64,000 nucleotides of DNA from an uncultured Actinomycetes bacterium. GTDB lineage: Bacteria; Actinomycetota; Thermoleophilia; UBA2241. Where the stretch lies: positions 32,001 through 96,000 of the forward strand of contig CAVRZA010000002.1 of assembly GCA_963725665.1 (NCBI GenBank), given 5' to 3'. The notes below the pieces were generated by a model, which saw nothing but the letters and a program-made list of their open reading frames with translations, did no database searches and was not told the origin of the DNA. The position numbers were made by a program, and so were the translations under genes. This document shows positions 1 through 64,000 of this stretch, in pieces; the stretch's first letter is position 1; the number at the start of each line of letters is the position of its first letter.

Positions 1-10
1 TTCAGCTGTC

Positions 11-1444
11 GTGGATCTGCGCGACTTCATCGAACTGCTCGACGCCGAGGGCGAGCTGGCGCGTGTGCCGGCGCAGGTCGACCCCTACCTCGAGATGGCC
101 GAGGTCGCCGATCGAGCCAGCAAGGCCCACGGGCCGGCCATCCTCTTCGAGAGCGCAAGAGGTAGCGAGCTTCCCGTCCTCATGAACCAGTTCGGCTCCT
201 TCCGTCGCCTCGAGCTCGCGCTCGGGGCGCCGCTCGACGAGACCGCCGGCCGCATCGGTGCTCTCGTCGAGCTGCAGGTGCCGAAGGGCTTGGTCGGCAA
301 GGTCAAGGCGCTGGGACAGCTCCGCGAGCTGGCCTCGTTCGCGCCGAAGACGGGCGCCAAGCCGCGCTTCCGCGAGGTCGTGATCGAGCCGCCCGATCTC
401 CGCCGGCTGCCGGTGCTCACCACGTGGCCGGGTGACGGTGGCCCCTTCATCACGCTGCCGGTCGTGGTCACCAAGGACCGCGAGGGGCGCCGCAACGCGG
501 GCATGTACCGCCTGCAGGTCTACGACGAGCGCACCACCGGGATGCACTGGCACGTCCACCACGACGGGGCCGCCAACTTCAGGCAGTCCGACGGGCGTCT
601 CGAGGTCGCCGTCGCGCTCGGCACCGACCCCACCGTGACCTACGCCGCCACGGCGCCGCTTCCTCCCGGCATCGACGAGCTCATGTTCGCGGGCTTCCTG
701 CGTGGCAAGCAGGTGGAGTTGGCCGCCTGTTCCACCGTCGATCTCGAGGTCCCGGCCGACGCCGAGATCGTCCTCGAGGGCTACGTCGAACGCGGCGAGC
801 TGCGACGCGAGGGGCCGTTCGGCGACCACACGGGGTACTACTGCCTGGCCGACGACTACCCTGTCTTTCACCTCACGGCGATGAGCCACCGTCGCGACCC
901 TGTCTATCCCGCGACCATCGTCGGCAAGCCACCCATGGAGGACGCCTACCTGGGCAAGGCTACCGAACGTCTCTTCTTGCCGCTCCTCAAGCTGACGCTG
1001 CCCGAGATCGTCGATCTCGAGCTGCCCATCGAGGGCGTGTTCCACAACTGCGCCGTAGTCGCGATCCGCAAGGCGTACCCAGGCCACGCGCGGAAGGTGA
1101 TGAACGCCGTGTGGGGCATGGGGCAGATGATGTTCACCAAGTTCGTGGTCGTCGTCGACGAGCACGTCGACGTGCACGACCCGCGCGAGGTGACCTGGCG
1201 CGTGTTCAACAACGTCGACCCGCGCCGCGATTGTGTCATCGTCGAGGGCCCGCTCGACGCGCTCGACCACGCCAGCCCCACGCCTCGGTACGGCGGCAAG
1301 ATGGGCATCGACGCGACCAAGACGTGGCTCGAGGAGGGGCAACCGCGCGAGTGGCCCGACGAGATCGCCATGGATCCGGCCGTCGTCGCCAAGGTCAGCG
1401 AGCGCTGGGCGGAGTTCAGGCTGCCCTTCTCGTCGGGGTCCTGA
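11..1444 (+). CDS. ubiD: UbiD-family menaquinone biosynthesis decarboxylase (MqnL-type)
   Basis: 477 aa; MDLRDFIELL start, EGPFGDHTGYY and GKPPMED motifs, GGKMGIDAT; lies in mqn gene context. Confidence 0.93.
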   Translation: MDLRDFIELLDAEGELARVPAQVDPYLEMAEVADRASKAHGPAILFESARGSELPVLMNQFGSFRRLELALGAPLDETAGRIGALVELQVPKGLVGKVKALGQLRELASFAPKTGAKPRFREVVIEPPDLRRLPVLTTWPGDGGPFITLPVVVTKDREGRRNAGMYRLQVYDERTTGMHWHVHHDGAANFRQSDGRLEVAVALGTDPTVTYAATAPLPPGIDELMFAGFLRGKQVELAACSTVDLEVPADAEIVLEGYVERGELRREGPFGDHTGYYCLADDYPVFHLTAMSHRRDPVYPATIVGKPPMEDAYLGKATERLFLPLLKLTLPEIVDLELPIEGVFHNCAVVAIRKAYPGHARKVMNAVWGMGQMMFTKFVVVVDEHVDVHDPREVTWRVFNNVDPRRDCVIVEGPLDALDHASPTPRYGGKMGIDATKTWLEEGQPREWPDEIAMDPAVVAKVSERWAEFRLPFSSGS

Positions 1445-1465
1445 CCGTCTACACTTGAGTCCGTC

Positions 1466-1753
1466 ATGGTGCACAGGCGTAGATTCCTCGTCTTCTCGCT
1501 GGCCAACTGGGCGCTCGCCGTCGCCCTGTGGAGCATCAGCGCCTACCTCGGCATAACGTCGCCCACGAGCCTGTTCGTGTACTCGGTGCTGTTCGTGGTC
1601 GCCCTGGTCGCGGTCGTCGTGGGCATCATCTCGTGGCTCGTTTGGCGTTTCGGGCGCGACCTGCAGCCGGCGTCGGCCGACTCGGCGCCGCCCGCGGGCG
1701 GCGCCGAGTCGGCCGACGCCGGCGACCAGCGCGCGCCCGTCCCCAGCCGCTAG
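1466..1753 (+). CDS. small two-TM membrane protein, hypothetical
   Basis: 95 aa with two hydrophobic helices; fills the gap between ubiD and ubiA. Confidence 0.7.
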   Translation: MVHRRRFLVFSLANWALAVALWSISAYLGITSPTSLFVYSVLFVVALVAVVVGIISWLVWRFGRDLQPASADSAPPAGGAESADAGDQRAPVPSR

Positions 1754-1763
1754 CACCGCTCGC

Positions 1764-2651
1764 ATGGCCGACCATAGCGCCGCCCCGGCGAGCCAGCGCG
1801 CGGCCAGGCCGGTCCTCTTCGCGCGCCTCATCAAGGTCGAGCACAGCGTCTACGCGCTGCCCTTCGCCTATGCAGGGGCCATCCTCGCCGGTCTCGAGAT
1901 GCCGTCCTGGCAGGCGCTCGTCTGGATCACCGTGGCCATGGTGGCCGGACGAAGCGCGGCCATGGCCCTCAACCGGCTCATCGACGCCGAGCTCGACGCA
2001 CGCAACCCGCGCACGGCTTCTCGGGAGCTGCCAGCCGGCCGCCTGCGTCGTGGGGAAGTCGTCGCCTTCACTGCGGTCTCGCTCGGCGTCCTTGTGCTGG
2101 CCGCCTTCAACCTGTCACCGCCCTGCCGCTACCTGTGGCCGATCGTCGTCGCAGCCTTCGTGCTCTACCCCTACACTAAGCGTTTCACGTGGCTCTGCCA
2201 CTACGCGCTCGGGCTCACCGACGGACTCGCGCCGGCCGCGGCTTGGATCGCTGTCAGCGGATCGCTCGCCCTCGCGCCTGTGCTGCTCTTCTTCGCGGTA
2301 GGGCTCTGGGTGGGCGGTTTCGACGCCATCTACGGCTGCTTCGATGTCGACTTCGACCGTCGCGAGGGGATCCACTCGATCGCGGCCCGCTTCGGTGAAG
2401 CGGCGGCCTTGCGCGCCGCTGCCGCCTCGCACGTCGCCGCGGTCGGGCTGCTCGTGTGGGCCGGAGTCTCCTTGCGGCTCCCGATCGCCTATTGTGCCGG
2501 CATGGTCCTCGTTGGGGCGTTGCTGATGTGGTCGTCACTGGACATCGCGCGACGTGGCCTCTCACAGGTGGGGATGCGCTTCATGACCGCGAACGGCCTC
2601 GTGGGAATCGTCTACCTGGGGGTCGTCATGGTGGCGGTCCTGGCGTTCTAG
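1764..2651 (+). CDS. ubiA: UbiA-family prenyltransferase (MqnP-type)
   Basis: LIKVEHSVYALPFAY, NRLIDAELDARNPRT, YPYTKRFT, FDAIYGCFDVDFD motifs; multiple TMs. Confidence 0.92.
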   Translation: MADHSAAPASQRAARPVLFARLIKVEHSVYALPFAYAGAILAGLEMPSWQALVWITVAMVAGRSAAMALNRLIDAELDARNPRTASRELPAGRLRRGEVVAFTAVSLGVLVLAAFNLSPPCRYLWPIVVAAFVLYPYTKRFTWLCHYALGLTDGLAPAAAWIAVSGSLALAPVLLFFAVGLWVGGFDAIYGCFDVDFDRREGIHSIAARFGEAAALRAAAASHVAAVGLLVWAGVSLRLPIAYCAGMVLVGALLMWSSLDIARRGLSQVGMRFMTANGLVGIVYLGVVMVAVLAF

Positions 2652-2847
2652 CCAAGTCTCCTGCCCCGATCTCGGCTAACGCGCGCCGGGAAGTCCTTCT
2701 CCTGTCGTCGTGGCACGCTGTAACGTGCCGGTCGGGGCCTCAACGAGACATGCGGATCCACCCGCGGACGCCGAAAGGACGTAGAGTCAGCACCTGGTTT
2801 TCGCCTGGGACAAGCACCTAGTTTCGTGTTTGACTCGACCTTAGGCA

Positions 2848-2865
2848 TTGTGGCACCCTTCACAA
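2848..2865. promoter_or_regulatory. Rex-like operator TTGTGGCACCCTTCACAA
   Basis: 18-bp TTGTG-N8-CACAA palindrome 128 nt upstream of the first cytochrome gene; fits the Rex consensus. Confidence 0.65.
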
Positions 2866-2991
2866 AGCGCGTTCGTTCGACAAGCCGTATTCGCGAGCCG
2901 CCTTCTTAGCGCGAGTGAGAACGAGCGTGCGCCGAGCCGTGGGAGACATGAGGGAATGAGTCCGCAGACCGGCCGTGGCCGGAGAGCAGCG

Positions 2992-4018
2992 AGATGAGCG
3001 CGCGCCTGCGCCGCTGGCTGCCCGTCTTCGCCGTCGTGGGCGCCGCCTTCCTGCTGGCCGCCGCCGTCTACGTCCCCGTACGGCTGACCTCCACGACCTC
3101 CTACTGTACCTCCTGCCACGAGATGAAGCTGGCCGGCGACAGCCTGAAGCGCTCCCCGCATCGCAACGTCGACTGCCTCTCGTGCCACGTCGACCCGGGA
3201 GTGGGCAACGCCATCACCTGGCGCCTGCAAGAGTCGAAGAACATCTGGGCGTCCTACCTCAACATGCCGGTCAACGAGGGCATGAGCAAGGAGGTGCACG
3301 TCCCCAGCAAGGCAGCCTGCACGCGCAGCGGCTGCCACGACCTGAGCTCGCTGGGCACGACCTTCGGCAACGTGAAGATGAACCACGCCCGGCACGTCGA
3401 GATGCGCGGGCTGACCTGCATCGATTGCCACAGTAGGGTCTCGCACGCCAAACAGGGAGAATCGACCGCCGTCTCCATGGCCTCCTGCTTCATGTGCCAC
3501 AACGGCGCCGCGGCCCCCAACCAGTGCAGCCTCTGCCACGTGACCGTGCCCGCTCAGGCCTCGCATCCACCCAACTACGTCCAGGACCACGGCCGCTTCG
3601 CGCTTCTCAACGAGGCTGAGTGCCTGCGCTGCCACCACGACAAGAAGGCCTTCTGCGACGCCTGCCACGCCAAGCCCACGCCGGCTCACTACTCCGGCAC
3701 CTGGCGCTACACCCACGGACCCACGGCGAGCGCCGACCGCGTCAGCTGTCTCGGCTGTCATGACTACCAGAGCTTCTGCGTCCAGTGCCACCAGGTCGAC
3801 CACCCGAGCGACTGGTCCTCGAGCCACGCAGCGGTGGCCACCAAGGGCGACGAGTCCTGCCTCGTCTGCCACCCGCGCAGCATGTGCAGCGATTGCCACC
3901 AGCAGCGGGGAGTCACCGCCCCGTGAGCCACCGCCGCCTGCTGGCCTTCGCCCTGGCCGCCGCTCTGGCGGCGCTCGCCGCCTGGGCGATGCTCCCCCGA
4001 GAGGCGTTCGCGCAGACG
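2992..4018 (+). repeat. copy 1 of ~1.03 kb near-identical duplicated segment (copy 2 at 7396-8423)
   Basis: Direct sequence comparison: near-identical except two divergent patches (~3396-3470 and ~3827-3853). Confidence 0.95.
2994..3926 (+). CDS. membrane-anchored 12-heme cytochrome c (NapC/NirT-like N-terminus)
   Basis: N-terminal TM; 11 CxxCH + 1 CX4CH (CTRSGCH). Confidence 0.92.
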   Translation: MSARLRRWLPVFAVVGAAFLLAAAVYVPVRLTSTTSYCTSCHEMKLAGDSLKRSPHRNVDCLSCHVDPGVGNAITWRLQESKNIWASYLNMPVNEGMSKEVHVPSKAACTRSGCHDLSSLGTTFGNVKMNHARHVEMRGLTCIDCHSRVSHAKQGESTAVSMASCFMCHNGAAAPNQCSLCHVTVPAQASHPPNYVQDHGRFALLNEAECLRCHHDKKAFCDACHAKPTPAHYSGTWRYTHGPTASADRVSCLGCHDYQSFCVQCHQVDHPSDWSSSHAAVATKGDESCLVCHPRSMCSDCHQQRGVTAP

Positions 4019-4795
4019 GCTCAGAATCAGAACCAGCGCTGCTTCGCCTGTCACGCGCAGAAGGGTCTGAGCACGGTAGAAGTGAACGGGGCGCTGCGCA
4101 GCGTGGAGGTGAACACCGACTACTGGGCGAGGTCGGTGCACTCGCGTCTCGACTGCACCGCCTGCCACGTCGGCTTCATTCCCGGCAAGCACACCGCCGC
4201 TCAGACCGAAGGCTGGTGGCAGCAGGCGGCGCTCAAGTCGTGCGCCAACTGCCACGCCAACGAGTTCGCCATGTACAAGGGCTCCTTCCACGGCAACTTG
4301 GTCATGAACGAGCAGTCCACGAACGCCCCGACCTGTGGTGACTGCCACGGATCCCACGCCATAGTGGCTACCAATGGCGCGGAGTTCCGAGGCTCTGTAC
4401 CCAGCATCTGCGGTCGCTGCCATCGTGAGCGCTCCTTCACGTACTCCGACACCTATCACGGGCAGGCTACCGAGCTCGGTGGTACTGCGGCCGCAGTGTG
4501 CACGGACTGCCACGGGAACCACAAGATCCTCCCGGCCTCGAACCCTCAGAGCCTCGTCTCTGACAAGCACATCGTGGCTACGTGCCGCAAGTGTCACCCA
4601 AAGGCCAACGCGCTTTTCGCCACCTACCTCGTACACGTCGATCGCGGCGACCCGAGGTCGTCGTTCATCATCTGGCTCTCCGACCTCGCCCACGCCGTTC
4701 TCATCGGCGTCCTCTTCGTGTTCGCCGGTTCGCACTCCCTGCTGTACTTCTATCGAGGACGACGGGAGGGGATCTATGGCCGCCGCACCCACTGA
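3923..4795 (+). CDS. 7-heme cytochrome c with signal peptide and C-terminal TM (CbcA-like)
   Basis: GTG start overlaps the upstream TGA (GTGA); signal peptide ends AFA; 7 CxxCH; C-terminal hydrophobic helix containing His. Confidence 0.9.
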   Translation: MSHRRLLAFALAAALAALAAWAMLPREAFAQTAQNQNQRCFACHAQKGLSTVEVNGALRSVEVNTDYWARSVHSRLDCTACHVGFIPGKHTAAQTEGWWQQAALKSCANCHANEFAMYKGSFHGNLVMNEQSTNAPTCGDCHGSHAIVATNGAEFRGSVPSICGRCHRERSFTYSDTYHGQATELGGTAAAVCTDCHGNHKILPASNPQSLVSDKHIVATCRKCHPKANALFATYLVHVDRGDPRSSFIIWLSDLAHAVLIGVLFVFAGSHSLLYFYRGRREGIYGRRTH

Positions 4796-5693
4796 CGTTC
4801 GGCCGACAAGGCAGCAGACGCACCCGTCGCGCACGGAGCAAGCGGTGGACGTCGGCAGCCTCGAGTACCGCCGCTTCGGGCCATTTCATCGCTGGGTGCA
4901 CTTCTTCGTGATGGCCAGCTTCACGGTCCTGGTCTTCACGGGCATGCCGCTCAAGTACAAGGATGCAGGGTGGGCCAGGACCGAGATGGACTTCATCGGC
5001 GGCGTGCAGGCGGCCGGGGTGTTCCACCGCTTTGCGGCGATGATCATGGTCTCGTGCGTTGTGTGCGAGCTGTTCTACTTCGCTCGCTATATCCTGGGCC
5101 GAAAGGGCCCTCTATGGGGTCCGGGTACGATGGTTCCCACGCGCAACGACTGGGCGGACATGAAGGCGATGTACCGCTGGTTCTTCGGCCTGGGACCCAA
5201 GCCTGAGGGATTCGACCGCTACACCTACTGGGAGAAGTTCGAGTTCTGGGCTGCCTCGGGCGGCGTGATGACGATGGTCGCCACCGGCTTCATGTTGTGG
5301 TTTCCTGTGCAGACCGCGCGGTTCCTGCCCGGCGTCTTCCTCAACTTGGCCATGGTGAACCATGCGGGCGGCGCCTTACTCGCCATGGGGTTCGTGTTCG
5401 TCTTCTGGCACGTCTTTCACGCCCACTTCAGGCCCGAGGTGTTCCCCTTCGACAAGGTGATGTTCGATGGCACGATGCCGGCTCCGGAGTATGCCGAAGA
5501 GCGGTCCGTGGAGTACCAGCGCCGCGTGCGCTCGGGCACGCTCAGCGAAGTGCTCGTCGAACCTGCTGGGCATACGCGCAAGGCGTTCGAGAACGTCGTT
5601 TGGTGGGCGATCACCCTCATTGCCATGGTCGTCTGGACCATCTTCGCTGTGTTCACGGCGTGGATCACGCTGCTTTGGATCGGCGTACTCTAG
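4776..5693 (+). CDS. di-heme cytochrome b subunit (FdnI/HydC/CbcB-like)
   Basis: ATG 4776 after GGAGGG; YRRF..FHRWVH, TGMPLKY, FDRYTYWEKF, His-bearing TMs, HFRPEVFPFD. Confidence 0.88.
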   Translation: MAAAPTDVRPTRQQTHPSRTEQAVDVGSLEYRRFGPFHRWVHFFVMASFTVLVFTGMPLKYKDAGWARTEMDFIGGVQAAGVFHRFAAMIMVSCVVCELFYFARYILGRKGPLWGPGTMVPTRNDWADMKAMYRWFFGLGPKPEGFDRYTYWEKFEFWAASGGVMTMVATGFMLWFPVQTARFLPGVFLNLAMVNHAGGALLAMGFVFVFWHVFHAHFRPEVFPFDKVMFDGTMPAPEYAEERSVEYQRRVRSGTLSEVLVEPAGHTRKAFENVVWWAITLIAMVVWTIFAVFTAWITLLWIGVL

Positions 5694-6110
5694 GAGCGCC
5701 GTGACCAAAGGCTTGCGCTCCGGCGTACGGCCCCGCCTTGCCCAGAGGGCCGGATCTCGATCCGAACCGCCCCGTGTAGCGCGAATGGGCACACGGCCCC
5801 GCCGTTGCGACCTGCGTCAGACGTGACTACCAGGTCTGTGGCACCCAGCGGTCTGCCAGAGTGTGACAAGCGCGCCGCTTCCTCACTGCGCTCGTACCGT
5901 CCGGCCTAGACCCCACTTATGTCCTGGGCGATGCTCTAGGAGGAGCGTCAGCCGCGGCTCTTCCGTGGGCTTGCGTCAGGTCTTGTCCCCCATCCCCATG
6001 GGGAATGCGAGAGAAACGACAGCCTGACCTCGACCCGTACTCCGCAGTGTCACCTCGCCGCTGTCATGATGCGACGATTTCCCTGCATATCGGGATGCAC
6101 GTGGACGGCG

Positions 6111-6176
6111 TACCCTAGAAGCTTCTGGGGTTACTACCCTAGACACTAGGGTGGTACTCCTGGGGTAAATTGGGGT
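6111..6176. promoter_or_regulatory. array of CCCTAG/CTGGGG palindromic sites (NarL/LuxR-type response-regulator-like)
   Basis: ACCCTAGAAG-CTTCTGGGGT, ACTACCCTAG-ACA-CTAGGGTGGT and TACTCCTGGGGTA in tandem; -10-like TACACT at 6233. Confidence 0.5.
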
Positions 6177-6284
6177 GCTGACGCACGTCAGAATGGGACG
6201 AGCAACCGAGTCTCACCGCGCCCCCCCATCGGTACACTAGTTATGTGACTTGAAGCACAAGCTAGCGCCAGAGAGGAGGCGACG

Positions 6285-6467
6285 ATGGGCATAGTCGAGT
6301 TGCTTGCATGGGTGGTGTTCGGTGCGATCTGGGTGGGTCTCGTCACGGTGGCGATTCTCGTCATCCTGATGGCGTTCGGGGTCACTCGGTCGGTCATCGC
6401 TGCTCGGGCTGCCGCGGTCACCAAGTCCTTGGTCCCAGCGCGGCATCAGAGCCCGCAGACGCGGTAG
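6285..6467 (+). CDS. small single-TM membrane protein (60 aa)
   Basis: Strong RBS GAGGAGG; hydrophobic N-terminal 30 aa. Confidence 0.7.
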   Translation: MGIVELLAWVVFGAIWVGLVTVAILVILMAFGVTRSVIAARAAAVTKSLVPARHQSPQTR

Positions 6468-6765
6468 TCGTCCTTGGCCTGCCCCCCCGGCCGCGGAAGC
6501 GTCTGGGATTCGCAGACCGGCCGAGTGAACATGTGTCTCGCCGGTCGGTGTCAGGGAAAGGGGCGGGGCGCCTTGGGACCGGCTCACGCCTTGGAGGGAG
6601 TCCTGCCGGCGCCCCGGGGACGGATGCTGTTGGCTGACTGAGCGTGTCCGCGCTCGGTCCTCAGCCGCCGCCCTTCTTCGAAGTCTCGCGAGTTCAAGCG
6701 CCACGCGTCGCTCGTCGCGGAGTCTCCGTCTTTCAGCTCGTTCTCTTCAGCCCATCCTGTGTGAG

Positions 6766-6897
6766 CTACTCGTCCGGCTCCTGCTGCTTGCGTCGCCCCG
6801 GAAGCACGATCTTCAAGAGGACCACTACCACGAAAGCGACGCCCGCTGCGAGTACCAAGCCGAACGGGATCCACGCCAGTGACTTGATGAGTTCCAC
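6766..6897 (-). CDS. small single-TM membrane protein (43 aa, MELIKSLAWIPFGLVLAAGVAFVVVVLLKIVLPGRRKQQEPDE), absent from ORF track
   Basis: GGAGGCGACG+GTG, the same RBS/spacer as the 6285 gene; shared LAW..FG motif; TAG at 6768-6766. Confidence 0.7.
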   Translation of the reverse strand: MELIKSLAWIPFGLVLAAGVAFVVVVLLKIVLPGRRKQQEPDE

Positions 6898-6993
6898 CGT
6901 CGCCTCCCCAGGGGTCAGCACCAGCCTTGATCTGACCTCGCCTCCGGTCGACCGCTGCCCCTACATCAGGAGCGTGCTCTCGTGATCACCGGA

Positions 6994-7011
6994 TTGAGGC
7001 ACCCTTCACAG
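6994..7011. promoter_or_regulatory. Rex-like operator TTGAGGCACCCTTCACAG
   Basis: 16/18 identical to the 2848 site; upstream of the minus-strand small gene. Confidence 0.5.
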
Positions 7012-7234
7012 GGAGCACTAGCCTATCGGCAAACGACCCTCCGGTAAAGACTGTACTCGTCTGGGGTGTTGTCCCATTCCCCGCTGACGTGACGATCTGT
7101 GGCTGGAGGTCCGTGCGTGCGACTCCGAGCGTTCGTCTCACCGGTACGCCCGCCGCTTTCGAGTCTATTCAGGTTCGGGTCGGGATCGAAGCAAAGCTTC
7201 GGCTCTGCGCGTCATAACGGAGGCTGGGGTGGGT

Positions 7235-7269
7235 TTGACACCGGACCCAGCCTGAGGCATTGTTCACAA
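7235..7269 (+). promoter_or_regulatory. sigmaA-like promoter (TTGACA-N17-CATTGT) overlapped by degenerate Rex-like site CTGAGGCATTGTTCACAA
   Basis: -35 at 7235-7240, -10 at 7258-7263, operator at 7252-7269; upstream of cytochrome copy 2. Confidence 0.55.
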
Positions 7270-7395
7270 GCGTTTTCGATTTCGTGTGTCGGCGCCGTCG
7301 TTACACCATTCTTCCTGTATCTTCGCCGGCGGCGCGCGAGGAGCCATCGGGGGATTGACGGATGAGTGGGCGGTACCCTACCCGGCGCGATGGGA

Positions 7396-8423
7396 AGATG
7401 AGCGCGCGCCTGCGCCGCTGGCTGCCCGTCTTCGCCGTCGTGGGCGCCGCCTTTCTGCTGGCCGCCGCCGTCTACGTCCCCGTACGGCTGACCTCCACGA
7501 CCTCCTACTGCACCTCCTGCCACGAGATGAAGCTGGCCGGCGACAGCCTGAAGCGCTCCCCGCATCGCAACGTCGACTGCCTCTCGTGCCACGTCGACCC
7601 GGGAGTGGGCAACGCCATCACCTGGCGCCTGCAGGAGTCGAAGAACATCTGGGCGTCCTACCTCAACATGCCGGTCAACGAGGGCATGAGCAAGGAGGTG
7701 CACGTCCCCAGCAAGGCGGCCTGCACGCGCAGCGGCTGCCACGACCTGAGCTCGCTGGGCACGACCTTCGGCAACGTGAAGATGAACCACGCCCGGCACG
7801 TGCAGATAGCCGGGCTGACCTGCATCGACTGTCACAAGACCACCGCCCATTCCGCCAAGGGCCAGTCCGCCGTCGGTCTCCATGGCCTCCTGCTTCATGT
7901 GCCACAACGGCGCCGCGGCCCCCAACCAGTGCAGCCTCTGCCACGTGACCGTGCCCGCTCAGGCCTCGCATCCACCCAACTACGTCCAGGACCACGGCCG
8001 CTTCGCGCTTCTCAACGAGGCTGAGTGCCTGCGCTGCCACCACGACAAGAAGGCCTTCTGCGACGCCTGCCACGCCAAGCCCACGCCGGCTCACTACTCC
8101 GGCACCTGGCGCTACACCCACGGACCCACGGCGAGCGCCGACCGCGTCAGCTGTCTCGGCTGTCATGACTACCAGAGCTTCTGCGTCCAGTGCCACCAGG
8201 TCGACCACCCGAGCGACTGGTCCTCGAGCCACGGTCAAGCCGCGACCGCAGCCCCGAAGTCCTGCCTCGTCTGCCACCCGCGCAGCATGTGCAGCGATTG
8301 CCACCAGCAGCGGGGAGTCACCGCCCCGTGAGCCACCGCCGCCTGCTGGCCTTCGCCCTGGCCGCCGCTCTGGCGGCGCTCGCCGCCTGGGCGATGCTCC
8401 CCCGAGAGGCGTTTGCGCAGACG
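7396..8423 (+). repeat. copy 2 of duplicated cytochrome segment
   Basis: Offset to copy 1 is 4404 at the start and 4405 at the end, consistent with a 1-nt insertion. Confidence 0.95.
7398..8331 (+). pseudogene. 12-heme cytochrome c, copy 2, +1 frameshift near 7865-7876 (real or assembly error)
   Basis: ORF 7362-8024 matches the copy 1 N-half and ORF 7882-8331 matches the C-half in another frame. Confidence 0.85.
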
Positions 8424-9194
8424 AACCAGGACAACGAACGCTGCCTTCGCTGTCACGCCGACATGTCGGGCACAGTCTCCGCCAACGGCACGCACGCGAG
8501 CCTCGCGGTGTCGCCCGAGACGTACGGCTCCTCGGTGCACTCGCTCCTCGACTGCACCAGTTGCCATCCCAACTTCACCGCGGGTGAGCATTCGGCGGCG
8601 CAGACCGCGGACTGGTGGCGCAAGGCGACTCTTGAATCCTGCGCCAACTGCCACTCCGGCCAGGCCGCGATGTACAAGGGCTCCTTCCACGGCAACCTGG
8701 TCATGAACCAGGGTGCGACCAACGTCCCTACCTGCGGAGGTTGCCACGGCTCACACGGCATCATGAGCACGACGACGAGGAAGTTCCGCGTCTCCATCCT
8801 AGACATGTGCGGTCGCTGTCACGGCGGGCGTGCTGCAAGCTATCTCGATGTGTATCACGGCAAGGCGTTCAAGCTAGGCGACGACTCAGCGGCTGTGTGC
8901 ACGGATTGCCACGGCGCGCATAGGATCCTGCCGGCCTCGAATCCCCAGAGCCTCGTCTCCAGTGAGCACATCGTAGCCACGTGCGCAAAGTGCCATCCCG
9001 GCGCGAATGCTCAGTTCGCCACCTACCTCGTGCACGTCGATCCAAGCTCACCGAAATCGTCCCTGACGGTGTGGCTGTTCTATGCCGCCTACTTCCTGCT
9101 GATCGCCGTCATCTTCACGTTCGGTGCAGTACACAGCGCGATGTACTTCTACAGGGGGCGAAAGGAGGGGATGTATAGCCGTGGCGCAGACTGA
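8328..9194 (+). CDS. 7-heme cytochrome c with C-terminal TM (CbcA-like), paralog 2
   Basis: GTGA overlap start; 7 CxxCH; signal peptide identical to paralog 1, mature part diverged. Confidence 0.9.
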   Translation: MSHRRLLAFALAAALAALAAWAMLPREAFAQTNQDNERCLRCHADMSGTVSANGTHASLAVSPETYGSSVHSLLDCTSCHPNFTAGEHSAAQTADWWRKATLESCANCHSGQAAMYKGSFHGNLVMNQGATNVPTCGGCHGSHGIMSTTTRKFRVSILDMCGRCHGGRAASYLDVYHGKAFKLGDDSAAVCTDCHGAHRILPASNPQSLVSSEHIVATCAKCHPGANAQFATYLVHVDPSSPKSSLTVWLFYAAYFLLIAVIFTFGAVHSAMYFYRGRKEGMYSRGAD

Positions 9195-10095
9195 GGTCGA
9201 AGTCGCTCGTGAAAGCGAGAAGCGACCCGTCGCTCTCACTAGAGAATCGACGGGCGTGCGTCTCGAGTACAAGCGGTTCAACGCCTTCCATCGCTGGATG
9301 CACTTCCTCACCATGACGAGCTTCACCGTACTCGTGTTCACCGGCATGCCGCTGAAGTACAAGGACGTCGGGTGGGCGCAGGCGACGATGAACCTCATCG
9401 GCGGTGTGGAGAGCGCAGCGATCCTGCATCGTCTCGCCGCTCTGGTGACATTCTTCGCATTCGGCTGCGAAGCCGTCTACATCGCGCTGTACATCGTCCT
9501 GCGCAGGGGCCCACTCTGGGGCAGCGCCACGATCATGTTCTGCCGCAAGGACCTGGCGGACGTGACGGCCATGTTCAAGTGGTTCTTCGGGCGCGGGCCG
9601 TACCCCAGGTTCGACCGGTTCACCTACTGGGAGAAGTTCGACTTCTGGTCGCTCGCCGGGGGCACCGTGATCATCGGCGGCACCGGCCTCATGATGTGGT
9701 TCCCCGTGCAGACGGCCAAACTGCTGCCCGGCGTCTTCCTCAACATCGCGCTGGTGATCCACTCGAACGAGGCACTCCTGGCCGTGGGGGTGATCTTCAT
9801 CTTCGTCCATCTGTTCAGCGCCCATCTCAAGCCGGGCTCGTTCCCTCTCGACAAGGTCATCTTCGACGGTTCGCTCCCCTATCGAGAGTACGTGCACGAG
9901 AGACCGCTGGAGTACGAACGGCGCATCAAGGAGGGTACCCTGGGGCAGGTGCTCGTTGAGTGCGACACGAGCACGACACGCGCGAAGGCGGCGATGGGTC
10001 TGTGGTACGTCATCACCATCATCGCGTTCGTGTGCGCCGCTGGTTTCGGCGTCTTCCTCGCGTGGGCGACGCTCACGTGGATAGGGCTGCTGTAA
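9181..10095 (+). CDS. di-heme cytochrome b subunit (CbcB-like), paralog 2
   Basis: GTG 9181 after GGAGGGG; FHRWMH, TGMPLKY, FDRFTYWEKFDFW, IHSNEALLA. Confidence 0.88.
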   Translation: MAQTEVEVARESEKRPVALTRESTGVRLEYKRFNAFHRWMHFLTMTSFTVLVFTGMPLKYKDVGWAQATMNLIGGVESAAILHRLAALVTFFAFGCEAVYIALYIVLRRGPLWGSATIMFCRKDLADVTAMFKWFFGRGPYPRFDRFTYWEKFDFWSLAGGTVIIGGTGLMMWFPVQTAKLLPGVFLNIALVIHSNEALLAVGVIFIFVHLFSAHLKPGSFPLDKVIFDGSLPYREYVHERPLEYERRIKEGTLGQVLVECDTSTTRAKAAMGLWYVITIIAFVCAAGFGVFLAWATLTWIGLL

Positions 10096-10169
10096 GCTAA
10101 TCGACACGGCGCGCGGCTGGGGACGTCGCCGAAGGGCGACGGCGATCCGCGCGCCGGCGGGAGGTTGAC

Positions 10170-11729
10170 ATGGGAGCCATGGGCGTGAGAGGCAAGAGGC
10201 CGGGACTACTGCGCTGGCTCGCTGTGGTCGCGCTCGCGTGCGCGGGCGCGGCGGCCGGGCTGGCGCTCGCCGCCGCGCCCGCGCACGCCTTCGACCTGTG
10301 GCAGCACGACGGCGCCAGCGACTGCGCGTTCTGCCACAGCGCCGGCACGCCCACGAACGCCGTCTGCACGCAGTGCCACCTCAGCTACAAGACGATAAGC
10401 AGCCTGACGTGCTGGGCATGCCATGCCCCGGGCCAGGATGTCAGTTTCTACCAGACGGCGGCTGGTTGTTCGTCCACATGTCATCTCTACGCCGGCGGCG
10501 GACCTGCCGACTACACGGTCCCCGTGTCACACGGAACGACGCCCCATCTGGGGGCTGACTTCGCGCCGTGCACTGCCTGCCACTCGGTCAGTGCCAGCGC
10601 TACCGACCCCGACGGCAGCCCTCATCACGACGGCGTCCCGCAAGGTGTGCCGACGTGCGAGGACTGTCACGACGGCACCTTCGCCTCGGCCAAGCAGCCT
10701 CACGACGGTCTCTCGTGCCAGACGTGTCACGACAACTCGATGTCGCGTCCGGCGCTGAGCAACGCCTACTGCCTGGCTTGCCACGAGAACGCGAGCGACC
10801 AGACGGGGGCGACCCAGATCGTCTTCACTGGCAGCCTGAACTGCTACGACGCGAGCTGCCACGGCGTCGACGTCCTCCATACCACGTCGCCGCAGATGAC
10901 CAAGACCTGCACCGACTGCCACGCGCCCCACTACCAGGGGCTCGGCACGTGCACGACCTGCCACAGCGATGTCGAGGGCTATCACCACGGGCAGGCTCAT
11001 CCGATCCCGCTCGACGACTGCACGGCGTGCCACAACGGCACCCTCGCCCCCAAGAAAGCGAACCACGACGGGGTGACGCCCACGTGCACAGCCTGCCACA
11101 CCGGCATGGACATCCCGCCGCAGCCCGCGACGTGCACGAAGTGCCATTCGTCGGCCACGTTCGGCGGCAAGACCTGCACGAGCTGTCACAGTCCCGGCGG
11201 CATCTTCAAGCAGGAGCAGGTGCACAACACGGCCCCCAACACGGATCCGTGCACCCGCTGCCACGCCGGGTATCAGAAGCACGCCGGCGCCGTGGCCTGC
11301 AGGACGTGCCACGCGAACGCGACCAAGTTCCACCACAAGGTCGTCTCGAGCCCCGGCTTCAAGAAGTGCACGTCTTGTCACTCCAAGAAGCACGCCGGCC
11401 GAAGCATAGCGGCCTCGAAGTGCTCTGTATGCCACAAGGGCAACCGCCCGACCTCCAAGCCGCGGGCGCAACACTCGGTGACGGTCAGCAAGAAGCGCAC
11501 GTGTTCCGCCTGCCACCGCCAGCGAGCGCACGCGTCGGCCGTGTCGAGTGTCACGTGCACTAACTGCCACGGCAGCGTCTTCCACCGCCGCATGCCCATC
11601 CCCACGAGCTCGGTCTGCTACAGGTGCCACGCGAGTGCGAGATCCCACGCTGTGGGCTTCCCGTGCACGGTCTGTCACCCCAACCTCGAGCACAATCCTC
11701 GCCCGAGCGCCGGGTTCGCGAGGCTCTGA
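10170..11729 (+). CDS. secreted 23-heme cytochrome c
   Basis: Sec signal ending AHA; 21 CxxCH + CX3CH + CX4CH; no C-terminal TM. Confidence 0.92.
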   Translation: MGAMGVRGKRPGLLRWLAVVALACAGAAAGLALAAAPAHAFDLWQHDGASDCAFCHSAGTPTNAVCTQCHLSYKTISSLTCWACHAPGQDVSFYQTAAGCSSTCHLYAGGGPADYTVPVSHGTTPHLGADFAPCTACHSVSASATDPDGSPHHDGVPQGVPTCEDCHDGTFASAKQPHDGLSCQTCHDNSMSRPALSNAYCLACHENASDQTGATQIVFTGSLNCYDASCHGVDVLHTTSPQMTKTCTDCHAPHYQGLGTCTTCHSDVEGYHHGQAHPIPLDDCTACHNGTLAPKKANHDGVTPTCTACHTGMDIPPQPATCTKCHSSATFGGKTCTSCHSPGGIFKQEQVHNTAPNTDPCTRCHAGYQKHAGAVACRTCHANATKFHHKVVSSPGFKKCTSCHSKKHAGRSIAASKCSVCHKGNRPTSKPRAQHSVTVSKKRTCSACHRQRAHASAVSSVTCTNCHGSVFHRRMPIPTSSVCYRCHASARSHAVGFPCTVCHPNLEHNPRPSAGFARL

Positions 11730-11731
11730 GC

Positions 11732-12766
11732 TTGCGCATCAGGGTCACCACACGCAAGGTGGTCGTCGCCGCCGTCGTTGTGACGGCGTTCCTCGTTCTC
11801 ACAGGCTTCGCGCTGATCTCGACATCGACCACGGCCTTCTGCGGCCTCTGTCACAACATGAAGCCTTCCGTGGACGCGTTGGAGCGCTCGGCGCACGGCG
11901 GCGTGAACTGCGAGCAGTGCCACAGCAAGCCGGGGCCGTTCTTCTTCCTCACCGCTAAGCTGGAGGCGCTGCAAGAGCCTGTGAAGCAGATCAGCGGCAA
12001 CTATGAGGAGCCCATTCTCGGAGTCGTGCAGAACGCCTCCTGTCGCCGCTGCCACACCGATGAGCAGCTGTTTCCGACGATCTCCCGGAACGGCATCAAC
12101 GTCAATCACAAGCACCTGATCGAGGCCGGCTACCAGTGCGTGACCTGCCACTCCACCGTGGCGCACCTCGACGCCGTGCCGGAGGGCTCGCGCGCCTACC
12201 CGACCATGGACCAGTGTCTCGTGTGCCACAACAACCACTACACGGCCGCCGACGGCACGGTAGCCTACAGCCGCTGCGACCTCTGCCACGTCAAGCCTGC
12301 GGCGGGCACAAAGCCCGCCAACCACGTCGCCGACTGGCTGCGCGTTCACGGCAGCGCCGGCGTCCTCTCGACCTGCACCGCCTGCCACCCGCCCGTCGAG
12401 GGCGCTGCGCCTCCGCCAGGCGGCTGGACATCGCACCTCGACTGCACGGGTTGTCACCGTGGGGTCCTCATGCCGCATCCCGAGGTCTGGCTGCACCTGC
12501 ACGGCGCCGCGTCGCTCAAGAAGGGCGAGCAGAGCTGCGCCCTCTGTCACGATACGAAGACCTACTGCGTCGGCTGCCACCGTGTGCCCCTGCCGCATCC
12601 GGCCGACTGGGTGTCCGCTCATCCCCGGGTCGCGCGCGCGGACGCCGCCACATGCATGAACTGTCACAGGATTGAGAACTGCAACGCTTGCCACGAGGCT
12701 CACCAGAAGGGCTCGCCGCCAGCTCACCGCTTCCTGACCGGGCAGATCACGGGGAACGGGACGTGA
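11732..12766 (+). CDS. membrane-anchored 12-heme cytochrome c (NapC/NirT-like N-terminus)
   Basis: Probable TTG start just after the upstream stop; N-terminal TM; 12 CxxCH; C-terminal PHPxxWxxxH repeats. Confidence 0.88.
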   Translation: MRIRVTTRKVVVAAVVVTAFLVLTGFALISTSTTAFCGLCHNMKPSVDALERSAHGGVNCEQCHSKPGPFFFLTAKLEALQEPVKQISGNYEEPILGVVQNASCRRCHTDEQLFPTISRNGINVNHKHLIEAGYQCVTCHSTVAHLDAVPEGSRAYPTMDQCLVCHNNHYTAADGTVAYSRCDLCHVKPAAGTKPANHVADWLRVHGSAGVLSTCTACHPPVEGAAPPPGGWTSHLDCTGCHRGVLMPHPEVWLHLHGAASLKKGEQSCALCHDTKTYCVGCHRVPLPHPADWVSAHPRVARADAATCMNCHRIENCNACHEAHQKGSPPAHRFLTGQITGNGT

Positions 12767-12767
12767 C

Positions 12768-13952
12768 GTGAGCGACCGTGAGCCAATCGACCGTCCGCCG
12801 TACCGGCCGCAGCCGGACCCGACGCCGGAGCCGCCCGTGCCTTCGCGCCCCAAGCGGCGCTCGCGCCACCTGCTCGATCTCGTCCTCTCCAAGGGCTGGA
12901 TCGTCGGCGTACTCCTCGGCGTCGTGGTCGTGTTGATCGTCATCGCGATCGGCTTTGCGGTCGTCTACAACAACGCTTTCTGCGACCGCTGCCACGTGAT
13001 CAAGAAGGAGGTCGCCTCGTTCAACGCCTCGAGCCATCATCGTCCCGGAGTCGTTTGCCAGGACTGCCACACCAAGCCGGGGGTGTTCAACTACTTCATC
13101 CGTAACCTGCAGAGCGCAACGCACATCGTCGAGTACATCTCAGGGCGCTACCAGCGGCCTATCGTCACCTACGTGGCGGTCGAGAACTGCGTCACCTGCC
13201 ACCCCAAGGACCAGATAGAGCGCGACATCGTGGTGGGCAACATCCGCGTCAACCACACGGGTCTGCGGGAGGGAGGCTACCAGTGCATGACGTGTCACTC
13301 GCAGGTCGTCCACGGCGACGTCACGCCGGTCGGCTCGCGGGCTCCGGAGAGCACCATGCACATCTGTTGGCGCTGCCACAACGGCGTCGACCAGCCGCAG
13401 CGTTGCTCCATCTGCCACATCAACGGTGTCCCTCCGGGAACTGCTGAAGTCAAGATCCCGGTGCACATGTCGCAGGGCGACTGTACCGGCTGTCACGACC
13501 AGAAGTTCTGCGCCAAGTGCCACCACGGGCTCACGATGCCGCATCCATCGGGTTGGCTGAAGGCTCATGGCCCGGTGGTCGTCCAGCGTGGCGCGGCGAT
13601 CTGCGCCGACTGTCACACCAAGAAGGACCCCAAGTTCTGCATCCGCTGCCACGGCCTGCCCATGCCGCACCCGCCTCGCTGGCTCGCGACGCATCCGGCC
13701 GTGGCGACGAGCAAGCCGGCCCTGTGCGTCAAGTGTCACGGGCAGGACTCGTGCGTGAGGTGTCACGGCGTCGTGCTTCCGCACTCGGCGTCCTTTATCG
13801 GCAGTCACTGGGTAGAGGCTGCTCGGAGCGGCACCGTGTGCGTGAAGTGCCACGGCAACACGTCAGGCGGGACGACGGGCGCCGCGAGCTGTTACGGCGG
13901 CGACTGCCACGCACCTACACCTTCCGGCACGCTGCCCAACGGCAGACCCTAG
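12768..13952 (+). CDS. membrane-anchored 14-heme cytochrome c (NapC/NirT-like N-terminus)
   Basis: TM after Pro-rich N-terminus; 13 CxxCH + CX4CH; paralogous to the upstream gene. Confidence 0.9.
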   Translation: MSDREPIDRPPYRPQPDPTPEPPVPSRPKRRSRHLLDLVLSKGWIVGVLLGVVVVLIVIAIGFAVVYNNAFCDRCHVIKKEVASFNASSHHRPGVVCQDCHTKPGVFNYFIRNLQSATHIVEYISGRYQRPIVTYVAVENCVTCHPKDQIERDIVVGNIRVNHTGLREGGYQCMTCHSQVVHGDVTPVGSRAPESTMHICWRCHNGVDQPQRCSICHINGVPPGTAEVKIPVHMSQGDCTGCHDQKFCAKCHHGLTMPHPSGWLKAHGPVVVQRGAAICADCHTKKDPKFCIRCHGLPMPHPPRWLATHPAVATSKPALCVKCHGQDSCVRCHGVVLPHSASFIGSHWVEAARSGTVCVKCHGNTSGGTTGAASCYGGDCHAPTPSGTLPNGRP

Positions 13953-14332
13953 CCGGTAGTGTCTCCGCCCGGCCCGGCCGGGCACGTGCTGTCTGGCCGA
14001 CGATCGCCGCTGCACGGCCTCCGCTGCCCTGATAGAGGCAGACCTCCTGCCTTGTTGAGACCCGGCTGCGACCCAGGTTGACGGAAGACACAATAGCCGC
14101 CGAACAGCGAGCGTTGAACCTGAGTCTGGAGGAGGCGGTGGGACGCGGACGTTACGTCTGCCGCTTCTTTTCTGCCCGAATGCGGTGAAGCCCTTCGTGG
14201 CGGGTGGCACGAAGCGCAAGCGCCCGCGCATATGGGTCGCGACGCCTTCTCTACACGCCTCGAGCCCGCTCTGCACCGCCCCCGTGAAAGCGAGCCGTCA
14301 ACAGGCAATCGAGCGAGCCTCCCTCTTCCCTG

Positions 14333-15589
14333 TCAAGGGGACTCAGTCGAAGGGAAGATCGGCAAGATCTTGGCGTAGAAGTAGAAGAGGACGAACGGGA
14401 ATATCAAGACACCGACAGCACCGACCAGGCCCTCCTTCAGGGTGTCCCAGCCGTGCGGCACTATCGGCAGTACGTAGTGCATGTACCCGGCAAAGGTGAG
14501 AGAGAAAGCCTGACCTCCGATAACGACGTTCCATCGCATCATGAACACGCCGAACAAGACGAGCACGACGCCGACGACGGCCCTTCTGATGGTCAACCGC
14601 GGAGCGAGAAACAGAATCAAGGGGACCAGATTACCAAGACCGTATTGCAGCAAGAATATGGAAGTGAACTCGTTGCCGTAGATGGTGCTCCGCAGGACAT
14701 CCCAGGACTTGACGGCCGTATACCCGCGGAACACGAGGTCGAGAAGCTCAAGACTGATGGCCAGAACCAAGAAGAGCAGGAGGTACCTGGAGGTGATCTT
14801 GATCACGCTAACCTCGACACCGCCGATCTCCTTGCGACGCTCGAGCGGATTCGTGGACGATCGCCTTCTGCGCACCAACAGTTTTCTGAGCTCCATGGTC
14901 ACGATATAGGTCAGCATGCAAAGGGCGATGCCCGACACAATCGCCGACATGATGAAGATGACCGGCATGAGTGGGGTCATCCAGAGAGCATTCGCCTTGA
15001 CCGACCCAAAGATGAAACCGGCGTAGCCGTGCAGGAACAGAGCGACGGGAATGCCTACGCCCGCGAGCAGTCGTATCGCGGTCTGATCTTGGCGCTGCGC
15101 CTTCTCGCTGAGGTCATATGAACCGAGGGTGAGTACGGTGAATATCGCGTACGAGAATCTCTCTCTCAGGGTCCTGTGGGTCTTGGCCCTGAGCGACATG
15201 GATCGCTCGACGAAGTGCCTGCGGTAGAGGAACCAGAGCTCAGAGGCCACGATCGCGAAATACGTCGAGAAGACGATGCCAAAAGCGGCGATCGCCGAAG
15301 TGAAATGGGGGGTCATCAGCACGTTGATGCCTCTGAGCGGATGTTGAAGATGCAGCAGAAGCGGCAAGAGCGCTCCAGGCAGCAGCGCAAAGGAGAACAC
15401 CAGGGCGAAGCGAGCTATGTCTTTGAGCTGCTTGATGCCGAACACATGGTAGAGAGATGACAGTACAAATGCTCCGGCGACAAGGCCGGTCATGAAGGGG
15501 TACATGACGATTTGGATGCTCCAGTAGATGTATTCGTTCGGGAGGACGAAAAGGTCCCTTAGCGTCCAGAGTTCGCCGTGTACTACCAT
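14333..15589 (-). CDS. NrfD/PsrC-family integral membrane quinol oxidoreductase subunit (CbcU-like)
   Basis: W..QIVMYPFMTGLVAGAF, HLQHPLR, MRWNVVIGGQ; 8 or more TMs. Confidence 0.9.
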   Translation of the reverse strand: MVVHGELWTLRDLFVLPNEYIYWSIQIVMYPFMTGLVAGAFVLSSLYHVFGIKQLKDIARFALVFSFALLPGALLPLLLHLQHPLRGINVLMTPHFTSAIAAFGIVFSTYFAIVASELWFLYRRHFVERSMSLRAKTHRTLRERFSYAIFTVLTLGSYDLSEKAQRQDQTAIRLLAGVGIPVALFLHGYAGFIFGSVKANALWMTPLMPVIFIMSAIVSGIALCMLTYIVTMELRKLLVRRRRSSTNPLERRKEIGGVEVSVIKITSRYLLLFLVLAISLELLDLVFRGYTAVKSWDVLRSTIYGNEFTSIFLLQYGLGNLVPLILFLAPRLTIRRAVVGVVLVLFGVFMMRWNVVIGGQAFSLTFAGYMHYVLPIVPHGWDTLKEGLVGAVGVLIFPFVLFYFYAKILPIFPSTESP

Positions 15590-15590
15590 A

Positions 15591-16439
15591 TCAGCGCACC
15601 TCCCAGTCCAGGCCAACATAGTAGACTTGAGGTTTGGTCCCAAATTCGCTCTTGAGGACCGCAACACGCTCGGTTAAGATGGTCTTTGTAACGGGATCGT
15701 ACGGGTCTTTGATATTGGCAATCTGCCGTGCGCCGAATGGGCAAGCCTGCACGCAGGCCGGAGGTAGCTCCTTGGTGATGCGGTGATAGCAGAAATTGCA
15801 TTTTTCCGCCGTGCGATAGATTGGGTTGAAGAACCTGGCTCCATAAGGGCATGCCATGATGCAGTATCCGCAGCCGATGCACCATGTCCTGTCAACGAGA
15901 ACGACACCGTCAGGGGCCTGGTAGGTGGCGCCGACCGGACAGACCTGCACACAGGGGGGATTGGCGCACTGGTTGCATAGCTTGGGGACGAAGAAGGCCT
16001 TTTCGATGTCTTCCTGCTTGATGTCCTGATACTCGCCTGCCTGGGTACCGGCCTTGCCGCCAATCTCGGCCGGTTCCCCCTGCTCGGCGCCCTGACCGAG
16101 GTAGATCCTGGGGTCGACGTAGCCGTCGCGGCCGCCCTTTGGAGAGTCGGCATGAAACCCGCCGTCCTTGGTCAGAACGTACCGCTCTACCCAGGTGCGC
16201 GTGACGTTGGCGTCGTAGGGGATCTCGTTCTCCAGTTTGCACGCCTTCACGCAAAAGCCGCACCCGACGCACTTGAAGGTATCGACCAGGAATACCCAGC
16301 GCACTGCCTTGTCTGTCTTTAGTGCTTGCATGCGTGCCGGGCTCAGGAGTTCGAAGGCCGCCGCCGGCACCATGAGTCCTCCTACGGCTAGGGCCGTCTT
16401 CTTCAGGAAGTCTCGTCTCGATACTCGTCTCGACATCAT
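15591..16439 (-). CDS. Tat-exported 4x[4Fe-4S] protein, NrfC/DmsB family (CbcT-like)
   Basis: SRRDFLK Tat motif; CVGCGFCVKAC, CNQCANPPCVQVCP, CIGCGYCIMACPY, KCNFC..PACVQACP. Confidence 0.92.
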   Translation of the reverse strand: MMSRRVSRRDFLKKTALAVGGLMVPAAAFELLSPARMQALKTDKAVRWVFLVDTFKCVGCGFCVKACKLENEIPYDANVTRTWVERYVLTKDGGFHADSPKGGRDGYVDPRIYLGQGAEQGEPAEIGGKAGTQAGEYQDIKQEDIEKAFFVPKLCNQCANPPCVQVCPVGATYQAPDGVVLVDRTWCIGCGYCIMACPYGARFFNPIYRTAEKCNFCYHRITKELPPACVQACPFGARQIANIKDPYDPVTKTILTERVAVLKSEFGTKPQVYYVGLDWEVR

Positions 16440-16456
16440 CTCGGGACCTCGCGAGG

Positions 16457-17209
16457 TCAAGGCTGGAGCCGCAAGAACTGCAGGGCCGGTTTGTGTGGGT
16501 CGTGGCACCTGACGCACGCATAGCCGAGGTTATGACGCGGCTTGTCGTGGCATTTCAGGCAGAGCGCCCGGCTCTTGTCGATGGCAAGCTTCGGGGGGTG
16601 AGATGGATGGTTCTGTGCGGGGCCGTGGCAGTCTTCGCACTGGATGACCTCGTGCGGCATCCCGTTCGTACTGTCGACTTGCTCCTGGTGACAGGTCCTG
16701 CACCACACCTTTCCCTGGCGATGGCGGGACGCCGTTGACTGCAGATAACGCAGGTCCGGCTGGTGCGGGAGGTGGCATCTGACACACTCAAAGCCGGGGT
16801 TGTGAGTCCTTGGGTCGATGCCCCTGATGACCGCCCTTGCGCTTGACGGGTATAGCAGTTTGGCGTGGCATCTCAGGCACAGCGCCCGGCTCCTGTCGAT
16901 AACAAGCTTCGGCGGGTCGGTTGGATGATTCCTTGCGGGGCCGTGGCAGTTCTCGCACTGGATGATGGCGTGCGGCATCTCGCTGATCTTGGCGACCTGC
17001 TCCTGATGGCAGGGCTGGCAGTAGTCCTTTCCCTGATACTTGACCGTGACCTTTTTCCAGTCCTCGATGTTTCCTGCGCGGTACCAGCCGTACGTGTAGC
17101 CACGTGCATGCACGCCGAAATCACTTGGCACATAGAGTTGTCGGAATATGACAAGAATGGCGACGATCCCGATGATGACCAGTAGTGGTCTCAGGACGTG
17201 ACTCCTCAC
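16457..17209 (-). CDS. membrane-anchored 8-heme cytochrome c made of two tetraheme repeats (CbcS-like)
   Basis: GTG after GGAGG; N-terminal TM; 8 CxxCH in two homologous halves. Confidence 0.88.
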   Translation of the reverse strand: MRSHVLRPLLVIIGIVAILVIFRQLYVPSDFGVHARGYTYGWYRAGNIEDWKKVTVKYQGKDYCQPCHQEQVAKISEMPHAIIQCENCHGPARNHPTDPPKLVIDRSRALCLRCHAKLLYPSSARAVIRGIDPRTHNPGFECVRCHLPHQPDLRYLQSTASRHRQGKVWCRTCHQEQVDSTNGMPHEVIQCEDCHGPAQNHPSHPPKLAIDKSRALCLKCHDKPRHNLGYACVRCHDPHKPALQFLRLQP

Positions 17210-17756
17210 GGGCCGAACCTCCGGGCCCATCCCCGCCGCTCGGGTAGCCGTGGACCGCACGTAGAGCGTTGGGGCCGTGGAGAGCGCGCAGCGATCGAGC
17301 GTCCGCCGGAAGAGGTCCTCGCGCTGCTCGCGGCGATAGGGCCGGTGGCCGTACTCACCAGGTGTGCCTGCAAATGCGTAGGGCCGACCTCGTGGTCAAC
17401 TGGACCTCATCTAGTGCGGAGAGGATTTGACAGGACAGAGTAAAGGGTGTCGCAGTTGCGCACAACCACCTGATTCCCTCACGTCGATGGGCACCGGTCG
17501 CGCCGTCTCGCTTCCTGCCTGCCGCGAGTGACTTGGATGATGAGGGGCTCCGTCAAGACCTGTGCGGTTGAAGCTCGATACGGCGGCCCTGTCGGACAGT
17601 GCCTGCTTCCTGCCCCCGCGGTCAGTTGCGCCGCCTCCGTCGGCGCCCGTTCCTTGCCCTTCCCCGCACCCTGGAGAAGTCCGTGAAGCGCGCGAGATGC
17701 GTAAGCGTGAGGTGCCGGCTGTGGAGCAGACCGACCGGGTGGTAGAGTAGGCAGCC

Positions 17757-18392
17757 GTGCGCGATATACCTTCCTCACTCTTCGTCGGCATCTCGGGGGC
17801 CAGCGGCGCCATTTATGCCCAGCGCCTCGTCGAGCAGTTGGCCTCGTTCGGTTGCGAGCTCTCACTCTCGATATCGGAGACCGGCCTGGTCGTACTGCGC
17901 CACGAGCTTGGCTTCATCGGTACGACGCGCGAGACGATCACGCAGGCGTTCCTGGCACGAGCCGGCGCTGAACTGCAGACGGCGGTCTTCTCGCCCGACG
18001 ACCTCGAAGCGCCGCTGTCGAGTGGGTCGAACTTCCCCGATGCGGCCGTGATCTGTCCCTGCTCCATGTCGACGGTCGCGCACGTCGCCCTCGGGACGAC
18101 GCGCACCCTGTTGCATCGTGCCGGTGAGGTGGCCCTCAAAGAGGGGCGCCCGCTGGTGCTCGTTCCTCGTGAGACCCCGCTCTCAGAGATCCACCTCGCA
18201 CGCATGCTCGACGCGCGCCGTGCCGGGGCCCTTATCGTGCCGGCGTCGCCGGCGTTCTACTTCGGTCCCCAGACGCTCCAGGACCTGGTCGACCACGTCG
18301 TCGGCAAGGTGCTCACGTCGCTCGGGTTCGCCCAGACCCTTTTCACTCCCTGGGCTGCTGCCGGCACCGAGGATGCCGGCGATGACGACTGA
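17757..18392 (+). CDS. ubiX: flavin prenyltransferase UbiX (MqnM)
   Basis: VGISGASGAIY, PCSMST, LKEGRPLVLVPRETP, PAFY. Confidence 0.93.
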   Translation: MRDIPSSLFVGISGASGAIYAQRLVEQLASFGCELSLSISETGLVVLRHELGFIGTTRETITQAFLARAGAELQTAVFSPDDLEAPLSSGSNFPDAAVICPCSMSTVAHVALGTTRTLLHRAGEVALKEGRPLVLVPRETPLSEIHLARMLDARRAGALIVPASPAFYFGPQTLQDLVDHVVGKVLTSLGFAQTLFTPWAAAGTEDAGDDD

Positions 18393-19227
18393 TCGCGGGC
18401 CAGGCGGAGCCAAGCGGGAGGGGGGAGGCGTCGACCGCCGGCCGGAGCGGGAGAGCGTCGATCCTCGGCGGGAGCGGGAGGGCGTCGACCGGCGGCCGGA
18501 GCGAATCGAGGCCATGTTCGGCAGCATCGCGGCCCGCTACGACCTCATGAACCGGCTCATGACGGCAGGACTCGACCGGCGCTGGCGGCGCGCGGCCGCG
18601 GGAGCGGCCGACCTGCCGCCAGCGCAGCCGGCGCTCGACGTCTGCTGCGGCACCGGCGACCTCGTACTAGCGCTCGCCCGGCGGTACCCCCGCAGTCGCG
18701 TGACCGGCGTCGACTTCAGCGAGGAGATGCTGCGGCTGGCCGTCGTCAAGGCCGAGCGTGCGGGCCTCGCCGACTCCGTGGAGCTCGTGCGCGGCGATCT
18801 GCTCGAGCTGCCTTTCCCCGACGACTCGTTCGCGGCTACCACCGTCGCCTTCGGCGTGCGCAACGTGACCGACCTGCCGCGCGCCTTTGCCGAGATGGCG
18901 CGCGTCACCCGTCCTGGCGGCCGGGTCGTCTGCCTCGAGATCACCTCGCCGCCCAGCGGCTCGGGACGGCGCTTCCATGAGCTCTGGTTCGATCGCCTCG
19001 TGCCGGCGCTGGGACGGTTGGTGGCCGAGGATGGCGCCGCCTACGCCTACCTGCCGGCATCGGTGCGCGCCTTCCCCTCGGCCGAACGCCTCTCGCTCGT
19101 CATGCTCGAGGCGGGGCTCACGGGCGTGCACTTCGTGCGCTTCGGCTTCGGCATCATCGCCATGCACGTGGGGCACATGCCGGGCTCGGGTGCGGGTCGC
19201 GACGGCGGCCCGATGGAGATTGCGTGA
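18382..19227 (+). CDS. menG: demethylmenaquinone methyltransferase UbiE/MenG
   Basis: MFGSIAARYDLMN, LDVCCGTGD, FGVRNV, RVTRPGG, YAYLPASV. Confidence 0.92.
   Translation: MTTDRGPGGAKREGGGVDRRPERESVDPRREREGVDRRPERIEAMFGSIAARYDLMNRLMTAGLDRRWRRAAAGAADLPPAQPALDVCCGTGDLVLALARRYPRSRVTGVDFSEEMLRLAVVKAERAGLADSVELVRGDLLELPFPDDSFAATTVAFGVRNVTDLPRAFAEMARVTRPGGRVVCLEITSPPSGSGRRFHELWFDRLVPALGRLVAEDGAAYAYLPASVRAFPSAERLSLVMLEAGLTGVHFVRFGFGIIAMHVGHMPGSGAGRDGGPMEIA
18415..18505 (+). repeat. ~3 copies of a 27-bp in-frame tandem repeat in the menG 5' end
   Basis: Encodes VDRRPERES / VDPRREREG / VDRRPER. Confidence 0.8.
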
Positions 19228-20210
19228 TGCCGTCGTCGCTGCTCCTTGCTTGGCGCTCGGCAGCGCAGAAGCGCCGTATCACGGACGGTCTCGGGCGTGT
19301 GGAGGAGCTGCTCGCGGAGGTCGCCGGGCAGTATCCGGGAAGCCTCGGCGAGGCCTGCCTCTCGACCCTCGATGCCGGCGGCAAGCGCGTGCGGCCGGCG
19401 CTCGTGCTGCTCGCCGCGCGCAGGACCGGCCCGCTGGGCGGGCCGGTCCTGCGCGCGGCGGCCTCGGTCGAGCTGCTGCACATGGCGACGCTGGTGCACG
19501 ACGACGTGCTCGACGGCGCGGTGCTGCGGCGCGGCCGGCCCACGGTCGCGGCCCAGTCGGGCGTCGGAACGGCCGTCTCGACCGGCAACTACCTTCTCGC
19601 CGAAGCCTTCGCCCAGCTGGCCGCGACCGGCGACGGCCGCGCCGTCGACCTCCTCAGCGGCGTCGCGCTGGGGCTTTCGGAGGGCGAGCTGCTGCAGATG
19701 GACGGCGCCTTCGACGTCACCCTCACGATCGACGACTACTTGCTGCGCTGCCGCCTAAAGACGGCAAACCTCTTCGCCGCTTCGGGGGAGCTCGGAGCGC
19801 TCCTCTCGGGGGTCGACGACGAGAGCGTCGCCGCCTTGGGCGAGTACGGGGAGAGCCTGGGCGTGGCCTTCCAGATCTTCGACGACATCCTGGACTTCTC
19901 GGGCGACGAAGCACGCACCGGCAAGCGCGTGGGCACCGACCTGCGCGACGGTACCGTGACGCTGCCGATCCTGCTTGCCCTCGAGCGACGCCCGCGCCTG
20001 GCGCCGCTTCTCGCGGAATGCGAGGGCTGCGAGGAGCGCGTCGGTGCCATTGTGGCCGAGATCATCGCCAGCGGGGCTCTCGAACGAGCGCGCGAGGTGG
20101 CGCTCGAACACATCGCGCAGGCGCGCGCCGTCCTCTCTCGCTGCAGCGATGAGGTCGAGAGGGACCTGCTTGGGCAGGTCGCCGGCTCCGTGGTGGATCG
20201 CTTCAGCTGA
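19224..20210 (+). CDS. polyprenyl diphosphate synthase (HepT/IspB family)
   Basis: GGKRVRP, LVHDDVLD..RRG, KTA, FQIFDDILD, GKRVGTDL. Confidence 0.93.
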   Translation: MMPSSLLLAWRSAAQKRRITDGLGRVEELLAEVAGQYPGSLGEACLSTLDAGGKRVRPALVLLAARRTGPLGGPVLRAAASVELLHMATLVHDDVLDGAVLRRGRPTVAAQSGVGTAVSTGNYLLAEAFAQLAATGDGRAVDLLSGVALGLSEGELLQMDGAFDVTLTIDDYLLRCRLKTANLFAASGELGALLSGVDDESVAALGEYGESLGVAFQIFDDILDFSGDEARTGKRVGTDLRDGTVTLPILLALERRPRLAPLLAECEGCEERVGAIVAEIIASGALERAREVALEHIAQARAVLSRCSDEVERDLLGQVAGSVVDRFS

Positions 20211-20374
20211 AGTGCCGAGCCGGTTCGCACCCGCCTAGGCGACGCCGAGACGTTTCGCACGCGCCCCAGAGCCGGCTGAGACGCCTCGCACCCGTATCAG
20301 CGGCGGTAGAATAGGGCCTCACCGAGCGACGGACCGGCGCCCGACAGCGCCGTCACTACGACTGGAGCGATCTC

Positions 20375-21502
20375 ATGGACAGCGAGTCGATCTCGCGCCT
20401 TGCTGCGCGTGCCGGCCTGGAGCGTATCTGGGAGAAGGTCGAGGAGGGCGAGCGCCTCACCGAAGGCGAGGCGCTCGCCCTCCTCGACAGCGACGACATC
20501 CTCGCCCTCGGCGCGCTGGCCGACTTCGCCAGACAGCGGACGGTAGGCGACGAGGTCTACTTCATCTGCAACCGCCACATCAACCACACCAACGTGTGCA
20601 AGAACCGCTGCCTGTTCTGCGCCTTCTCCCACGACGACGGCGACGCTGAGGCGTACACCCTGTCCGTCGATGAGGTGATCGAGAAGGCGCGCGAGTCGCT
20701 CACGGGGTCGATCACCGAGATCCACATCGTCGGCGGGGAGCACCCGACACTGCCCTACCACTACTACCTCGAGATGCTGCGCGGTCTGCGCGCGCTGGCT
20801 CCCGACGTACACATCCAGGCCTTCACGGCGAGCGAGATCGCGCACCTTGCCGACGTCGCCGGCAAAGACGTGCCCACGGTGCTGAGGGAGCTCAAGGAGG
20901 CCGGGCTCGGCTCGCTGCCCGGAGGCGGCGCCGAGGTGTTCGCCGGCCGCGTACGCGACCTGGTCTGCAACAAGAAGATCAGCGGCCAGCGCTGGCTCGG
21001 GATCATGCGCGAGGCGCATCGGATCGGTCTGAAGTCGAACGCGACCATGCTCTACGGACACGTCGAGACGCACGCCGAGCTCGCCGATCACCTGCTCCGC
21101 CTGCGCGAGCTGCAGGACGAGACCTCCGGCTTCAACGCCTTCATCCCGCTCTCGTTCCAGCCCTACGAGACGCAGCTCGCCGACCTGCCGGCGCCGACCG
21201 GCTACGACGACCTCAAGATGCTCGCCGTCGGGCGTCTGGTGCTCGACAACTTCAAGCACGTGAAGGCCTTCTGGATCAACGTCGGCGTCAAGCTCGCCCA
21301 GGTGTCGCTCGCCTTCGGCGTCGACGACCTCGACGGCACGGTGGTGGAGGAGCGCATCAGTCACTCCGCCGGCGCCCAGACCGACCAGGTGATCCCGCGA
21401 GAGGAGCTCGTGCGGCTCATTCGCGACGCGGGGCGCATCCCCGTCGAGCGCGACACGCTCTACAACGTGGTGCGTCGCTACGACGAGCCGGTGCTCGCGT
21501 GA
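20375..21502 (+). CDS. mqnE: aminofutalosine synthase (radical SAM)
   Basis: NHTNVCKNRCLFCAF, EIHIVGG, SNATMLYGHVET, HVKAFW, DDLDGTVVEERI. Confidence 0.92.
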   Translation: MDSESISRLAARAGLERIWEKVEEGERLTEGEALALLDSDDILALGALADFARQRTVGDEVYFICNRHINHTNVCKNRCLFCAFSHDDGDAEAYTLSVDEVIEKARESLTGSITEIHIVGGEHPTLPYHYYLEMLRGLRALAPDVHIQAFTASEIAHLADVAGKDVPTVLRELKEAGLGSLPGGGAEVFAGRVRDLVCNKKISGQRWLGIMREAHRIGLKSNATMLYGHVETHAELADHLLRLRELQDETSGFNAFIPLSFQPYETQLADLPAPTGYDDLKMLAVGRLVLDNFKHVKAFWINVGVKLAQVSLAFGVDDLDGTVVEERISHSAGAQTDQVIPREELVRLIRDAGRIPVERDTLYNVVRRYDEPVLA

Positions 21503-22383
21503 GCTCACGGGCGACGGCCCGCGAGGTTGGCGGCGACGGCGCGCATGCGGCCGTCCGCGTGGGGCGCATCGAGTTCATCAACTGCTTTCCCCTCTACTTG
21601 CACTTCGAGGAGGAGCTGGCGCGCCGCGGAGCTGCCGCCAAGGTCGTCGCCGGCACGCCGGCGGAGCTCAACCGTCTGCTCGTGGGGGGCGAGATCGACG
21701 TCGCGTTGCCGTCGTCGATCGAGTTCGCGCGGCACGCCGACGTCCTGACGCTCCTGCCCCGCGCGTCGATCAGTTCGTTCGGAGCTGTGGACTCTATCCA
21801 GCTCTTCGGCCGCGTGCCCCGTGAGAAGCTGCGCAGCGTCGCGCTGACCGAGAAGAGCGCCACCTCGGTCACGCTGCTGAAGGTCCTGGCGGGGGAGTGG
21901 GGAAGCGAGATGACCTTCGTGCCGCGGGTACCCGGTGAGCGGCTCGCCGAGGTCATGCAGCACCACGACGGCGTGCTCCTGATCGGTGACGACGCCCTGC
22001 ACATCCTGCGTGCCGAGGTCTACCCGTACCACTACGACCTGGGTGAGGAATGGCGCCGCCTCACCGGCCTGCCGATGGTGTATGCGGTGTGCGCTGCGCG
22101 ACGCGACTTCGTGGCCGCCTCGACGGCGGCCGCGGCCGCCGTCGAGGCGGCTCTGGTCGCGTCGCGCGACCGCTGTGCCGCCGATCGCGCGGCGACCGCC
22201 GCCGCCGCGGCGCGTCTCTACGACTTCAGCCAGGCCTTCCTCGAGGGCTACTTCGACCGCCTCAAGTTCGGCTTCACCGATGAGTACCGGCGCGGCCTGG
22301 CGGAGTTCTACCGTCGGTCGATCGCGATCGGCGAGGTCGAGACGGCGCCCGATCTGGCGTCGTCGGCCGTCACCGTGGCGTGA
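21499..22383 (+). CDS. mqnA: chorismate dehydratase
   Basis: VGRIEFINCFP, GTPAELN, SATSV, LLIGDDAL, DLGEEW..LTGLPMVYAV. Confidence 0.92.
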   Translation: MSSRATAREVGGDGAHAAVRVGRIEFINCFPLYLHFEEELARRGAAAKVVAGTPAELNRLLVGGEIDVALPSSIEFARHADVLTLLPRASISSFGAVDSIQLFGRVPREKLRSVALTEKSATSVTLLKVLAGEWGSEMTFVPRVPGERLAEVMQHHDGVLLIGDDALHILRAEVYPYHYDLGEEWRRLTGLPMVYAVCAARRDFVAASTAAAAAVEAALVASRDRCAADRAATAAAAARLYDFSQAFLEGYFDRLKFGFTDEYRRGLAEFYRRSIAIGEVETAPDLASSAVTVA

Positions 22384-22423
22384 CCGTGGCGCCTCGCGCC
22401 CAGTCGGTCGCGGGCGGGACGCC

Positions 22424-23464
22424 GTGAGCGGGCGCCTGGACGACGAGCAGGCGCTCGACCTGCTCCTGCACGGGGATCTGCTCGAGCTCGGCGCCCGCGC
22501 GGGCGAGGTCCGGCGGCGGCTGCACCCCGGCGTTGAGGTCACGTTCATCGTCGACCGCAACATCAACTACACCGACTACTGCCTCTCGGGGTGCCGCTTC
22601 TGCGCCTTCTACAAGAAGCCGGGAAGCGGAGAGGGCTACCTCCTGGCCGAGGAGGACATCCACCGCAAGATCGATGAGACGCTGGCGCTCGGCGGGACCG
22701 CGATCATGATGCAGGGAGGGCTGAACCCTGATCTCGACATCTGCTGGTTCGAGAAAGTCTTCAGCGGCATCCGCGAGCGCTACCCGCAGGTGCACCTGCA
22801 CTGCCTCTCGCCGCCGGAGGTGGTCCACATCGCGCGGCAGAGCGGCCTTGCGATCGACGAGACGCTGCGCCGCCTCCGGGCCGCCGGCCTCGACTCGCTG
22901 CCCGGAGGGGGCGCAGAGGTGCTCGTCGATCGCGTGCGCGGCGAGATCAGCCCGCACAAGATCCCCACCGACACGTGGCTCGAGGTCATGCGCCTCGCGC
23001 ACGGTCTCGGCATGAAGACGACCGCGACCATGATGTTCGGCTCGCTCGACACGCCGGCCGAACGCGTCGAGCACCTGCGCCGCATCCGCGACCTGCAGGA
23101 TGCGACGGGAGGGTTCACGGCCTTCATCCCGTGGACCTTCCAGGCGGGCAACACCGAGCTCGAGAGGGGTCATCTGCCGGCCACGGGCGTCGAGTACCTG
23201 CGTCTGCTCGCGGTCAGCAGGCTGTACCTCGACAACGTGCCCAACGTCCAGGCGTCGTGGGTCACGCAGGGGGTCAAGATGGGACAGGTGGCCCTCGCCT
23301 TCGGCGCCAACGACATGGGCTCGACGATGATCGAGGAGAACGTCGTCAAGGCGGCGGGTGTGAGCCACACCATCACCGTCGACGAGATGGTGCGGCTCAT
23401 CCGCGCCGCCGGTTTCAGGCCGGCGCAGCGCGACACGCTATATCGCGCGGTCCGTCCCTACTGA
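22424..23464 (+). CDS. mqnC: cyclic dehypoxanthinyl futalosine synthase (radical SAM)
   Basis: VTFIVDRNINYTDYCLSGCRFCAFY, TATMMFG, AFIPWTFQ, QASWVTQG, GANDMGSTMIEENVV; start approximate. Confidence 0.92.
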   Translation: MSGRLDDEQALDLLLHGDLLELGARAGEVRRRLHPGVEVTFIVDRNINYTDYCLSGCRFCAFYKKPGSGEGYLLAEEDIHRKIDETLALGGTAIMMQGGLNPDLDICWFEKVFSGIRERYPQVHLHCLSPPEVVHIARQSGLAIDETLRRLRAAGLDSLPGGGAEVLVDRVRGEISPHKIPTDTWLEVMRLAHGLGMKTTATMMFGSLDTPAERVEHLRRIRDLQDATGGFTAFIPWTFQAGNTELERGHLPATGVEYLRLLAVSRLYLDNVPNVQASWVTQGVKMGQVALAFGANDMGSTMIEENVVKAAGVSHTITVDEMVRLIRAAGFRPAQRDTLYRAVRPY

Positions 23465-23734
23465 TCGCTGGCGCGCCGCGAGTCACAGGCGGCGGGCATG
23501 CGCCTCGCTCGCGCCGGCAAACCTCTCGCGAGCCTGCGCGACGGCGCTCCTGGCCAGTCGGACCGCAGCGCCGCCCTGTCCGGTCAATCTTGTGGCCGGC
23601 GTCCTTCGTCCATGGGCAGGCCCCCGCTCGTAGACGTTGCCTAGGTGCGCCTGCCGCGCCGCGATAGCATAGGTCGGCGAAGGTCGGCGGCCGCTCACAA
23701 CGGCTGTCCGTCAGCGGCTCGGCGCAGGGGGTGC

Positions 23735-25006
23735 GTGGTGAGACAGCAGTGCTTCTGGACCAGGGATTGGCCGGCCGAGAGTACCATCGAGGCGGTCACG
23801 CCGCCGACGGAGGTCGACGTCGCTGTCATCGGCGCCGGCCTGACCGGGCTCTCGGCCGCCCTTACGCTCGCCCGCGGAGGAGCGAGCGTGGCCGTCTTCG
23901 ACACGCACGCGGTGGGCTGGGGCGCCTCGAGCCGCAACGGCGGCATGGTGTCGGGCAGCGCCAAGCGCGGTCTGGCGCAGTGGATCGCCGACTACGGGCG
24001 CGAGCGGGCCCACGCCATGTGGCGAGCCACGCACGAGGCCGTCGACCTCGTCGACGACCTCGTCCGGCGCGAGAAGATTGACTGCGACTGGTCGATGACG
24101 GGCGCTTTCACCGCCGCGTGGAAGGCGGAGCACTTCGGGCGCCTCGCCGAGGAGCAGCGTTTTCTCTTGAACGAGGTCGGTCACGAGACCGTCCTGGTGG
24201 CGCCCAAAGACGTGGAGCAAGAGGTGGGCACGCAGCGCTACTATGGCGGCCTCGTGGACGAGCACGCGGGCCTTCTCGATCCGGCGCGCTACACGCGCGG
24301 CCTCGCAGATGCCGCCCGCTCCGCCGGGGCTCACATCTGCGAGCTCACCACAGTTCAGGCCATCACGCCCGGCCCGAAGGGACGCCATCTGACGACGTCG
24401 AGAGGCGCGGTCGACGCGGCCGAGGTCCTGGTGGCGACGAACGGCTACACGGGTGAGGTGACCCCGCGTCTGCGGCGCTCGGTCATCCCCATCGGGAGCC
24501 ACATCATCGCCACCGAGCCGCTCGGCCGCGACCTCGCCGCGAAGCTCATCCCGCACCGGCGCATGGTCTCCGACACAAAGTACATGCTCTACTACTTCAG
24601 TCTCTCGCCTGACGACCGCATGCTGTTCGGCGGGCGCGCCGCCTATCGCACGGTGTCGACACTGAAGAGCGGAGCGATCCTGCAGCGCAAGATGCTCGAG
24701 CTCTTCCCGGAGCTCGCCCCGATGACCGTGGAGTACACGTGGGACGGCTACGTCGGCTTCACCTGGGACTGGGATCCCGTGGTCGGCCGCGTCGATGGCC
24801 TCTTCTGCTCGCTGGGATACTGCGGCCACGGCGTGGCCTTGGGGACCTACCTCGGCGACCGGGTAGCGCGGGCCATCGCGGGAGAGCCGGTCGAGAACCC
24901 CTTCTTCGACCTGCGGACTCCGCCGACCAACCCCGTCTACCGCGGCAGGCCCTGGTTCTTGCCTCTGGGCGACCTCTACTACCGGGCGAAGGACAAGGTC
25001 TCATAG
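23735..25006 (+). CDS. FAD-dependent amine oxidoreductase (DAO/PuuB-like)
   Basis: IGAGLTGLSAA, GASSRNGG, LVATNGY, GYCGHGVA; start approximate. Confidence 0.85.
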   Translation: MVRQQCFWTRDWPAESTIEAVTPPTEVDVAVIGAGLTGLSAALTLARGGASVAVFDTHAVGWGASSRNGGMVSGSAKRGLAQWIADYGRERAHAMWRATHEAVDLVDDLVRREKIDCDWSMTGAFTAAWKAEHFGRLAEEQRFLLNEVGHETVLVAPKDVEQEVGTQRYYGGLVDEHAGLLDPARYTRGLADAARSAGAHICELTTVQAITPGPKGRHLTTSRGAVDAAEVLVATNGYTGEVTPRLRRSVIPIGSHIIATEPLGRDLAAKLIPHRRMVSDTKYMLYYFSLSPDDRMLFGGRAAYRTVSTLKSGAILQRKMLELFPELAPMTVEYTWDGYVGFTWDWDPVVGRVDGLFCSLGYCGHGVALGTYLGDRVARAIAGEPVENPFFDLRTPPTNPVYRGRPWFLPLGDLYYRAKDKVS

Positions 25007-25124
25007 GCACCGAGACAGGTCGGCACGAAGATTGGCGGTCGGGGGGCTCGTCTGGGGCGTCCGGTGCTCCTGCGTGGCCGGCAACGCTTGTCTCTCTTGC
25101 TCGCCCGGGGCTTTTGCGGCAAAC

Positions 25125-25142
25125 TTGTGAAGGCCAGAACAA
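25125..25142. promoter_or_regulatory. possible Rex-like site TTGTGAAGGCCAGAACAA upstream of hdrA
   Basis: Perfect left half TTGTGAA, degenerate right half. Confidence 0.4.
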
Positions 25143-25255
25143 GTCTGGCGATTTTGCGGCCCGCGTCCACGTTTCGCAGAGGCCGCGGGCCTGCAACTGA
25201 CGGACGTGGAGTGTAAGATTCTTCGTCGTTCTCCTCTCGCTGACCGGAGTCTCCT

Positions 25256-27217
25256 ATGCGCATAGGCGTTTTCGTTTGTCGCTGCGGTAGCAACATCGCC
25301 GGGACGGTCGACACTGCGGCCGTCGCCGAACGCATGCTGCACGAGCCCAACGTCGTCCACTCCGAGGACGTCACCTATTCCTGCTCGCAGCCCGGGCAGG
25401 ATGCGATCAAGAACGCCATCCACGAGAAGGGCCTGACGCGCGTCGTCGTCGCCTCGTGCTCGCCGCGCATGCACGAGCCGACGTTCCGGCGCGCCGTGGC
25501 CGAGGGCGGGCTCAACCCCTACCTCATGGACATGGTGAACATCCGTGAGCAGTGCTCGTGGATCCACGACGACAAGGACGTCGCGACCGCCAAGGCGATC
25601 GACCTCGTGCTCATGGGCATCGAGCGCGTGCGCCGCCAGCGCGAGTTGCAGTCGAGCACGGCGCCGATCACCAAGCGTGCGCTGGTCATCGGCGGCGGCG
25701 TCGCCGGCATCCAGGCTGCGCTCGATATCGCCGACTCCGGCATCCCCGTCGCGCTCGTCGACCGTGACGTCACCATCGGCGGCAAGATGGCCAAGCTCGA
25801 CAAGACCTTCCCCACCCTCGACTGCTCGGCCTGCATCCTCACGCCGCGCATGGTCGAGGCGGCCCAGCACCCGAACATCACCCTCATGACCTACTCCGAG
25901 GTCGTCGAGGTGCGCGGCTACGTGGGCAACTTCCAGGTCGACATCAAGCACAAGGCGGCCTACGTCGACTTCGACAAGTGCGTCGGCTGCGGGATCTGCG
26001 AGGAGAAGTGCCCAAGGAAGGCGCCCGACCTCTTCAACGGCGGCGACTACAAGTCCAAGGCGATCTACATCCCCTTCCCGCAGGCGGTCCCCAAGGTCGC
26101 CGTGCTGCGACCCGAGTACTGCACGTACTTCGAGAAGGGCAAGTGCAAGGTCTGCCAGAAGTTCTGTGAGGCCGGCGCGATCGACTACGAGCAGCAGGAC
26201 CGTGTCGTCACCGAGGAGTTCGGCGCTATCGTGGTCGCCACCGGCTACGACCTCTTCGACTACACCAAGTACTACCCCGAGTACGGCATGGGCCGCTTCA
26301 AGAACGTGATCAGCGGCCTCGAGTACGAGCGCCTCATGTGCGCCTCGGGACCGACGCAGGGTCACATCGTCAAGGCCGGCGACGGCGAAGAGCCCAAGAC
26401 GGTCGTCTTCGTGCAGTGCGTCGGCTCGCGCGACGACAAGGTGGGCCGCCCGTACTGCTCCGGCGTCTGCTGCATGTACACCGCGAAGCAGGCGATCATG
26501 ACCAAGGAGCACGACCCGGAGGCGCACACCTACGTCTTCTACATCGACATCCGCGCCGGCGGCAAAGGCTATGAGGACTTCGTCACCCGTGCCCAGTCGG
26601 AGTACGGCGTGACCTACATCCGTGGCCGTGTGGCCAAGATCTACGAACAAGACGGCAAGACTATGGTGCGCGGTGAGGACACGCTGCTCGGCGAACAAGT
26701 CGAGATCGCCGCCGACCTCGTCGTGCTGGCGACGGGCATCGAGCCCAGCGAAGGAGCCAAGCAGCTCGCCTCGACGCTGCACTGCTCGAGCGACGGCTAC
26801 GGCTTCTTCACCGAGAGTCACCCCAAGCTGCGCCCGGTCGAGACGCAGACTGCCGGCGTCTTCCTCGCCGGCTGCGCCATCGCGCCGCGCGACATCCCGT
26901 CCTCGGTCGCCGACGGCTCGGCGGCTGCGTCCAAGGCGACACAGCTCCTGCTCAAGGATTTCATGGTGACCAACCCGCAGACCTCGCGCGTCGACCGCTC
27001 GCGCTGCATCGGCTGCTACAAGTGCGCTGAGGTTTGCCCCTACAGCGCCATCGAGAAGGTCGAGGACATCGACGGGCGACCCGTGGCCAACGTGCTCTCG
27101 ACCGTCTGCCAAGGCTGCGGCCTGTGCGTCGCCGCCTGCACGACGGGCGCCATGACCCTGGAGGGGTTCACGAGCGAGCAGCTCATCGCGGAGGTGGAGA
27201 GCCTGTGCCGCTTGTAG
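25256..27217 (+). CDS. hdrA: heterodisulfide reductase subunit A-like flavoprotein
   Basis: RIGVFVCRCGSNI, CSPRMHE, NIREQCSW, GGGVAGI, DKTFPTLDCSACI, QCVGSRD, CSGVCCMY, ESHPKLRPVE, ferredoxin motifs. Confidence 0.95.
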   Translation: MRIGVFVCRCGSNIAGTVDTAAVAERMLHEPNVVHSEDVTYSCSQPGQDAIKNAIHEKGLTRVVVASCSPRMHEPTFRRAVAEGGLNPYLMDMVNIREQCSWIHDDKDVATAKAIDLVLMGIERVRRQRELQSSTAPITKRALVIGGGVAGIQAALDIADSGIPVALVDRDVTIGGKMAKLDKTFPTLDCSACILTPRMVEAAQHPNITLMTYSEVVEVRGYVGNFQVDIKHKAAYVDFDKCVGCGICEEKCPRKAPDLFNGGDYKSKAIYIPFPQAVPKVAVLRPEYCTYFEKGKCKVCQKFCEAGAIDYEQQDRVVTEEFGAIVVATGYDLFDYTKYYPEYGMGRFKNVISGLEYERLMCASGPTQGHIVKAGDGEEPKTVVFVQCVGSRDDKVGRPYCSGVCCMYTAKQAIMTKEHDPEAHTYVFYIDIRAGGKGYEDFVTRAQSEYGVTYIRGRVAKIYEQDGKTMVRGEDTLLGEQVEIAADLVVLATGIEPSEGAKQLASTLHCSSDGYGFFTESHPKLRPVETQTAGVFLAGCAIAPRDIPSSVADGSAAASKATQLLLKDFMVTNPQTSRVDRSRCIGCYKCAEVCPYSAIEKVEDIDGRPVANVLSTVCQGCGLCVAACTTGAMTLEGFTSEQLIAEVESLCRL

Positions 27218-27642
27218 CCGAGACCAAGAAGAGGGTCGTCAAAGATAAGCCGACCATCGTCGCCTTCCTCTGCAACTGGTGCTCCTACGCGGGCGCCGAC
27301 ATGGCCGGCACGTCGCGCTTCAAGCAGCCGGCCGACATCCGCATCATCCGCGTGCCCTGCTCGGGGCGCCTCGACTGGCTGCTGCTCGCCAAAGCATTCA
27401 AGGAGGGTGCCGACGGGGTGCTGGTGAGCGGCTGCCATCCCGGCGACTGCCACTACACCGAGGGCAACTACCACGCCCGTCGCAAGCTCGAGGGGCTCAA
27501 GCGCTACCTGCCGCTTTTCGGCATCGAGGAGGGCCGCTTCGAGTACACGTGGGTGAGCGCCTCCGAGGGAAAGCGCTGGTCCGAGGTGGTCGAGGGGTTC
27601 ACGAACCAGATCCACGCACTCGGCGTGAGGCGGGCGGGATGA
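27205..27642 (+). CDS. mvhD: MvhD/FlxD [2Fe-2S] subunit
   Basis: FLCNWCSYAGAD, RVPCSGR, GCHPGDCHY..GN, WVSASEG. Confidence 0.92.
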   Translation: MPLVAETKKRVVKDKPTIVAFLCNWCSYAGADMAGTSRFKQPADIRIIRVPCSGRLDWLLLAKAFKEGADGVLVSGCHPGDCHYTEGNYHARRKLEGLKRYLPLFGIEEGRFEYTWVSASEGKRWSEVVEGFTNQIHALGVRRAG

Positions 27643-28574
27643 GCGAGACCACAATCGCGGGCGCGCCTCCGACAGTCATGGAGCTGGGCGAGGCGATCAA
27701 GCTGGGACTCGAGAGGTTCGGCCTGGTCGTGGGCTGGGTCCCAGGGCGCGACGGTAACCTGGCGCCGGGGTTCGCGCGCTCGGCCGAACAAGCCGAGAAG
27801 CTCGGCTTCGGGCCGAGCGCGGTCTACAACGTGGCGCGCTACGTGCGCGACAAGGCTCCCTGCGCCGTCGTCGCCAAGCCGTGCGACATCCGCTCGCTGA
27901 CGCAGATGATCGCCGAGGACATGCTCAAGCGCGAGGAACTCTTCATCATCGGCCTGCGCTGCGAGGGTGTCGCCGACATGAAGAAGGTCGCCGAGCAGTA
28001 CGGGTTCGGCGCGCGCGTCGAGGCAGTCGGCTCCGACTGGCTGGTCAACGGCGAGCGCGTCGACAAGGCCGACCTCCTCGACGCGCGCTGCAAGAAGTGC
28101 TTGCGTCGCGAGCCGCTGCTCGCCGACGTTGTCGTCGGCGAGCCGGTGACGCCGCCGGCCGAGGCGGTCCGGTTCGCGGGGCTGCCCGAGACCGCCGCCG
28201 AGCGGGCCGCCTTCTGGGAGCGCGAGATGGCAAAGTGCATCCGCTGCTACGCCTGCCGCAACGCCTGCCCGCTCTGCTACTGCCAGGACGTCTGCGTCGT
28301 CCAGTCGCGCAACCCGCACTGGGTGACCGACGAGGCGACGCCGGCGGAGAACTGGATGTGGCAGATGATCCGCATGGCGCACCTGGCGGGGCGCTGTACG
28401 GAGTGCGGCGAGTGCAACCGCGCCTGTCCCGTTGGTATCAGGCTCGATCTGATGACCCAGGACCTGGTCGACATGGCGCGTGACCTCTTCGACTACGAGG
28501 CGGGGCTCGACCCCGAGCAGAAGCCGCCGTTCGTCACCTACGACAAGGAGCGCGACGAGTGGCCGGTAAGGTGA
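27639..28574 (+). CDS. FlxC-like 2x[4Fe-4S] protein
   Basis: KPCD, CIRCYACRNACPLCYC, HLAGRCTECGECNRACP; ATGA overlap. Confidence 0.85.
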   Translation: MSETTIAGAPPTVMELGEAIKLGLERFGLVVGWVPGRDGNLAPGFARSAEQAEKLGFGPSAVYNVARYVRDKAPCAVVAKPCDIRSLTQMIAEDMLKREELFIIGLRCEGVADMKKVAEQYGFGARVEAVGSDWLVNGERVDKADLLDARCKKCLRREPLLADVVVGEPVTPPAEAVRFAGLPETAAERAAFWEREMAKCIRCYACRNACPLCYCQDVCVVQSRNPHWVTDEATPAENWMWQMIRMAHLAGRCTECGECNRACPVGIRLDLMTQDLVDMARDLFDYEAGLDPEQKPPFVTYDKERDEWPVR

Positions 28575-29596
28575 AGACCGCGGTGAAGACGAAGCTGAGC
28601 TTCCTGGCGGCCGACCGGCTCGAGGCGTGGCTCGAAGCGCTCGCCTCCGGCGAGACCCAGCTCTTGGTGCCGAGCAAGCCCGACGGCACGTTCGTGACCT
28701 GGCAGGGCGGCGAACCCGATCTGAGGGGGATCACAGCGACGTCCTCGAAGTCCCTGGTGTTACCACAGCACGAGACTTTCCTGAGCTACAAGTACCAGGA
28801 GGGCGGCGCGGTCGAGGTGACGCCCGTCGTCGACGAGACCGAGCGCGTCGTCTTCGGGGCGCGTCTCTGCGACATGCACGGCCTGCGCTGCATCGACCAG
28901 ACGTTCGGCGAGACTGGTCCCAGCGGCGGCGACGCGAACTACTTGGCGCGCCGCGAGCGCACGACGTTCGTGTCCGTGGCCTGCACGGAGGCCGACGTCG
29001 ACGGCGCCTGCTTCTGCGCCACGTTCTTCACTCCGGACTCGTACGGCGCCGCCGACGCCGTTGTGCACCCGGTCGCGGACGGCTACGTGCTGCGCGCCCT
29101 GACCGAGAAGGGCGAGCGGGTCGTCGAGCTGGCCGCGGGCGCCGGCGCCTCGACGGCGTCCGTGCCCGAGGCGCCGGCGCCCGCGCAGGGCTCGTCCATC
29201 GAGATCAAAGGCATCGAGGAGAAGCTCCTCACCGTCTTCAACGACGACGAGCTCTGGGACGACGTCACCGAAGGCTGCCTCTCGTGCGGCGCCTGCAGCT
29301 TCGTCTGCCCGACCTGCTACTGCTTCTCGATCACCGACGAGGCCCGCGGCAGCGACTGCGGCGATCGCCTGCGCTGCTGGGACTCCTGCGGCTTCGCCTG
29401 CTACACCAAGGAGGCCAGCGGGCACAACCCGCGCAGCCGCAACGCCAAGCGTTTCCGCAACCGTGTGAACCACAAGTTCACCTACTACCCCGAGCTCTAC
29501 AACCTCGAGAGCTGCGTGGGCTGCGGGCGCTGCGTGCGCGCCTGCCCCGCCGCCGTCGATATCCGCGACATGGTCGAGGCGGTGATGGCGCGTTGA
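28571..29596 (+). CDS. FlxB/AsrA-like Fe-S protein
   Basis: GARLCD, CFC, CLSCGACSFVCPTCYCF, WDSC, CVGCGRCVRACP. Confidence 0.87.
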   Translation: MKTAVKTKLSFLAADRLEAWLEALASGETQLLVPSKPDGTFVTWQGGEPDLRGITATSSKSLVLPQHETFLSYKYQEGGAVEVTPVVDETERVVFGARLCDMHGLRCIDQTFGETGPSGGDANYLARRERTTFVSVACTEADVDGACFCATFFTPDSYGAADAVVHPVADGYVLRALTEKGERVVELAAGAGASTASVPEAPAPAQGSSIEIKGIEEKLLTVFNDDELWDDVTEGCLSCGACSFVCPTCYCFSITDEARGSDCGDRLRCWDSCGFACYTKEASGHNPRSRNAKRFRNRVNHKFTYYPELYNLESCVGCGRCVRACPAAVDIRDMVEAVMAR

Positions 29597-30441
29597 GCGA
29601 TCCCACGGCCCTGTACCCGGCGGCTGCGGCCCGGGGCAAGCTGATCCCCCAGGTCGGCCGGGTCCTCGACGTCGTCCCCGAGGCGACCGACATCGTGAGC
29701 CTCCGTGTCGAGCTCCCCGAGCTGCCCACCTTCGAGCCCGGTCAGGTCGGCCAGCTGGGCATCTTCGGCATCGGCGAGGCGACCTTCGTCATCAGCTCCG
29801 CGCCACACGAGCGCGAGTACCTGCAGTTCACCGTGGCCAAGGTGGGCGAGGTCACTCAGGCCATCCACGACCTCTCGCCCGGGGACGCCGTCGGCGTGCG
29901 CGCCCCTCTCGGCAAGGGCTTCCTCTATCGCGACTGGTACGGGAAGAACATCGTCATCGCCGGCGGCGGCATCGGCATGGCGCCGCTGCGGCCCCTGCTC
30001 CAGACGCTGCTCCATGAGCGCGACAAGTTCGGCGACATCACGCTGATCAACGGCGCCCGCGCGCCCGAGCTGCTCTCGTACGGCGCCGACCGCGCCGACT
30101 GGACCCAGCGCGGCGACCTTCTCTACGTGGAGACCGTCGACGTGCCGGTCGAGGGCTGGGAGGGACGCACCGGCTTCGTGCCGGCCGTTCTCGAGGAGGA
30201 GGCGCCGAGCGCCGACAACGCCGTCGCCGTCACCTGCGGGCCGCCGATCATGATCAAGTTCACGCTGCCGGTCTTCGAGAAGCTCGGCTTCGCACCCGAC
30301 GCTGTCGTGACGACGCTGGAGCGGCGGATGAAGTGCGGCATCGGCATCTGCGGGCGCTGCAACATCGGCCACAAGTACGTCTGCGTCGACGGGCCGGTGT
30401 TCACGCTGGCCGAGCTGAATGAGCTGCCGGCGGAGCTCTAG
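29593..30441 (+). CDS. FlxA/AsrB-like FAD/NAD(P)-binding [2Fe-2S] subunit
   Basis: FEPGQ, GGGIGMAPLR, CGPPIMIK, LERRMKCGIGICGRCNIG..YVCVDGPVF. Confidence 0.9.
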   Translation: MSDPTALYPAAAARGKLIPQVGRVLDVVPEATDIVSLRVELPELPTFEPGQVGQLGIFGIGEATFVISSAPHEREYLQFTVAKVGEVTQAIHDLSPGDAVGVRAPLGKGFLYRDWYGKNIVIAGGGIGMAPLRPLLQTLLHERDKFGDITLINGARAPELLSYGADRADWTQRGDLLYVETVDVPVEGWEGRTGFVPAVLEEEAPSADNAVAVTCGPPIMIKFTLPVFEKLGFAPDAVVTTLERRMKCGIGICGRCNIGHKYVCVDGPVFTLAELNELPAEL

Positions 30442-30659
30442 AGAGCAGGGGTAGCTTCAAGGCGGCTTTGGCAGCATCCAAACTCGCCGCTCGGTGAAAG
30501 GGGGACAAGCGGGTCGTCGCGCTGGCGGGTCGGCGAGCGAAGACGGCGACCTGAGTCATCGCCGCCGACGACGATCAGTCATCGAAGCCCCAACACGGGG
30601 AGCCATGGTAGCGGGCGAGGCCTTTCGGCCTCGCCCGCACTGCGTTCGCGGCCGGGTGA

Positions 30660-32012
30660 CTACTCGGCCCGTGGCTCGGGCGCCACGAACTGCTCCTGGG
30701 GGTGCTGGTGGGCGAGCCGGTCGGCCTCGGCGGCTGGGAGGATCCGTCCCGAGCTCCTGATCTCTTGCCAGGCCGCATGCAGGATCGGCGCCGCGATGGC
30801 CAGACCGGCGAGGTTGAAGATGCCGCCGAGGGCGATCACCCAACCGCCGATCACGCTGTAGAGGAGTGGCGAGACGAGGGTGCCGACGAGCGCCGCCAGC
30901 TGCATCGCGGTCGTTTCGAGCCCCTGGATCGTGCCCAGCCAGCGCTGCGGGCTGACCTGCACGAGGAACGCCTGCTTGGCCGGGTACGAGTAGGCGATGG
31001 CGATGCCCTCGATCACGCTGAAGAGCAGCAGCACCCACAGCACGGTCACCGTGCCGTAGATGACCCACGTCACGCCGGAGATGGCGTAGCCCGAGAACAT
31101 GAGCAGGAACCGGTTGCCGCGGTCGGCAATGTAGCCGCCGACGAACGACAGCAGCATCGGGACGCTGAAGGCGATCCACGTCCAGCCGACGAACGCCATC
31201 GAGGCGCCAAGGTGGCGTAGGTAGATGCTCCAGATCACGTCCCACGTGCCCATGGCGAAGTGGCCCGCGGCGGCGACGAGTATGAAGGCGAGGATAGGGC
31301 GGTTCAGGAGCGTGCGTAGGGGAGGTCGCTTCACCTTCTCGCGACGGCGACGGCGGCCACGTTCGGGCTCCTTGAGTCTGAGCAGCAGGACCAGCGCGAC
31401 TATGGCCGACGCGGCGCTGCCGAAGAGGAAGATCGAGTAGAAGGCCCACTTGCCCTCTCCGCCTCCGAGCGAGTAGAGGGGCCAGGCGAGCGCCGGCCCT
31501 GCTACGAGGCCGCCGAACTGGGCCGTGGTCAGCCAACCGTAGGCGCGGCTGCGGTTCTCGTCGATCGTGATGTCGGCGATGAACGCCTGGCCGGCGGGGC
31601 CGACGGCAGCCGCGCCGACGCCCTCGAGGAACCGGAAGAGGAGGAACCACGCCGGCTCCGTGGTGCTCACGAAGAGCAGCGTGGCGACGGCGTACAGCAC
31701 GACGCCGGCGACGATGACCGGCTTGCGCCCGATCGTGTCGCTGAGCCGCCCGAGAGGGGTCGAGAAGAGGAACGTGCCGACGAAGTAGCCGGCGGCGATC
31801 ACGCCGATGAGCCACAGGGAGGCGTGCGCCTGCTCCTGGAGGAAGACCGGCAGGTACGGCAGGATCGCTCCGAAGCCCGCCCAGACGACGAAGCTGGCGA
31901 GGCAGACGATGTAGAGCTGGCCCCAGTCGGTGTCGCGTCCGGACGCGGCCGGCGGCGCAGCGATGTCGGCAAGGTGGGGCACGCGGACTCTCTCCCGGCG
32001 GACGACGCGCAA
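30660..32012 (-). CDS. MFS transporter (DHA1-like)
   Basis: GRLSDTIGRK motif A, 12 TMs; start may be GTG 31982. Confidence 0.9.
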   Translation of the reverse strand: MRVVRRERVRVPHLADIAAPPAASGRDTDWGQLYIVCLASFVVWAGFGAILPYLPVFLQEQAHASLWLIGVIAAGYFVGTFLFSTPLGRLSDTIGRKPVIVAGVVLYAVATLLFVSTTEPAWFLLFRFLEGVGAAAVGPAGQAFIADITIDENRSRAYGWLTTAQFGGLVAGPALAWPLYSLGGGEGKWAFYSIFLFGSAASAIVALVLLLRLKEPERGRRRRREKVKRPPLRTLLNRPILAFILVAAAGHFAMGTWDVIWSIYLRHLGASMAFVGWTWIAFSVPMLLSFVGGYIADRGNRFLLMFSGYAISGVTWVIYGTVTVLWVLLLFSVIEGIAIAYSYPAKQAFLVQVSPQRWLGTIQGLETTAMQLAALVGTLVSPLLYSVIGGWVIALGGIFNLAGLAIAAPILHAAWQEIRSSGRILPAAEADRLAHQHPQEQFVAPEPRAE

Positions 32013-32148
32013 GGCCCTCTCGCGCGTCTCGTAAGGCTCGCTCCAAGGCTATCACCTGGAGTCCGCGCTCGTCAGTCGGCACCGGGATCGACCGCTGCTC
32101 GCCGGGGTCTGGCGCGGCCGACCCGCGGGCGGCCTGAAGTGGGAGACA

Positions 32149-32186
32149 GCTGCGGGCGGCAGGCCGTTCGGCCTGCCGCCCGCAGC
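32149..32186. terminator. 17-bp perfect GC-rich hairpin downstream of the second MFS gene
   Basis: GCTGCGGGCGGCAGGCC-GTTC-GGCCTGCCGCCCGCAGC. Confidence 0.75.
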
Positions 32187-32191
32187 CGCGC

Positions 32192-33424
32192 TCAGATCTC
32201 GCGCACCCGCGCCGTTGCGAGCCCGATGAGGCCGGGCAGGCCGACGATGAGCCCAGCGACGACGAACAGGCCTTGCACGCTGTAGATGCCGGCGAGCGCG
32301 CCGCCGACGAGGATCGAGAGGGCGTAGAAGCCCTGCGTGAGAGCGAAGCGGACACCCCAGACGCGGCCGCGCAGGTGCTCGGGCACCGTCTCCTGGAAGA
32401 ACGTGTCGATCGAGATAAGCGCGGCCGCGTTGGCCACTCCCAGCGCGAGGAACGCGACCAGGATCGTCGTCAGGTTGTGAAGCAAGCCCACGAAGACGAG
32501 CGAAGCGCCCATGACGCCCAGGCCGACCGTCATGGCGTAGCCCTTGCGGACGCGTGACCCCAGGCCGGCGAGCAGGGCGGATCCGCCGAGGTACCCGACT
32601 CCGATGGCGGCCTCCATGAGGCCGAAGGCCTTGGTGCCCTGCCCCAAGACGTCCACGGCGAGCAGGAACGTGAGCGGGTAGGCGGCGCCGAGCCCGAGCA
32701 CGGCCGCGACGACCAGCACGGTGTTCGCCGCGAGCTGGCTGTGACCGAACAGGAATCGGATGCCCTCCATGATCTCGGCGCCCACGTGGCGAGCATGGCG
32801 AAGGGCGGCCTCGCGCACCGGGGGCACGTAGACCATAAGCGCGAGGGCCGCGGCTGAGACGAGGAAGGTGCCGCTGTCGGCCGCGAAGGCGATCCGTGTC
32901 GAGAAGTAGTAGGCGACGAGACCGGCCACCGAATAGCCGATGATCTCGCTCAGGTTCTCGCCCATCGTCAGCAGCGAGTTGGCGCGCACGAGCTGCCGTC
33001 GCTGCACGATGTCGGGCAGGAGAGAGAGCTTACAGGGATCAAAGAAGACGGCGACGCTCGCCATGGCGAAGCTGATGGCGAACACGAAGGGCAGCCCCGG
33101 ATGCGCGACAAGGGCCACGGTCAGGACAAGCCCTGCGCGCACCAGATCGGCGACGATCATCAGGCGGCGCTTGTTGAAGCGATCGATGACAACGCCGGCG
33201 AACGGCCCAAACAGGACATACGGCAGCGTGTACAGCGCCAGGACCACGCCTGTGGAGAAGGCCGAGCCGGTCTTCTGGTAGACGAGCCAAGGGAAGGCGA
33301 CCATGGCGAGCCGGTCGCCGAGCTGCGAGACGACCTGACCCGTCCAGAGCAGCAGGAAGTTGCGGTTGGCGGAAAGCCTCTGGGTCGGGAGTGCCGCGAT
33401 GGTGTCCGACGTCGCCACGCGCAA
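32192..33424 (-). CDS. MFS exporter (DHA3/MefA-EntS-like)
   Basis: NRNFLLLWTGQVVSQLGD, AGVVIDRFNKRRLMIVADLVR, QETVPEHLRGRV. Confidence 0.9.
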   Translation of the reverse strand: MRVATSDTIAALPTQRLSANRNFLLLWTGQVVSQLGDRLAMVAFPWLVYQKTGSAFSTGVVLALYTLPYVLFGPFAGVVIDRFNKRRLMIVADLVRAGLVLTVALVAHPGLPFVFAISFAMASVAVFFDPCKLSLLPDIVQRRQLVRANSLLTMGENLSEIIGYSVAGLVAYYFSTRIAFAADSGTFLVSAAALALMVYVPPVREAALRHARHVGAEIMEGIRFLFGHSQLAANTVLVVAAVLGLGAAYPLTFLLAVDVLGQGTKAFGLMEAAIGVGYLGGSALLAGLGSRVRKGYAMTVGLGVMGASLVFVGLLHNLTTILVAFLALGVANAAALISIDTFFQETVPEHLRGRVWGVRFALTQGFYALSILVGGALAGIYSVQGLFVVAGLIVGLPGLIGLATARVREI

Positions 33425-33502
33425 GTTGTACCGGTTCGACTCTCGGTTGACAAACGCGAGCCCCAGTTTGCAGGGAGAGTGTTGTCAGCGCGCCAGAAGT
33501 GT

Positions 33503-33532
33503 TGTCAATGTTGGCGATAGGGAGGGTTGACA
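33503..33532. promoter_or_regulatory. BirA-type operator TGTCAAT-N16-GTTGACA
   Basis: Matches TGTYAAC-N14-16-GTTRACA; extra half sites at 33445 and 33483 (AGTGTTGTCA direct repeat, 20-nt period). Confidence 0.55.
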
Positions 33533-33649
33533 TTCATCGTATTGGCCAGTAGCGGATTCGTGGCCGGCGTAGTCACGGCTGGATACGATGCTCCCACGCT
33601 GATCGTTGTATCAGCGTTTGGTGCTCACACTGCAACGGAGGGGCCACTC

Positions 33650-33679
33650 ATGCGTCGTGAGAACGTCAGACTGCACTAG
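33650..33679 (+). CDS. 9-aa micro-ORF MRRENVRLH
   Basis: Strong SD GGAGGGG 6 nt upstream of ATG; same RLH C-terminus as the next peptide. Confidence 0.45.
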   Translation: MRRENVRLH

Positions 33680-33700
33680 CTTCGCCGCAGGCAACGAACT

Positions 33701-33778
33701 ATGAGGAAGATCGAGACAGTACTGGCGTCAATCCTCATGGCGCTAGTGTCTTCGGGGGGGAGCGCCAGGCTCCACTGA
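33701..33778 (+). CDS. 25-aa peptide MRKIETVLASILMALVSSGGSARLH (signal-peptide-like precursor)
   Basis: Basic N-terminus, hydrophobic core, GG then SARLH; immediately upstream of the HD-GYP gene; absent from ORF track. Confidence 0.65.
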   Translation: MRKIETVLASILMALVSSGGSARLH

Positions 33779-33835
33779 TTTCCCAGCCTTAAGAGTCGCA
33801 GGTATCATGCCGATAGGCTTACTATCTGCGGCGGG

Positions 33836-35272
33836 GTGATTTTGGCTGGGCAAAACCGATTGTTCACCGCGTACGCCGGCGCGATGCTCACGGCATCAAT
33901 CGTCGGCTTCCTTGTCGCATCTTGGCATGCGCACCTGCTTGACTTGCCCCTATCGGGCTTCGCCACCGTTGGGCTGTTCACTCTCCTCGCGATAATCGCA
34001 GAAGAGCTCTCCGTTGTTGTTTCTGACCGCGTTACGATCACGGCTAGCAACCTCCCCCTTCTGCTCGGAATCATGTTTCTCGGCACCCCGCGCGCTGTTC
34101 TCACGGCGGCTCTCGTCGGGCTGTGGGGGAGTTGGCGCGAGGAGTCCGCTCCACTGGCCGTGTTCAATGTGTCCAACTTCATGCTCACCACGTTGCTCGC
34201 GTCGCTGGCGTTCGAGGGGCTCCGTTCAACAACGGGGTTCAGCCTATCCGAGGTCTCGGTCGAGCTGCTTCTTGCGGGCGCTGTCGCTGGGCTCATCTAT
34301 CAGGTTGGTGCTCTTGCTTTTCTCAGCGTGGGAGCTCGGCTCAGATATGGCCGATCGCTGCGCCGGTTCTGGCGAAGCGAACTCGCCCCGCTAGGCCAGT
34401 CTCTTGCCATCCTCACGGGCCTCGGGTTGGCCGTCGCAGCGGTCTACGCGCAAGCGGGGGTGATCGCCGTTGCTCTGCTCTTCATCCCCCTCTTTGCCGC
34501 CCAGTACATGTTCAAACTGCTCGTGGAGCAGAGGCGTCTCCTGGCCGAACAGAGGCAGCTGTCCGACCAGTACCTCGAGATGAACATCGGGCTCGCTGCG
34601 GCGATGGTGGTGCTCCTCGACAGCAAGGATGAGTACACCGCCAGTCACTCGGCAGCAGTCGCCATGTACTGCAGGGACATGGCCCTGTCCATGGGGATGT
34701 CCGAGGACGAGGCTGAAGCCCTGCACCTGGCCGGTCTGCTGCACGATCTCGGAAAGGTCGGGACGCCGGACGCCATCCTCAGGAAGGACGGCAAGCTCGA
34801 CCCCGACGAATGGGCGTTCATCCACGAGCATCCGGCCAAGGGTGCCGAGGTGCTCTCTCACCTTGCCGCCTACAAGGACGTAGCCGACATCGTGCGCTAT
34901 CACCACGAACGTCTCGACGGCAGTGGCTACCCCTACGGGATCCGCGATGGGCAGATCCCCGAGCTCAGCAAGATGCTGGCGGTCGCGGACGCCTACCACG
35001 CCATGACCTCGGACAGGCCCTACCGGCCGGCGCGGAGCTCGTTTGACGCGCTGAAGGAGTTGCGGCGCATGTCCGGTGTGAGCCTGGACGGCAAATACGT
35101 CGAGCTCCTGGCCTCCATTTTGCGGGACAAGGATCTCGCCTACCGGGAGGGCACCTCGACCGACTTCATGGGCGAGTACGAGCGCGGGCGGATCAACCTC
35201 CGCCTCAGGGCGGACGCGATCGCTCAGATCAGCGAGACGATGCGGGCACGCCGAGACCCAGCCGTAGGCTGA
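33836..35272 (+). CDS. membrane-bound HD-GYP c-di-GMP phosphodiesterase with multi-TM sensor domain
   Basis: ~6-7 N-terminal TMs, coiled linker, KDEYTASHS, LLHDLGK, HHERLDGSGYPYG, VADAYHAMTSDRPYR. Confidence 0.93.
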   Translation: MILAGQNRLFTAYAGAMLTASIVGFLVASWHAHLLDLPLSGFATVGLFTLLAIIAEELSVVVSDRVTITASNLPLLLGIMFLGTPRAVLTAALVGLWGSWREESAPLAVFNVSNFMLTTLLASLAFEGLRSTTGFSLSEVSVELLLAGAVAGLIYQVGALAFLSVGARLRYGRSLRRFWRSELAPLGQSLAILTGLGLAVAAVYAQAGVIAVALLFIPLFAAQYMFKLLVEQRRLLAEQRQLSDQYLEMNIGLAAAMVVLLDSKDEYTASHSAAVAMYCRDMALSMGMSEDEAEALHLAGLLHDLGKVGTPDAILRKDGKLDPDEWAFIHEHPAKGAEVLSHLAAYKDVADIVRYHHERLDGSGYPYGIRDGQIPELSKMLAVADAYHAMTSDRPYRPARSSFDALKELRRMSGVSLDGKYVELLASILRDKDLAYREGTSTDFMGEYERGRINLRLRADAIAQISETMRARRDPAVG

Positions 35273-35783
35273 CCAGAGCAGAGGCGACGAAGCTCGCAGC
35301 CAACGCCTTCACCAGATCCACGGGCACGAAGGGGACCACCCCTTCGAGGAGAACGGTGCGCACGTCTCCAATGTGAAGCTGCCACGCCAGCCACGTCGCG
35401 CCGAGGGCGTAGATGGGCACGAGTGCGACCACGGTGGCGAGTAGCAGACGCAGACGAGTCCCTCCACGCCCCGCCAGCCATCCGGCAAGGGCAGCAGCCG
35501 CGACGAAGCCGAACAGATAGCCCCCCGTAGGCCCGAGGAGCACGCCGAGGCCGGAAGTCGCCTGCGCGTACACCGGAGCCACAAGACCCAGCAGCAAGTA
35601 CAGCGCAACGGCAAGAGCCCCGAGGCGGGGGCCGAGAACGACGCCCGCGAGCAGCACGAAGAACACCTGCAGCGTGAACGGGACGGGGCCCCAGAACGGC
35701 AGCGCAAAGAGGCCGCCGACCGCGACGAGCGCGGCGAAGAGGGCGGCCATGACGAGAGCGCGTGTCGAACCTGAAGCAGGCAA
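35229..35783 (-). CDS. bioY: biotin transporter S-component BioY
   Basis: PVPFTLQ, GPTGGYLFGF, IYALG..WL, PFVPVDLVK. Confidence 0.93.
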   Translation of the reverse strand: MPASGSTRALVMAALFAALVAVGGLFALPFWGPVPFTLQVFFVLLAGVVLGPRLGALAVALYLLLGLVAPVYAQATSGLGVLLGPTGGYLFGFVAAAALAGWLAGRGGTRLRLLLATVVALVPIYALGATWLAWQLHIGDVRTVLLEGVVPFVPVDLVKALAASFVASALVSLRLGLGVPASSR

Positions 35784-35845
35784 TTGTCAACGCGGCCTGT
35801 GGCAGACCGCGTTGACAATGTAAGAGGAGACACGCCCTCAGTCAA
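35783..35845 (-). promoter_or_regulatory. bioY promoter (TTGACT-N17-TACATT) overlapping BirA-like palindrome ATTGTCAACGCGG-N11-CCGCGTTGACAAT
   Basis: Perfect 13-bp arms at 35783-35795 and 35807-35819, directly before the start codon. Confidence 0.75.
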
Positions 35846-35850
35846 CGACC

Positions 35851-36867
35851 CTAGTGGAGGGTGACCTCCCCCGCGTGGAATCGACGAATATGCCGGTGCG
35901 GAAGCTCCACCAGCAAAGCGCCGCGGTCGTCGATGCCGGCGGCCTCACCGATGACGGGCCCCTCGCGCGTGAGGACGCTCACGCTGCGATGCAACAGATA
36001 GTCACGTGCACGGAAGCCTCGCAGGGGCTTCTCGAAGCCGTTGGCCGCCGCATCTAGGTAGCATTTCTCCAGGGCGAGCAGGATGCGCGCGAGAAGGACG
36101 CTCCTATCCACAGGCCTCCCCGTCGCGGTCTTCAAGGAGGTAGCCGAGCGGCGGAGGGTGACGGGGAGCTCGGCGTACTCCGTGTTCACGTTGATGCCGA
36201 CGCCCACAACGACCCAGTTGACCTCGTCGAACTCGCCCGACACCTCGAGCAGGATCCCCCCGACCTTGCGGTCGTTCACTATGAGGTCGTTGGGCCACTT
36301 GACCTGGACGGGGGTCTTTGTCTGCCCCTCGATGCCCTCGGCCGTGGCGGTCGCGGCGACGAGAGTGAGGAGATGGGCCTCTGTCATCGGCAGCCGCGGC
36401 CGCAGGACGACCGAGAAGAGCAATCCCTTGCCGGCCGGCGATGTCCACTGACGGCCCAGTCGACCACGACCGGCCGACTGGTGCTCGGCGATCACCACGG
36501 TGCCTTCCGGAGCACCGCCGCTTGCCAGCCTCTTGGCCTCGCTGTTTGTCGACTCGATCTCGTCGTAGTACCTGAAAGAATGCCCGAACAACGTGTTCTG
36601 CATGAGTTTGGCGACGACCGGCATGACCAGCCGGCAGGGCTCCTCCTCGAGTCTGTAGCCGCGCCTCGACACACCAAGGATCCGGTAGCCGCGGCGCCGC
36701 AGCGAGTTGATGTGCTTGTGTACTGCGTTCCGGGAGATGCCGAGGCTGCCGCTTATCGCTTGGCCGGAGACAAAGCCGGGACTGTCACGAAGAATGTCGA
36801 TCACTGTCTTCTTGCGATGGCTCATCGTTCCCGATTCGACGTGTACCACTGACGCTGACGACTCCAT
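35851..36867 (-). CDS. birA: bifunctional biotin-protein ligase/repressor (class II, N-terminal HTH)
   Basis: VSGQAIS..LGISRNAVHKHINSLR, STN, QSAGRGRLGRQW, KWPNDL, KVGGIL, GVGINVN; RBS GGAGG. Confidence 0.95.
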   Translation of the reverse strand: MESSASVVHVESGTMSHRKKTVIDILRDSPGFVSGQAISGSLGISRNAVHKHINSLRRRGYRILGVSRRGYRLEEEPCRLVMPVVAKLMQNTLFGHSFRYYDEIESTNSEAKRLASGGAPEGTVVIAEHQSAGRGRLGRQWTSPAGKGLLFSVVLRPRLPMTEAHLLTLVAATATAEGIEGQTKTPVQVKWPNDLIVNDRKVGGILLEVSGEFDEVNWVVVGVGINVNTEYAELPVTLRRSATSLKTATGRPVDRSVLLARILLALEKCYLDAAANGFEKPLRGFRARDYLLHRSVSVLTREGPVIGEAAGIDDRGALLVELPHRHIRRFHAGEVTLH

Positions 36868-36922
36868 CTCTCCTCCTCGCTCGCAATTGAGGCCATGGTA
36901 GGAAGATGGAGATCGACCGTAA

Positions 36923-39850
36923 TCAAACCTCGGTTGTATCTGCGGTGGCCTGCGGTTGTGGAGTCTGGCGCGGTTCGTCCCGACAGTCGTTCCGCGCCTC
37001 GCTCGCGGATTCCCTATACAGCAGCACAGCATGAACCCTGTCCGTGACGCCCACCTTGCCGAAGATACGATTGACGTGCGTCTTGACAGTTCCCGGAGCT
37101 AGGAAGAGCCTCTTGGCAATCTCGTCGTTGCGCATTCCCTCTGCCATCATCGACAGAATCTCACGCTCCCTCTTCGTCAGCTGGGTCAAGAACCCAGCAG
37201 GGGAATTCGCACGATCTGACTTCGACGCCATTTGTCCTGCTAGACGTCGTACGGAGGCAAAGCGACTTCTTGTCGCCTTGTGCAGAAGCACGTCCAAAGA
37301 CTGCGTTGGCATCCTGCTCCCGGCACTCTCCAGTGCAGCTGACGCGACCTCTGGGTTCACTGCGAGCGCTTTCATCATGAGTGGCAGCCCGTTGGGATGG
37401 ATTGCCACTGTGTCAAGAAGCGACCGACCCACTGAGTGGGGCAGCTTCTGGAGCAAATCGAGACAGAGGACGGGCTCGCCGCAAAGCTCCTGGCTCAGGA
37501 AGTGAACGTGGCCTCGTTCGAGTTGGCTCTCAACCACTTCTTCGAGCGATTGGATAGCCGCTTCTCGGTTTCCTCGACGCCAACTCAAAACCCCTGTGAA
37601 GAAGTCGCATTTCAGCTGTACGAATTCAAGGTTGCTTGCGCGACTCCGTGCCGCGACTGCGTGAAGATCGCGGAAGGGACGATTCGAATCCCCTTGGAGT
37701 CCACGAGTGAAATGGAGATTCGCGAGGCAAGTGAAGTGGGGATACGGAAAGCGTTCCGACACCAATTCGGATCCCCGCTTGTAGCAGGCGTGTGCTTCGT
37801 CGAGATTACCGGTGCGGCGGCAAGCCGTGCCCATGTGGGAGAGGGTTAGAGCGCGAACTAGACCGTCGTCCGCTGCTTGTGGGGCCTCGGACGCTGTCTT
37901 GACCAGCTGGTAGCCACTTTCGAAATCACCCCTACTGACCAGAACCTGGCCCAGAGAATCCAGCGTCATGTGCTCCAGATGGTGGAAGCCGCACCGAGTC
38001 AAGAGCCCAAGAGACTCGCGGATCAACTCCTCCGCCTCGCGATAGCGACCCAAATGCATCTCCATGTTGCCGAGCACGTTGAGGAATGACGCTTCCAAGA
38101 TGCGAGGGCCGTGTTCACGCAGTCGAGTAAGTGCGGAGCGTCCCTCCTCCGCGGCGCGCAGGAAGTAGCCCCGGAAGTAGTCGCAGTACGCTCGCATGCA
38201 GGCTATTCGAAGCTCTTCAGGTGCGGTCGCGTCTACCAGGGCTTCCTCCGCTTGTGACCACAGTGATTCGCACTCCGCCCACTGCGCCTCGAGCATAAGA
38301 GCTGCACCGAGGCTAATGAGGGAGTGAGCTTTCTTGGTCCCATCCGGTGCGTACTTGATGGCCCGGCGACACTCAGCGGCGGCGGCTACAGTGTCGCCTT
38401 TCCAGAACAGAGCTGATTCAATCGCAGACGCGGCGTGGTATCGGCCCCACCTGTCCCTCCTTTGGGCGAAGGAGGCTTCTGCTGAGCGGAAGATGGCGAT
38501 GGCTTCGTCGAACCTCCCGTCGCGCAGGTCGATCTGGCCGGCGAGAAGCAGTGCCCAGACGCTCCCTCGCCTCATGTCATTGGGCAGTCGAGCAAGCCAC
38601 GATCGCATGCTGTCGAGGGTCGAGTTCTCGAGGGCTAGCTCACCCGCCTTGGCAAGACAATCGAGGGCGAGCGTCGGCTCATTTGCGGACAAGTAGATCT
38701 CGACGGCGACTCCAGTGTCGCCCGCTCGTTCCATGACGCTGGCGGTCTTCAGCTGCAGGTCGTGGAACTCGCGCGCGCCGTCCTCTTGGGCGCACTTCTG
38801 GCGCAAGTAGTCGCGAAAGAGAGGATGGTAGCGGTAGGTGAGGCGCGCGGCATCCGCGAAGGTGAAGACCTGGTTCTTCTCGAGGTAGTCGAGGATGCGC
38901 TCGGCGTGGTCGCCCCCTGTGATCTCGTTGGCGAGGGCTGCCGTCACGTAGTCGAGACAGCTTGTGCGTTTCAGGAAGCCCCGCGTCTCATCACTTTCTC
39001 GCTGATAGACCTGTTCTGCGAGATACGAGAAGACGTCGCTCTTCAGTCGCGGATCTCCCAGCGCCACCTCGATGGCGGGCAGTCCGTCCCACTGCAGGGC
39101 TTTGCAGGCGAGCACCACGCTGGCTGGCCAGCCCTCCGTGAGCTCCTCGAGACGTGTCGCAGCAGCCACAGGTATCTCGACGTCTGCGCGCAACTTGAAC
39201 ACCGTCCTGATCTGTCCGGCATCGAGCCGCAGGTCTTCGTAGCGGAGCTCGGCGATGTCGTCGTCTAGCCGCAGTTTCGCGGTCGAGAACGAAGGCTCGA
39301 ACCGCGTGAGAAGGACAACGTGAACGTGGCCAGGCAGGTTGGCGAGTAGGAAATCGAGGGCTTTGTTGAGTTCACGTGAGGCCGAGGCTTCGTGGTAGTC
39401 ATCGAGGACGAGGTGAAGCGTCAGCTTCACCTCGTCCTCGAGCTCGTGGACGAACAAGGCAAGCAGTTCAGGGACGGTGATCGGCACCTCGCGCGAGTTG
39501 GAGAGGCGTTCGATGACCACCTCGCCGAAGCTTGCGACCTGTCGGCGAATCGCTTCAGTGAGCGAGGCCACTAGTACGATCGGGTCGTGATCGAGGACGT
39601 CGAGCTTGTACCAGGCCGTCGTCCAATGGAGTCGCCCGGCGGCTTCAGCGATCAGCGTACTCTTGCCGTAGCCCGCGGGCGCCGAGACGAGCAGCAACCT
39701 CCGCTGTGCTCCCTCGGCGACCTTCTCGAGTAGGCCGGCTTTGATGCTTGCCTGGCCGACGGAGGGCGGTGAGAGCTTGGAGGCGACAAGCGTGGGGCTG
39801 CCGGAGGCCGGCGAAGCGGGGGGACGCGCAGCATCTCGGGTGCCGGGCAT
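36923..39850 (-). CDS. MalT-like STAND NTPase-TPR-LuxR transcriptional regulator
   Basis: SAPAGYGKST Walker A, LVLDDYH, TEGWP, YRYHPLFRDYL, TPR-like helices, LTKREREIL..N.EIA..LFLAPGTVKTHV; extended -10 TGCTATACT at 39870-39862. Confidence 0.93.
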   Translation of the reverse strand: MPGTRDAARPPASPASGSPTLVASKLSPPSVGQASIKAGLLEKVAEGAQRRLLLVSAPAGYGKSTLIAEAAGRLHWTTAWYKLDVLDHDPIVLVASLTEAIRRQVASFGEVVIERLSNSREVPITVPELLALFVHELEDEVKLTLHLVLDDYHEASASRELNKALDFLLANLPGHVHVVLLTRFEPSFSTAKLRLDDDIAELRYEDLRLDAGQIRTVFKLRADVEIPVAAATRLEELTEGWPASVVLACKALQWDGLPAIEVALGDPRLKSDVFSYLAEQVYQRESDETRGFLKRTSCLDYVTAALANEITGGDHAERILDYLEKNQVFTFADAARLTYRYHPLFRDYLRQKCAQEDGAREFHDLQLKTASVMERAGDTGVAVEIYLSANEPTLALDCLAKAGELALENSTLDSMRSWLARLPNDMRRGSVWALLLAGQIDLRDGRFDEAIAIFRSAEASFAQRRDRWGRYHAASAIESALFWKGDTVAAAAECRRAIKYAPDGTKKAHSLISLGAALMLEAQWAECESLWSQAEEALVDATAPEELRIACMRAYCDYFRGYFLRAAEEGRSALTRLREHGPRILEASFLNVLGNMEMHLGRYREAEELIRESLGLLTRCGFHHLEHMTLDSLGQVLVSRGDFESGYQLVKTASEAPQAADDGLVRALTLSHMGTACRRTGNLDEAHACYKRGSELVSERFPYPHFTCLANLHFTRGLQGDSNRPFRDLHAVAARSRASNLEFVQLKCDFFTGVLSWRRGNREAAIQSLEEVVESQLERGHVHFLSQELCGEPVLCLDLLQKLPHSVGRSLLDTVAIHPNGLPLMMKALAVNPEVASAALESAGSRMPTQSLDVLLHKATRSRFASVRRLAGQMASKSDRANSPAGFLTQLTKREREILSMMAEGMRNDEIAKRLFLAPGTVKTHVNRIFGKVGVTDRVHAVLLYRESASEARNDCRDEPRQTPQPQATADTTEV

Positions 39851-40078
39851 AAGAGGAAGCCAGTATAGCAGCGGACCGTTGGCTGGCTTGCCGGTTCGGC
39901 GATCCCGCGGTTGACAATAGAACCTGGGTGGGAGTCACGATTCAACGCGGGCGGTCCTAGGCGGTGGAGTCGGGGCTGCGCCTGCGATCGCGTCTCCGCG
40001 CTGGCGCCGTTGTGAAGTCGGAGTAGCGTTGTCTGCTATACTCCTCGTCGTAGAAACGCCCACTACATCCGCACGACA

Positions 40079-41956
40079 GTGAGCTCCGAGGACTCTTCCG
40101 CTTCATCTCACGCCTCGTATACGCGCTACGGCACACCTCGACAGCGGGGTGGCCGCGCGTCGTCCAGGGCGCTTGTCATCGCCCTGGTCGCGATCGCTGC
40201 CGTGGTGGTCTTGTTCGTCGCGCTCGCGGGCGCCGACTACGCCCTATCGCGGGGCAAGATCCACCGCGGCGTCGCCGTCTACGGCATCGAGCTCGGAGGG
40301 CTGACGGCGCGGCAGGCGGCGGCGAAGCTGGCGACTGCCACGCCCGACGGCGCACGCGTCGTGCTGACCGACGGGGGCAAGAGCTGGACCATCGCGACGG
40401 CGGCGGTCGGCGCGCGCCTCGACGGCACGACGGCGGCGCGCGCCGCGTACGTCTACACGCGCCAGAGCGGCCTCGTGGTCGATGCTTGGCGGCGGCTGTC
40501 GTTGTGGTTCTCGGCCACCGACCTGGAGCCGGTGGTGGTCTTTGACCGCGGGAAGCTGCGCGGCGAGCTCGACAAGATCGCCGCGGCGGTCGAGGCCAAG
40601 CCGGTGGCCGCCACGGTCAAGATCAAGAAGGGCCAGCCGGTCGTGAAGGCGTCGCGCGAGGGGCTGGCGCTCGACCGCGGCGCGGTCGAGCGCCAGCTCG
40701 CAGCCGCCTTCGTCGCGGGCGGCACCCTGACCGGCAAGCTGCCCGTCTCGATCGCCAGTCCGGCCGTCTCCACCGCCGACGCGCGCGCCGCCGCCGATCA
40801 GGCCGCCGCGTTCCTCACCGGCCCGCTCACCCTCACCTACAAAGCCCGCTCCTGGGTCATCCCGGCCGATAAGCTCGCGGGCTATCTCGCCTTCGTGCCC
40901 GGCGACTCGCCCAAGCTCAGAGCGACCTTCGCCTCGCCGACGATGGAGGGGTACTTCCGCTTCATCACGGCGCAGATCGGCATACCGGCCAAGGATGCCT
41001 CCTTCAAGATCGTCGGCAACCGGGTGAGGGTCGTGCGCGGCAAGCCGGGTGTCGGCGTGGCCGAGAAGCTCACGGTACGCAACATCGAGGCCGCGGCGCA
41101 GCAGAGCGGCAGTGCTCGCACGGCGGCCCTCGTCATCGGCAAGGCCAGGCCCGAGCTCACCTACGAGAAGGCCAAGGCGCTCAAGATCACGCGCCGCATC
41201 GGCACCTACACGACGTCGGTCTCGGGGTCGTCGGGCAGGCTGCACAACGTAGGCCTCGGCGCCGCGATGCTCAGCAACGTGCTGGTCGCGCCGGGCAAGG
41301 TCTTCTCAGTCAACGCGACGACCGGCGAGCGCACGGCCGCCAAGGGCTACCAGGTGGCGCCGGTGATCATCAACGGTCAGCTCGAGGACTCGATCGGCGG
41401 CGGCATGTGCCAGGTCTCGACGACCCTCTTCAACGCCGCCTTCGAGGCCGGCCTGCAGATCGTCGAGCGCACCAACCACAGCCTCTACATCTCGCACTAC
41501 CCGCTGGGGCGCGACGCCACGGTGAGCTACGGCTCCTACGACCTGAAGTTCCGCAACGACAGCAAGAACTGGATCCTCGTGAAGTCGTTCTATACCGGCT
41601 GGTCGCTGACGTTCTCGCTTTACGGCACGCCGCTGCATCGGCGGGTGACCTCATCGGTGAGCGGCTGGTACGGCTTCCGGCCCTTCCCCACGGTCGAGAA
41701 GAAGGATCCCACGCTGGCGAAGGGCAAGAAGAAGGTCGAGACGCCGGGCGTCTCGGGGCAGAGCATCACCTGCTACCGCAAGGTCTACGACGCCAGTGGC
41801 AAGCTGCTCTGGAGCGACACCTTCGTGAGTCACTACCAGGTGGTTCCGCAGGTCGTGCTCGTGGGGACCAAGGAGAAGGCGTCGCCGTCACCCAGCGGCT
41901 CGGGCACGGCGAGCCCGAAACCGTCGCCGACGGTGACCAAGAGCCCTAAGCCCTAG
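40079..41956 (+). CDS. VanW family protein with peptidoglycan-binding repeats and G5-like tail
   Basis: N-terminal TM, GGGMCQVSTTLFNA, ERTNHS..YPLGRDATV, DLKFRN. Confidence 0.9.
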   Translation: MSSEDSSASSHASYTRYGTPRQRGGRASSRALVIALVAIAAVVVLFVALAGADYALSRGKIHRGVAVYGIELGGLTARQAAAKLATATPDGARVVLTDGGKSWTIATAAVGARLDGTTAARAAYVYTRQSGLVVDAWRRLSLWFSATDLEPVVVFDRGKLRGELDKIAAAVEAKPVAATVKIKKGQPVVKASREGLALDRGAVERQLAAAFVAGGTLTGKLPVSIASPAVSTADARAAADQAAAFLTGPLTLTYKARSWVIPADKLAGYLAFVPGDSPKLRATFASPTMEGYFRFITAQIGIPAKDASFKIVGNRVRVVRGKPGVGVAEKLTVRNIEAAAQQSGSARTAALVIGKARPELTYEKAKALKITRRIGTYTTSVSGSSGRLHNVGLGAAMLSNVLVAPGKVFSVNATTGERTAAKGYQVAPVIINGQLEDSIGGGMCQVSTTLFNAAFEAGLQIVERTNHSLYISHYPLGRDATVSYGSYDLKFRNDSKNWILVKSFYTGWSLTFSLYGTPLHRRVTSSVSGWYGFRPFPTVEKKDPTLAKGKKKVETPGVSGQSITCYRKVYDASGKLLWSDTFVSHYQVVPQVVLVGTKEKASPSPSGSGTASPKPSPTVTKSPKP

Positions 41957-42175
41957 CCGAGCGCCACGCACTGAGGCCCGGCCTCGTCGTGTTTCCGCTG
42001 ACGGCCGTCCGCGCCACCGGTGCGAGTGTCGGAGTCTCTTGCGGCGACGTCCTGCCGGTGCGCAATACCGCCTGGGAGTCTTCCTGACTATTGTTGTCAT
42101 ATTAGGTTGCTATCTAGCGGCGCGGGAATAGTAGGTCACCTTGAACCCCCGACTGGGGCCACACAGGAGGTCACG

Positions 42176-42511
42176 ATGACCACGATGCAGGAATCGGTCG
42201 AGATGGGCTGTGCCCCGGGTGCCGTTCACGAAGACCTCATCACGTACTTCTTTCGCCGGTCGATCGGGCAATACCAGGCTCCCGACACGGGTCTCCGCTG
42301 GAGTCCGGGCGACGACCTTCTACGGGACGGCGAGTTCCGCTACGACTCCATCGAAGGGGGCGGGACGAGATTGACCGCCAGCGTCGAGTTCGACGAAGGG
42401 AGGCTGCGGGCCGACGGTGGCAGCGAGGCGATGCTGCGCACGGTGCTGCGCACACACCTGTGGCACATCTCGCAGTATTGTGGGCTGCCGCCGAGGACGC
42501 CGCCTGCCTGA
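42176..42511 (+). CDS. hypothetical protein (weak SRPBCC/cyclase resemblance)
   Basis: RBS AGGAGG; 111 aa. Confidence 0.6.
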   Translation: MTTMQESVEMGCAPGAVHEDLITYFFRRSIGQYQAPDTGLRWSPGDDLLRDGEFRYDSIEGGGTRLTASVEFDEGRLRADGGSEAMLRTVLRTHLWHISQYCGLPPRTPPA

Positions 42512-42653
42512 CGGTTGCACACGCCGTTGAGCGGGCGCTATGGGCAGGGGTCAGCGGCATGCAAGGGGGGGCAGCGCCGAGGCTCGTGAGAGGCGCGGCG
42601 CTGCCCACCTGCCTGTATCTGTCGAAACGTCCCTGCGCGGCTGGGTGGCTCAG

Positions 42654-43130
42654 CTAGGCCAGCAGCGAGAGGGCCAGCTCGACGGCTTCCCGGGGGCTCG
42701 CGGCGCGATGAACGCCCTCCGCCGGGCCCGAGGCCGGCCGTATATCCCAGCTCGCGAGCAACACCACATGACGGCCGGCGGCGCGTGCCAGGGCGATCTC
42801 GGAGAGCGTGCCCCACTCGCCGCCCACGGCGATGACCACGTCGCCGCTGGCCGCCACGGCCAGGTTGCGGGCGTGACCGATGCCGGTGCAGAGCGCGAAG
42901 GTGAGGTCGGGCGAGGCGCGGCGGCGGTCGAGGTCGGGCAGCAGCCCGAGGCAGCGACCGCTGCCGCGCCTCGCCCCGCGCGCGACCGCCGCCATGACGC
43001 CGCCGTCCATGCCGCCACACACGACGACGCAACCCCGCTCGGCGAGCAGACGGCCGACCTCCTCCGCCTGGGCGGCCAGCTCCTCGCCGCAACTGGCGGC
43101 GCCGATGACGCTGACGTACGTCTCAGCCAT
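42654..43130 (-). CDS. LOG/TIGR00725 family protein
   Basis: VSVIG, VCGG..GVMAAV, TGIGHARN, GGEWGTLSEIA. Confidence 0.9.
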   Translation of the reverse strand: MAETYVSVIGAASCGEELAAQAEEVGRLLAERGCVVVCGGMDGGVMAAVARGARRGSGRCLGLLPDLDRRRASPDLTFALCTGIGHARNLAVAASGDVVIAVGGEWGTLSEIALARAAGRHVVLLASWDIRPASGPAEGVHRAASPREAVELALSLLA

Positions 43131-43674
43131 CGCCGTCCTCCTCCGTCTCACGCGGTCCGCGATCGCGGTGCAGCACCGAGGTGTACAGCCTGTAGCCGCG
43201 TCCTTCGTAGAAGCGCATCGCCTCCTCGTTGTCCGCCATGATCTCGACCAGCACGTGCTTCACACCGAGGCGCGCCAGCTCGCGGTCGACGGCGTCCATG
43301 AGCGCGCCGCCGAGGCCCCGCCGGCGCTCGCTCGGCGCCACGATCAGGGTCTGGAGCGCCGCGGCCCGCTCGCCCATGTCCCACATCGGGCTGCCCTCGC
43401 AGAGCTCGACCATCGCGTAGCCGAGCAGCCCGTCGCCGCGGCGCGCGACGACGAAAAAGGAGGCCTCCTGGGCGAGCCAGCGCACGTACTCGGCCCGTCG
43501 GCGCCGCCAGGACTCTTCGGGTGAGCGTTGGGGCAGGTCGGCGTAGACCTGCTTATGGTGTTCGAGCAGGCTCTTCCAGAGGGGTTCGAGCCGGTCGATC
43601 TCGGCGGGATCGCCTCGCGCGACGAGCCACTCCCCCGGCTGGTCGTGGGTCGGGCTGCCGTCGGCGGCGGTCAC
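43123..43674 (-). CDS. GNAT N-acetyltransferase
   Basis: VAPSERRRGLG motif A, N..AMRFYE.RGY. Confidence 0.88.
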   Translation of the reverse strand: MTAADGSPTHDQPGEWLVARGDPAEIDRLEPLWKSLLEHHKQVYADLPQRSPEESWRRRRAEYVRWLAQEASFFVVARRGDGLLGYAMVELCEGSPMWDMGERAAALQTLIVAPSERRRGLGGALMDAVDRELARLGVKHVLVEIMADNEEAMRFYEGRGYRLYTSVLHRDRGPRETEEDGDG

Positions 43675-44294
43675 TAGGCCTCCCCGTGCGAGGCCGTCTC
43701 GGGAGCCTCGTCGTCGGCGGGCTCCGCGCCAGCGGCGGGGGCGCTCAGGCGCCCATAGAGGAGGTGGTAGCCGACGCGGAATCCGCGCCGCTCGTAGAAA
43801 CGCAGCGCCTCACCGTTGACCGCGTCGACACCGATGACGAGCCCCTCGACACCCAGCCTCGCGAGCCGGCGCTCGGCCTCGGCGAGAAGCTGTGTGCCCA
43901 CGCCTCGGCCACGTTCGGCCGCTGCGACGCTCAGCGAGGTGAGCTCGACGTAGCGTCTGCCGGTCGCCCAGACGGGGTCCGGTCCGTCTTCGACGCGGAC
44001 CACGGCGTAGCCGATGGGCTCGTCGCCCCTGAGGGCGACGAGCCCGAACGAGTCTCCGCCGGAGAGCAGCTCCGCGTATTCCTTGCGGCGCATAGGCCAC
44101 GACTGCTCATGGGCGACGATCGGGACGATGTTCTCGGGTACGCGGATACGGTCCACGAGCTCACGCCAGAGCGGCTCGAGCAGGTCGAGCTGGTCCGTGG
44201 TGAGCGAGTGCAGGTGCACCCCATCAGCTGCGTGTGTTCTGCCAGGGCCCATCGTCGGCATCCTCTTCCCTTGTCTTGTGCCTTCTCCGTTCAT
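43674..44294 (-). CDS. GNAT N-acetyltransferase, paralog of neighbour
   Basis: VAAAERGRGVG, N.EALRFYERRGF; shares L.PLW..L and SW..RR.EY with 43123-43674; start may be 44261. Confidence 0.85.
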   Translation of the reverse strand: MNGEGTRQGKRMPTMGPGRTHAADGVHLHSLTTDQLDLLEPLWRELVDRIRVPENIVPIVAHEQSWPMRRKEYAELLSGGDSFGLVALRGDEPIGYAVVRVEDGPDPVWATGRRYVELTSLSVAAAERGRGVGTQLLAEAERRLARLGVEGLVIGVDAVNGEALRFYERRGFRVGYHLLYGRLSAPAAGAEPADDEAPETASHGEA

Positions 44295-46640
44295 CACGCC
44301 GGCCCCGGGGGGTCTGCTCCGCGATGCGGGCCGCTCTCCGGTCCGGTCAGGAGCTCGAGCACGCGCAGCGCCCCGCTCTTGCTCAGCGGCTCGTTCAGGT
44401 TGCCGCACTTGGGGCTCTGCACGCACGAGGGGCAACCGCTCTCGCAGGGGCACTCGGCGATCAGGAGCCGGGCGTCCGCGGCGAGCGACCCGAAGGCGTC
44501 GTACGCTCGTCGCACAAGCCCTACCCCCCCCGGGTAACCGTCGTAGATGAAGATCGTCGCCATGTCGGTCTGCCAGTGCCAGGGGGTGGAGAGGCCGCCG
44601 ATGTCCCAGCGGTCGCACATGGCGTAGAGAGGCAGGACGGCGATGGAGGCGTGCTCCGCGCCGTGGAGAGCACCGGCGACTTCGCGCTCGTCGAGATGCT
44701 CGGCGAGAAGGTCGGCCGGCAGTGCGAACCAGATCGCCTCGGTGGCGAAGACGTCCTCGGGAAGGTCGAGCGGCAGCGTCTCGAGGACCTCGTTCTCGGT
44801 CAGGGTGCGCCTCTGGTAGGCGACCACCTGCTCGGTGACCTCGAGCTGGCCGAAGATGAGGTTCACCCCTGCGGCGATGGGACGCACCAGGGCCTGGCCG
44901 GCGACGAAGACGTGCTTCTCGGTCTTCGGCTGCGTGTAGTAGGTGCCGTCGAAATCGTCGACGAGGACGGTATGCGTGTCGAGGTCGAGCTCGCGCACGA
45001 GATAGCTCTGGCCGAGGTGCAGGTAGACCGCGCCGGGGTGGGCGAAGCGAAAGACGCGCTCGCGCTCGACGGTGCCCAGAACCGTGCCCGAGCGCGTCTC
45101 GACGATGACGAACGTCTCGCTCGAGGCGCTGCGCAGCGACACACCCGCGGCCGGGAAGTGCGGCCGGCCCCAGACGATGGCGCCGCCGCGCGCGCGGCGC
45201 AGCTTGCCGCTCGCGGCAAGCTGCGCCGCGCGCGCCATACCCACCTCGCCGAAGTATTCGCTGTCGACCTCGGTCATGGGCTTCTCGTAGGCGGCCGCCT
45301 CGAGGTGGGGGTCGAGGATGTGTGGGTTGGCGAGGTCGATGATGGCCTCCTCGACCGAGCGTGAGAGGAGCCGCTCGGGCTCGCGCATGAAGTACTGGTC
45401 GAGGGCGTCCTGACCGGCCACGAGCACGTTAACGCCGTTGCCCCTGCCGTCCGGCGCGTCCCCACCGCTGGCGCAGCGAGGTGACCGTGCCGGGAAAGCC
45501 CATCACCAGCGAGAGGTCGAGGCTGCCGACGTCGATGCCGAGCTCGAGGGCGTTGGTGGCGACGACGGCGTCGAGCTCGTGGTCGAAGAGGCGGCGCTCG
45601 ATGTCGCGCCGCTGCTGCGGCGTGTAGCCGGCGCGGTAGGGCGAGACGCGCTCGGCTGCGTCGCCGTCGCGGTCTTCGAGGCGCCGGCGGGTGTAGGTGT
45701 AGATGAGCTCCGCGGCCTTGCGCGTCGGGGCGAAGCCGATGACGCGTAGGCCGCGCAGGACCGCCTCGGCGATCACGTAGCTCGACTCGGCCAGCGCGCT
45801 CGCGCGCTGGCCGAGGGCGGCGTCGAGCAGCGGCGGGTTCCAGAAGACGATCGCCTTCTCGGGCTGCGGAGAGCCGTCGTCGGTGACCTCCGTGAAGGGC
45901 AGTCCGACAAGCTTCTCGGCGAACGGTCCGGGGTTGGCGATGGTCGCCGAGGTCAGGATGAAGCGTGGGTCGGCGCCGTAGTGACGGCACAGCCGGCGCA
46001 GGCGACGCAACACCTGTGCGACGTGCGAGCCGAAGACGCCGCGGTACACGTGCGCCTCGTCGAGCACGACGAAACGCAGGTTGTGCAGGAACTCGGCCCA
46101 ACGATCATGGGCGGGGAGGATCCCGACGTGCAGCATGTCGGGGTTCGACAGGACGATCGTCGCTCGCGCGCGTATGCCCGGACGCTGCGACTGTGGTGTG
46201 TCGCCGTCGTAGATGGCCGCGACCACGCCGCGAAGCTTCAGGCTCGACAGGTGGCGAGCCTGGTCCTGGGCGAGCGCCTTGGTGGGGTAGAGGTAGAGGG
46301 CGCGGCTCGACGCGTCGTGGGCGAACGCGTCGAGGGTCGGGACCGAGAAGCAGAGCGACTTGCCGCTCGCCGTGCCAGTGGCGACAACGACGTGCTGGTC
46401 TTCGGTGAGGAGGTCGTACGCGCTGCGCTGGTGGCTGTAGAGGCGCTCCGCGCCTTGCGCCACCAGCGCAGCGCGCAACTCCTGCGCAAGTGCGTCGGGC
46501 AAAGGCGTCGTGCGAGCTCGACGAGCGGCCTGGTGGGTCACGTAGACGACCTGCTCGTGCGAGCCGTCGAAGAACAGGCTGGAGACCGCGGCGTGCGCCT
46601 CCGTCACGCCGCCGTCGGGTTCGATGGTTTCCCCGCCCAT
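44294..46640 (-). pseudogene. DEAH-box helicase with DUF1998 (MrfA/YprA/SftH-like), split by 1-nt frameshift at 45441-45444
   Basis: TGTASGKS, DEAH, SAT, QRWGRAGR in ORF 45429-46640; C-terminal CPCESGCPSCVQSPKC in ORF 44294-45427; removing one G from GGGG fuses them. Confidence 0.88.
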
Positions 46641-46773
46641 GACGGCATCCTACCCGATGATCCGACTGCGCCGGCGGGGCTGTTGGAGGAGCTGCCTCGA
46701 TCCCGCGCCGCGCGCGTGAGGAGGGGCGATCAGCGACGAGTGACGCTTGGCATGAGGAATCGCGGATGGCAGC

Positions 46774-46797
46774 AAAAGGGGCGCCCTGCGGCGCCCC
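46774..46797 (-). terminator. intrinsic terminator after CAP gene
   Basis: GGGGCGCC-N4-GGCGCCCC followed by TTTT on the minus strand. Confidence 0.65.
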
Positions 46798-46821
46798 GGT
46801 CACGCTCCCTCGGCCTGCGGC

Positions 46822-47409
46822 CTATTTGCTGCGCCTGCCGAAGTCGAGCGTGAAGAAGAAAGCTCCACCCATGAGTGCTCCGGAGTGCACTCCCACGCCG
46901 ACGTCACGGAACCTCGACGTCAGGATGATGGCCCGGTGCGGCGGACTGTGCATCCACGCGTTGACGATAGCCTGCGGGGTCCCGAGCAGGCCCTGACCCC
47001 AAGCGATGCACTCGCCCACCGTCCACGAGCTGCAGCCCGCTCTCTTGTAGCCGTAGTTGATCAGGCGAGCCGAGAAGGCCGTGCCGTTGCGGGAATTGTG
47101 GCTGAAATAGCGCCGGTGGACCATCTCTACGGAGTGGCCGCGAGCCGCCCTGACCAGGGCCACATTGGCGCGAACGGGGGCGAGGCCGCGAGATGTACGC
47201 GCCTTGTTCACGAGCCGGATGACCAGCTTCTCCTTGGCGGTCAGCGTGAACGTAGAGGTGGAGGTCGAGAGGGCGCGGTATTGGACTTCGGTACCCGTCG
47301 GCGTCTGGGCGGCGCCGATCTGGGCCAAGGCTGCCGACGGAAGTCCGGCAAAGGTCACCAGGAGGAGCGGCAGCAGCAGCGCGGGACTCCAGAAACGGCC
47401 TCTTCTCAC
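46822..47409 (-). CDS. secreted CAP/SCP domain protein
   Basis: Signal peptide; LVNKAR, AARGHS.EM....YFSH, GECIA, WMHSPPHRAIIL. Confidence 0.9.
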   Translation of the reverse strand: MRRGRFWSPALLLPLLLVTFAGLPSAALAQIGAAQTPTGTEVQYRALSTSTSTFTLTAKEKLVIRLVNKARTSRGLAPVRANVALVRAARGHSVEMVHRRYFSHNSRNGTAFSARLINYGYKRAGCSSWTVGECIAWGQGLLGTPQAIVNAWMHSPPHRAIILTSRFRDVGVGVHSGALMGGAFFFTLDFGRRSK

Positions 47410-47842
47410 GACACCCTCCCGGGCGGGCCGCGAAGAACCATGAATGAGGCCCGCTCAACTGATCTCTCTCATGGCTTTGTATCGGCGCTGCTCCCTCCGG
47501 AATGAGGTCGGGACCGCAGAAGGTCTCGTCTGGACAGACAACGTGCAGGCGTTTTGCGCGCGGTGAGTGCCGTTGACTGGATGGCATGATCGGCGAGCGT
47601 GGTCGTGCGCGTCGTCAGCGTCGCCTGGCGGCCAGGACATGCCGCCCTGGGGGCGATCAGCTCCGTCTGCTCGTGGCGAAGGTCTCTTGACGACTGGCAA
47701 CGGCGCGGTTCGGCTTCCCACTTGCAGGGCCGCGCTGCTTGCTGCTGGCGGCCTTCACGGACTTGGCGTCGTTGCGACTGCGGCGGCTGGCGCGTGTCGT
47801 CGGGGGTTGCCCCGGCCCCGGTCAACCTATACCCTACCGTCC

Positions 47843-48619
47843 ATGCAGAGCCTGACGAGTGAACGGCGGCGTGCTCGCCGCCGGAGGCAGATCAGGCGTC
47901 GGCGGGTGGCCGCTGTCTCGCTTGTCATCACCCTCGTCGTCCTCGCTATCGCGATCGCCTACGCTTGGCCCTCGCGGATCCCGGCCCGCGTTCCCAAGGT
48001 CGTCGCCGGCTCACCCTTCCTGACCGCCGAGGGTGTGAAGCATCGCATCGTGGTGGCCCGCGTCGAAGCCATCGACATGCTGCTGCCCGTTGCCCAACAG
48101 CAGACGACGGCGATCGCTTTCCACCCAGTTGACAACGGCAACACCGTGCCGTTCTCGCCGTTGGGGGAGCGAGTCGGCAGCCCGACGCTGGCGAGCAAGG
48201 TGGCCGACATCTTCACGGGCGGGGGCGGCCCGCGCTACTACCTGATGTCGGGCGACGGCAGCGACGGCTCGTCTGCGACCTCGGGTCTCGACATCGGTGC
48301 CGTGCCGGGTGTGTTCGTCTGTGCTCCCGTCGACGGACGCGTAACCGCGGTCAAGCCCTACGAGCTCCTGGGGCGCTACGCCGACTGTGAGGTTGACATC
48401 CAGCTCTCCGACGATCCCAGCTTGCTGCTCGTTGTCACGCACCTCAAGAAGCCCCGCGTGAAGATCGGCGACGACGTGCGCGCGGGGCAGACGGTGCTCG
48501 GCCGCCTGCGCGGCTTTCCCACGGTCGTGCAGCAGGACCTGCGGCAGTACACGGCCGACGCCGGCGACCACCTACAGCTCGTGATGCTGCGCATCACGCC
48601 CAACCTCGCCGGCTTCTAG
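47843..48619 (+). CDS. membrane-anchored M23-peptidase-like protein
   Basis: Arg-rich N-terminus + TM; GLDIGA..G..VCAPVDG.V, THL, GDHL. Confidence 0.7.
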   Translation: MQSLTSERRRARRRRQIRRRRVAAVSLVITLVVLAIAIAYAWPSRIPARVPKVVAGSPFLTAEGVKHRIVVARVEAIDMLLPVAQQQTTAIAFHPVDNGNTVPFSPLGERVGSPTLASKVADIFTGGGGPRYYLMSGDGSDGSSATSGLDIGAVPGVFVCAPVDGRVTAVKPYELLGRYADCEVDIQLSDDPSLLLVVTHLKKPRVKIGDDVRAGQTVLGRLRGFPTVVQQDLRQYTADAGDHLQLVMLRITPNLAGF

Positions 48620-48622
48620 ACA

Positions 48623-49441
48623 ATGGCCGTCGCGGTCCCCAAGGCGGGCTTCGCCGTCATCGGCGGCACGGGCTCGCGGGCCGCTTCGTTTCCCGCCGAT
48701 TCGCAGCGCGCTGTGCGCGTGGTTGAGGAGGCAGTGGTCGTCGACACGCCCTACGGCGAGAGCCCGCCGTTCACGCTCTTCGAGCTCGACGGACGGCGGG
48801 TCTTTCACGTGCCGCTGCACGGCTGGCGCCGAGGAGTGCCTCGCGGCGTCGCTTCGCGCCAGGTGTTCAGCGTGCTCCACCGCGCCGGTGTGCGACGCAT
48901 CCTCGGCGACGCCGGCGTTGGTAGTCTCAACCACCTGCTCGATCCCGGCGACCTGGTCGTGCCCGACGACTTCGTCGATATGACGTCGCAGCGCGCCGGC
49001 GAGGGCGTGGCAGGCGACCACCTGTTGATCATGCGCGAGCCCGTATGTCCCGAGGGGCGCGAGGCGCTGCGCGGCGCCGCGCAGCGCCTCGCGCCCGACC
49101 GCCGCCTCTTCGCGCGCGGCGTCTATGTGGTGACCGAGGGGCCGCGCTTCGAATCGTCCGCCGAGGTGCGCTTCCTACGCACCCTGGGTGACATCGTGGG
49201 GCAGAGCTTCTCTCCCGAGGTCTGGCTGGCGCGCGACATCGGAGCCTGCTACGCGGGCGTCTACGTCGTGGTGAACTACGCCGAGGGGGTCGTCGAGGAC
49301 TGGAGCCACGACGAGCTCGGGCGCATCTTCCACGACGACGCTCCCCTTATCGGCGAGATCCTGCTGGCCGCGCTGACCGCGCTTCCCGACGAGCCCGGTT
49401 GCTCCTGCCGCGCGCTCCGCAAGCCGACCCTCCTGAGCTAG
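48623..49441 (+). CDS. MTAP-family purine nucleoside phosphorylase
   Basis: IGGTG, DTPYG, GVGSL, PDDFVD, EGPRFES.AE, VVNYAEG. Confidence 0.88.
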   Translation: MAVAVPKAGFAVIGGTGSRAASFPADSQRAVRVVEEAVVVDTPYGESPPFTLFELDGRRVFHVPLHGWRRGVPRGVASRQVFSVLHRAGVRRILGDAGVGSLNHLLDPGDLVVPDDFVDMTSQRAGEGVAGDHLLIMREPVCPEGREALRGAAQRLAPDRRLFARGVYVVTEGPRFESSAEVRFLRTLGDIVGQSFSPEVWLARDIGACYAGVYVVVNYAEGVVEDWSHDELGRIFHDDAPLIGEILLAALTALPDEPGCSCRALRKPTLLS

Positions 49442-49482
49442 GGAGACCTCTGCTCAAAGAGCGGAGCCGGGACGCTGTCGCA

Positions 49483-50280
49483 CTAGACCATCGGCAGCCG
49501 GACCAGGGGGACGGCGCCGAACGCAGCCCAGGCCAGGACGCTGATGCCGTTGAAGGAAGCATGAACGGCGATGTTGGTCCACAGCGACCCGCTGCGATAG
49601 AAGACCCAGGCGAGGACAAGGCCCAGCGCGAAGAACGGCACGAAGACCGAAAGCTGCTGGTGCGCGAGGGCGAAGAGGCTCGCCGAGGCGAGCGCTCCGA
49701 ACACGGGCCCCCATGAGCGCGAGAAGCCCTGGAAGAGGAAGCCGCGGAAGAGCGTTTCCTCGAAGATCGGTGCGACGACGATCGCCGTGAGGGCAAAGAG
49801 TGCGATGCCGGAGCTTGTGTGCGGGAAGTCCTTGATGATGTTTTGCTCGGGCGGCGGGCCGAATAGTCTGCTGTACACCGACATCGAGATCACAAGGGCG
49901 ATGTACGAGAGCGCGAGGCCCACCGGCACGAGGAGCAGGGAACGGCGCTCGAGGCGCTGGAACCCCCAGCTCGTCGCCGAGAGCGCGAAGCGCCTCAGGG
50001 AGTGCCACCAGGCGACGCCGACGAACCAGCTGTCGACGATGACGGTCGAGACGAGCGCCGAGAGGGCGCCCGGCGACGTCGCGGTTCCGGCGCCCTGTGC
50101 CGAACCAGTGCCCAACAGTCCCAACGCCAGCACGAGAAGAAGGAGCCCGGCGACTGCGACGGCGAGGGCGAGGAGCGCCGCCGCCGCGTTCCACGGTACA
50201 TCTCCGGGTCGCGCCTCGTGGGAGAGGCCGAAGACCGGGCCGGTCGTCTCCAGGGAGATCACGTGCTCCTTTGCGTCCAC
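49483..50280 (-). CDS. CPBP/Abi (type II CAAX) intramembrane protease
   Basis: APIFEETLFRG, FALAH, HASFN. Confidence 0.9.
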   Translation of the reverse strand: MDAKEHVISLETTGPVFGLSHEARPGDVPWNAAAALLALAVAVAGLLLLVLALGLLGTGSAQGAGTATSPGALSALVSTVIVDSWFVGVAWWHSLRRFALSATSWGFQRLERRSLLLVPVGLALSYIALVISMSVYSRLFGPPPEQNIIKDFPHTSSGIALFALTAIVVAPIFEETLFRGFLFQGFSRSWGPVFGALASASLFALAHQQLSVFVPFFALGLVLAWVFYRSGSLWTNIAVHASFNGISVLAWAAFGAVPLVRLPMV

Positions 50281-50406
50281 AGGACCGCTTTGCTATACTG
50301 CGCCGCCCGGGAGGGTCGGCCCGCACGACTACGGCGGCGGGAGGTTCGTTGACCCTCCTACCGCCTCTTGCTATCCTAACTTGCTTCTCTAGAGAGGGGT
50401 GCAAAC

Positions 50407-50556
50407 GTGCGCCAGCTGGTCACGCTCGCTTGCCAGGAGTGCAAGCGGCGCAACTACCACACGAACAAGAACAAGAAGAACGATCCGGACCGCATCGAGC
50501 TCAAGAAGTACTGTCCTTGGTGCGGTCATCACACCGTCCACAAGGAAACGAGATAG
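50407..50556 (+). CDS. rpmG: 50S ribosomal protein L33 (Zn-binding form), absent from ORF track
   Basis: [49 protein letters not shown]. Confidence 0.96.
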
Positions 50557-50602
50557 GGGACACGCGGGGGAGGTAGCCCTCCTTCGGGCCCCAGACACTC
50601 GT

Positions 50603-50678
50603 AGGGCTGTAGCTCAATTGGTAGAGCACCGGTCTCCAAAACCGGGGGTCGGGGGTTCGAGTCCCTCCAGCCCTGCCA
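50603..50678 (+). tRNA. trnW: tRNA-Trp(CCA)
   Basis: AGGGCTG acceptor stem, CCGGT-CTCCAAA-ACCGG anticodon arm, GGTTCGAGTCC, 3' CCA. Confidence 0.97.
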
Positions 50679-50699
50679 GTCACGTGAGGGTCGAGAGTC

Positions 50700-51017
50700 G
50701 TGGCCAAGGCCGTTAGGAACAGCAAACAGAAGTCCGCCTCCAAGCAGGCCAAGCAGAGCGCGCGCAAGGCGGCGCGCACGGCGCGGCCACCTGAGCGCGC
50801 GCGTCAGCAGGCCAAGACGCCGGCGAAGGCCGAGCGCCGTGGGCTGCGCAAGTTCTTGCACGACGTACGCATCGAGCTGTCGAAGGTCACCTGGCCGACG
50901 CGCAAGGACCTCACGCAGTCGACGATCGTCGTGATCGTGGCTGTCGCCATCGCGGGCGTCTACATCGCCGCCCTCGACGGCGTCTTCTCGAACCTCATGA
51001 AGTACATCACGCCCTAG
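50700..51017 (+). CDS. secE: preprotein translocase SecE
   Basis: ELSKVTWPTRK + TM; between trnW and nusG. Confidence 0.95.
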   Translation: MAKAVRNSKQKSASKQAKQSARKAARTARPPERARQQAKTPAKAERRGLRKFLHDVRIELSKVTWPTRKDLTQSTIVVIVAVAIAGVYIAALDGVFSNLMKYITP

Positions 51018-51043
51018 AACGGGCAGAAGGAGTCCGCGCACAC

Positions 51044-51568
51044 GTGTTCCACTGGTATGTCGTCAACACGTACTCTGGCCATGAGAACAAGGTCAAGGCC
51101 AACCTTGAGCACCGCATCCACTCGATGAGCCAGGAGGACTCGATCCTCAAGGTCGTGGTGCCGACCGAGCAAGTGGTCGAGACCAAAGAGGGCCAGAAGG
51201 TGGCGACCGAGAAGCGCGTGTTCCCGGGATACGTGCTCGTGCAGATGGAGCTCACCGACGACTCCTGGTCGCTCGTGAAGAACACCCCCGGCGTCACAGG
51301 GTTCGTCGGCGCCCAGAACAAGCCCGTCGCGCTCTCGCGCACCGAGGTCGACCGCATCATGCACACGGCGTCGGTGGAGCGACCCAAGCAGAAGGCCGAG
51401 TTCTCGGTGGGCGAGATCGTGCGCGTGACCTCGGGACCGCTGTCAGATTTCTCTGGCGAGGTCGTCGAGGTCAACGCCGACCAGAACCGTCTCAAGGTCA
51501 TGGTCTCGATCTTCGGGCGCGAGACCCCCGTGGAGCTCGGGTTCGACCAGGTAAAGAAGACCACGTAA
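51044..51568 (+). CDS. nusG: transcription factor NusG
   Basis: [32 protein letters not shown]. Confidence 0.97.
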
Positions 51569-51593
51569 CCCCCAGGGAGCGAAGCGAGGCAAG

Positions 51594-52019
51594 ATGGCCA
51601 AGAAGGTCATGACGGTGATCAAGCTGCAGATACCCGCCGGAGCCGCGAACCCGGCGCCGCCGGTGGGTCCCGCGCTGGGCCAGCACGGCGTGAACATCAT
51701 GGAGTTCTGCAAGGCCTTCAACGCCCAGACGCAGGCGCAGAGCGGCACCATCATCCCGGTCGAGATCACGGTCTTCGAGGACCGTTCCTTCACCTTCATC
51801 ACCAAGACCCCTCCGGCCGCGGTGCTGCTCCGTGAGGCGGCCGGGGTCGACAAGGGTTCGGGCGAGCCGAACCGGAGCAAGGTGGCGAGCATCTCGCGCG
51901 ACAAGGTGCGCGAGATCGCCGAGCTCAAGCTGCCCGACCTGAACGCGAACGATGTCGATGCCGCGATGAGGATCATCGAGGGTACGGCGCGGAGCATGGG
52001 CATAGAGATCCAGCAGTAG
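51594..52019 (+). CDS. rplK: 50S ribosomal protein L11
   Basis: [26 protein letters not shown]. Confidence 0.98.
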
Positions 52020-52089
52020 TCGATCGAGGGCGGGCGGGTGCCGACACCCTCTCGCCGCACCGCGGGCTCCGCGTGGGGCCGGCGACGAA

Positions 52090-52129
52090 GTGGGAGGCGG
52101 TCGCCCTGAGCGACCGCCGCTCGGACCAC
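52090..52129 (+). promoter_or_regulatory. L1-binding mRNA element upstream of rplA
   Basis: GTGGGAGG-hairpin-CCGCTCGGACCAC just before SD AGGAGG. Confidence 0.6.
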
Positions 52130-52143
52130 AGGAGGTATGCGAC

Positions 52144-52857
52144 ATGGCCAAGCACGGCCGCAAGTACGAGACCGCCCGCGGTGTGATCGAGCCAGGCCGG
52201 CTCTACGCCCCCCTCGAGGCCATACGGCTTCTCAAGATGCTTGACACGGCGAAGTTCGACGAGACCGTCGAGGTGCACTTCAGGCTGGGCGTCGATGTGC
52301 GCCACGCCGACCAGATCGTGCGCGGCACGACCATCCTGCCGCACGGCATCGGCAAGGCCGTTCGGGTCGCCGTCTTCGCTGAAGGCGACAAGGCGCGCGA
52401 GGCGCAGGATGCGGGCGCCGACATCATCGGCTCTGCCGACCTGGCCAAGCAGGTCGAGGAGGGCATGCTCGACTTCGACGTGGCGATCGCCACGCCAGAC
52501 ATGATGGGCACCGTCGGCAAGCTCGGGCGCATCCTCGGTCCGCGGGGCCTGATGCCCAACCCCAAGTCCGGCACGGTCACCTTCGACGTGGGCAAGGCCG
52601 TGAGCGACGCCAAGGCGGGCAAGGTCGAGTACCGTACCGACCGCAGTGGCATCGTGCACCTCGTCATCGGCAAGAAATCGTTCGGCGAGCGCGAGCTGGT
52701 CGAGAACTACGGCATGCTGCTCGACGAGATCATCCGCGCCAAGCCGGCGGCGGCGAAGGGCCGCTATATGAGGAGCGTGACCTTCGCCTCGACTATGGGC
52801 CCGGGCATCGAGGTCGATCCCGCGCGCACGCGCGACCTGCTCGAGGAGCGCGTCTAG
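52144..52857 (+). CDS. rplA: 50S ribosomal protein L1
   Basis: [29 protein letters not shown]. Confidence 0.98.
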
Positions 52858-52871
52858 CTACGGCACTTCTG

Positions 52872-52908
52872 TGTGGGCGGGGCGTGCCGTTGGCACGCCC
52901 CGCCCACA
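52872..52908 (+). terminator. 17-bp perfect hairpin after rplA
   Basis: TGTGGGCGGGGCGTGCC-GTT-GGCACGCCCCGCCCACA. Confidence 0.7.
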
Positions 52909-52944
52909 TGGTCTATACTGCACGTCCGCGACGCTGCTTGATGC

Positions 52945-53090
52945 GTCGCTGCCGGAGACGGCCGGTGCTCCCGAGAGGGGAGCCGAAGGGGTCCTCGTAG
53001 GGCCCGCCCGCCCGAGGCGACGAGCGCGACACCGGCCCGCACGCAGCCGACCGAGTCGACCCGCTCCCGCCCGGGGGTGGGTTTTTTCAT
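52945..53090 (+). ncRNA. L10 ribosomal protein leader with terminator/attenuator
   Basis: CCGGAGACGGCCGGT...CCCGCCCGAGG core, hairpin + TTTTTT before rplJ; -10 TATACT at 52914. Confidence 0.7.
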
Positions 53091-53107
53091 GCGACAGTGA
53101 GGTCGGG

Positions 53108-53638
53108 ATGCTACGCAGAGAGAAGGAAGCCATCATCGAGGAGACGGCGCGTCTCCTGAGCGACAGCGAGGCCCTCTACGTGAGCGACTACCGTGGCCTC
53201 ACGGTCGCCCAGTTGACGCAACTGCGTGCCGCGTTGCGCGAGCGCGGGGCGGCGCTGCACGTGCTCAAGAACACGCTCACCTCTATCGCCGCCGAGCGGG
53301 CGGGCCGCGAGAACATCAAGGAGCTACTCAGCGGCCCCACGGCCGTGGCCTTCTGTGGCGAGGACCTACTGGGTCCGGCCAAGGCGCTCAGCGACTACGC
53401 GCGCGCCAATCAGGCCCTCGTGCTGCGTGGCGGTGTGCTGCAGGGAAGCGTCCTCGACGCCGACGGTGTGCGCAGGCTGGCGTCGCTGCCGCCGCGCGAG
53501 GTCCTCGTGGGACAGGTGGTGGGCACCATGGCAGCGCCGCTCACGGGCCTCGTGACAGTGCTCCAAGGCACGATCTCGGGCTTCGTGCGCGCGCTGAACC
53601 AGGTCGCCGAGCAGCGGGCAGCTGCGGGCGAGGCCTAG
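53108..53638 (+). CDS. rplJ: 50S ribosomal protein L10
   Basis: [33 protein letters not shown]. Confidence 0.96.
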
Positions 53639-53753
53639 TGAGAGCCGGGCGCCCGCGGCCGCCTCGACGAGGCGACACGGGCACCGAGACAGACGATCGA
53701 CCGACCAAGACAGCGGGACGAAGCGTTCAAGCCGAAGGGCAAGGTGGACAAGC

Positions 53754-54149
53754 ATGGCAAGCAAGACACTCAGCAAGGACGATCTCATCGAGGCCATCAA
53801 GGGCATGACCGTCCTCGAGCTCTCCGAGCTCGTCAAGGCGCTCGAAGAGGAGTTCGGCGTCAGCGCCGCGGCCCCTATGGCCGTGGCCGCGGCGCCTGCC
53901 GCGGGAGGCGCTCCCGAAGCGGCGGCCGAGGAAGAGAAGACGAGCTTTGACGTGATCCTCAGTGGGGCCGGCGACAAGAAGATCCAGGTGATCAAGGTCG
54001 TGCGTTCGCTGACCGGGCTCGGGCTCAAGGAGGCCAAGGCGCTCGTCGACGAGGCCCCCAAGCCCGTCAAGGAAGGCGTCAACAAGGACGAGGCCGAGGA
54101 CGCCATAAAGCAGCTCGAGGAGGCCGGCGCGGCCGTCGAGCTCAAGTAA
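53754..54149 (+). CDS. rplL: 50S ribosomal protein L7/L12
   Basis: [41 protein letters not shown]. Confidence 0.98.
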
Positions 54150-54459
54150 CGCGCCGTTGGGCTAGAGGCGGCAGCGCGCCCACACAGCCTGCGTCCGGCG
54201 AGGCGCGCTCGTGGGCGCGGCGGGCGCTCCCCGGCCCCCTGGGGCTGCGGAGCGCCCGCCGCGGCTGGTTTCACCGCCTCGCCGGCGGGGTATGAGCGTC
54301 AGGCACGGGCGAGAGGCCGGTCCTCTTGGCGTCCCGGAGCTCTTGTGATTAGCACCCGGCTCTGCTACTGTAACGGATTGTGCCGTCGCCCGTCTTCGCC
54401 GATATTCCTACCGGTCCACGCACCCACCCCTGTCTCACGCTACCTAGAGGAGCAGTCGC

Positions 54460-58179
<3,720 letters not shown>

Positions 58180-58207
58180 CGCCGTCGCGTACGGTAAGGG
58201 GGATTCG

Positions 58208-62422
<4,215 letters not shown>

Positions 62423-62620
62423 CGCCGCAGGACGCCTCGTCGAGGCCTCACAGGGCCCGCCCAGAAACGGGCGGCCGGGTTGACTCGGGCACCCGACGGG
62501 CACGAACGACGAGGCGAGCGGGAGCGGCCGCAAGGCTACATGGGTCGCCTTGCGGCCGCTCCCGCCCCTTGCTAGACTACCGCACTGCTGTCTCTACAGG
62601 CTGAACCTTAAAGAGGGTAG

Positions 62621-62995
62621 ATGACTACGATCAACCAGCTGGTGCGCAAGGGACGCGCGAGCGTCGCCAAGCGCAACACCACCCCGGCGCTGAAGGGCGC
62701 GCCTCAGAAGCGCGGCGTCTGCACGCGCGTCTACACGACAACGCCCAAGAAGCCCAACTCCGCCCTCCGCAAGGTGGCCCGCGTGCGGCTCACGAACGGG
62801 ACCGAGGTCACGACCTACATCCCGGGCATCGGCCACAACCTGCAGGAGCACTCCGTGGTGCTCATCCGCGGCGGTCGTGTCAGGGACCTGCCGGGCGTGC
62901 GGTACAAGGTCATCCGCGGCTCGCTCGACGCCTCCGGCGTCGGCGATCGCAAGAAGGCACGCTCGCGCTACGGCGCCAAGTCCTCGAGGAGCTGA
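62621..62995 (+). CDS. rpsL: 30S ribosomal protein S12
   Basis: [28 protein letters not shown]. Confidence 0.99.
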
Positions 62996-62997
62996 CG

Positions 62998-63468
62998 ATG
63001 CCGCGGCGCGGAACGGTCACGAGGCGCGAGATCATGCCCGACCCGGTTTTCGGGAGCCGCTTGGTCACCCAGGTGATCAACAAGGTGCTCCTCGACGGCA
63101 AGAAGTCGGTCGCTGAGGGCATCGTGTACGACGCCCTGGAGCGGGTGCGGCAGAAGACGGGCCGCGATCCCGTGGAGGTGCTGCAGGAGGCCATCCAGGC
63201 CGTCACGCCGCACCTCGAGGTGCGCAGCCGTCGCGTCGGCGGCGCCACCTACCAGGTGCCGGTCGAGGTACCTGGGCGTCGCGCGCGCACGCTGGCCATC
63301 CGCTGGCTGGTGGGATACTCCCGCGACCGGCGCGAGAAGGTCATGTCCGAGCGGCTCGCGGCGGAGATACTCGATGCCCTGGCCGGCCAGGGCGGCGCTT
63401 TCAAGAAGAAGGACGACCTCTTCAGGATGGCGCAGGCGAACAAGGCGTTCGCGCACTACCGCTGGTAG
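62998..63468 (+). CDS. rpsG: 30S ribosomal protein S7
   Basis: [30 protein letters not shown]. Confidence 0.99.
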
Positions 63469-63553
63469 CCGTCGCCGCGCCCTCGTCAGGTGCGTCTCCA
63501 AGGGGGATGCATATCCGAGGGCTCCGCGAGCGGCGAAGCGACCGAAGAGAAGC

Positions 63554-64000
63554 ATGAGACAGTACTCGCTCGAACAGACGCGCAATATCGGCATCATGGC
63601 GCATATCGACGCCGGCAAGACCACGACCACCGAGCGCATCCTGTACTACACGGGCAAGACGCACAAGATGGGCGAGGTCCACGAAGGCGCTGCGGTGATG
63701 GACTGGATGGCCCAAGAGCAGGAACGGGGCATCACCATCACCTCGGCGGCCACTACCTGCCACTGGCGTGACACACGCATCAACATTATAGACACGCCCG
63801 GACACGTGGACTTCACTGTCGAGGTCGAGCGCAGCCTGCGTGTGCTCGACGGCGCGATCGCCCTCTTCTGTTCGGTCGGCGGCGTCGAACCGCAGTCCGA
63901 GACTGTATGGCGCCAGGCCGACAAGTATCGCATCCCGCGCATCGCCTACATCAACAAGATGGACCGCATCGGCGCCGACTTCTTCCGTGGCATCGAGATG
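63554..64000 (+). CDS. fusA: elongation factor G (5' part, runs off window)
   Basis: [38 protein letters not shown]. Confidence 0.98.

Follow-up and report, generated by a model that had tools for sequence, protein, structure and literature searches.

A multihaem cytochrome cluster among the menaquinone synthesis genes of an uncultured Thermoleophilia bacterium that probably wires the quinone pool to outside acceptors

What does an actinobacterium do with 95 haem motifs encoded between its menaquinone synthesis genes? The 64-kb stretch of DNA analysed here (the window) carries twelve such genes at 2994-17230 (G1 to G12, Table 1): eight for multihaem c-type cytochromes, two for cytochrome b and two that form an NrfC/NrfD pair. 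The first-pass annotation took them for a complete quinol-to-surface conduit on an extracellular electron transfer (EET) island, in an actinobacterial lineage not known for it; this interpretation as a whole is partly supported. The host RpoB shares 93% and 89% identity with two proteins listed at NCBI under '[Thermoleophilia bacterium]', and by this protein the host is indeed an actinobacterium, of the class Thermoleophilia (Actinomycetota). It is an uncultured organism of soil and sediment, and its presumed monoderm status is taken from the literature on the phylum. The novelty claimed for the lineage was too strong. According to the available text of one preprint, 8 of 19 Thermoleophilia MAGs encode EET-marker proteins, although the preprint also calls the class gram-negative, contrary to the monoderm wording, and multihaem-rich Coriobacteriales MAGs are already described in the accessible part of the literature. 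Signs of EET in Thermoleophilia MAGs have thus been noted before, and the cluster described here probably wires the quinone pool to acceptors outside the cell.

Gene content and haem motifs

The cytochrome genes carry, in order, 12, 7, 12, 7, 23, 12, 14 and 8 motifs. This confirms every gene and count first listed, as well as the two cytochrome b subunits (PF01292) and the NrfC/NrfD pair (14333-16439, minus strand), except that the third cytochrome gene, G4, is frameshifted, leaving 83 of the 95 haem sites in intact genes. The limits originally drawn, 2848..17260, begin upstream of the first start codon and end at the longest-ORF start of G12. Canonical CXXCH accounts for 90 of the 95 motifs, the remainder being CX3CH or CX4CH variants. 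These 90 lie in 2,759 cytochrome residues, versus none in the 13,709 residues of 34 other genes examined in the window, and six-frame counts gave 93 motifs in the bins from 2 to 18 kb and four across the rest, an enrichment far beyond chance. Orthologues in related loci keep nearly all of the haem motifs, including the CX3CH and CX4CH variants; given this retention in nearly all of the 35-58 orthologues per family, the motifs appear to be under purifying selection. All of the cytochromes have a signal peptide or signal anchor and the NrfC protein has a twin-arginine signal, which would place the haems outside the cytoplasm. Pfam and NCBIfam scans of the window revealed no cytochrome c maturation genes, and two AlphaFold2 models (pLDDT 51.6 and 48.3) were too low in confidence to be used for shape or length.

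Table 1. Features of the cluster and of the flanking quinone genes (positions in the window)
Feature	Position	Strand	Basis and remarks
Menaquinone biosynthesis decarboxylase (UbiD family), cut by window start	2..1444	+	TIGR03701 mena_SCO4490 616 bits (cut-off 496)
Conserved small ORF, 95 aa	1466..1753	+	Same position in related loci, 41-60% identity; no Pfam or NCBIfam match
UbiA/MqnP-type prenyltransferase	1764..2651	+	PF01040 2e-47; TIGR01475 263 bits (cut-off 181); MqnP models under their cut-offs
G1, membrane-anchored NapC/NirT/NrfH-like cytochrome c, 12 motifs	2994..3926	+	PF03264 51 bits (cut-off 24.1)
G2, 7-haem cytochrome c	3923..4795	+	Signal peptide, C-terminal transmembrane helix with conserved His
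G3, cytochrome b (PF01292/FdnI-like), paralogue clade A	4776..5693	+	PF01292 29 bits (slightly below cut-off 30.1), tree
Spacer	5694..7397		Two short hydrophobic ORFs, 6285-6467 (+) and 6766-6921 (-); no homologue in related loci (blastx, blastn)
G4, second copy of G1, 12 motifs, frameshifted	7398..8331	+	DNA alignment to G1
G5, 7-haem cytochrome c, G2 paralogue (64% identity)	8328..9194	+	
G6, cytochrome b, paralogue clade B	9181..10095	+	PF01292 35 bits, tree
G7, secreted cytochrome c, 23 haems	10170..11729	+	Signal peptide
G8, membrane-anchored NapC/NrfH-like cytochrome c, 12 haems	11732..12766	+	PF03264 61 bits
G9, membrane-anchored NapC/NrfH-like cytochrome c, 14 haems	12768..13952	+	PF03264 41 bits
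G10, NrfD/PsrC-type integral membrane quinone-interacting subunit	14333..15589	-	PF03916 129 bits
G11, NrfC/DsrO/TtrB-like Fe-S protein	15591..16439	-	Four Cys clusters, twin-arginine (RRDFLK) signal
G12, N-terminally anchored octahaem cytochrome c	16457..17230	-	8 motifs
UbiX	17757-18392	+	NCBIfam, synteny
MenG/UbiE methyltransferase	about 18400-19227	+	NCBIfam, synteny
Polyprenyl synthase	19224-20210	+	Synteny
MqnE	20375-21502	+	NCBIfam, synteny
MqnC	21986-23464	+	NCBIfam, synteny

Among the NapC/NrfH-like proteins, G1 combines an N-terminal hydrophobic helix with 11 CXXCH motifs and one CX4CH, and G9 has 13 CXXCH and one CX4CH. With the exception of the first motif, each motif of G1 is retained by 55-58 of 58 orthologues and each of G8 by 39-41 of 41; for G9 the figure is 34-35 of 35. 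The first motif of both G1 and G8 is CXXCH-x-M, presumably the NrfH haem-1 signature, while many of their orthologues have CXXCK, as at the catalytic haem of the nitrite reductase NrfA. Sixteen motifs is the commonest count among G9 orthologues. For relatives of G9 among 1.84 billion representative proteins the commonest is 12 CXXCH (55 of the best 150) and the highest 32, a spread that fits a modular, wire-like family as far as motif counts tell.

The GTG start of G2 overlaps the G1 stop, and a ribosome-binding site precedes the G3 start at 4776. G6 is 53% identical to G3. In 18 relatives the seven-haem protein and the cytochrome b are fused as one ORF of ~600 aa, with the linking-helix His conserved in all of the fused forms among those listed. 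The secreted cytochrome, G7, has 21 CXXCH motifs, one CX3CH and one CX4CH, and neither a membrane anchor nor a sortase motif was found in it. Of 39 orthologues, 37-39 keep its five N-terminal and eight C-terminal motifs, but only 1-13 have the central ten. A conserved 13-haem core with 0-10 extra central motifs, depending on the species, is what one would expect to see in a spacer or wire.

Setting in the menaquinone operon

Quinone genes flank the cluster on both sides, and those downstream (17757..23464) gave matches to TIGR00421, TIGR01934, TIGR03700 and TIGR03699, all above cut-offs. A cytochrome b profile retrieved 60 loci, 46 of them of the actinobacterial type. Menaquinone flank genes were present in 44 of these 46, and 39 also had homologues of G1 and G8 in the same order. 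The shared order, which recurs in 39-44 actinobacterial loci, starts with the mqn decarboxylase (75-83% identical to the window's own), MqnP and a set comprising an 11-12-haem NapC-like gene, a seven-haem gene and cytochrome b, and ends with a variable secreted cytochrome, two more NapC-like cytochromes and UbiX. Directly upstream, related loci encode the haem b synthase AhbD (29 loci), HemL (31) and the redox sensor Rex (32). The core, common to dozens of related species, is a conserved part of the menaquinone (futalosine) operon and has apparently been inherited vertically, and for this reason we reject the label 'island' for it.

The octahaem-NrfC-NrfD module (G10 to G12) is present at none of 34 corresponding junctions in related loci; judged by this comparison, the module is an insertion at the site and the sole inserted part of the cluster. 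GC content is 0.58 across 14-16 kb, versus 0.64-0.72 nearby. G10 has nine hydrophobic segments. G12 is an internally duplicated tetrahaem unit (direct repeat 16537-16717 / 16855-17035, 80% identical) that gave no NapC-family match and weak matches to DmsE/MtrA-type decahaems.

G4 is split by one additional base near 7876 into ORFs 7362-8024 (three CXXCH and one CX4CH) and 7882-8331 (eight motifs). Outside two short diverged patches, one of which holds the extra base, its DNA is 99-100% identical to that of G1, whereas the proteins of their partner genes are only 53-64% identical and the two G1 paralogues of 13 other genomes 42-51%. The near-identity and the frameshift could reflect an assembly or polishing artefact. 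Partial decay or misassembly might even extend to the cluster more widely, with misassembled paralogues or decay accounting for the broken G4, for the near-identity of G1 and G4 and for an NrfCD module that looks foreign and has a GC dip; a second gene in the window split by a frame change, a helicase (44294-46649), would agree with this. We regard such an explanation as very improbable, as 10 of the 11 other genes are intact, with conserved motifs and orthologues, and the gene order is the same in 39-44 independent assemblies. The NrfD protein, moreover, is catalogued from the same contig, and a 92% relative of it shares a contig with the 98% RpoB.

A candidate route from menaquinol to the outside

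We lean, if only slightly, towards the cluster being a respiratory electron-export apparatus of this uncultured Thermoleophilia lineage, encoded inside its menaquinone-synthesis operon. Several membrane modules would draw electrons from menaquinol in parallel, and the kinds found here, NapC/NrfH-like, b-c and NrfCD, all have counterparts in Geobacter, as the first-pass annotation had pointed out. The first would comprise the intact G1, G8 and G9 plus the broken G4, each with one N-terminal helix and with tandem dihaem units extending the chain to 12-14 haems. In the second, G2+G3 and G5+G6, a seven-haem cytochrome that has a C-terminal helix would sit on a cytochrome b, in the manner of Geobacter CbcBA. 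The third, NrfD-NrfC-octahaem, would have arrived at the site separately. The haem chains would point outward from the single membrane and pass electrons to G7, which may relay them through the wall to acceptors unable to enter the cell; Fe(III)/Mn(IV) minerals, humic substances and partner cells are candidates. To call the conduit complete, as first proposed, is an inference, and its reach to the cell surface is a proposal.

As noted previously, catalytic reductase and porin families are lacking from the cluster products and flanking genes, as judged by Pfam and NCBIfam models and, for the short ORFs of the spacer, by blastx against related loci. Neither was found in any flank examined of the related loci. 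This bears on a different use of the same proteins. NapC/CymA-type proteins of other bacteria feed soluble periplasmic reductases, and the NapC-like and b-c modules might be quinol dehydrogenase hubs in the style of CymA, NapC, NrfH or TorC, serving soluble extracytoplasmic reductases for nitrite, nitrate, S- or N-oxides, sulfur compounds or metalloids. The N-terminal domains do match NrfH, NapC and TorC models, the CXXCK first motif of many G1 and G8 orthologues points the same way, and the window is 64 kb of a 593-kb contig, so the reductases could lie elsewhere in contig or genome. We nevertheless consider hubs of this sort unlikely: NrfH, NapC and TorC equivalog scores fall far under cut-offs (39-58 bits versus 134 for NrfH), no partner reductase lies within 10 kb of any of 44 related loci, and such a brief transfer to a soluble enzyme would not readily account for 8-12 extra haems per protein or for a 23-haem secreted partner.

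The direction of electron flow is not fixed by sequence. In principle, both NapC-type proteins and multihaem chains can work either way, and the organisation and conservation described above would serve export and its reverse equally. Flow might then run inward or both ways, menaquinone being reduced at the expense of an outside donor (Fe(II), reduced humics, a mineral acting like a cathode, a syntrophic partner), or the cluster might act as an electron buffer. This appears rather improbable, since reducing menaquinone with Fe(II) or humics is uphill and no energy-input component was seen in the cluster, and since the nearest architectural matches, CbcBA and Cbc4, are presented in the available text of their descriptions as quinol oxidases for extracellular acceptors.

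Comparison with known electron-transfer systems

In Thermincola potens, respiratory electrons cross a monoderm envelope by way of OcwA and its partners, multihaem cytochromes of membrane, wall and surface. The export apparatus proposed here shares this concept only, and differs in phylum, gene organisation and coupling to quinone synthesis genes. Homology to OcwA (6i5b) was not detectable, the sole match being that of G2 (E 0.016), and comparison of the cluster proteins with proven extracellular cytochromes such as OcwA, MtrC, OmcS and OmcZ gave nothing above weak, composition-biased matches. The G7 family profile matched 3ov0 (E 7.6e-8, with a bias as large as the score) and 7tfs (E 1.9e-6, spanning the signal peptide and one haem motif), which we take to be the Geobacter dodecahaem GSU1996 and the OmcE filament subunit.

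Like the NapC/NirT/NrfH/CymA tetrahaem quinol dehydrogenases, G1, G8 and G9 have a single N-terminal helix ahead of a tetrahaem domain, with PF03264 above cut-off, and NrfH (2j7a, E 1.8e-5) is the best solved-structure match of G1. Geobacter ImcH is a longer member of this family. Unlike the tetrahaem dehydrogenases, the proteins here reach 12-14 haems by C-terminal tandem dihaem units (11-16 in orthologues, up to 32 in distant relatives), adjoin no catalytic partner, miss the equivalog cut-offs and have CXXCK as first motif in many orthologues.

G10 to G12 resemble Geobacter Cbc4 (CbcS-CbcT-CbcU) and other NrfCD-type complexes in bringing together an anchored cytochrome c, a four-cluster Fe-S protein and an integral membrane subunit, to judge from the accessible account of Cbc4 (bioRxiv 10.1101/2025.04.14.648717), but differ in the duplicated-tetrahaem octahaem with no NapC-family match. 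The b-c modules recall G. sulfurreducens CbcBA and the fused CbcL: a seven-haem cytochrome c with a His-bearing C-terminal helix lies beside a dihaem-type cytochrome b (PF01292/FdnI), fused b-c forms occur in the actinobacterial relatives, and menaquinol oxidation for extracellular acceptors is proposed. This likeness is one of architecture and published description, not of sequence comparison, and the available description of CbcA and CbcB (bioRxiv 10.1101/2021.04.15.440034) matches the architecture. Unlike CbcBA, the cluster adjoins no BccR or sigma-54 regulator and belongs to an actinobacterial host with no outer-membrane porin-cytochrome partner, and its b-c module is always preceded by an 11-12-haem NapC-like gene, within the mqn operon.

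Gene content, haem motifs and host

Gene models of the cytochrome cluster, picked from third-position G+C, start-codon context and homology in a window whose G+C is 0.58-0.72, are collected in the table with the other features of the window discussed here. The first-pass annotation had counted 12, 7, 12, 7, 23, 12, 14 and 8 haem motifs in eight cytochrome c genes; these counts were exact and sum to 95, with 90 canonical motifs. Because the cytochromes hold 90 CXXCH in 2,759 residues, compared with none in the 13,709 residues of the 34 other genes of the window, and six-frame counts gave 93 CXXCH within the 2-18 kb bins and four elsewhere in the window, a chance origin of the motif density is excluded. 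Every cytochrome carries a signal peptide or signal anchor and the NrfC-like protein (G11) a Tat signal, which indicates that the redox centres face outward.

Features of the cytochrome cluster and of other parts of the window
Feature	Coordinates	Strand	Length (aa)	Description
G1-G9 stretch	2994-13952	+		
G1		+	310	NapC/NirT-like; 11 CXXCH and one CX4CH
G2		+	290	7 CXXCH; signal peptide; C-terminal helix
G3		+		cytochrome b, PF01292
Spacer	5694-7397			1.7 kb, between G3 and G4
Spacer ORF	6285-6467	+	60	
Spacer ORF	6766-6921	-	51	
G4	ORFs 7362-8024 and 7882-8331	+		second copy of G1
G5		+		paralogue of G2; 7 CXXCH
G6		+		second cytochrome b
G7		+	519	signal peptide; 21 CXXCH, CX3CH and CX4CH
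G8		+		NapC-like; 12 CXXCH
G9		+		NapC-like; 13 CXXCH and CX4CH
Hairpins	14096-14161			convergent, terminator-like
G12, G11, G10 (in that order)	17230-14333	-		
G12		-		N-terminally anchored; 8 CXXCH
Direct repeat in G12	16537-16717 / 16855-17035			80% identical, 318-nt spacing
G11		-		NrfC-like; four Cys clusters; RRDFLK signal; PF13247, 82.8 bits
G10		-		NrfD; PF03916, 129 bits
Flavoprotein and Fe-S genes	23645-29596	+		downstream of MqnC
Domain protein	40079-41956	+		VanW, PG_binding_4, G5
Helicase	44294-46649	-		ORFs 45429-46640 (DEAD/Helicase_C) and 44294-45427 (WHD_HRQ1/MrfA zinc domain)
RpoB	54460-58179			

The spacer between G3 and G4 gave no blastx or blastn match among the 60 related loci described below and no Rfam family at gathering score. 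Its two ORFs each have one hydrophobic helix and a purine-rich stretch ahead of the start. A promoter and terminator scan of positions 2500-18000 gave no excess over shuffles (1 vs 1.7 expected; 6 vs 7.3), so the convergent hairpins downstream of G9 are only suggestive.

The DNA of G4 is 99-100% identical to that of G1 across ~1 kb, two short diverged patches excepted, and one extra base at the end of the first patch splits G4 into two ORFs. Since G1-type paralogue pairs share 42-51% protein identity in 13 other two-module genomes, and the other paralogues of the window 64% (G2/G5) and 53% (G3/G6), we conclude that G1 and G4 were recently homogenised, through gene conversion or through assembly or polishing. 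Elsewhere in the window, the two helicase ORFs adjoin each other in different reading frames and overlap from stop to stop, which looks like a single MrfA/Hrq1-type helicase gene broken by a frameshift and is a second sign of indels in the assembly. Given this second split, an indel error in G4 is as likely as a true pseudogene. Both breaks in frame would fit the view, which we hold to be unlikely, that the cluster is partly an artefact.

The attribution to an actinobacterial host stood. RpoB, whose best match is 98% identical, shares 93% and 89% identity with proteins named '[Thermoleophilia bacterium]', and the six organism-named entries among its best 120 matches comprised five Thermoleophilia and one 'Actinobacteria bacterium'. 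The VanW, PG_binding_4 and G5 domains combined in one protein of the window are a set that we take to be typical of Gram-positive walls, and lend mild support to a monoderm envelope. We infer a monoderm host by analogy with the phylum, which PMC10746217 (mBio) treats as monoderm, the mycolate group excepted, and in which, according to the same paper, all actinobacterial flagellar clusters, including those of Thermoleophilia, are without L/P-ring genes. A preprint (10.1101/2022.03.26.485925) calls Thermoleophilia gram-negative, from an old staining report.

Conservation within the menaquinone operon

A profile that combined both cytochromes b of the window with 20 relatives from databases served for a single scan of a 185,579-species genome set, with 10-kb flanks. 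The scan returned 60 loci, 46 of actinobacterial type and 14 from Terriglobia or Fibrobacterales at 31-33% identity, and the best cytochrome b match within the set was 67%. The actinobacterial-type loci are filed as Thermoleophilia, Actinomycetes or Actinomycetota, apart from one 5.5-kb contig filed as Acidobacteriota; one (L035) is filed under UBA2241, an uncultured Thermoleophilia order that PMC7438021 defines, with recoveries from permafrost and lake hypolimnia. Of the 46, 44 have the menaquinone genes seen in the flanks of the window cluster, and 39 have G1 and G8 homologues as well. The common order is UbiD-type decarboxylase, 95-aa ORF, UbiA/MqnP, [G1-type, 7-haem, cytochrome b], G7-, G8- and G9-type cytochromes, UbiX, MenG/UbiE, polyprenyl synthase, MqnE and MqnC. 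NCBIfam models above curated cut-offs identified the decarboxylase (TIGR03701), UbiX, MenG, MqnE (TIGR03700) and MqnC (TIGR03699). Identity to the window is highest in MqnE and MqnC (72-87%) and in the decarboxylase (75-83%), lower in cytochrome b (56-66%) and the NapC-like proteins (41-62%), and lowest in G7 (26-46%). Upstream of the decarboxylase, relatives encode the haem b synthase AhbD of the siroheme-dependent route (29 loci; TIGR04545, 508 bits vs a cut-off of 500), HemL (31) and the redox-sensing repressor Rex (32), as at L025:27-4612 and L001:1-4470; the window begins just downstream of this stretch.

A cytochrome b tree (75 sequences, quick maximum-likelihood search, SH-aLRT support only, midpoint root) set 61 Actinomycetota sequences (support 100) apart from 14 of Terriglobia/Fibrobacterales (100). 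The Actinomycetota sequences form two paralogue clades, 18 with G3 (95) and 43 with G6 (94), and the window copies each branch near the base of their own clade. The three-gene module was therefore duplicated long ago, and each copy seems to have been inherited vertically. The first-pass annotation had called the cluster an island, and a recently acquired core was rejected on synteny and on the cytochrome b tree: the core is a conserved part of the mqn operon (futalosine-pathway menaquinone synthesis) in related loci, and only the octahaem-NrfCD module is extra.

In the window G9 and UbiX stand 3,805 bp apart, and that module (G10-G12) lies in the interval on the opposite strand. Among 34 related loci that span the junction, 31 have an interval of no more than about 120 bp, and none of the 34 carries the module there. 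Its G+C (0.58) and third-position G+C (0.76) are lower. The NrfD subunit (G10) is 92% identical to a protein on a contig that also encodes the 98% RpoB relative. Since it is also 74-78% identical both to Nitrospirae/Thermodesulfovibrionales proteins (five of six organism-named matches) and to one Thermoleophilia protein, the comparison indicates that the module moves between phyla; it is placed elsewhere in related genomes and would have arrived secondarily at the window site.

Two side observations concern the loci themselves. The contig filed as an Acidobacteriota MAG (L006, JBAWEQ010000217.1, 5.5 kb) has the actinobacterial gene order, its cytochrome b nests within the Thermoleophilia clade of the tree, and it is probably misbinned. 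In the window, the genes downstream of MqnC encode an FAD oxidase (pipecolate-oxidase-like), an HdrA2-like flavoprotein (832 bits, under the cut-off of 1100) and FrhB-like and AsrA/HydB-like Fe-S proteins, which may form a cytoplasmic electron-bifurcating or heterodisulfide-reductase-like module.

Candidate quinol-oxidising modules

A single N-terminal anchor with a tetrahaem domain of the NapC/NirT/NrfH family was found in G1, G8 and G9, with PF03264 scores of 51, 61.1 and 41.1 bits (cut-off 24.1) and hydrophobic helices (residues 5-23, 47-65 and 48-66, numbered on the initial ORF calls). Assignment to a named member (NrfH, NapC/NirT or TorC) was rejected on the NCBIfam curated cut-offs: TIGR03153 gave 39.3, 46.5 and 58.3 bits vs 134.2, and the TIGR02161 and TorC models fell far under theirs. 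The tails of all three are tandem dihaem units of the form 'CXXCH, short loop, CXXCH, PH, W, H'. A search of 1.84 billion representative proteins gave 1,753 relatives of G9 with E no higher than 1e-3, and 82 with E no higher than 1e-30; in the best 150 of the 1,753, 12 CXXCH is the commonest count (55/150) and 35 carry 20-32. Judged by these sequences, the G9 family is modular and extendable. Most G1 and G8 orthologues begin the haem motifs of their NapC/NrfH-like head with CXXCK (for example L025:8150-9103 and L008:16564-17598), and CXXCH stands there in only 20 of 58 G1-type and 4 of 41 G8-type sequences; in the window this motif is CXXCH-x-M. We know of a lysine at this position from the catalytic haem of NrfA alone.

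The absence of a catalytic reductase, claimed from the first reading, held for the cluster and flanks in the window: no partner gene (NrfA, NapAB, TorA etc.) was found there, nor, in the scanned portions of the related loci, at a distance of up to 10 kb.

G2 and G5 are seven-haem cytochromes with a C-terminal, His-bearing transmembrane helix (residues 248-266 and 250-268), and the His of this helix is kept in all sequences listed from an alignment of 36 separate and 18 fused proteins. The adjacent cytochromes b score 29 (G3) and 35 bits (G6) for PF01292 (cut-off 30.1), and six His are invariant across 22 sequences. The cytochrome b profile had no match in the PDB, and no Cbc protein model of NCBIfam matched. 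In 18 related loci the seven-haem part and the cytochrome b are a single in-frame ORF of about 600-666 aa, which is good, though indirect, evidence that the separate c and b proteins likewise form one membrane complex. In Geobacter CbcBA as described (bioRxiv 10.1101/2021.04.15.440034), a seven-haem cytochrome gives a His from its C-terminal helix to a neighbouring dihaem cytochrome b; G2/G5 with G3/G6 fit this plan, the likeness being one of published description. The relatives at 31-33% identity in Terriglobia (L042-L054, L060) and Fibrobacterales (L056) join an 11-haem domain and cytochrome b in a single polypeptide of about 670-685 aa, with more 7- to 10-haem cytochromes alongside; a CbcL-like fused form is present in Acidobacteriota.

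The G10-G12 operon combines an NrfD-family subunit, a Tat-exported four-cluster Fe-S subunit and a c-type cytochrome, whose gene (G12) lies 17 nt upstream of G11. G12 is an eight-haem protein that PF03264 did not match, and the module has no tetrahaem NapC/NirT-type subunit of the CbcS kind. The direct repeat within G12 shows an origin of the octahaem protein by tandem duplication of a tetrahaem unit. In Geobacter Cbc4 a cytochrome is combined with a four-cluster Fe-S protein and a membrane subunit (bioRxiv 10.1101/2025.04.14.648717); G10-G12 repeat this plan, with the difference that the cytochrome is a duplicated tetrahaem unit.

A proposed outward path and known extracellular conduits

The secreted cytochrome G7 is the longest member of its family, with 23 motifs vs 11-17 elsewhere. 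Its five N-terminal and eight C-terminal motifs are kept in 37-39 of 39 orthologues; of the central ten, four were found in 12-13 of the 39 and six in the window only. A search of the ESM Atlas returned only generic c7/c3 clusters, with scores under 0.9.

We propose that menaquinol would be oxidised at six intact putative entry points, whose genes sit midway in the menaquinone operon, and that electrons would pass through the NapC-type, b-c and NrfCD modules outward to acceptors beyond the membrane. This is the most economical reading of six entry points and a variable-length secreted cytochrome with no catalytic enzyme or porin, in a cluster that lies within the menaquinone operon and, in relatives, beside haem synthesis genes and Rex. 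Less probably, the haem chain might carry electrons inward or in both directions, or the modules might be a hub for soluble reductases encoded elsewhere. Solved multihaem wires extend roughly 1 nm per haem. If linear, the 14 and 23 haems of G9 and G7 together could, speculatively, span a wall of some tens of nanometres. A broader proposal, which we hold to be rather doubtful, is that an entire uncultured lineage within Thermoleophilia, of the rank of an order, uses as its main respiratory outlet a dedicated cytochrome conduit that crosses the wall, is inherited vertically and is genetically bound up with menaquinone and haem b synthesis and with Rex. If true, these widespread actinobacteria would have been overlooked as a guild that reduces Fe(III)/humics or takes part in direct interspecies electron transfer.

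To our knowledge, the mechanism of multihaem extracellular respiration is understood only in a few diderm models and one or two Firmicutes, and in Actinomycetota such respiration is known only as gene counts from metagenome bins. Two studies report proteins marking extracellular electron transfer (EET), such as 'CbcL homologues', in 8 of 19 boreal-lake Thermoleophilia MAGs (10.1101/2022.03.26.485925), and 37 multihaem cytochromes in an anode-enriched Coriobacteriales MAG, the latter citing one earlier neutrophilic actinobacterial case (PMC7399161). The general idea of multihaem EET genes in anaerobic Actinomycetota has thus already been published in the form of survey data. Full-text literature searches turned up no account of this locus, and within their reach the conserved nesting in the mqn operon, the long NapC-type trio, the split and fused CbcBA-like modules and the length-variable secreted cytochrome are not in print. 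The defined set of three to four long NapC-type cytochromes, CbcBA-like modules (split and fused) and a variable-length secreted cytochrome is shared by about 44 species-level genomes, in physical linkage with quinone and haem synthesis. It makes electron export by monoderm actinobacteria directly testable, and for finding such organisms in data from soil, peat and sediment the locus serves better as a marker than generic counts of cytochromes.

Searches of PDB sequences with single proteins and family profiles gave weak or composition-biased matches only. The NapC-type head had its best solved match in NrfH (2j7a), and the links to Mtr proteins were weak matches only, of G12 to the MtrA-like 6r2q_A (E 4.8e-5) and one to MtrC (E about 0.01). 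AlphaFold2 models built with family alignments were too poor for fold comparison (G9: pLDDT 51.6, pTM 0.26; G7: pLDDT 48.3, pTM 0.28). As the first-pass annotation had stated, no porin is encoded: an outer-membrane beta-barrel gene was looked for in the cluster and none was found. Unlike the diderm porin-cytochrome (Mtr/Pcc) conduits, the cluster thus has no beta-barrel gene beside decahaem genes. To the filament cytochromes OmcS, OmcE and OmcZ, the sole link is that of 7tfs to the G7 family profile (E 1.9e-6, a match partly over the signal peptide). Were the dedicated conduit real, its architecture would be unrelated to the Thermincola system and would pair long NapC-type 'rooted wires' with a length-variable secreted cytochrome.

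Follow-up and report, generated by a model that had tools for sequence, protein, structure and literature searches.

Does a very small gene beside a c-di-GMP phosphodiesterase belong to a composite signalling system, or do the genes around it serve separate functions? The question is raised by a locus in a window of 64,000 nucleotides (the whole stretch of DNA analysed, from an uncultured actinomycete). It had been predicted that tiny peptides, a membrane HD-GYP protein, an MFS exporter, a MalT-like regulator and the biotin genes bioY and birA form here one peptide-signalling system. The gene content of this prediction (MFS, HD-GYP, BioY, BirA and MalT-like regulator) was confirmed by Pfam, and both of its tiny open reading frames (ORFs) are present, with 9 and 25 codons. 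The features are as follows.

32149-32184, no strand: hairpin with a perfect 16-bp stem and a 4-nt loop, directly 3' of the MFS stop codon (read from the sequence)
32192-33424, minus: MFS exporter (MFS_1/MFS_3; DHA3-like), MFS_3 112.5 bits vs a cut-off of 27
33503-33532, no strand: inverted repeat TGTCAA-N18-TTGACA in the MFS/peptide intergenic region
33584-33589, plus: candidate housekeeping-type -10 box TAnnnT for the micro-ORF transcript, proposed from a block conserved in relatives
33650-33679, plus: 9-codon leader ORF ending R-L-H, with a GGAGG-like ribosome-binding site upstream
33701-33778, plus: 25-codon micro-protein gene (basic N-terminus, uncharged core, S-G-G, tail ending R-L-H)
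33788-33815, plus: predicted WhiG/FliA-type promoter, motif CTTAAG-N15-GCCGATA, 20 nt upstream of the HD-GYP start codon
33836-35272, plus: HdgA-type HD-GYP gene (HD_5 136.4 bits, HD), MASE9-like, with about 7 hydrophobic segments by hydropathy
35229-35783, minus: BioY biotin transporter S-component (BioY 133.3 bits)
35785-35817, no strand: BirA operator, the palindrome TGTCAAC-N19-GTTGACA directly upstream of bioY
35851-36867, minus: class-II BirA (HTH_11, BPL and BPL_C in Pfam)
36923-39850, minus: MalT-like/LAL regulator (STAND NTPase, TPR_MalT, GerE HTH; GerE 66.6, TPR_MalT 45.3 and AAA_16 23.3 bits)

As originally described, the block is less GC-rich than its surroundings: GC is 0.57-0.67 between 33.5 and 39.5 kb vs 0.68-0.71 in the flanks, and GC3 is 0.78-0.80 for the HD-GYP, BioY and BirA genes and below 0.75 for the MalT-like regulator, against about 0.9 in the flanks. 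The perfect hairpin on the left is real, and is probably a terminator without a U-tract. Related TGTCAA/TTGACA motifs had been announced for three intergenic regions; they occur as pairs in two (33503-33532 and 35785-35817; 2 observed vs 0.05 expected), while the third, upstream of the MalT-like regulator, holds a single half-site near 39915. The block is best read as three separable things, namely a biotin unit, an HdgA-type HD-GYP gene, and the 25-codon gene.

The biotin genes, the exporter and the regulator

Together, birA, its operator and bioY constitute an ordinary class-II BirA biotin unit. The class-II BirA repressor with its bioO operator and bioY is a regulon model, from which this unit shows no notable difference: an HTH-bearing biotin ligase adjoins bioY, and TGTCAAC...GTTGACA stands at the bioY promoter. 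The same BirA box separates birA from bioY in 15 of the 21 wide family loci, and birA probably starts at 36867, with an in-frame ATG preceded by GAGGAGG. The 3' ends of bioY and the HD-GYP gene overlap by 44 nt. This adjacency is found only in the family of the window, whose loci stay colinear for more than 25 kb in either direction; outside, the order is not conserved, and none of the peptide/HD-GYP loci examined there has birA or bioY. Their inclusion in a peptide system was, thus, not borne out.

The MFS protein reaches 231 bits with TIGR00900, below the model cut-off, and is related to EntS, Tap, and Mef. Of the 29 family loci, 25 show its gene in divergent orientation to the HD-GYP gene, and four are truncated by contig ends; MFS genes take three different arrangements near HD-GYP genes within the class. 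Because MFS adjacency tracks the HD-GYP gene, also where no peptide is found (4/4 wide loci of one family), and the MFS gene is missing at peptide loci of other classes, a role as peptide partner finds no confirmation. The MalT-like regulator (248 bits with the MalT model, below the 537-bit cut-off) fares similarly as a system member, since it adjoins the module in some clades only. With just 36-50% identity among family members, it changes more quickly than the peptide tail, which speaks against the two having co-evolved as receptor and ligand.

The HD-GYP gene and the coupled 25-codon gene

The product of 33836-35272, with intact HD and GYP motifs in its translation, is predicted to be a membrane-bound HdgA-type c-di-GMP phosphodiesterase; its MASE9 match is sub-threshold (21.6 bits vs a Pfam cut-off of 24.3). 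The gene has, as predicted from the motif, its own WhiG/FliA-type promoter. Of 29 family loci, 20 have this motif, for which the consensus was taken from part of bioRxiv 10.64898/2026.01.14.699351, upstream of the HD-GYP gene, and in 17 of 25 one is directed at the MFS gene. The window's genome holds 16 such motifs vs 0-3 for permuted -35 boxes, as well as a WhiG/FliA sigma gene (280 bits); in an initial set of 13 sites, 11 stand 8-70 nt upstream of an ORF, including a GGDEF-EAL gene. WhiG-dependent DGC/PDE promoters are known in Rubrobacter, according to passages of PMC8325347. In the family, the WhiG-type promoter separates the peptide gene from the HD-GYP gene, so that co-transcription of the two is not required.

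Conservation marks the 25-codon ORF as a genuine gene. An intact copy is present in 25 of 29 family loci, and summed entropy over 21 sequences of exactly 25 codons is 18.9, 10.2 and 31.8 at codon positions 1, 2 and 3, respectively; one glycine is invariant, with a third-position entropy of 1.89 of 2.0. The peptide tail is nearly invariant across ten genera, in which the orthologous HD-GYP proteins are only 58-66% identical.

Homologous HD-GYP genes are preceded, at 40-400 nt and in the sense orientation, by ORFs for peptides of the same design (23-33 aa; a basic start, 17-19 uncharged residues, small-G-G/A, then basic, hydrophobic, x). A second family has them in 9 of 11 loci, a third in 3 of 4, and a paralog clade that carries two peptide genes in all 10; in other classes of Actinomycetota, with GC from 0.30 to 0.68, they are present in 27 of 40 sampled loci (controls for these 40: antisense 0/40; shuffles 0.85 of 40). 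Across the phylum, the distance to the HdgA-type gene is 40-270 nt. A conserved peptide ORF upstream of HD-GYP homologs is, therefore, present family- and phylum-wide, as anticipated in the original prediction. The coupling is to the membrane domain of the HD-GYP gene, specifically of the HdgA type: the Pfam MASE9 cut-off is passed at 23 of the 40 sampled loci, 20 of which have the peptide, whereas larger MASE9 proteins (604-1270 aa) have it in 1/18 loci, and two further small MASE9 proteins in 2/2. Neighbouring genes vary among clades; for instance, the gene downstream of HD-GYP encodes a DUF5317 protein in the paralog clade with two peptides and at 4/20 loci of other classes. The peptide is the sole constant neighbour of HdgA-type genes, every sampled peptide locus containing such a gene by construction of the sample. 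A genome-wide scan for the design in the window's genome returned six ORFs, of which only 33701-33778 lies beside an HD-GYP gene. The peptides belong to no database family, and no description of them was found in the literature.

A second small ORF, ending K/R-[ILVM]-H, lies at most 150 nt upstream of the 25-codon gene in 23/24 family loci (antisense 0/24; shuffle expectation 0.04). This leader ORF repeats the C-terminal K/R-hydrophobic-H of the peptide, with 2-3 tandem units in some genomes. It is specific to the window's family and conserved there, with no tail-sharing mini-ORFs in other clades (0/50). What stands of the predicted composite is, thus, the 25-aa gene coupled to HD-GYP and the 9-aa ORF kept in the family; membership of bioY/birA, the MFS exporter and the MalT-like regulator finds no support.

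Candidate roles of the micro-protein

With slightly better than even confidence, the micro-protein can be regarded as a partner or ligand dedicated to the MASE9 sensor at the level of the membrane, gating c-di-GMP hydrolysis. It would insert in the membrane as one helix, with its N-terminus in the cytoplasm, dock on the intramembrane sensor as co-sensor or ligand, and set phosphodiesterase activity. The uncharged core, of 17 or 19 residues in 71 of 86 peptides and with K or R on both sides, fits a membrane span. Parts of the MASE9-defining paper (bioRxiv 10.1101/2021.11.05.467447) argue that ligand binding happens within the membrane. A tail conserved across ten genera is more in keeping with a resident partner than with a pheromone. 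The enzyme, under its WhiG-type promoter, would sit in a feedback loop, as c-di-GMP arms the anti-sigma factor RsiG against WhiG in Actinomycetota; the divergent MFS exporter has a second predicted WhiG/FliA-type promoter in most relatives. Counting against the partner reading are the sub-threshold MASE9 match of the window's own protein, the promoter that in the family separates the peptide gene from the HD-GYP gene, and losses that affect only one of the two: three family loci (L016, L017, L024) have an intact HD-GYP gene with a degenerate or missing peptide, and L027-L029 an intact peptide beside frameshifted HD-GYP genes. The leader ORF, which offers the tail motif without the helix, suggests that the tail is the part read; a free ligand explains this more easily, which keeps the ligand idea alive.

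A less probable alternative is that the 25-aa product is a signal-peptide-like precursor releasing a 4-6-residue C-terminal oligopeptide signal. Release would take place by cleavage behind the small A/S-G-G/A stretch, or by processing and export through a dedicated transporter, for which the MFS protein is a candidate. The signal would be sensed outside by MASE9 or, once imported, by the TPR domain of the MalT-like regulator, as an autocrine or quorum cue lowering c-di-GMP, which comes near the original prediction minus its biotin link. The strictly hydrophobic stretch spans only about 14 residues before the small ones (relative to the C-terminal basic residue, small residues prevail at -5 to -3 and are invariably found at -4 and -3), so a cleavable signal peptide fits too; the n-h-c layout, with a basic start and small residues at -3/-1-like positions, resembles one, and one peptide weakly matches a lipoprotein signal-peptide model. 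The tail-only leader ORF, tandemly repeated in places, marks the tail as a self-contained unit, tails are uniform inside clades and different between them, and some clades have MFS and LAL genes close to the module. SHP and PrgQ-type pheromone precursors of Firmicutes have, as a rule, 22-25 aa, a Lys-rich start and a hydrophobic body, and this size and layout were counted in favour of a released signal. Nevertheless, pheromone systems usually diversify, whereas this tail is near-invariant over ten genera and stays constant in the family beside the variable LAL regulator; the hydrophobic part shows position-specific conservation phylum-wide, MFS adjacency does not follow the peptide, and the leader-ORF product is devoid of an export signal.

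It is improbable that the micro-protein serves another membrane component (the MFS protein, the DUF5317 protein, or membrane insertion/quality control), HD-GYP adjacency then being co-regulation. The recurrence of DUF5317 and MFS genes would suit this, but both are missing at most peptide loci, where the HdgA-type gene is always there (by sample construction), and the five design-matching ORFs elsewhere in the window's genome are without the family tail. Still more doubtful is a purely cis-acting role, in which translation stalls at K/R-hydrophobic-H-stop and controls HD-GYP expression, the peptides being functionless. The two successive small ORFs do share their terminal tripeptide and stop, the first having a strong ribosome-binding site; however, the leader has no conserved RNA structure (alifold energy -0.5), a separate promoter stands between the ORFs and the HD-GYP gene in the family, other clades have no such mini-ORFs, and a fixed-length hydrophobic core kept phylum-wide is unexpected for a 25-codon stalling leader that never leaves the ribosomal tunnel. 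Very unlikely is the full composite, in which peptide, HD-GYP, MFS, MalT-like regulator and BirA/BioY act as one unit tying signalling to biotin status. The gene order conserved in the whole family speaks for it, as does, in several relatives, an inverted repeat with BirA-box-like half-sites that flanks the -10 box of the MFS-directed promoter, with a weaker palindrome at 33503-33532 in the window. Nevertheless, adjacency is nonspecific because of the long colinearity, the biotin genes are missing at the peptide/HD-GYP loci examined outside the family, bioY has a canonical operator of its own, and the window's second palindrome is not kept as a palindrome in an alignment of relatives.

Comparison with known systems

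Small membrane-protein regulators are exemplified by MgrB and SafA, which act on PhoQ, and by AcrZ, which acts on AcrB. The micro-protein would resemble them in its tiny size and single helix, and in docking on a larger sensor or transporter within the membrane. Here, the target would be a MASE9 c-di-GMP phosphodiesterase instead of a histidine kinase, the peptide is about half their size, and its gene is hard-wired directly upstream of the presumed target across the phylum.

The RRNPP systems of Firmicutes (SHP/Rgg, PrgQ/PrgX, Phr/Rap) share the 22-25 aa precursor with a Lys/Arg-rich start and a hydrophobic body; the informative part would likewise be the C-terminus, and a dedicated exporter may be involved. 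In this actinobacterial case, however, the adjoining gene encodes a membrane phosphodiesterase where those systems have a cytosolic TPR receptor; the tail, hydrophobic and diversifying in those systems, is hydrophilic and conserved; and export and re-import are only putative.

As judged from the motif and the sigma gene, the promoter part is a new instance of the known RsiG-(c-di-GMP)-WhiG circuit. Sections of PMC8325347 and bioRxiv 10.64898/2026.01.14.699351 describe the motif T(A/C)AA-N16-GCCGATA before c-di-GMP turnover genes, and a non-flagellated actinobacterium with a WhiG homolog is likewise concerned; the -35 box of the window (TTAA) differs from their consensus.

The closest counterparts of the enzyme are HdgA and HdgB of Streptomyces venezuelae, which have the same architecture (about 6-7 TM segments plus HD-GYP, 420-500 aa); as in the hdgA-hdgB pair, a second, degenerate paralog often follows in other classes of Actinomycetota. 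The passages on these proteins in PMC6205966 and the Galperin and Chou preprint mention no upstream peptide, and their authors consider the activating signals to be probably missing. The product of the 25-codon gene, a member of an unannotated peptide family, is probably a hitherto unrecognized partner or signal of such a c-di-GMP-degrading enzyme.

Gene content and synteny of the locus

Every gene named in the original prediction was recovered by Pfam; the two tiny ORFs it had seen are both present, and the GC dip across the block and the hairpin on its left are both real. The locus belongs to G000, the window's metagenome-assembled genome (3.7 Mb, roughly 68% GC). At the Rfam gathering threshold, nothing except one tRNA was found in the whole window.

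Features of the locus (genes assigned with Pfam)
32149-32184, hairpin
32192-33424, minus strand, MFS_1/MFS_3 exporter gene
33650-33679, leader micro-ORF of 9 codons
33701-33778, peptide micro-ORF of 25 codons
33836-35272, plus strand, multi-TM HD-GYP protein gene
35229-35783, minus strand, BioY gene
35851-36867, minus strand, gene for BirA with HTH
36923-39850, minus strand, AAA_16/TPR_MalT/GerE regulator gene

The HD-GYP protein scores 136.4 bits for HD_5 (cut-off 27.2), and the H-D and G-Y-P motifs are readable in its translation; by domain and motif, it is an HD-GYP c-di-GMP phosphodiesterase, for which hydrolysis is predicted. About 7 hydrophobic segments appear in its hydropathy profile, and orthologs with 58-66% identity occur in 58 of the 61 related genomes searched. 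Its MASE9 (PF20972) score of 21.6 bits lies under the gathering cut-off of 24.3, and homologs retrieved with A2, a window-based profile of the membrane domain, pass this cut-off at 23 of 40 sampled loci, with a maximum of 51.5 bits; the homolog at L219 scores 36.9 bits. The HD-GYP and bioY ORFs are convergent, their 3' ends overlapping by 44 nt (35229-35272) in longest-ORF calls.

The exporter reaches 112.5 bits for MFS_3 (cut-off 27), its nearest NCBIfam models (TIGR00900, EntS, Tap, Mef) all staying under their cut-offs. For the regulator, the scores are 66.6 bits for GerE, 45.3 for TPR_MalT (cut-off 45) and 23.3 for AAA_16 (below 32.6), and the NCBIfam MalT model gives 248 bits, under its equivalog cut-off of 537. 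Judged from these profiles, it is a member of the MalT/LAL family (STAND NTPase-TPR-LuxR), not a MalT ortholog. No other gene of the block has so low a GC3 (<0.75, versus about 0.9 in the flanks).

All these genes and the peptides had been proposed to form one composite system. Among the 29 loci of HD-GYP orthologs in the window's taxonomic family, BirA follows the HD-GYP gene in 28, and the MFS gene stands divergently upstream in 25, the remaining four being cut by contig ends. In the 21 loci with long flanks (wide loci), gene order is shared across the entire neighbourhood, for more than 25 kb to either side; the MalT-like gene, present in 20 of them, is only 36-50% identical, versus 60-85% for its neighbours. 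Outside the family, birA/bioY was never found next to HD-GYP homologs among the loci examined, and MalT-like genes lie downstream of the homolog at 3/3 loci of another family and 2/20 loci of other classes. The synteny is real but not specific, and the biotin/MalT/MFS combination is not supported as a unit. For the exporter, a same-strand MFS_3-like gene lies directly downstream of the HD-GYP homolog at all four wide loci of a peptide-less family (L136, L138, L141, L142), and likewise at two paralog loci (L146, L148). This arrangement, independent of the divergent one, hints at a peptide-free link between HD-GYP and MFS genes.

Related TGTCAA/TTGACA motifs had been predicted in three intergenic regions; two of these hold pairs (33503-33532 and 35785-35817; 2 against 0.05 expected), and the third holds a half-site only. 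The pair at 35785-35817 forms the palindrome TGTCAAC-N19-GTTGACA directly upstream of bioY, and 15 of the 21 wide family loci have the same box in the gap that separates birA from bioY. Since this palindrome is accompanied by an HTH-bearing BirA (HTH_11, BPL_LplA_LipB and BPL_C), birA, the operator and bioY make up a class-II BirA unit of the standard kind. The idea that BirA also has a site in the peptide region of the window was rejected because the palindrome there (33503-33532) is not conserved. Separately, an inverted repeat, (C/T)GTCAACC-N12-14-GGTTGAC, with half-sites equal to those of the BirA box, stands on both sides of the -10 box in the MFS-directed WhiG-type promoter 5' of the leader ORF (L002-L029; L112, L119, L123, L124); its right half is kept in only about a third of loci, and the whole element is decayed in the window. 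Near the MFS start, a conserved motif, AAGTGTTGTC(C/A)A, is seen at about 33484-33510 and in the orthologous block, in several relatives within the palindrome TGTTGYC-N6-GRCAACA; it may be an operator for a regulator of the MFS gene.

A peptide gene family ahead of HdgA-type genes

The 25-codon ORF is intact in 25 of the 29 family loci (one frameshifted, two degenerate, one not found). Among the 21 copies that are exactly 25 codons long, the summed entropies of codon positions 1, 2 and 3 are 18.9, 10.2 and 31.8, and one glycine is invariant despite near-maximal variation at its third position (entropy 1.89 of 2.0). By this codon pattern, the ORF is a gene. A scan of G000 for the peptide design returned six ORFs. 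The one at 33701-33778 is alone in having an HD-GYP gene as its neighbour, and the family's tail is missing from the remaining five.

At 23 of 24 assessable family loci, the 150 nt ahead of the 25-codon gene hold an ORF whose last residues are K/R-[ILVM]-H, compared with 0/24 on the antisense strand and 0.04 in shuffles. Preceded by a strong ribosome-binding site, it counts 8-9 codons, or 14-24 codons when it is made of two or three tandem units, each closed by the tripeptide. Arg replaces Lys via unrelated codons, so it is the amino acid that is under selection. Between leader ORF and 25-aa peptide there is partial co-variation of the middle tail residue (all four genomes with Met have it in both), a match confounded by kinship. 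No conserved RNA structure or attenuator was detected across the leader (alifold -0.5), and no mini-ORF sharing the tail was found at 50 loci of other clades. The leader ORF singles out the tail as a unit of importance in its own right.

The A2 profile was run on two sets of 401 genomes, one from the class (matches in 209 genomes) and one from the phylum (matches in 173); these tallies include a few unpublished genomes, from which no locus was used. The upstream regions were scanned for small sense-strand ORFs that begin with basic residues, continue in a hydrophobic stretch and end in a short tail.

Peptide ORFs upstream of HD-GYP homologs
Second family of the class: 9/11 loci
Third family of the class: 3/4 loci
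Fourth family of the class: 0/5 loci
Paralog clade in the window's family: 10/10 loci, two peptide genes each
Distant larger paralogs: 0/7 loci
Other classes of the phylum (GC 0.30-0.68): 27/40 loci
Control, antisense strand of the 40 other-class loci: 0/40
Control, shuffles of the 40 other-class loci: 0.85/40 expected

The core idea of the original prediction, that the HD-GYP membrane sensor has a peptide partner not described before, is backed by comparative genomics and extends far beyond the window. The peptide is present at 20 of the 23 loci (among the 40 sampled) that pass the Pfam MASE9 cut-off and at two further small ones (2/2), but at only 1 of 18 loci of larger MASE9 proteins (604-1270 aa). 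Gene neighbourhoods differ completely by clade, with, for example, ribosome hibernation factor and comF-like genes, a degenerate second HD-GYP paralog, DUF5317 or a response regulator, and the peptide is the sole constant companion of the HdgA-type gene, which encodes a small MASE9-HD-GYP protein like Streptomyces HdgA. In 71 of 86 peptides the uncharged core measures 17 or 19 residues, with K or R on either side; small residues (A/S, G, G/A) precede the C-terminal basic one, and the tail consists of a basic residue, a hydrophobic or aromatic one and 0-1 further residue.

Pfam and NCBIfam scans of ten peptides, with E up to 10, found no family, only weak signal-peptide-like noise. Eight of the ten exact sequences do not occur among the roughly 15 billion proteins of one collection, which shows how much gene callers miss, and a sequence-atlas search with a 32-aa paralog peptide matched only unnamed 'hypothetical' clusters. 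A search of literature listings and text passages found no paper pairing a peptide or small protein with MASE9, HdgA or HD-GYP. The peptides make up a large family that lacks annotation and is linked to HdgA-type genes.

Several local arrangements were also observed. Tandem peptide genes precede a single MASE9 gene at L301, where the copies are identical, and at L295, where they are one residue apart; the latter encodes the only larger MASE9 protein (677 aa) with a peptide. At L263-L281 (other classes), a second paralog of ~410-450 aa, which scores lower for HD_5, usually comes after the HdgA-type gene, a pair resembling hdgA-hdgB of Streptomyces; the HdgA-type gene is preceded by a conserved 215-aa ORF at 12/20 loci and by a ribosome hibernation factor gene at 6/20. 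A DUF5317 membrane-protein gene lies downstream of the HD-GYP gene in two distant clades (the two-peptide paralogs L206-L215; L265, L274, L276, L280), adjoined at L209 by an S24/S26-like peptidase gene; a literature search found no paper mentioning DUF5317.

WhiG-type promoters

A motif, CT(A/C)AAG-N15/16-GCCGATA, stands 46-100 nt upstream of the HD-GYP ORF in 20 of the 29 family loci (33788-33815 in the window) and matches the WhiG consensus published in bioRxiv 10.64898/2026.01.14.699351. WhiG/FliA (sigma-28) promoters were defined by a T(A/C)AA -35 box, a spacer of about 16 nt, a GCCGATA(A) -10 box, proximity to a start codon and a sigma gene in the genome. The window site, with an exact -10 box and a TTAA -35 box that departs from the consensus, is a predicted promoter of this kind; the WhiG/FliA sigma gene of G000 scores 280 bits, above its cut-off. 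On the opposite strand, a second copy faces the MFS gene in 17/25 loci and is decayed in the window. All 10 loci of the two-peptide paralog clade carry the motif ahead of both peptide genes, and by this placement peptides and enzyme are a single putative WhiG-type unit.

The motif occurs 16 times in G000, versus 0-3 times for permuted controls, and 11 of 13 sites from the G000 search (for example, C1:540053-540079, C6:440218-440243 and C8:226090-226116) stand 8-70 nt upstream of ORFs, including a Cache-PAS-GGDEF-EAL gene and cell-wall genes. The putative regulon just downstream of such sites comprises genes for Cache-PAS-GGDEF-EAL, NlpC/P60 PcsB-like hydrolase, VanW, DUF4388 and FemAB-like acetyltransferase proteins; rho lies 313 nt from its motif site. 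A flagellar regulon was rejected, as no flagellin was found in this 97.5% complete genome.

Possible action of the peptide and comparison with known systems

We know of no signal sensed by most MASE-type membrane domains of c-di-GMP enzymes. For Streptomyces HdgA, the activating signal is described as missing in PMC6205966. A conserved unannotated micro-protein gene right ahead of this enzyme class is a concrete, synthesisable and testable candidate partner. If the peptide gates the enzyme, a micro-protein or peptide signal would be tied to the c-di-GMP/RsiG/WhiG developmental switch of actinobacteria. Somewhat probably, the micro-protein would insert into the membrane and dock on the intramembrane MASE9 sensor, thereby setting the phosphodiesterase activity, a proposed binding favoured by the conserved tail and the position-specific core. 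A signal-peptide-like precursor releasing a ligand of 4-6 residues is the main rival, and the sequence is compatible with a Sec-type layout (n-, h- and c-regions, small residues at -3/-1); the shortness of the hydrophobic run, the stretch of small residues and a leader ORF that carries the tail alone all point to it, but the conserved tail and position-specific core speak for docking, and release is considered unlikely. Helical periodicity of small residues in the core was weak and not decisive. A lipoprotein was rejected, as the lipobox Cys is absent from most peptides, and so was a double-glycine bacteriocin leader, with no C39 transporter nearby and just 3-5 residues after GG.

A broader scheme can be drawn, which we regard as quite improbable. 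In it, the 23-33-aa peptide would supply the input that is missing for HdgA-type MASE9 phosphodiesterases all across Actinomycetota, perhaps also for the silent Streptomyces HdgA. In the window's family, the C-terminal K-hydrophobic-H tail would be an autonomous ligand, which the leader ORF would also encode without the helix, as many as three times in tandem, and which would be released via the WhiG-controlled MFS exporter; the signal would reset c-di-GMP and hence the RsiG-WhiG switch.

RRNPP systems pair a peptide gene with the gene of a cytosolic TPR receptor, whereas here the peptide gene pairs with an HD-GYP gene; the TPR regulator is three genes away, and outside two families most peptide loci lack it (present at 2/20 in other classes). 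Should the tail signal as a ligand in the manner of the broader scheme, actinobacteria would have their first linear-peptide signalling system, and the HdgA-type protein would be the first peptide-gated c-di-GMP enzyme. As WhiG-driven DGC/PDE genes have already been described in Rubrobacter (PMC8325347), the promoter part of the present system represents a known kind of feedback.

Follow-up and report, generated by a model that had tools for sequence, protein, structure and literature searches.

Upstream of a gene for an HD-GYP c-di-GMP phosphodiesterase in the DNA of an uncultured member of the Thermoleophilia lies a very short open reading frame, and the question raised by this locus is whether the frame encodes a genuine peptide and, if so, what this peptide does. 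The region lies within a stretch of 64,000 nucleotides, which is referred to here as the window. The frame, designated hereafter as ORF2 (33701..33778, plus strand), was read from the sequence with an ATG at 33701 and a TGA at 33776-33778, encoding a polypeptide of 25 amino acids, MRKIETVLASILMALVSSGGSARLH, followed by the stop, exactly as described in an earlier note made from the letters of the window. The gap of 57 nt between ORF2 and the HD-GYP gene given in that note agrees with a GTG start at 33836, and its mention of a weak Shine-Dalgarno (SD) sequence was borne out, there being no GGAG-type word in the 20 nt upstream of the ATG of ORF2 in the window. Neither ORF2 nor the companion ORF described below (ORF1) would be reported by any gene caller, and proteins of under 30 residues are routinely overlooked by annotation.

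Conservation and coding signature of ORF2

A profile built from 18 orthologous ORFs matched, with one copy per genome and E values of 1e-10 to 1e-14, in 67 of 89 uncultured Thermoleophilia genomes of the same family. In these genomes, representing 11 of 11 genera, ORF2 was co-linear, 25-26 aa long and located upstream of the orthologous MASE9-like HD-GYP gene. Beyond the family, the profile gave matches only at E >= 7.8e-4, all within long frames. Pairwise comparison (pooled, 16 sequences) resulted in a pS of 0.66 versus a pN of 0.25, and the identity at first, second and third codon positions of 16 ORFs was 0.67, 0.82 and 0.47, respectively. Because ORF2 is co-linear in 67 of 89 family genomes and carries a coding signature, it is not a chance frame, and purifying selection supports the view that ORF2 is translated. 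In a near-identical strain (contig X3), 14 substitutions were found over 33429-33823, and the 108 nt of ORF1 and ORF2 together held one of these, which was synonymous. An RNA-library contig of a relative carried the changes AGG>AGA and TGA>TAG, keeping both the Arg and the stop.

The orthologues had the consensus M-K-K-I-E-x-V/T-L-A-S-L-L-x-A-L-V-x-x-G-G-S-S-K-[ILMV]-H-stop. The layout noted previously for the window peptide, an n-region of M-K/R-K, a short apolar core, an invariant Gly-Gly and a polar tail, was conserved in all its parts. Length was 24-26 residues in all 35 unique sequences, with no pro-region. The C-terminus was [K/R]-[ILMV]-H-stop in 34/34 full-length unique sequences, the frame ending family-wide in GGS-x-[K/R]-x-H-stop. 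Between E5 and K/R23 there are 17 uncharged residues, about 11-13 of them strongly apolar according to the column table, and positions 17-22 are always small residues, with possible -3/-1 sites after G20, S21 or x22. The lowest column entropies in 34 unique sequences were found at M1, K2, K3, E5, S10, L12, A14, G19, G20, K23 and H25; residues S10, L12 and A14 of the apolar core are conserved to the same degree as the tail, and the whole peptide is under constraint, beyond the tail. A helical conservation face S10-A14-S18, suspected by eye, was rejected as there was no 100 degree periodicity (permutation p 0.49-0.93).

Searches of Pfam and NCBIfam for a known protein family resulted in no matches to ORF2 at E <= 10, and a PDB profile search for relatives gave hits at E > 1 only. 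Judged by its conservation in the family genomes, ORF2 is a well-supported small-protein family and a genuine, family-specific micro-gene.

A run of seven G residues (33754..33760, plus strand), seen in the sequence, spans the Gly-Gly codons of ORF2. Its presence had been pointed out in the earlier note, together with the suspicion that its length was error-prone and potentially phase-variable. Three other contigs extend over this run, X2 (DNA run, 33649-33797), X3 (DNA run, 33429-33823) and X20 (RNA library, 33737-33912), while X1 lacks coverage of 33741-33901; these contigs show neither RNA ends nor expression levels. The run was without indel in X2, X3 and X20, so its length is correct, and phase variation is not supported either, given this constant length and the use of GGC GGC, GGT GGA and others by the relatives. 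The G7 run is private to the window genome, most relatives encoding Gly-Gly without G-runs.

A companion ORF with the same C-terminal motif

Upstream of ORF2 lies a 9-codon mini-ORF encoding MRRENVRLH (ORF1; 33650..33679, plus strand). It is preceded, 6 nt upstream of its ATG, by the SD sequence GGAGGGG (33637..33643, plus strand), and GGAGG-type words are found in nearly all relatives. Both ORFs end in R-L-H-stop with different codons, AGA CTG CAC TAG in ORF1 and AGG CTC CAC TGA in ORF2. Two features described here, ORF1 with its shared C-terminus and the promoter located downstream of ORF2 and ahead of the HD-GYP gene, were absent from the earlier note and are new.

At 47 of 48 assessable loci, the motif followed directly by a stop terminated an ORF 5-60 nt upstream of ORF2, the exception lacking an in-frame start. 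ORF1 is 5-33 codons long in the relatives and varies freely in sequence outside the motif. In-frame copies of [K/R]-[ILMV]-H numbered one in 19 loci, two in 12, three in 14 and four in 2, with repeat units of 5, 6, 8 or 9 codons depending on the lineage and always in frame; tandem arrangements of whole mini-ORFs were found in L062/G091, G043, L068 and L019. Lys/Arg is encoded by AAG, AAA, AGA, AGG, CGC or CGT, His by CAC or CAT, and the stop is TGA, TAG or TAA; by this comparison, the motif is constrained at the amino-acid level. Mini-ORF1s also occur without ORF2, as two copies ending in K-L-R-stop in G014 and as an ORF ending in V-I-K-I-H-stop in G022. Within the window genome, [KR][ILMV]H endings were found in 2 of 3091 SD-preceded ORFs of 5-35 codons, for which reason a genome-wide regulon of K-x-H uORFs was rejected, and none of the distant HD-GYP homologues of other families (L025, L028-L031) had a motif-ending uORF.

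The HD-GYP gene and its neighbourhood

The HD-GYP c-di-GMP phosphodiesterase gene (33836..35272, plus strand) has a GTG start and encodes a polypeptide of 478 amino acids with an HD_5 match of 136 bits and an N-terminal MASE9-like membrane domain. Residues H303-D304 and G364-Y365-P366 are invariant in 26 orthologues, and on the basis of these motifs the enzyme is judged to be intact. MASE9 matched residues 30-223 of the window protein with 21.6 bits, below the cut-off of 24.3, and 18 of the 26 orthologues matched at E <= 0.01; the assignment of the N-terminus to MASE9 is probable rather than certain. Passages of one study argue that MASE9 binds a ligand within the membrane (Galperin & Chou, 10.1101/2021.11.05.467447).

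Linkage of ORF2 to this gene is tight. An HD-GYP orthologue was present on the contig and strand of ORF2 for 62 of 69 ORF2 matches, 47-112 nt (60 cases) or 369-396 nt (2 cases) downstream; inspection added one (G079), giving 63/69, and five matches were located at contig ends. However, taken by itself this linkage argues only weakly for a functional relationship, because the whole neighbourhood is syntenic, comprising across the family two MFS genes and the HD-GYP, BioY, BirA and STAND-LuxR genes. The divergent MFS transporter gene (MFS_1/MFS_3; 32192..33424, minus strand) was syntenic in 47 of 55 related loci. Three genomes have the HD-GYP gene without an intact ORF2, which is absent in G014, decayed in G022 and apparently frameshifted in G091. 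Both G014 and G022 retain an intact enzyme gene, and the HD-GYP enzyme can therefore do without ORF2. That ORF2 might be a lost N-terminus or a read-through fusion was rejected, as it is in frame with the HD-GYP gene in only 10 of 18 loci (window included) and in each of the orthologous HD-GYP proteins the N-terminus is located shortly ahead of the first membrane helix. An apparent ORF2/HD-GYP fusion in G043:C7 turned out to be an indel-ridden duplicate of G043:C10.

Candidate promoters and upstream control region

Inspection of the aligned leaders by eye identified TACGAT (33584..33589, plus strand) as a candidate -10 sequence. It aligns with the conserved TAGAGT/TAGGGT of relatives, approximately 13 nt upstream of a conserved 5'-UTR element, and may belong to a promoter of ORF1-ORF2, from which transcription is predicted to start near 33595. 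At the predicted 5' end of the ORF1-ORF2 mRNA is a hairpin, ACGCTGAT/ATCAGCGT (33596..33617, plus strand), of 8 bp with a 6-nt loop, which was obtained in MFE and centroid folds; relatives have a different hairpin in its place, GTCAACC(AC)...(GT)GGTTGAC. The divergent control region further upstream contains an operator-like imperfect palindrome, GTTGTCAA-TGT-TGGCGAT (33501..33518), represented in relatives by GTTGTCCA-N3-TGGCAAC, with a second GTGTTGTCA nearby at 33479-33487. Among 46 loci, GTGTTGTC was found in 33 and GTTGTCCA in 36, at a fixed distance of 104-105 nt from GTCAACC. A small ORF on the minus strand in the interval that separates the MFS gene from ORF1 was discarded, as its conserved words change frame by locus, identifying them as non-coding nucleotide motifs.

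A putative WhiG/sigma-28-type promoter, TTAA-N16-GCCGATAG (33789..33816, plus strand), is located between ORF2 and the HD-GYP gene, 20 nt ahead of the GTG. One position of the -35 and the last base of the -10 deviate from the consensus, and the CGA is kept; transcription from this element is predicted to start near 33822-33825. The criteria applied were a -35 of T(A/C)AA, a 16-nt spacer, a -10 of GCCGATAA with central CGA, and a distance of <=200 bp from the start codon, as laid down in passages of bioRxiv 10.64898/2026.01.14.699351; passages on the WhiG consensus are also contained in PMC8325347. As a consensus match, the element agrees with these criteria, and its position between ORF2 and the HD-GYP gene would provide the latter with its own promoter. 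Scored in relatives as T[A/C/T]AA-N16-GCCGA or CTCA-N16-17-GCCGA, the pattern was present 2-40 nt downstream of the ORF2 stop at 33 of 46 loci, and a loose version had 16 matches genome-wide versus 5 for a reversed control. In addition, 26 of 46 relatives have a WhiG-type promoter on the minus strand that would direct antisense transcription into the beginning of the ORF1-ORF2 unit; the window genome lacks this promoter, its central CGA being lost. A FliA/WhiG sigma factor is encoded at G000:C3:272079-272756 (TIGR02479, 280 bits, cut-off 189.6). No flagellin N-domain was found in the genome, so a flagellar regulon was rejected, and this fits a WhiG-type rather than a flagellar role of the sigma factor.

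Proposed function and alternatives

We tentatively propose that ORF2 is translated into a membrane micro-protein resembling a signal peptide, which would function together with the neighbouring, intramembrane-sensing HD-GYP phosphodiesterase, ORF1 being its companion uORF. The ORF2 product, in which a basic N-terminus leads into about 12 apolar residues that are followed by Gly-Gly and the polar tail S-x-[K/R]-[ILMV]-His, would most likely be a signal-peptide-like or single-pass membrane micro-protein acting in trans on the MASE9-type enzyme, whose sensor domain is argued to bind its ligand inside the membrane, and would thereby tune c-di-GMP breakdown. The two ORFs would form a transcription unit running from the candidate -10 through the 5' hairpin and the strong-SD ORF1 to ORF2, directly upstream of the WhiG/sigma-28-type promoter that may drive the HD-GYP gene. 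ORF1, as the companion, might share through its product or its translation a recogniser of the C-terminal tripeptide. An intramembrane partner of the HD-GYP sensor had already been mentioned in the earlier note; this part stands as the best-supported reading, binding itself being a proposal. Several observations speak against it. The 11-13 strongly apolar residues are short for a transmembrane helix, conservation lacks helical periodicity, the enzyme occurs without an intact ORF2, a shared motif next to the stop is typical of arrest and leader peptides, and a pure partner-protein model fails to explain ORF1 without ORF2 in G014 and G022, which fits a cis-acting role.

Such a role, possible if doubtful, would make ORF1 and ORF2 cis-acting regulatory uORFs whose nascent chains slow termination or elongation at the stop-proximal motif, namely [K/R]-[ILMV]-His or K-L-R next to the stop codon. 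Stalling would set the read-through or translation of an upstream, non-WhiG transcript into the HD-GYP gene, conceivable routes being Rho polarity, re-initiation, occupancy of the mRNA by ribosomes or blocking of the WhiG promoter. The occurrence of the same three residues plus stop in both ORFs across genera, with the rest of ORF1 free to vary, would be expected here because the partner would be the invariant ribosome. The strong SD of ORF1, the independent amplification of motif copies (internal repeats of four unit lengths, or tandem mini-ORFs) and the persistence of mini-ORFs after ORF2 loss in G014 and G022 point in the same direction, as do the 25 codons of ORF2, about the length of termination-arrest peptides (TnaC; PepNL), and, as a weak hint, the RNA-library contig X20 bridging ORF2 and the HD-GYP start. 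The conserved C-terminal end with a fixed stop that characterizes leader peptides was indeed found (ORF2, 34/34; ORF1, 47/48 loci), but a coupling device in the form of an RBS-masking helix or a terminator/antiterminator was not. Pairing of the region downstream of the ORF2 stop with the HD-GYP RBS exceeded that in shuffled sequences at 11 of 39 loci (median 0.4 vs 1.67 expected pairs), and pairing of ORF1 with the ORF2 RBS at 15 of 39 (0.37 vs 3.09 expected pairs). In the window, the MFE fold pairs 33779-33788 with 33844-33853; as an RBS-masking helix this was rejected, not being above shuffled controls (39 loci). No terminator-like site was found in 33300-34000, and Rfam at E <= 10 gave no match in the intergenic region and two chance-level matches inside flanking genes. 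Moreover, transcripts from the HD-GYP gene's own WhiG-type promoter, located downstream of ORF2, would be without the uORFs; the conservation of ORF2 over its full length, including M-K-K-I-E and the apolar core, exceeds the needs of known arrest peptides; and the motif is no general device of the window genome (2/3091 ORFs).

It is improbable that ORF2 is an exported precursor of the signal-peptide type, which would be inserted or exported post-translationally and cut near G19-G20-S21-x22. This is an amended form of the main idea of the earlier note, according to which SARLH could be released. A signal peptidase or intramembrane protease would then free 3-5 residues ending in [K/R]-[ILMV]-His or, in a variant, a longer C-terminal fragment as in SHP/iCF10-type pheromones, and sensing of this product, perhaps by the HD-GYP protein, would take place in the membrane or outside it. 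By inspection, the n-h-c layout is typical of signal peptides, and the small residues at 17-22, the strongly conserved tail [S/N/G]-x-[K/R]-[ILMV]-H and the two MFS exporters as syntenic neighbours agree with export. However, the 97.5%-complete genome had no match to the C39 peptidase PF03412, for which control genomes matched, and thus no C39/PCAT transporter; none of the adjacent genes encodes an RNPP, Rgg or other peptide receptor; the apolar core is conserved like the tail, in contrast to export signals; changes in the tail among 11 genera are few and conservative, without pherotype-like diversification; and ORF1 has the same motif without an export signal. It is distinctly improbable that ORF2 encodes a membrane-active micro-peptide with no connection to the HD-GYP enzyme, with adjacency reflecting mere synteny, either type-I-toxin-like (leader ORF, antisense over the mRNA 5' end) or an accessory of the neighbouring MFS transporters. 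Such a peptide would be short, basic plus apolar and placed behind a leader ORF, as ORF2 is, and the antisense WhiG-type promoter in 26/46 relatives and the broad synteny are consistent with it, but the single-copy ORF2 is vertically conserved in a fixed position over 11 genera, unlike mobile type I toxin loci, the conserved polar tail shared with ORF1 is no toxin feature, and the antisense promoter is missing from the window genome. Very improbable indeed is a role of both products as small metal-binding peptides (His, Met, Cys and Lys ligands), linked to EntS-like MFS exporters and the metal-dependent HD-GYP enzyme. A tripeptide with His at position 3 is an ATCUN-type site, and cleavage of ORF2 before K23 would free such a tripeptide. 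His, Met and Cys are abundant in several ORF1s, among them L054 with four C-G-K-M-H units and L053 with four M-G-K-M-H units, an extra N-terminal His is present in L045, L066, L085, L090 and L091, and MFS_3 (EntS-type) transporters are syntenic. However, this reading draws on composition only, the majority of ORF1s contain just one His, and there is neither a recognisable metal-regulator site nor a known processing enzyme.

Whichever holds, the ORF1-ORF2 pair sits at a control point of a c-di-GMP-degrading enzyme, and in the class context of the Thermoleophilia, the WhiG sigma factor is under the control of c-di-GMP. Binding to MASE9, if it occurs, would make ORF2 the first candidate ligand or partner of an orphan intramembrane sensor and a rare case of micro-protein control of second-messenger turnover. 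Should the motif act on the ribosome instead, a new regulatory motif of nascent chains would have been found, one amplified 2-4 times independently in several lineages; if neither is true, ORF2 would still represent a new small-protein family. An extended scheme, which we consider unlikely, is a peptide-to-second-messenger circuit in which ORF2 would be membrane-targeted or secreted, ORF1 leaderless and often multi-copy, and the free Lys/Arg-aliphatic-His end of both the ligand of MASE9. The peptide level would set c-di-GMP, and feedback by way of the c-di-GMP/RsiG/WhiG switch would reach the flanking WhiG-type promoters, serving HD-GYP on one side and the MFS exporters on the other. Alternatively, the Lys/Arg-aliphatic-His end with its stop would be a new termination-pausing motif in a two-uORF relay.

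Comparison with known systems

The analogies drawn in the earlier note, to double-glycine leaders and to Phr/PapR precursors, did not hold. ORF2 resembles these in its N-terminus, which is signal-peptide-like, and in the Gly-Gly that precedes a short C-terminal peptide. In double-glycine precursors, an amphipathic leader of about 15-25 residues precedes a sizeable core peptide, and a dedicated C39-peptidase ABC exporter (PCAT) cuts behind the Gly-Gly. In contrast, the stretch of ORF2 before Gly-Gly is uncharged and apolar rather than amphipathic, 5 residues follow in a peptide of 25 residues in all, and there was neither a C39 peptidase in the genome nor an ABC transporter among the neighbours scanned with Pfam. 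A RiPP precursor was likewise rejected, with no maturase, peptidase or ABC gene within about 10 kb. Phr/PapR (RNPP) precursors have a Sec signal peptide followed by a pro-region and comprise roughly 40-60 residues, far more than ORF2, and no TPR-containing RNPP receptor of the Rap/NprR/PlcR type is located next to ORF2, whose neighbours are two MFS transporters and the HD-GYP enzyme; the only TPR protein among the neighbours is a 975-aa AAA-TPR-LuxR (MalT-like) regulator, encoded on the opposite strand at a distance of about 3.1 kb. The SHP/Rgg and PrgQ/iCF10 systems of Firmicutes have short hydrophobic pheromones derived from signal-peptide-like precursors of 20-odd residues, the pheromone being the apolar C-terminus itself, encoded beside the Rgg/PrgX receptor. 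ORF2 is similar in precursor size and in its M-K-K-type n-region and apolar core, and its active part would likewise be C-terminal, but its C-terminus is polar, its neighbour is an HD-GYP enzyme and its phylum is Actinomycetota.

Among leader peptides, TnaC is reportedly a termination-arrest peptide and ermA is said to be a two-leader-peptide attenuator. PepNL is described as a termination-arrest leader peptide in PMC11890864. The present locus shares with these systems short same-strand uORFs upstream of a gene, conserved residues directly before the stop and two successive uORFs. It differs in the lack of a conserved RBS-masking helix or terminator, in the promoter between the uORFs and the gene, and in the conservation of ORF2 throughout.

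The promoter arrangement has a counterpart in Rubrobacter radiotolerans, a member of a basal actinobacterial class encoding WhiG, in which, according to passages of PMC8325347, T(A/C)AA-N16-GCCGATAA promoters lie <=200 bp from the starts of c-di-GMP enzyme genes, and 5 of 12 start-site-supported WhiG promoters precede DGC/PDE genes. The passages available from that article and from bioRxiv 10.64898/2026.01.14.699351 make no mention of a uORF pair upstream of the promoter. Unlike the R. radiotolerans promoters, the one described here is known from a consensus match alone, with two mismatches in the window copy.

The closest parallel to the proposed partner role would be the MgrB type of modulator. 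Like ORF2, these are micro-ORFs that comprise a few dozen codons, encode one apolar segment behind a basic N-terminus and are genetically tied to a membrane-embedded signalling protein. MgrB reportedly acts on PhoQ as a small membrane-protein modulator of a membrane sensor, and a helix-to-helix contact inside the membrane is what we propose for ORF2 also. ORF2 differs from the MgrB type in having no sequence relation to it and only about 12 strongly apolar residues, in the conservation of a polar tail shared with a companion uORF, and in its proposed target, which would be a c-di-GMP phosphodiesterase rather than a histidine kinase.

Conservation and coding potential of ORF2

The 25-codon frame ORF2 (33701–33778, plus strand; ATG at 33701, TGA at 33776–33778; translation MRKIETVLASILMALVSSGGSARLH) lies, exactly as the earlier note described it, 57 nt upstream of the gene encoding an HD-GYP c-di-GMP phosphodiesterase, and its reported weak Shine-Dalgarno (SD) signal was borne out, a GGAG-type word being absent from the 20 nt before the ATG. 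In the family of uncultured Thermoleophilia to which the host genome (3.73 Mb, 97.5% complete) belongs, an HD-GYP match was found in 24/24 sampled genomes, with syntenic orthologues 58–75% identical. Searches of those loci by tblastn with the 25-aa peptide identified a co-linear ORF of 25–26 aa on the same strand upstream of the HD-GYP orthologue, complete in 17 relatives. The consensus of the 18 aligned sequences was M-K-K-x-E-x-V-L-A-S-L-L-x-A-L-V-x-x-G-G-S-S-K-I-H, with M1, G20 and H25 invariant; among 34 unique sequences the most conserved columns were M1, K2, K3, E5, S10, L12, A14, G19, G20, K23 and H25. In the 16 ORFs that are exactly 25 codons long, pS was 0.66 and pN 0.25 (pooled), pairwise identity at codon positions 1, 2 and 3 was 0.67, 0.82 and 0.47, and GC3 was 0.77. 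The pS/pN ratio and codon-position signature indicate that ORF2 is a translated gene rather than an element conserved as RNA or DNA.

Searching all six frames with a profile recovered ORF2, at one copy per genome (E = 1e-10 to 1e-14), from 67 of the 89 genomes of the family, which represent 11/11 genera; among the 32 high-quality genomes it was present in 25. In a class-wide sample of 301 genomes the profile recovered 45/55 family members and only six matches in other families (E ≥ 7.8e-4), which we attribute to chance because all lie inside open frames of 149–680 aa. No relatives of ORF2 were found in Pfam, NCBIfam or PDB.

The earlier note had suspected phase variation at the G7 run (33754–33760, plus strand) that spells the Gly-Gly codons of ORF2. 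This was not supported: contigs from two DNA sequencing runs, X2 (covering 33649–33797) and X3 (33429–33823), and from an RNA library, X20 (33737–33912), had zero indels in the run, indels being listed at 33611 and 33620 only. Relatives encode the pair as GGC GGC, GGT GGA, GGG GGC or otherwise, so the run is confined to the host's lineage, and a capacity for phase variation is not conserved. The X3 strain carried 14 substitutions in 33429–33823, one of them in the 108 nt of ORF2 and the upstream ORF1 (33730 A>T, synonymous), and in the X20 relative ORF2 changes AGG to AGA, keeping Arg, and TGA to TAG, keeping the stop.

An upstream ORF sharing the C-terminal motif

The mini-ORF designated ORF1 (33650–33679, plus strand), which the earlier note did not mention, encodes MRRENVRLH and is preceded by the SD GGAGGGG at 33637–33643. 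An ORF ending [K/R]-[I/L/M/V]-His-stop, preceded by a GGAGG-type SD, lies 5–60 nt upstream of ORF2 in 47/48 assessable loci, the exceptions to the count being L071, without an in-frame start, and L044, without upstream DNA. In the window ORF1 ends AGA CTG CAC TAG and ORF2 AGG CTC CAC TGA, identical in amino acids and differing at three positions. Codons for the basic residue range over AAG, AAA, AGA, AGG, CGC and CGT among the loci, those for His are CAC and CAT, and the stop is TGA, TAG or TAA; what is constrained is therefore the peptide with its stop and not a particular nucleotide word. In the host genome the motif closes only 2 of the 3091 ORFs of 5–35 codons that follow an SD, so it is a property of this locus and not a general device of the genome.

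ORF1 contains one in-frame copy of the motif in 19 loci, two in 12, three in 14 and four in 2. The repeat unit varies in length by lineage, with five (SFKIH), six (SPIKVH), eight (IKFGGKMH, LDTMGKMH) or nine codons (ITADYAKLH), and since these four lengths are all multiples of three nucleotides they point to translation as the level on which selection acts. Alternatively, the entire mini-ORF is duplicated together with its SD (L062/G091, G043, L068, L019). Out-of-frame units occur in a minority of one clade (L051, L070, L071, L094, L097); these are MAGs, in which sequencing indels or decay may be responsible. The middle motif residue is the same in ORF1 and ORF2 in 35/47 loci; we claim no covariation, because most of these are close relatives sharing K-M-H.

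ORF1 and ORF2 were also recognisable, with one or two frame shifts, in L096 (about 5600–5800; HD-GYP 45% identical), L062/G091 and L069, where start and end are in frame and the middle is out; several are MAGs, so that decay or indel error may apply. In other Thermoleophilia families, two loci (L029 in G037, L030 in G027) have six-codon mini-ORFs, MKYSGW and MQFKWY, with very strong SDs, about 160 nt 5' of distantly related HD-GYP genes; neither locus has the ORF1/ORF2 pair, and these mini-ORFs may represent a different type of leader peptide. The first ~50 bases of another locus (L013, G017:C196) look like a sequencing-adapter remnant, presumably an assembly artefact in that MAG.

Genomic context, linkage and loss

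The HD-GYP gene (33836–35272, plus strand) encodes 478 aa with an HD_5 domain (136 bits) and a match to the membrane sensor domain MASE9 over residues 30–223, which at 21.6 bits is below the cut-off of 24.3. MASE9 was matched by 18/26 orthologues, and the sensor domain is, by profile similarity, MASE9-like. The describers of MASE9, in the available text, argue for ligand binding within the membrane (10.1101/2021.11.05.467447).

An HD-GYP orthologue lies on the contig and strand of ORF2 in 62 of 69 family profile matches, at a gap of 47–112 nt (60 cases) or 369–396 nt (2 cases). It is also adjacent in G079, in frameshifted pieces; the remaining matches comprise five at contig ends and one spurious (E = 1e-3). 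The HD-GYP gene occurs without intact ORF2 in the 100% complete G014, which has two mini-ORFs (MRQSWKLR and MRKSWKLR), in G022, where the ORF2 start codon and tail are lost and ORF1 reads VIKIH, and in G091, with an apparent frameshift in ORF2. The enzyme can thus do without ORF2, and mini-ORFs can remain after ORF2 is gone. ORF2 as a lost N-terminus of the HD-GYP protein or a read-through fusion was rejected. An apparent fusion in G043 was false, made by many small indels in one of two copies of the locus in that bin (G043:C7:30800-33200 and G043:C10:6800-9300; L115, L116), an artefact of a duplicated or error-prone contig and not a biological feature.

A divergent MFS transporter gene (32192–33424, minus strand) lies upstream of ORF1-ORF2, and BioY (biotin transporter component; 35229–35783), BirA (biotin ligase/repressor; 35851–37032) and a 975-aa AAA-TPR-LuxR (MalT-like STAND) regulator (36923–39850), all on the minus strand, lie 3' of the HD-GYP gene. 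By tblastn with window proteins, 55 related loci retained HD-GYP (55/55), BirA (49/55), the adjacent MFS (47/55), the regulator (47/55) and a second MFS (44/55). No peptidase, ABC exporter, radical-SAM or other peptide-maturation gene was found near ORF1-ORF2, and a RiPP cluster was ruled out for want of maturation genes nearby. Two analogies drawn in the earlier note fell away: PF03412 is absent from the host genome, and an apolar leader with a 5-residue "core" does not fit a double-glycine leader; ORF2 is also too short, and lacks an RNPP neighbour, for a Phr/PapR precursor. Nor is the locus a known RNA element.

Predicted promoters

Between ORF2 and the HD-GYP gene, TGCCGATA occurs in 35/46 loci with T[A/C]AA or CTCA 16 nt before it, and the complete WhiG-type pattern lies 2–40 nt 3' of the ORF2 stop in 33/46. 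The window copy (33789–33816, plus strand) is TTAA-N16-GCCGATAG, matching the WhiG (sigma-28 family) consensus T(A/C)AA-N16-GCCGATAA or CTCA-N16-17-GCCGAACT in the available text of its sources (bioRxiv 10.64898/2026.01.14.699351; PMC8325347). The HD-GYP gene therefore has its own predicted promoter. The host genome encodes a FliA/WhiG-family sigma factor (280 bits, cut-off 189.6), and no flagellin was found in it. In Rubrobacter radiotolerans, DGC/PDE genes lie behind 5/12 start-site-supported WhiG promoters (PMC8325347, in the portion available), so a WhiG-driven HD-GYP gene would be ordinary in that part of the phylum. The pattern occurs 16 times in the host genome against 5 for a reversed control, suggesting that this genome, in which no flagellin was found, has a small WhiG regulon. 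Other matches include G000:C2:463543-463570, C6:440218-440243, C11:43566-43591 and C11:226525-226551; several lie 8–70 nt before start codons of predicted secreted proteins or lipoproteins and one DUF4388-like gene.

A second WhiG-type promoter, on the minus strand and directed at the MFS genes, is predicted in 26/46 relatives (for example L046, about 5770–5800, immediately upstream of ORF1); its -35 overlaps the ORF1 SD, transcription from it would run antisense across the 5' end of the ORF1-ORF2 unit, but in the window copy the central CGA has been lost. Upstream of ORF1 are a -10-like hexamer (33584–33589, plus strand; TACGAT, in relatives TAGAGT/TAGGGT) and, common to relatives, a 5'-UTR hairpin (33596–33617, plus strand) and, farther upstream, an operator-like palindrome (33501–33518). 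This arrangement suggests that ORF1 and ORF2 form a separate small transcription unit, flanked by two WhiG-type promoters that fire away from it, the promoters being predicted from consensus matches and by-eye alignments. A 249-nt RNA-library contig from a relative starts near the end of ORF1, spans ORF2 and takes in the first ~25 HD-GYP codons, a weak hint of read-through, as DNA can occur in such libraries.

Relatives L045–L097 have an imperfect palindrome, GTTGTCCA-N3-TGGCAAC, about 105 nt upstream of a GTCAACC word, which looks like a putative operator, and TTGTCC/ATGTCC follows about 40 nt after it in the divergent MFS/HD-GYP control region (window counterparts 33479–33487 and 33501–33518).

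Possible functions

We tentatively favour the second suggestion of the earlier note, that ORF2 is a membrane micro-protein which would act in trans on the HD-GYP enzyme, because all of ORF2 is constrained and its neighbour has a MASE9-like sensor. Against this, the apolar stretch is short (about 11–13 residues), conservation has no helical periodicity, neighbourhood synteny is family-wide, and a few genomes have lost ORF2. The main rival, which we consider doubtful, casts the two ORFs as leader peptides that would act in cis, the motif they share near termination slowing the ribosome; it best explains why the motif stands beside the stop and has been amplified independently, and why mini-ORFs survive without ORF2. 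However, a conserved coupling structure is absent, the promoter between the uORFs and the HD-GYP gene must be worked around, and the conserved N-terminus of ORF2 exceeds what a simple arrest peptide requires. Classical attenuation is unsupported, since no terminator was found at the locus and pairing of the post-stop region with the next ribosome-binding site was not above shuffled controls (11/39 and 15/39 loci for the two uORFs); the window's own predicted fold does contain such a helix. An exported peptide is improbable, as a mere export signal would not keep its apolar core; a toxin-like or MFS-accessory peptide has still less to commend it, and metal-binding peptides are very improbable.

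In a limited survey of literature on MASE9, WhiG, and small proteins with HD-GYP, the available texts described no ORF like ORF2. Judged by its sequence, ORF2 is a new small-protein family with a putative function, and ORF1 is a predicted companion uORF whose C-terminal motif, shared with ORF2 and amplifiable, is unusual; both belong to known kinds of elements, micro-proteins and uORFs.
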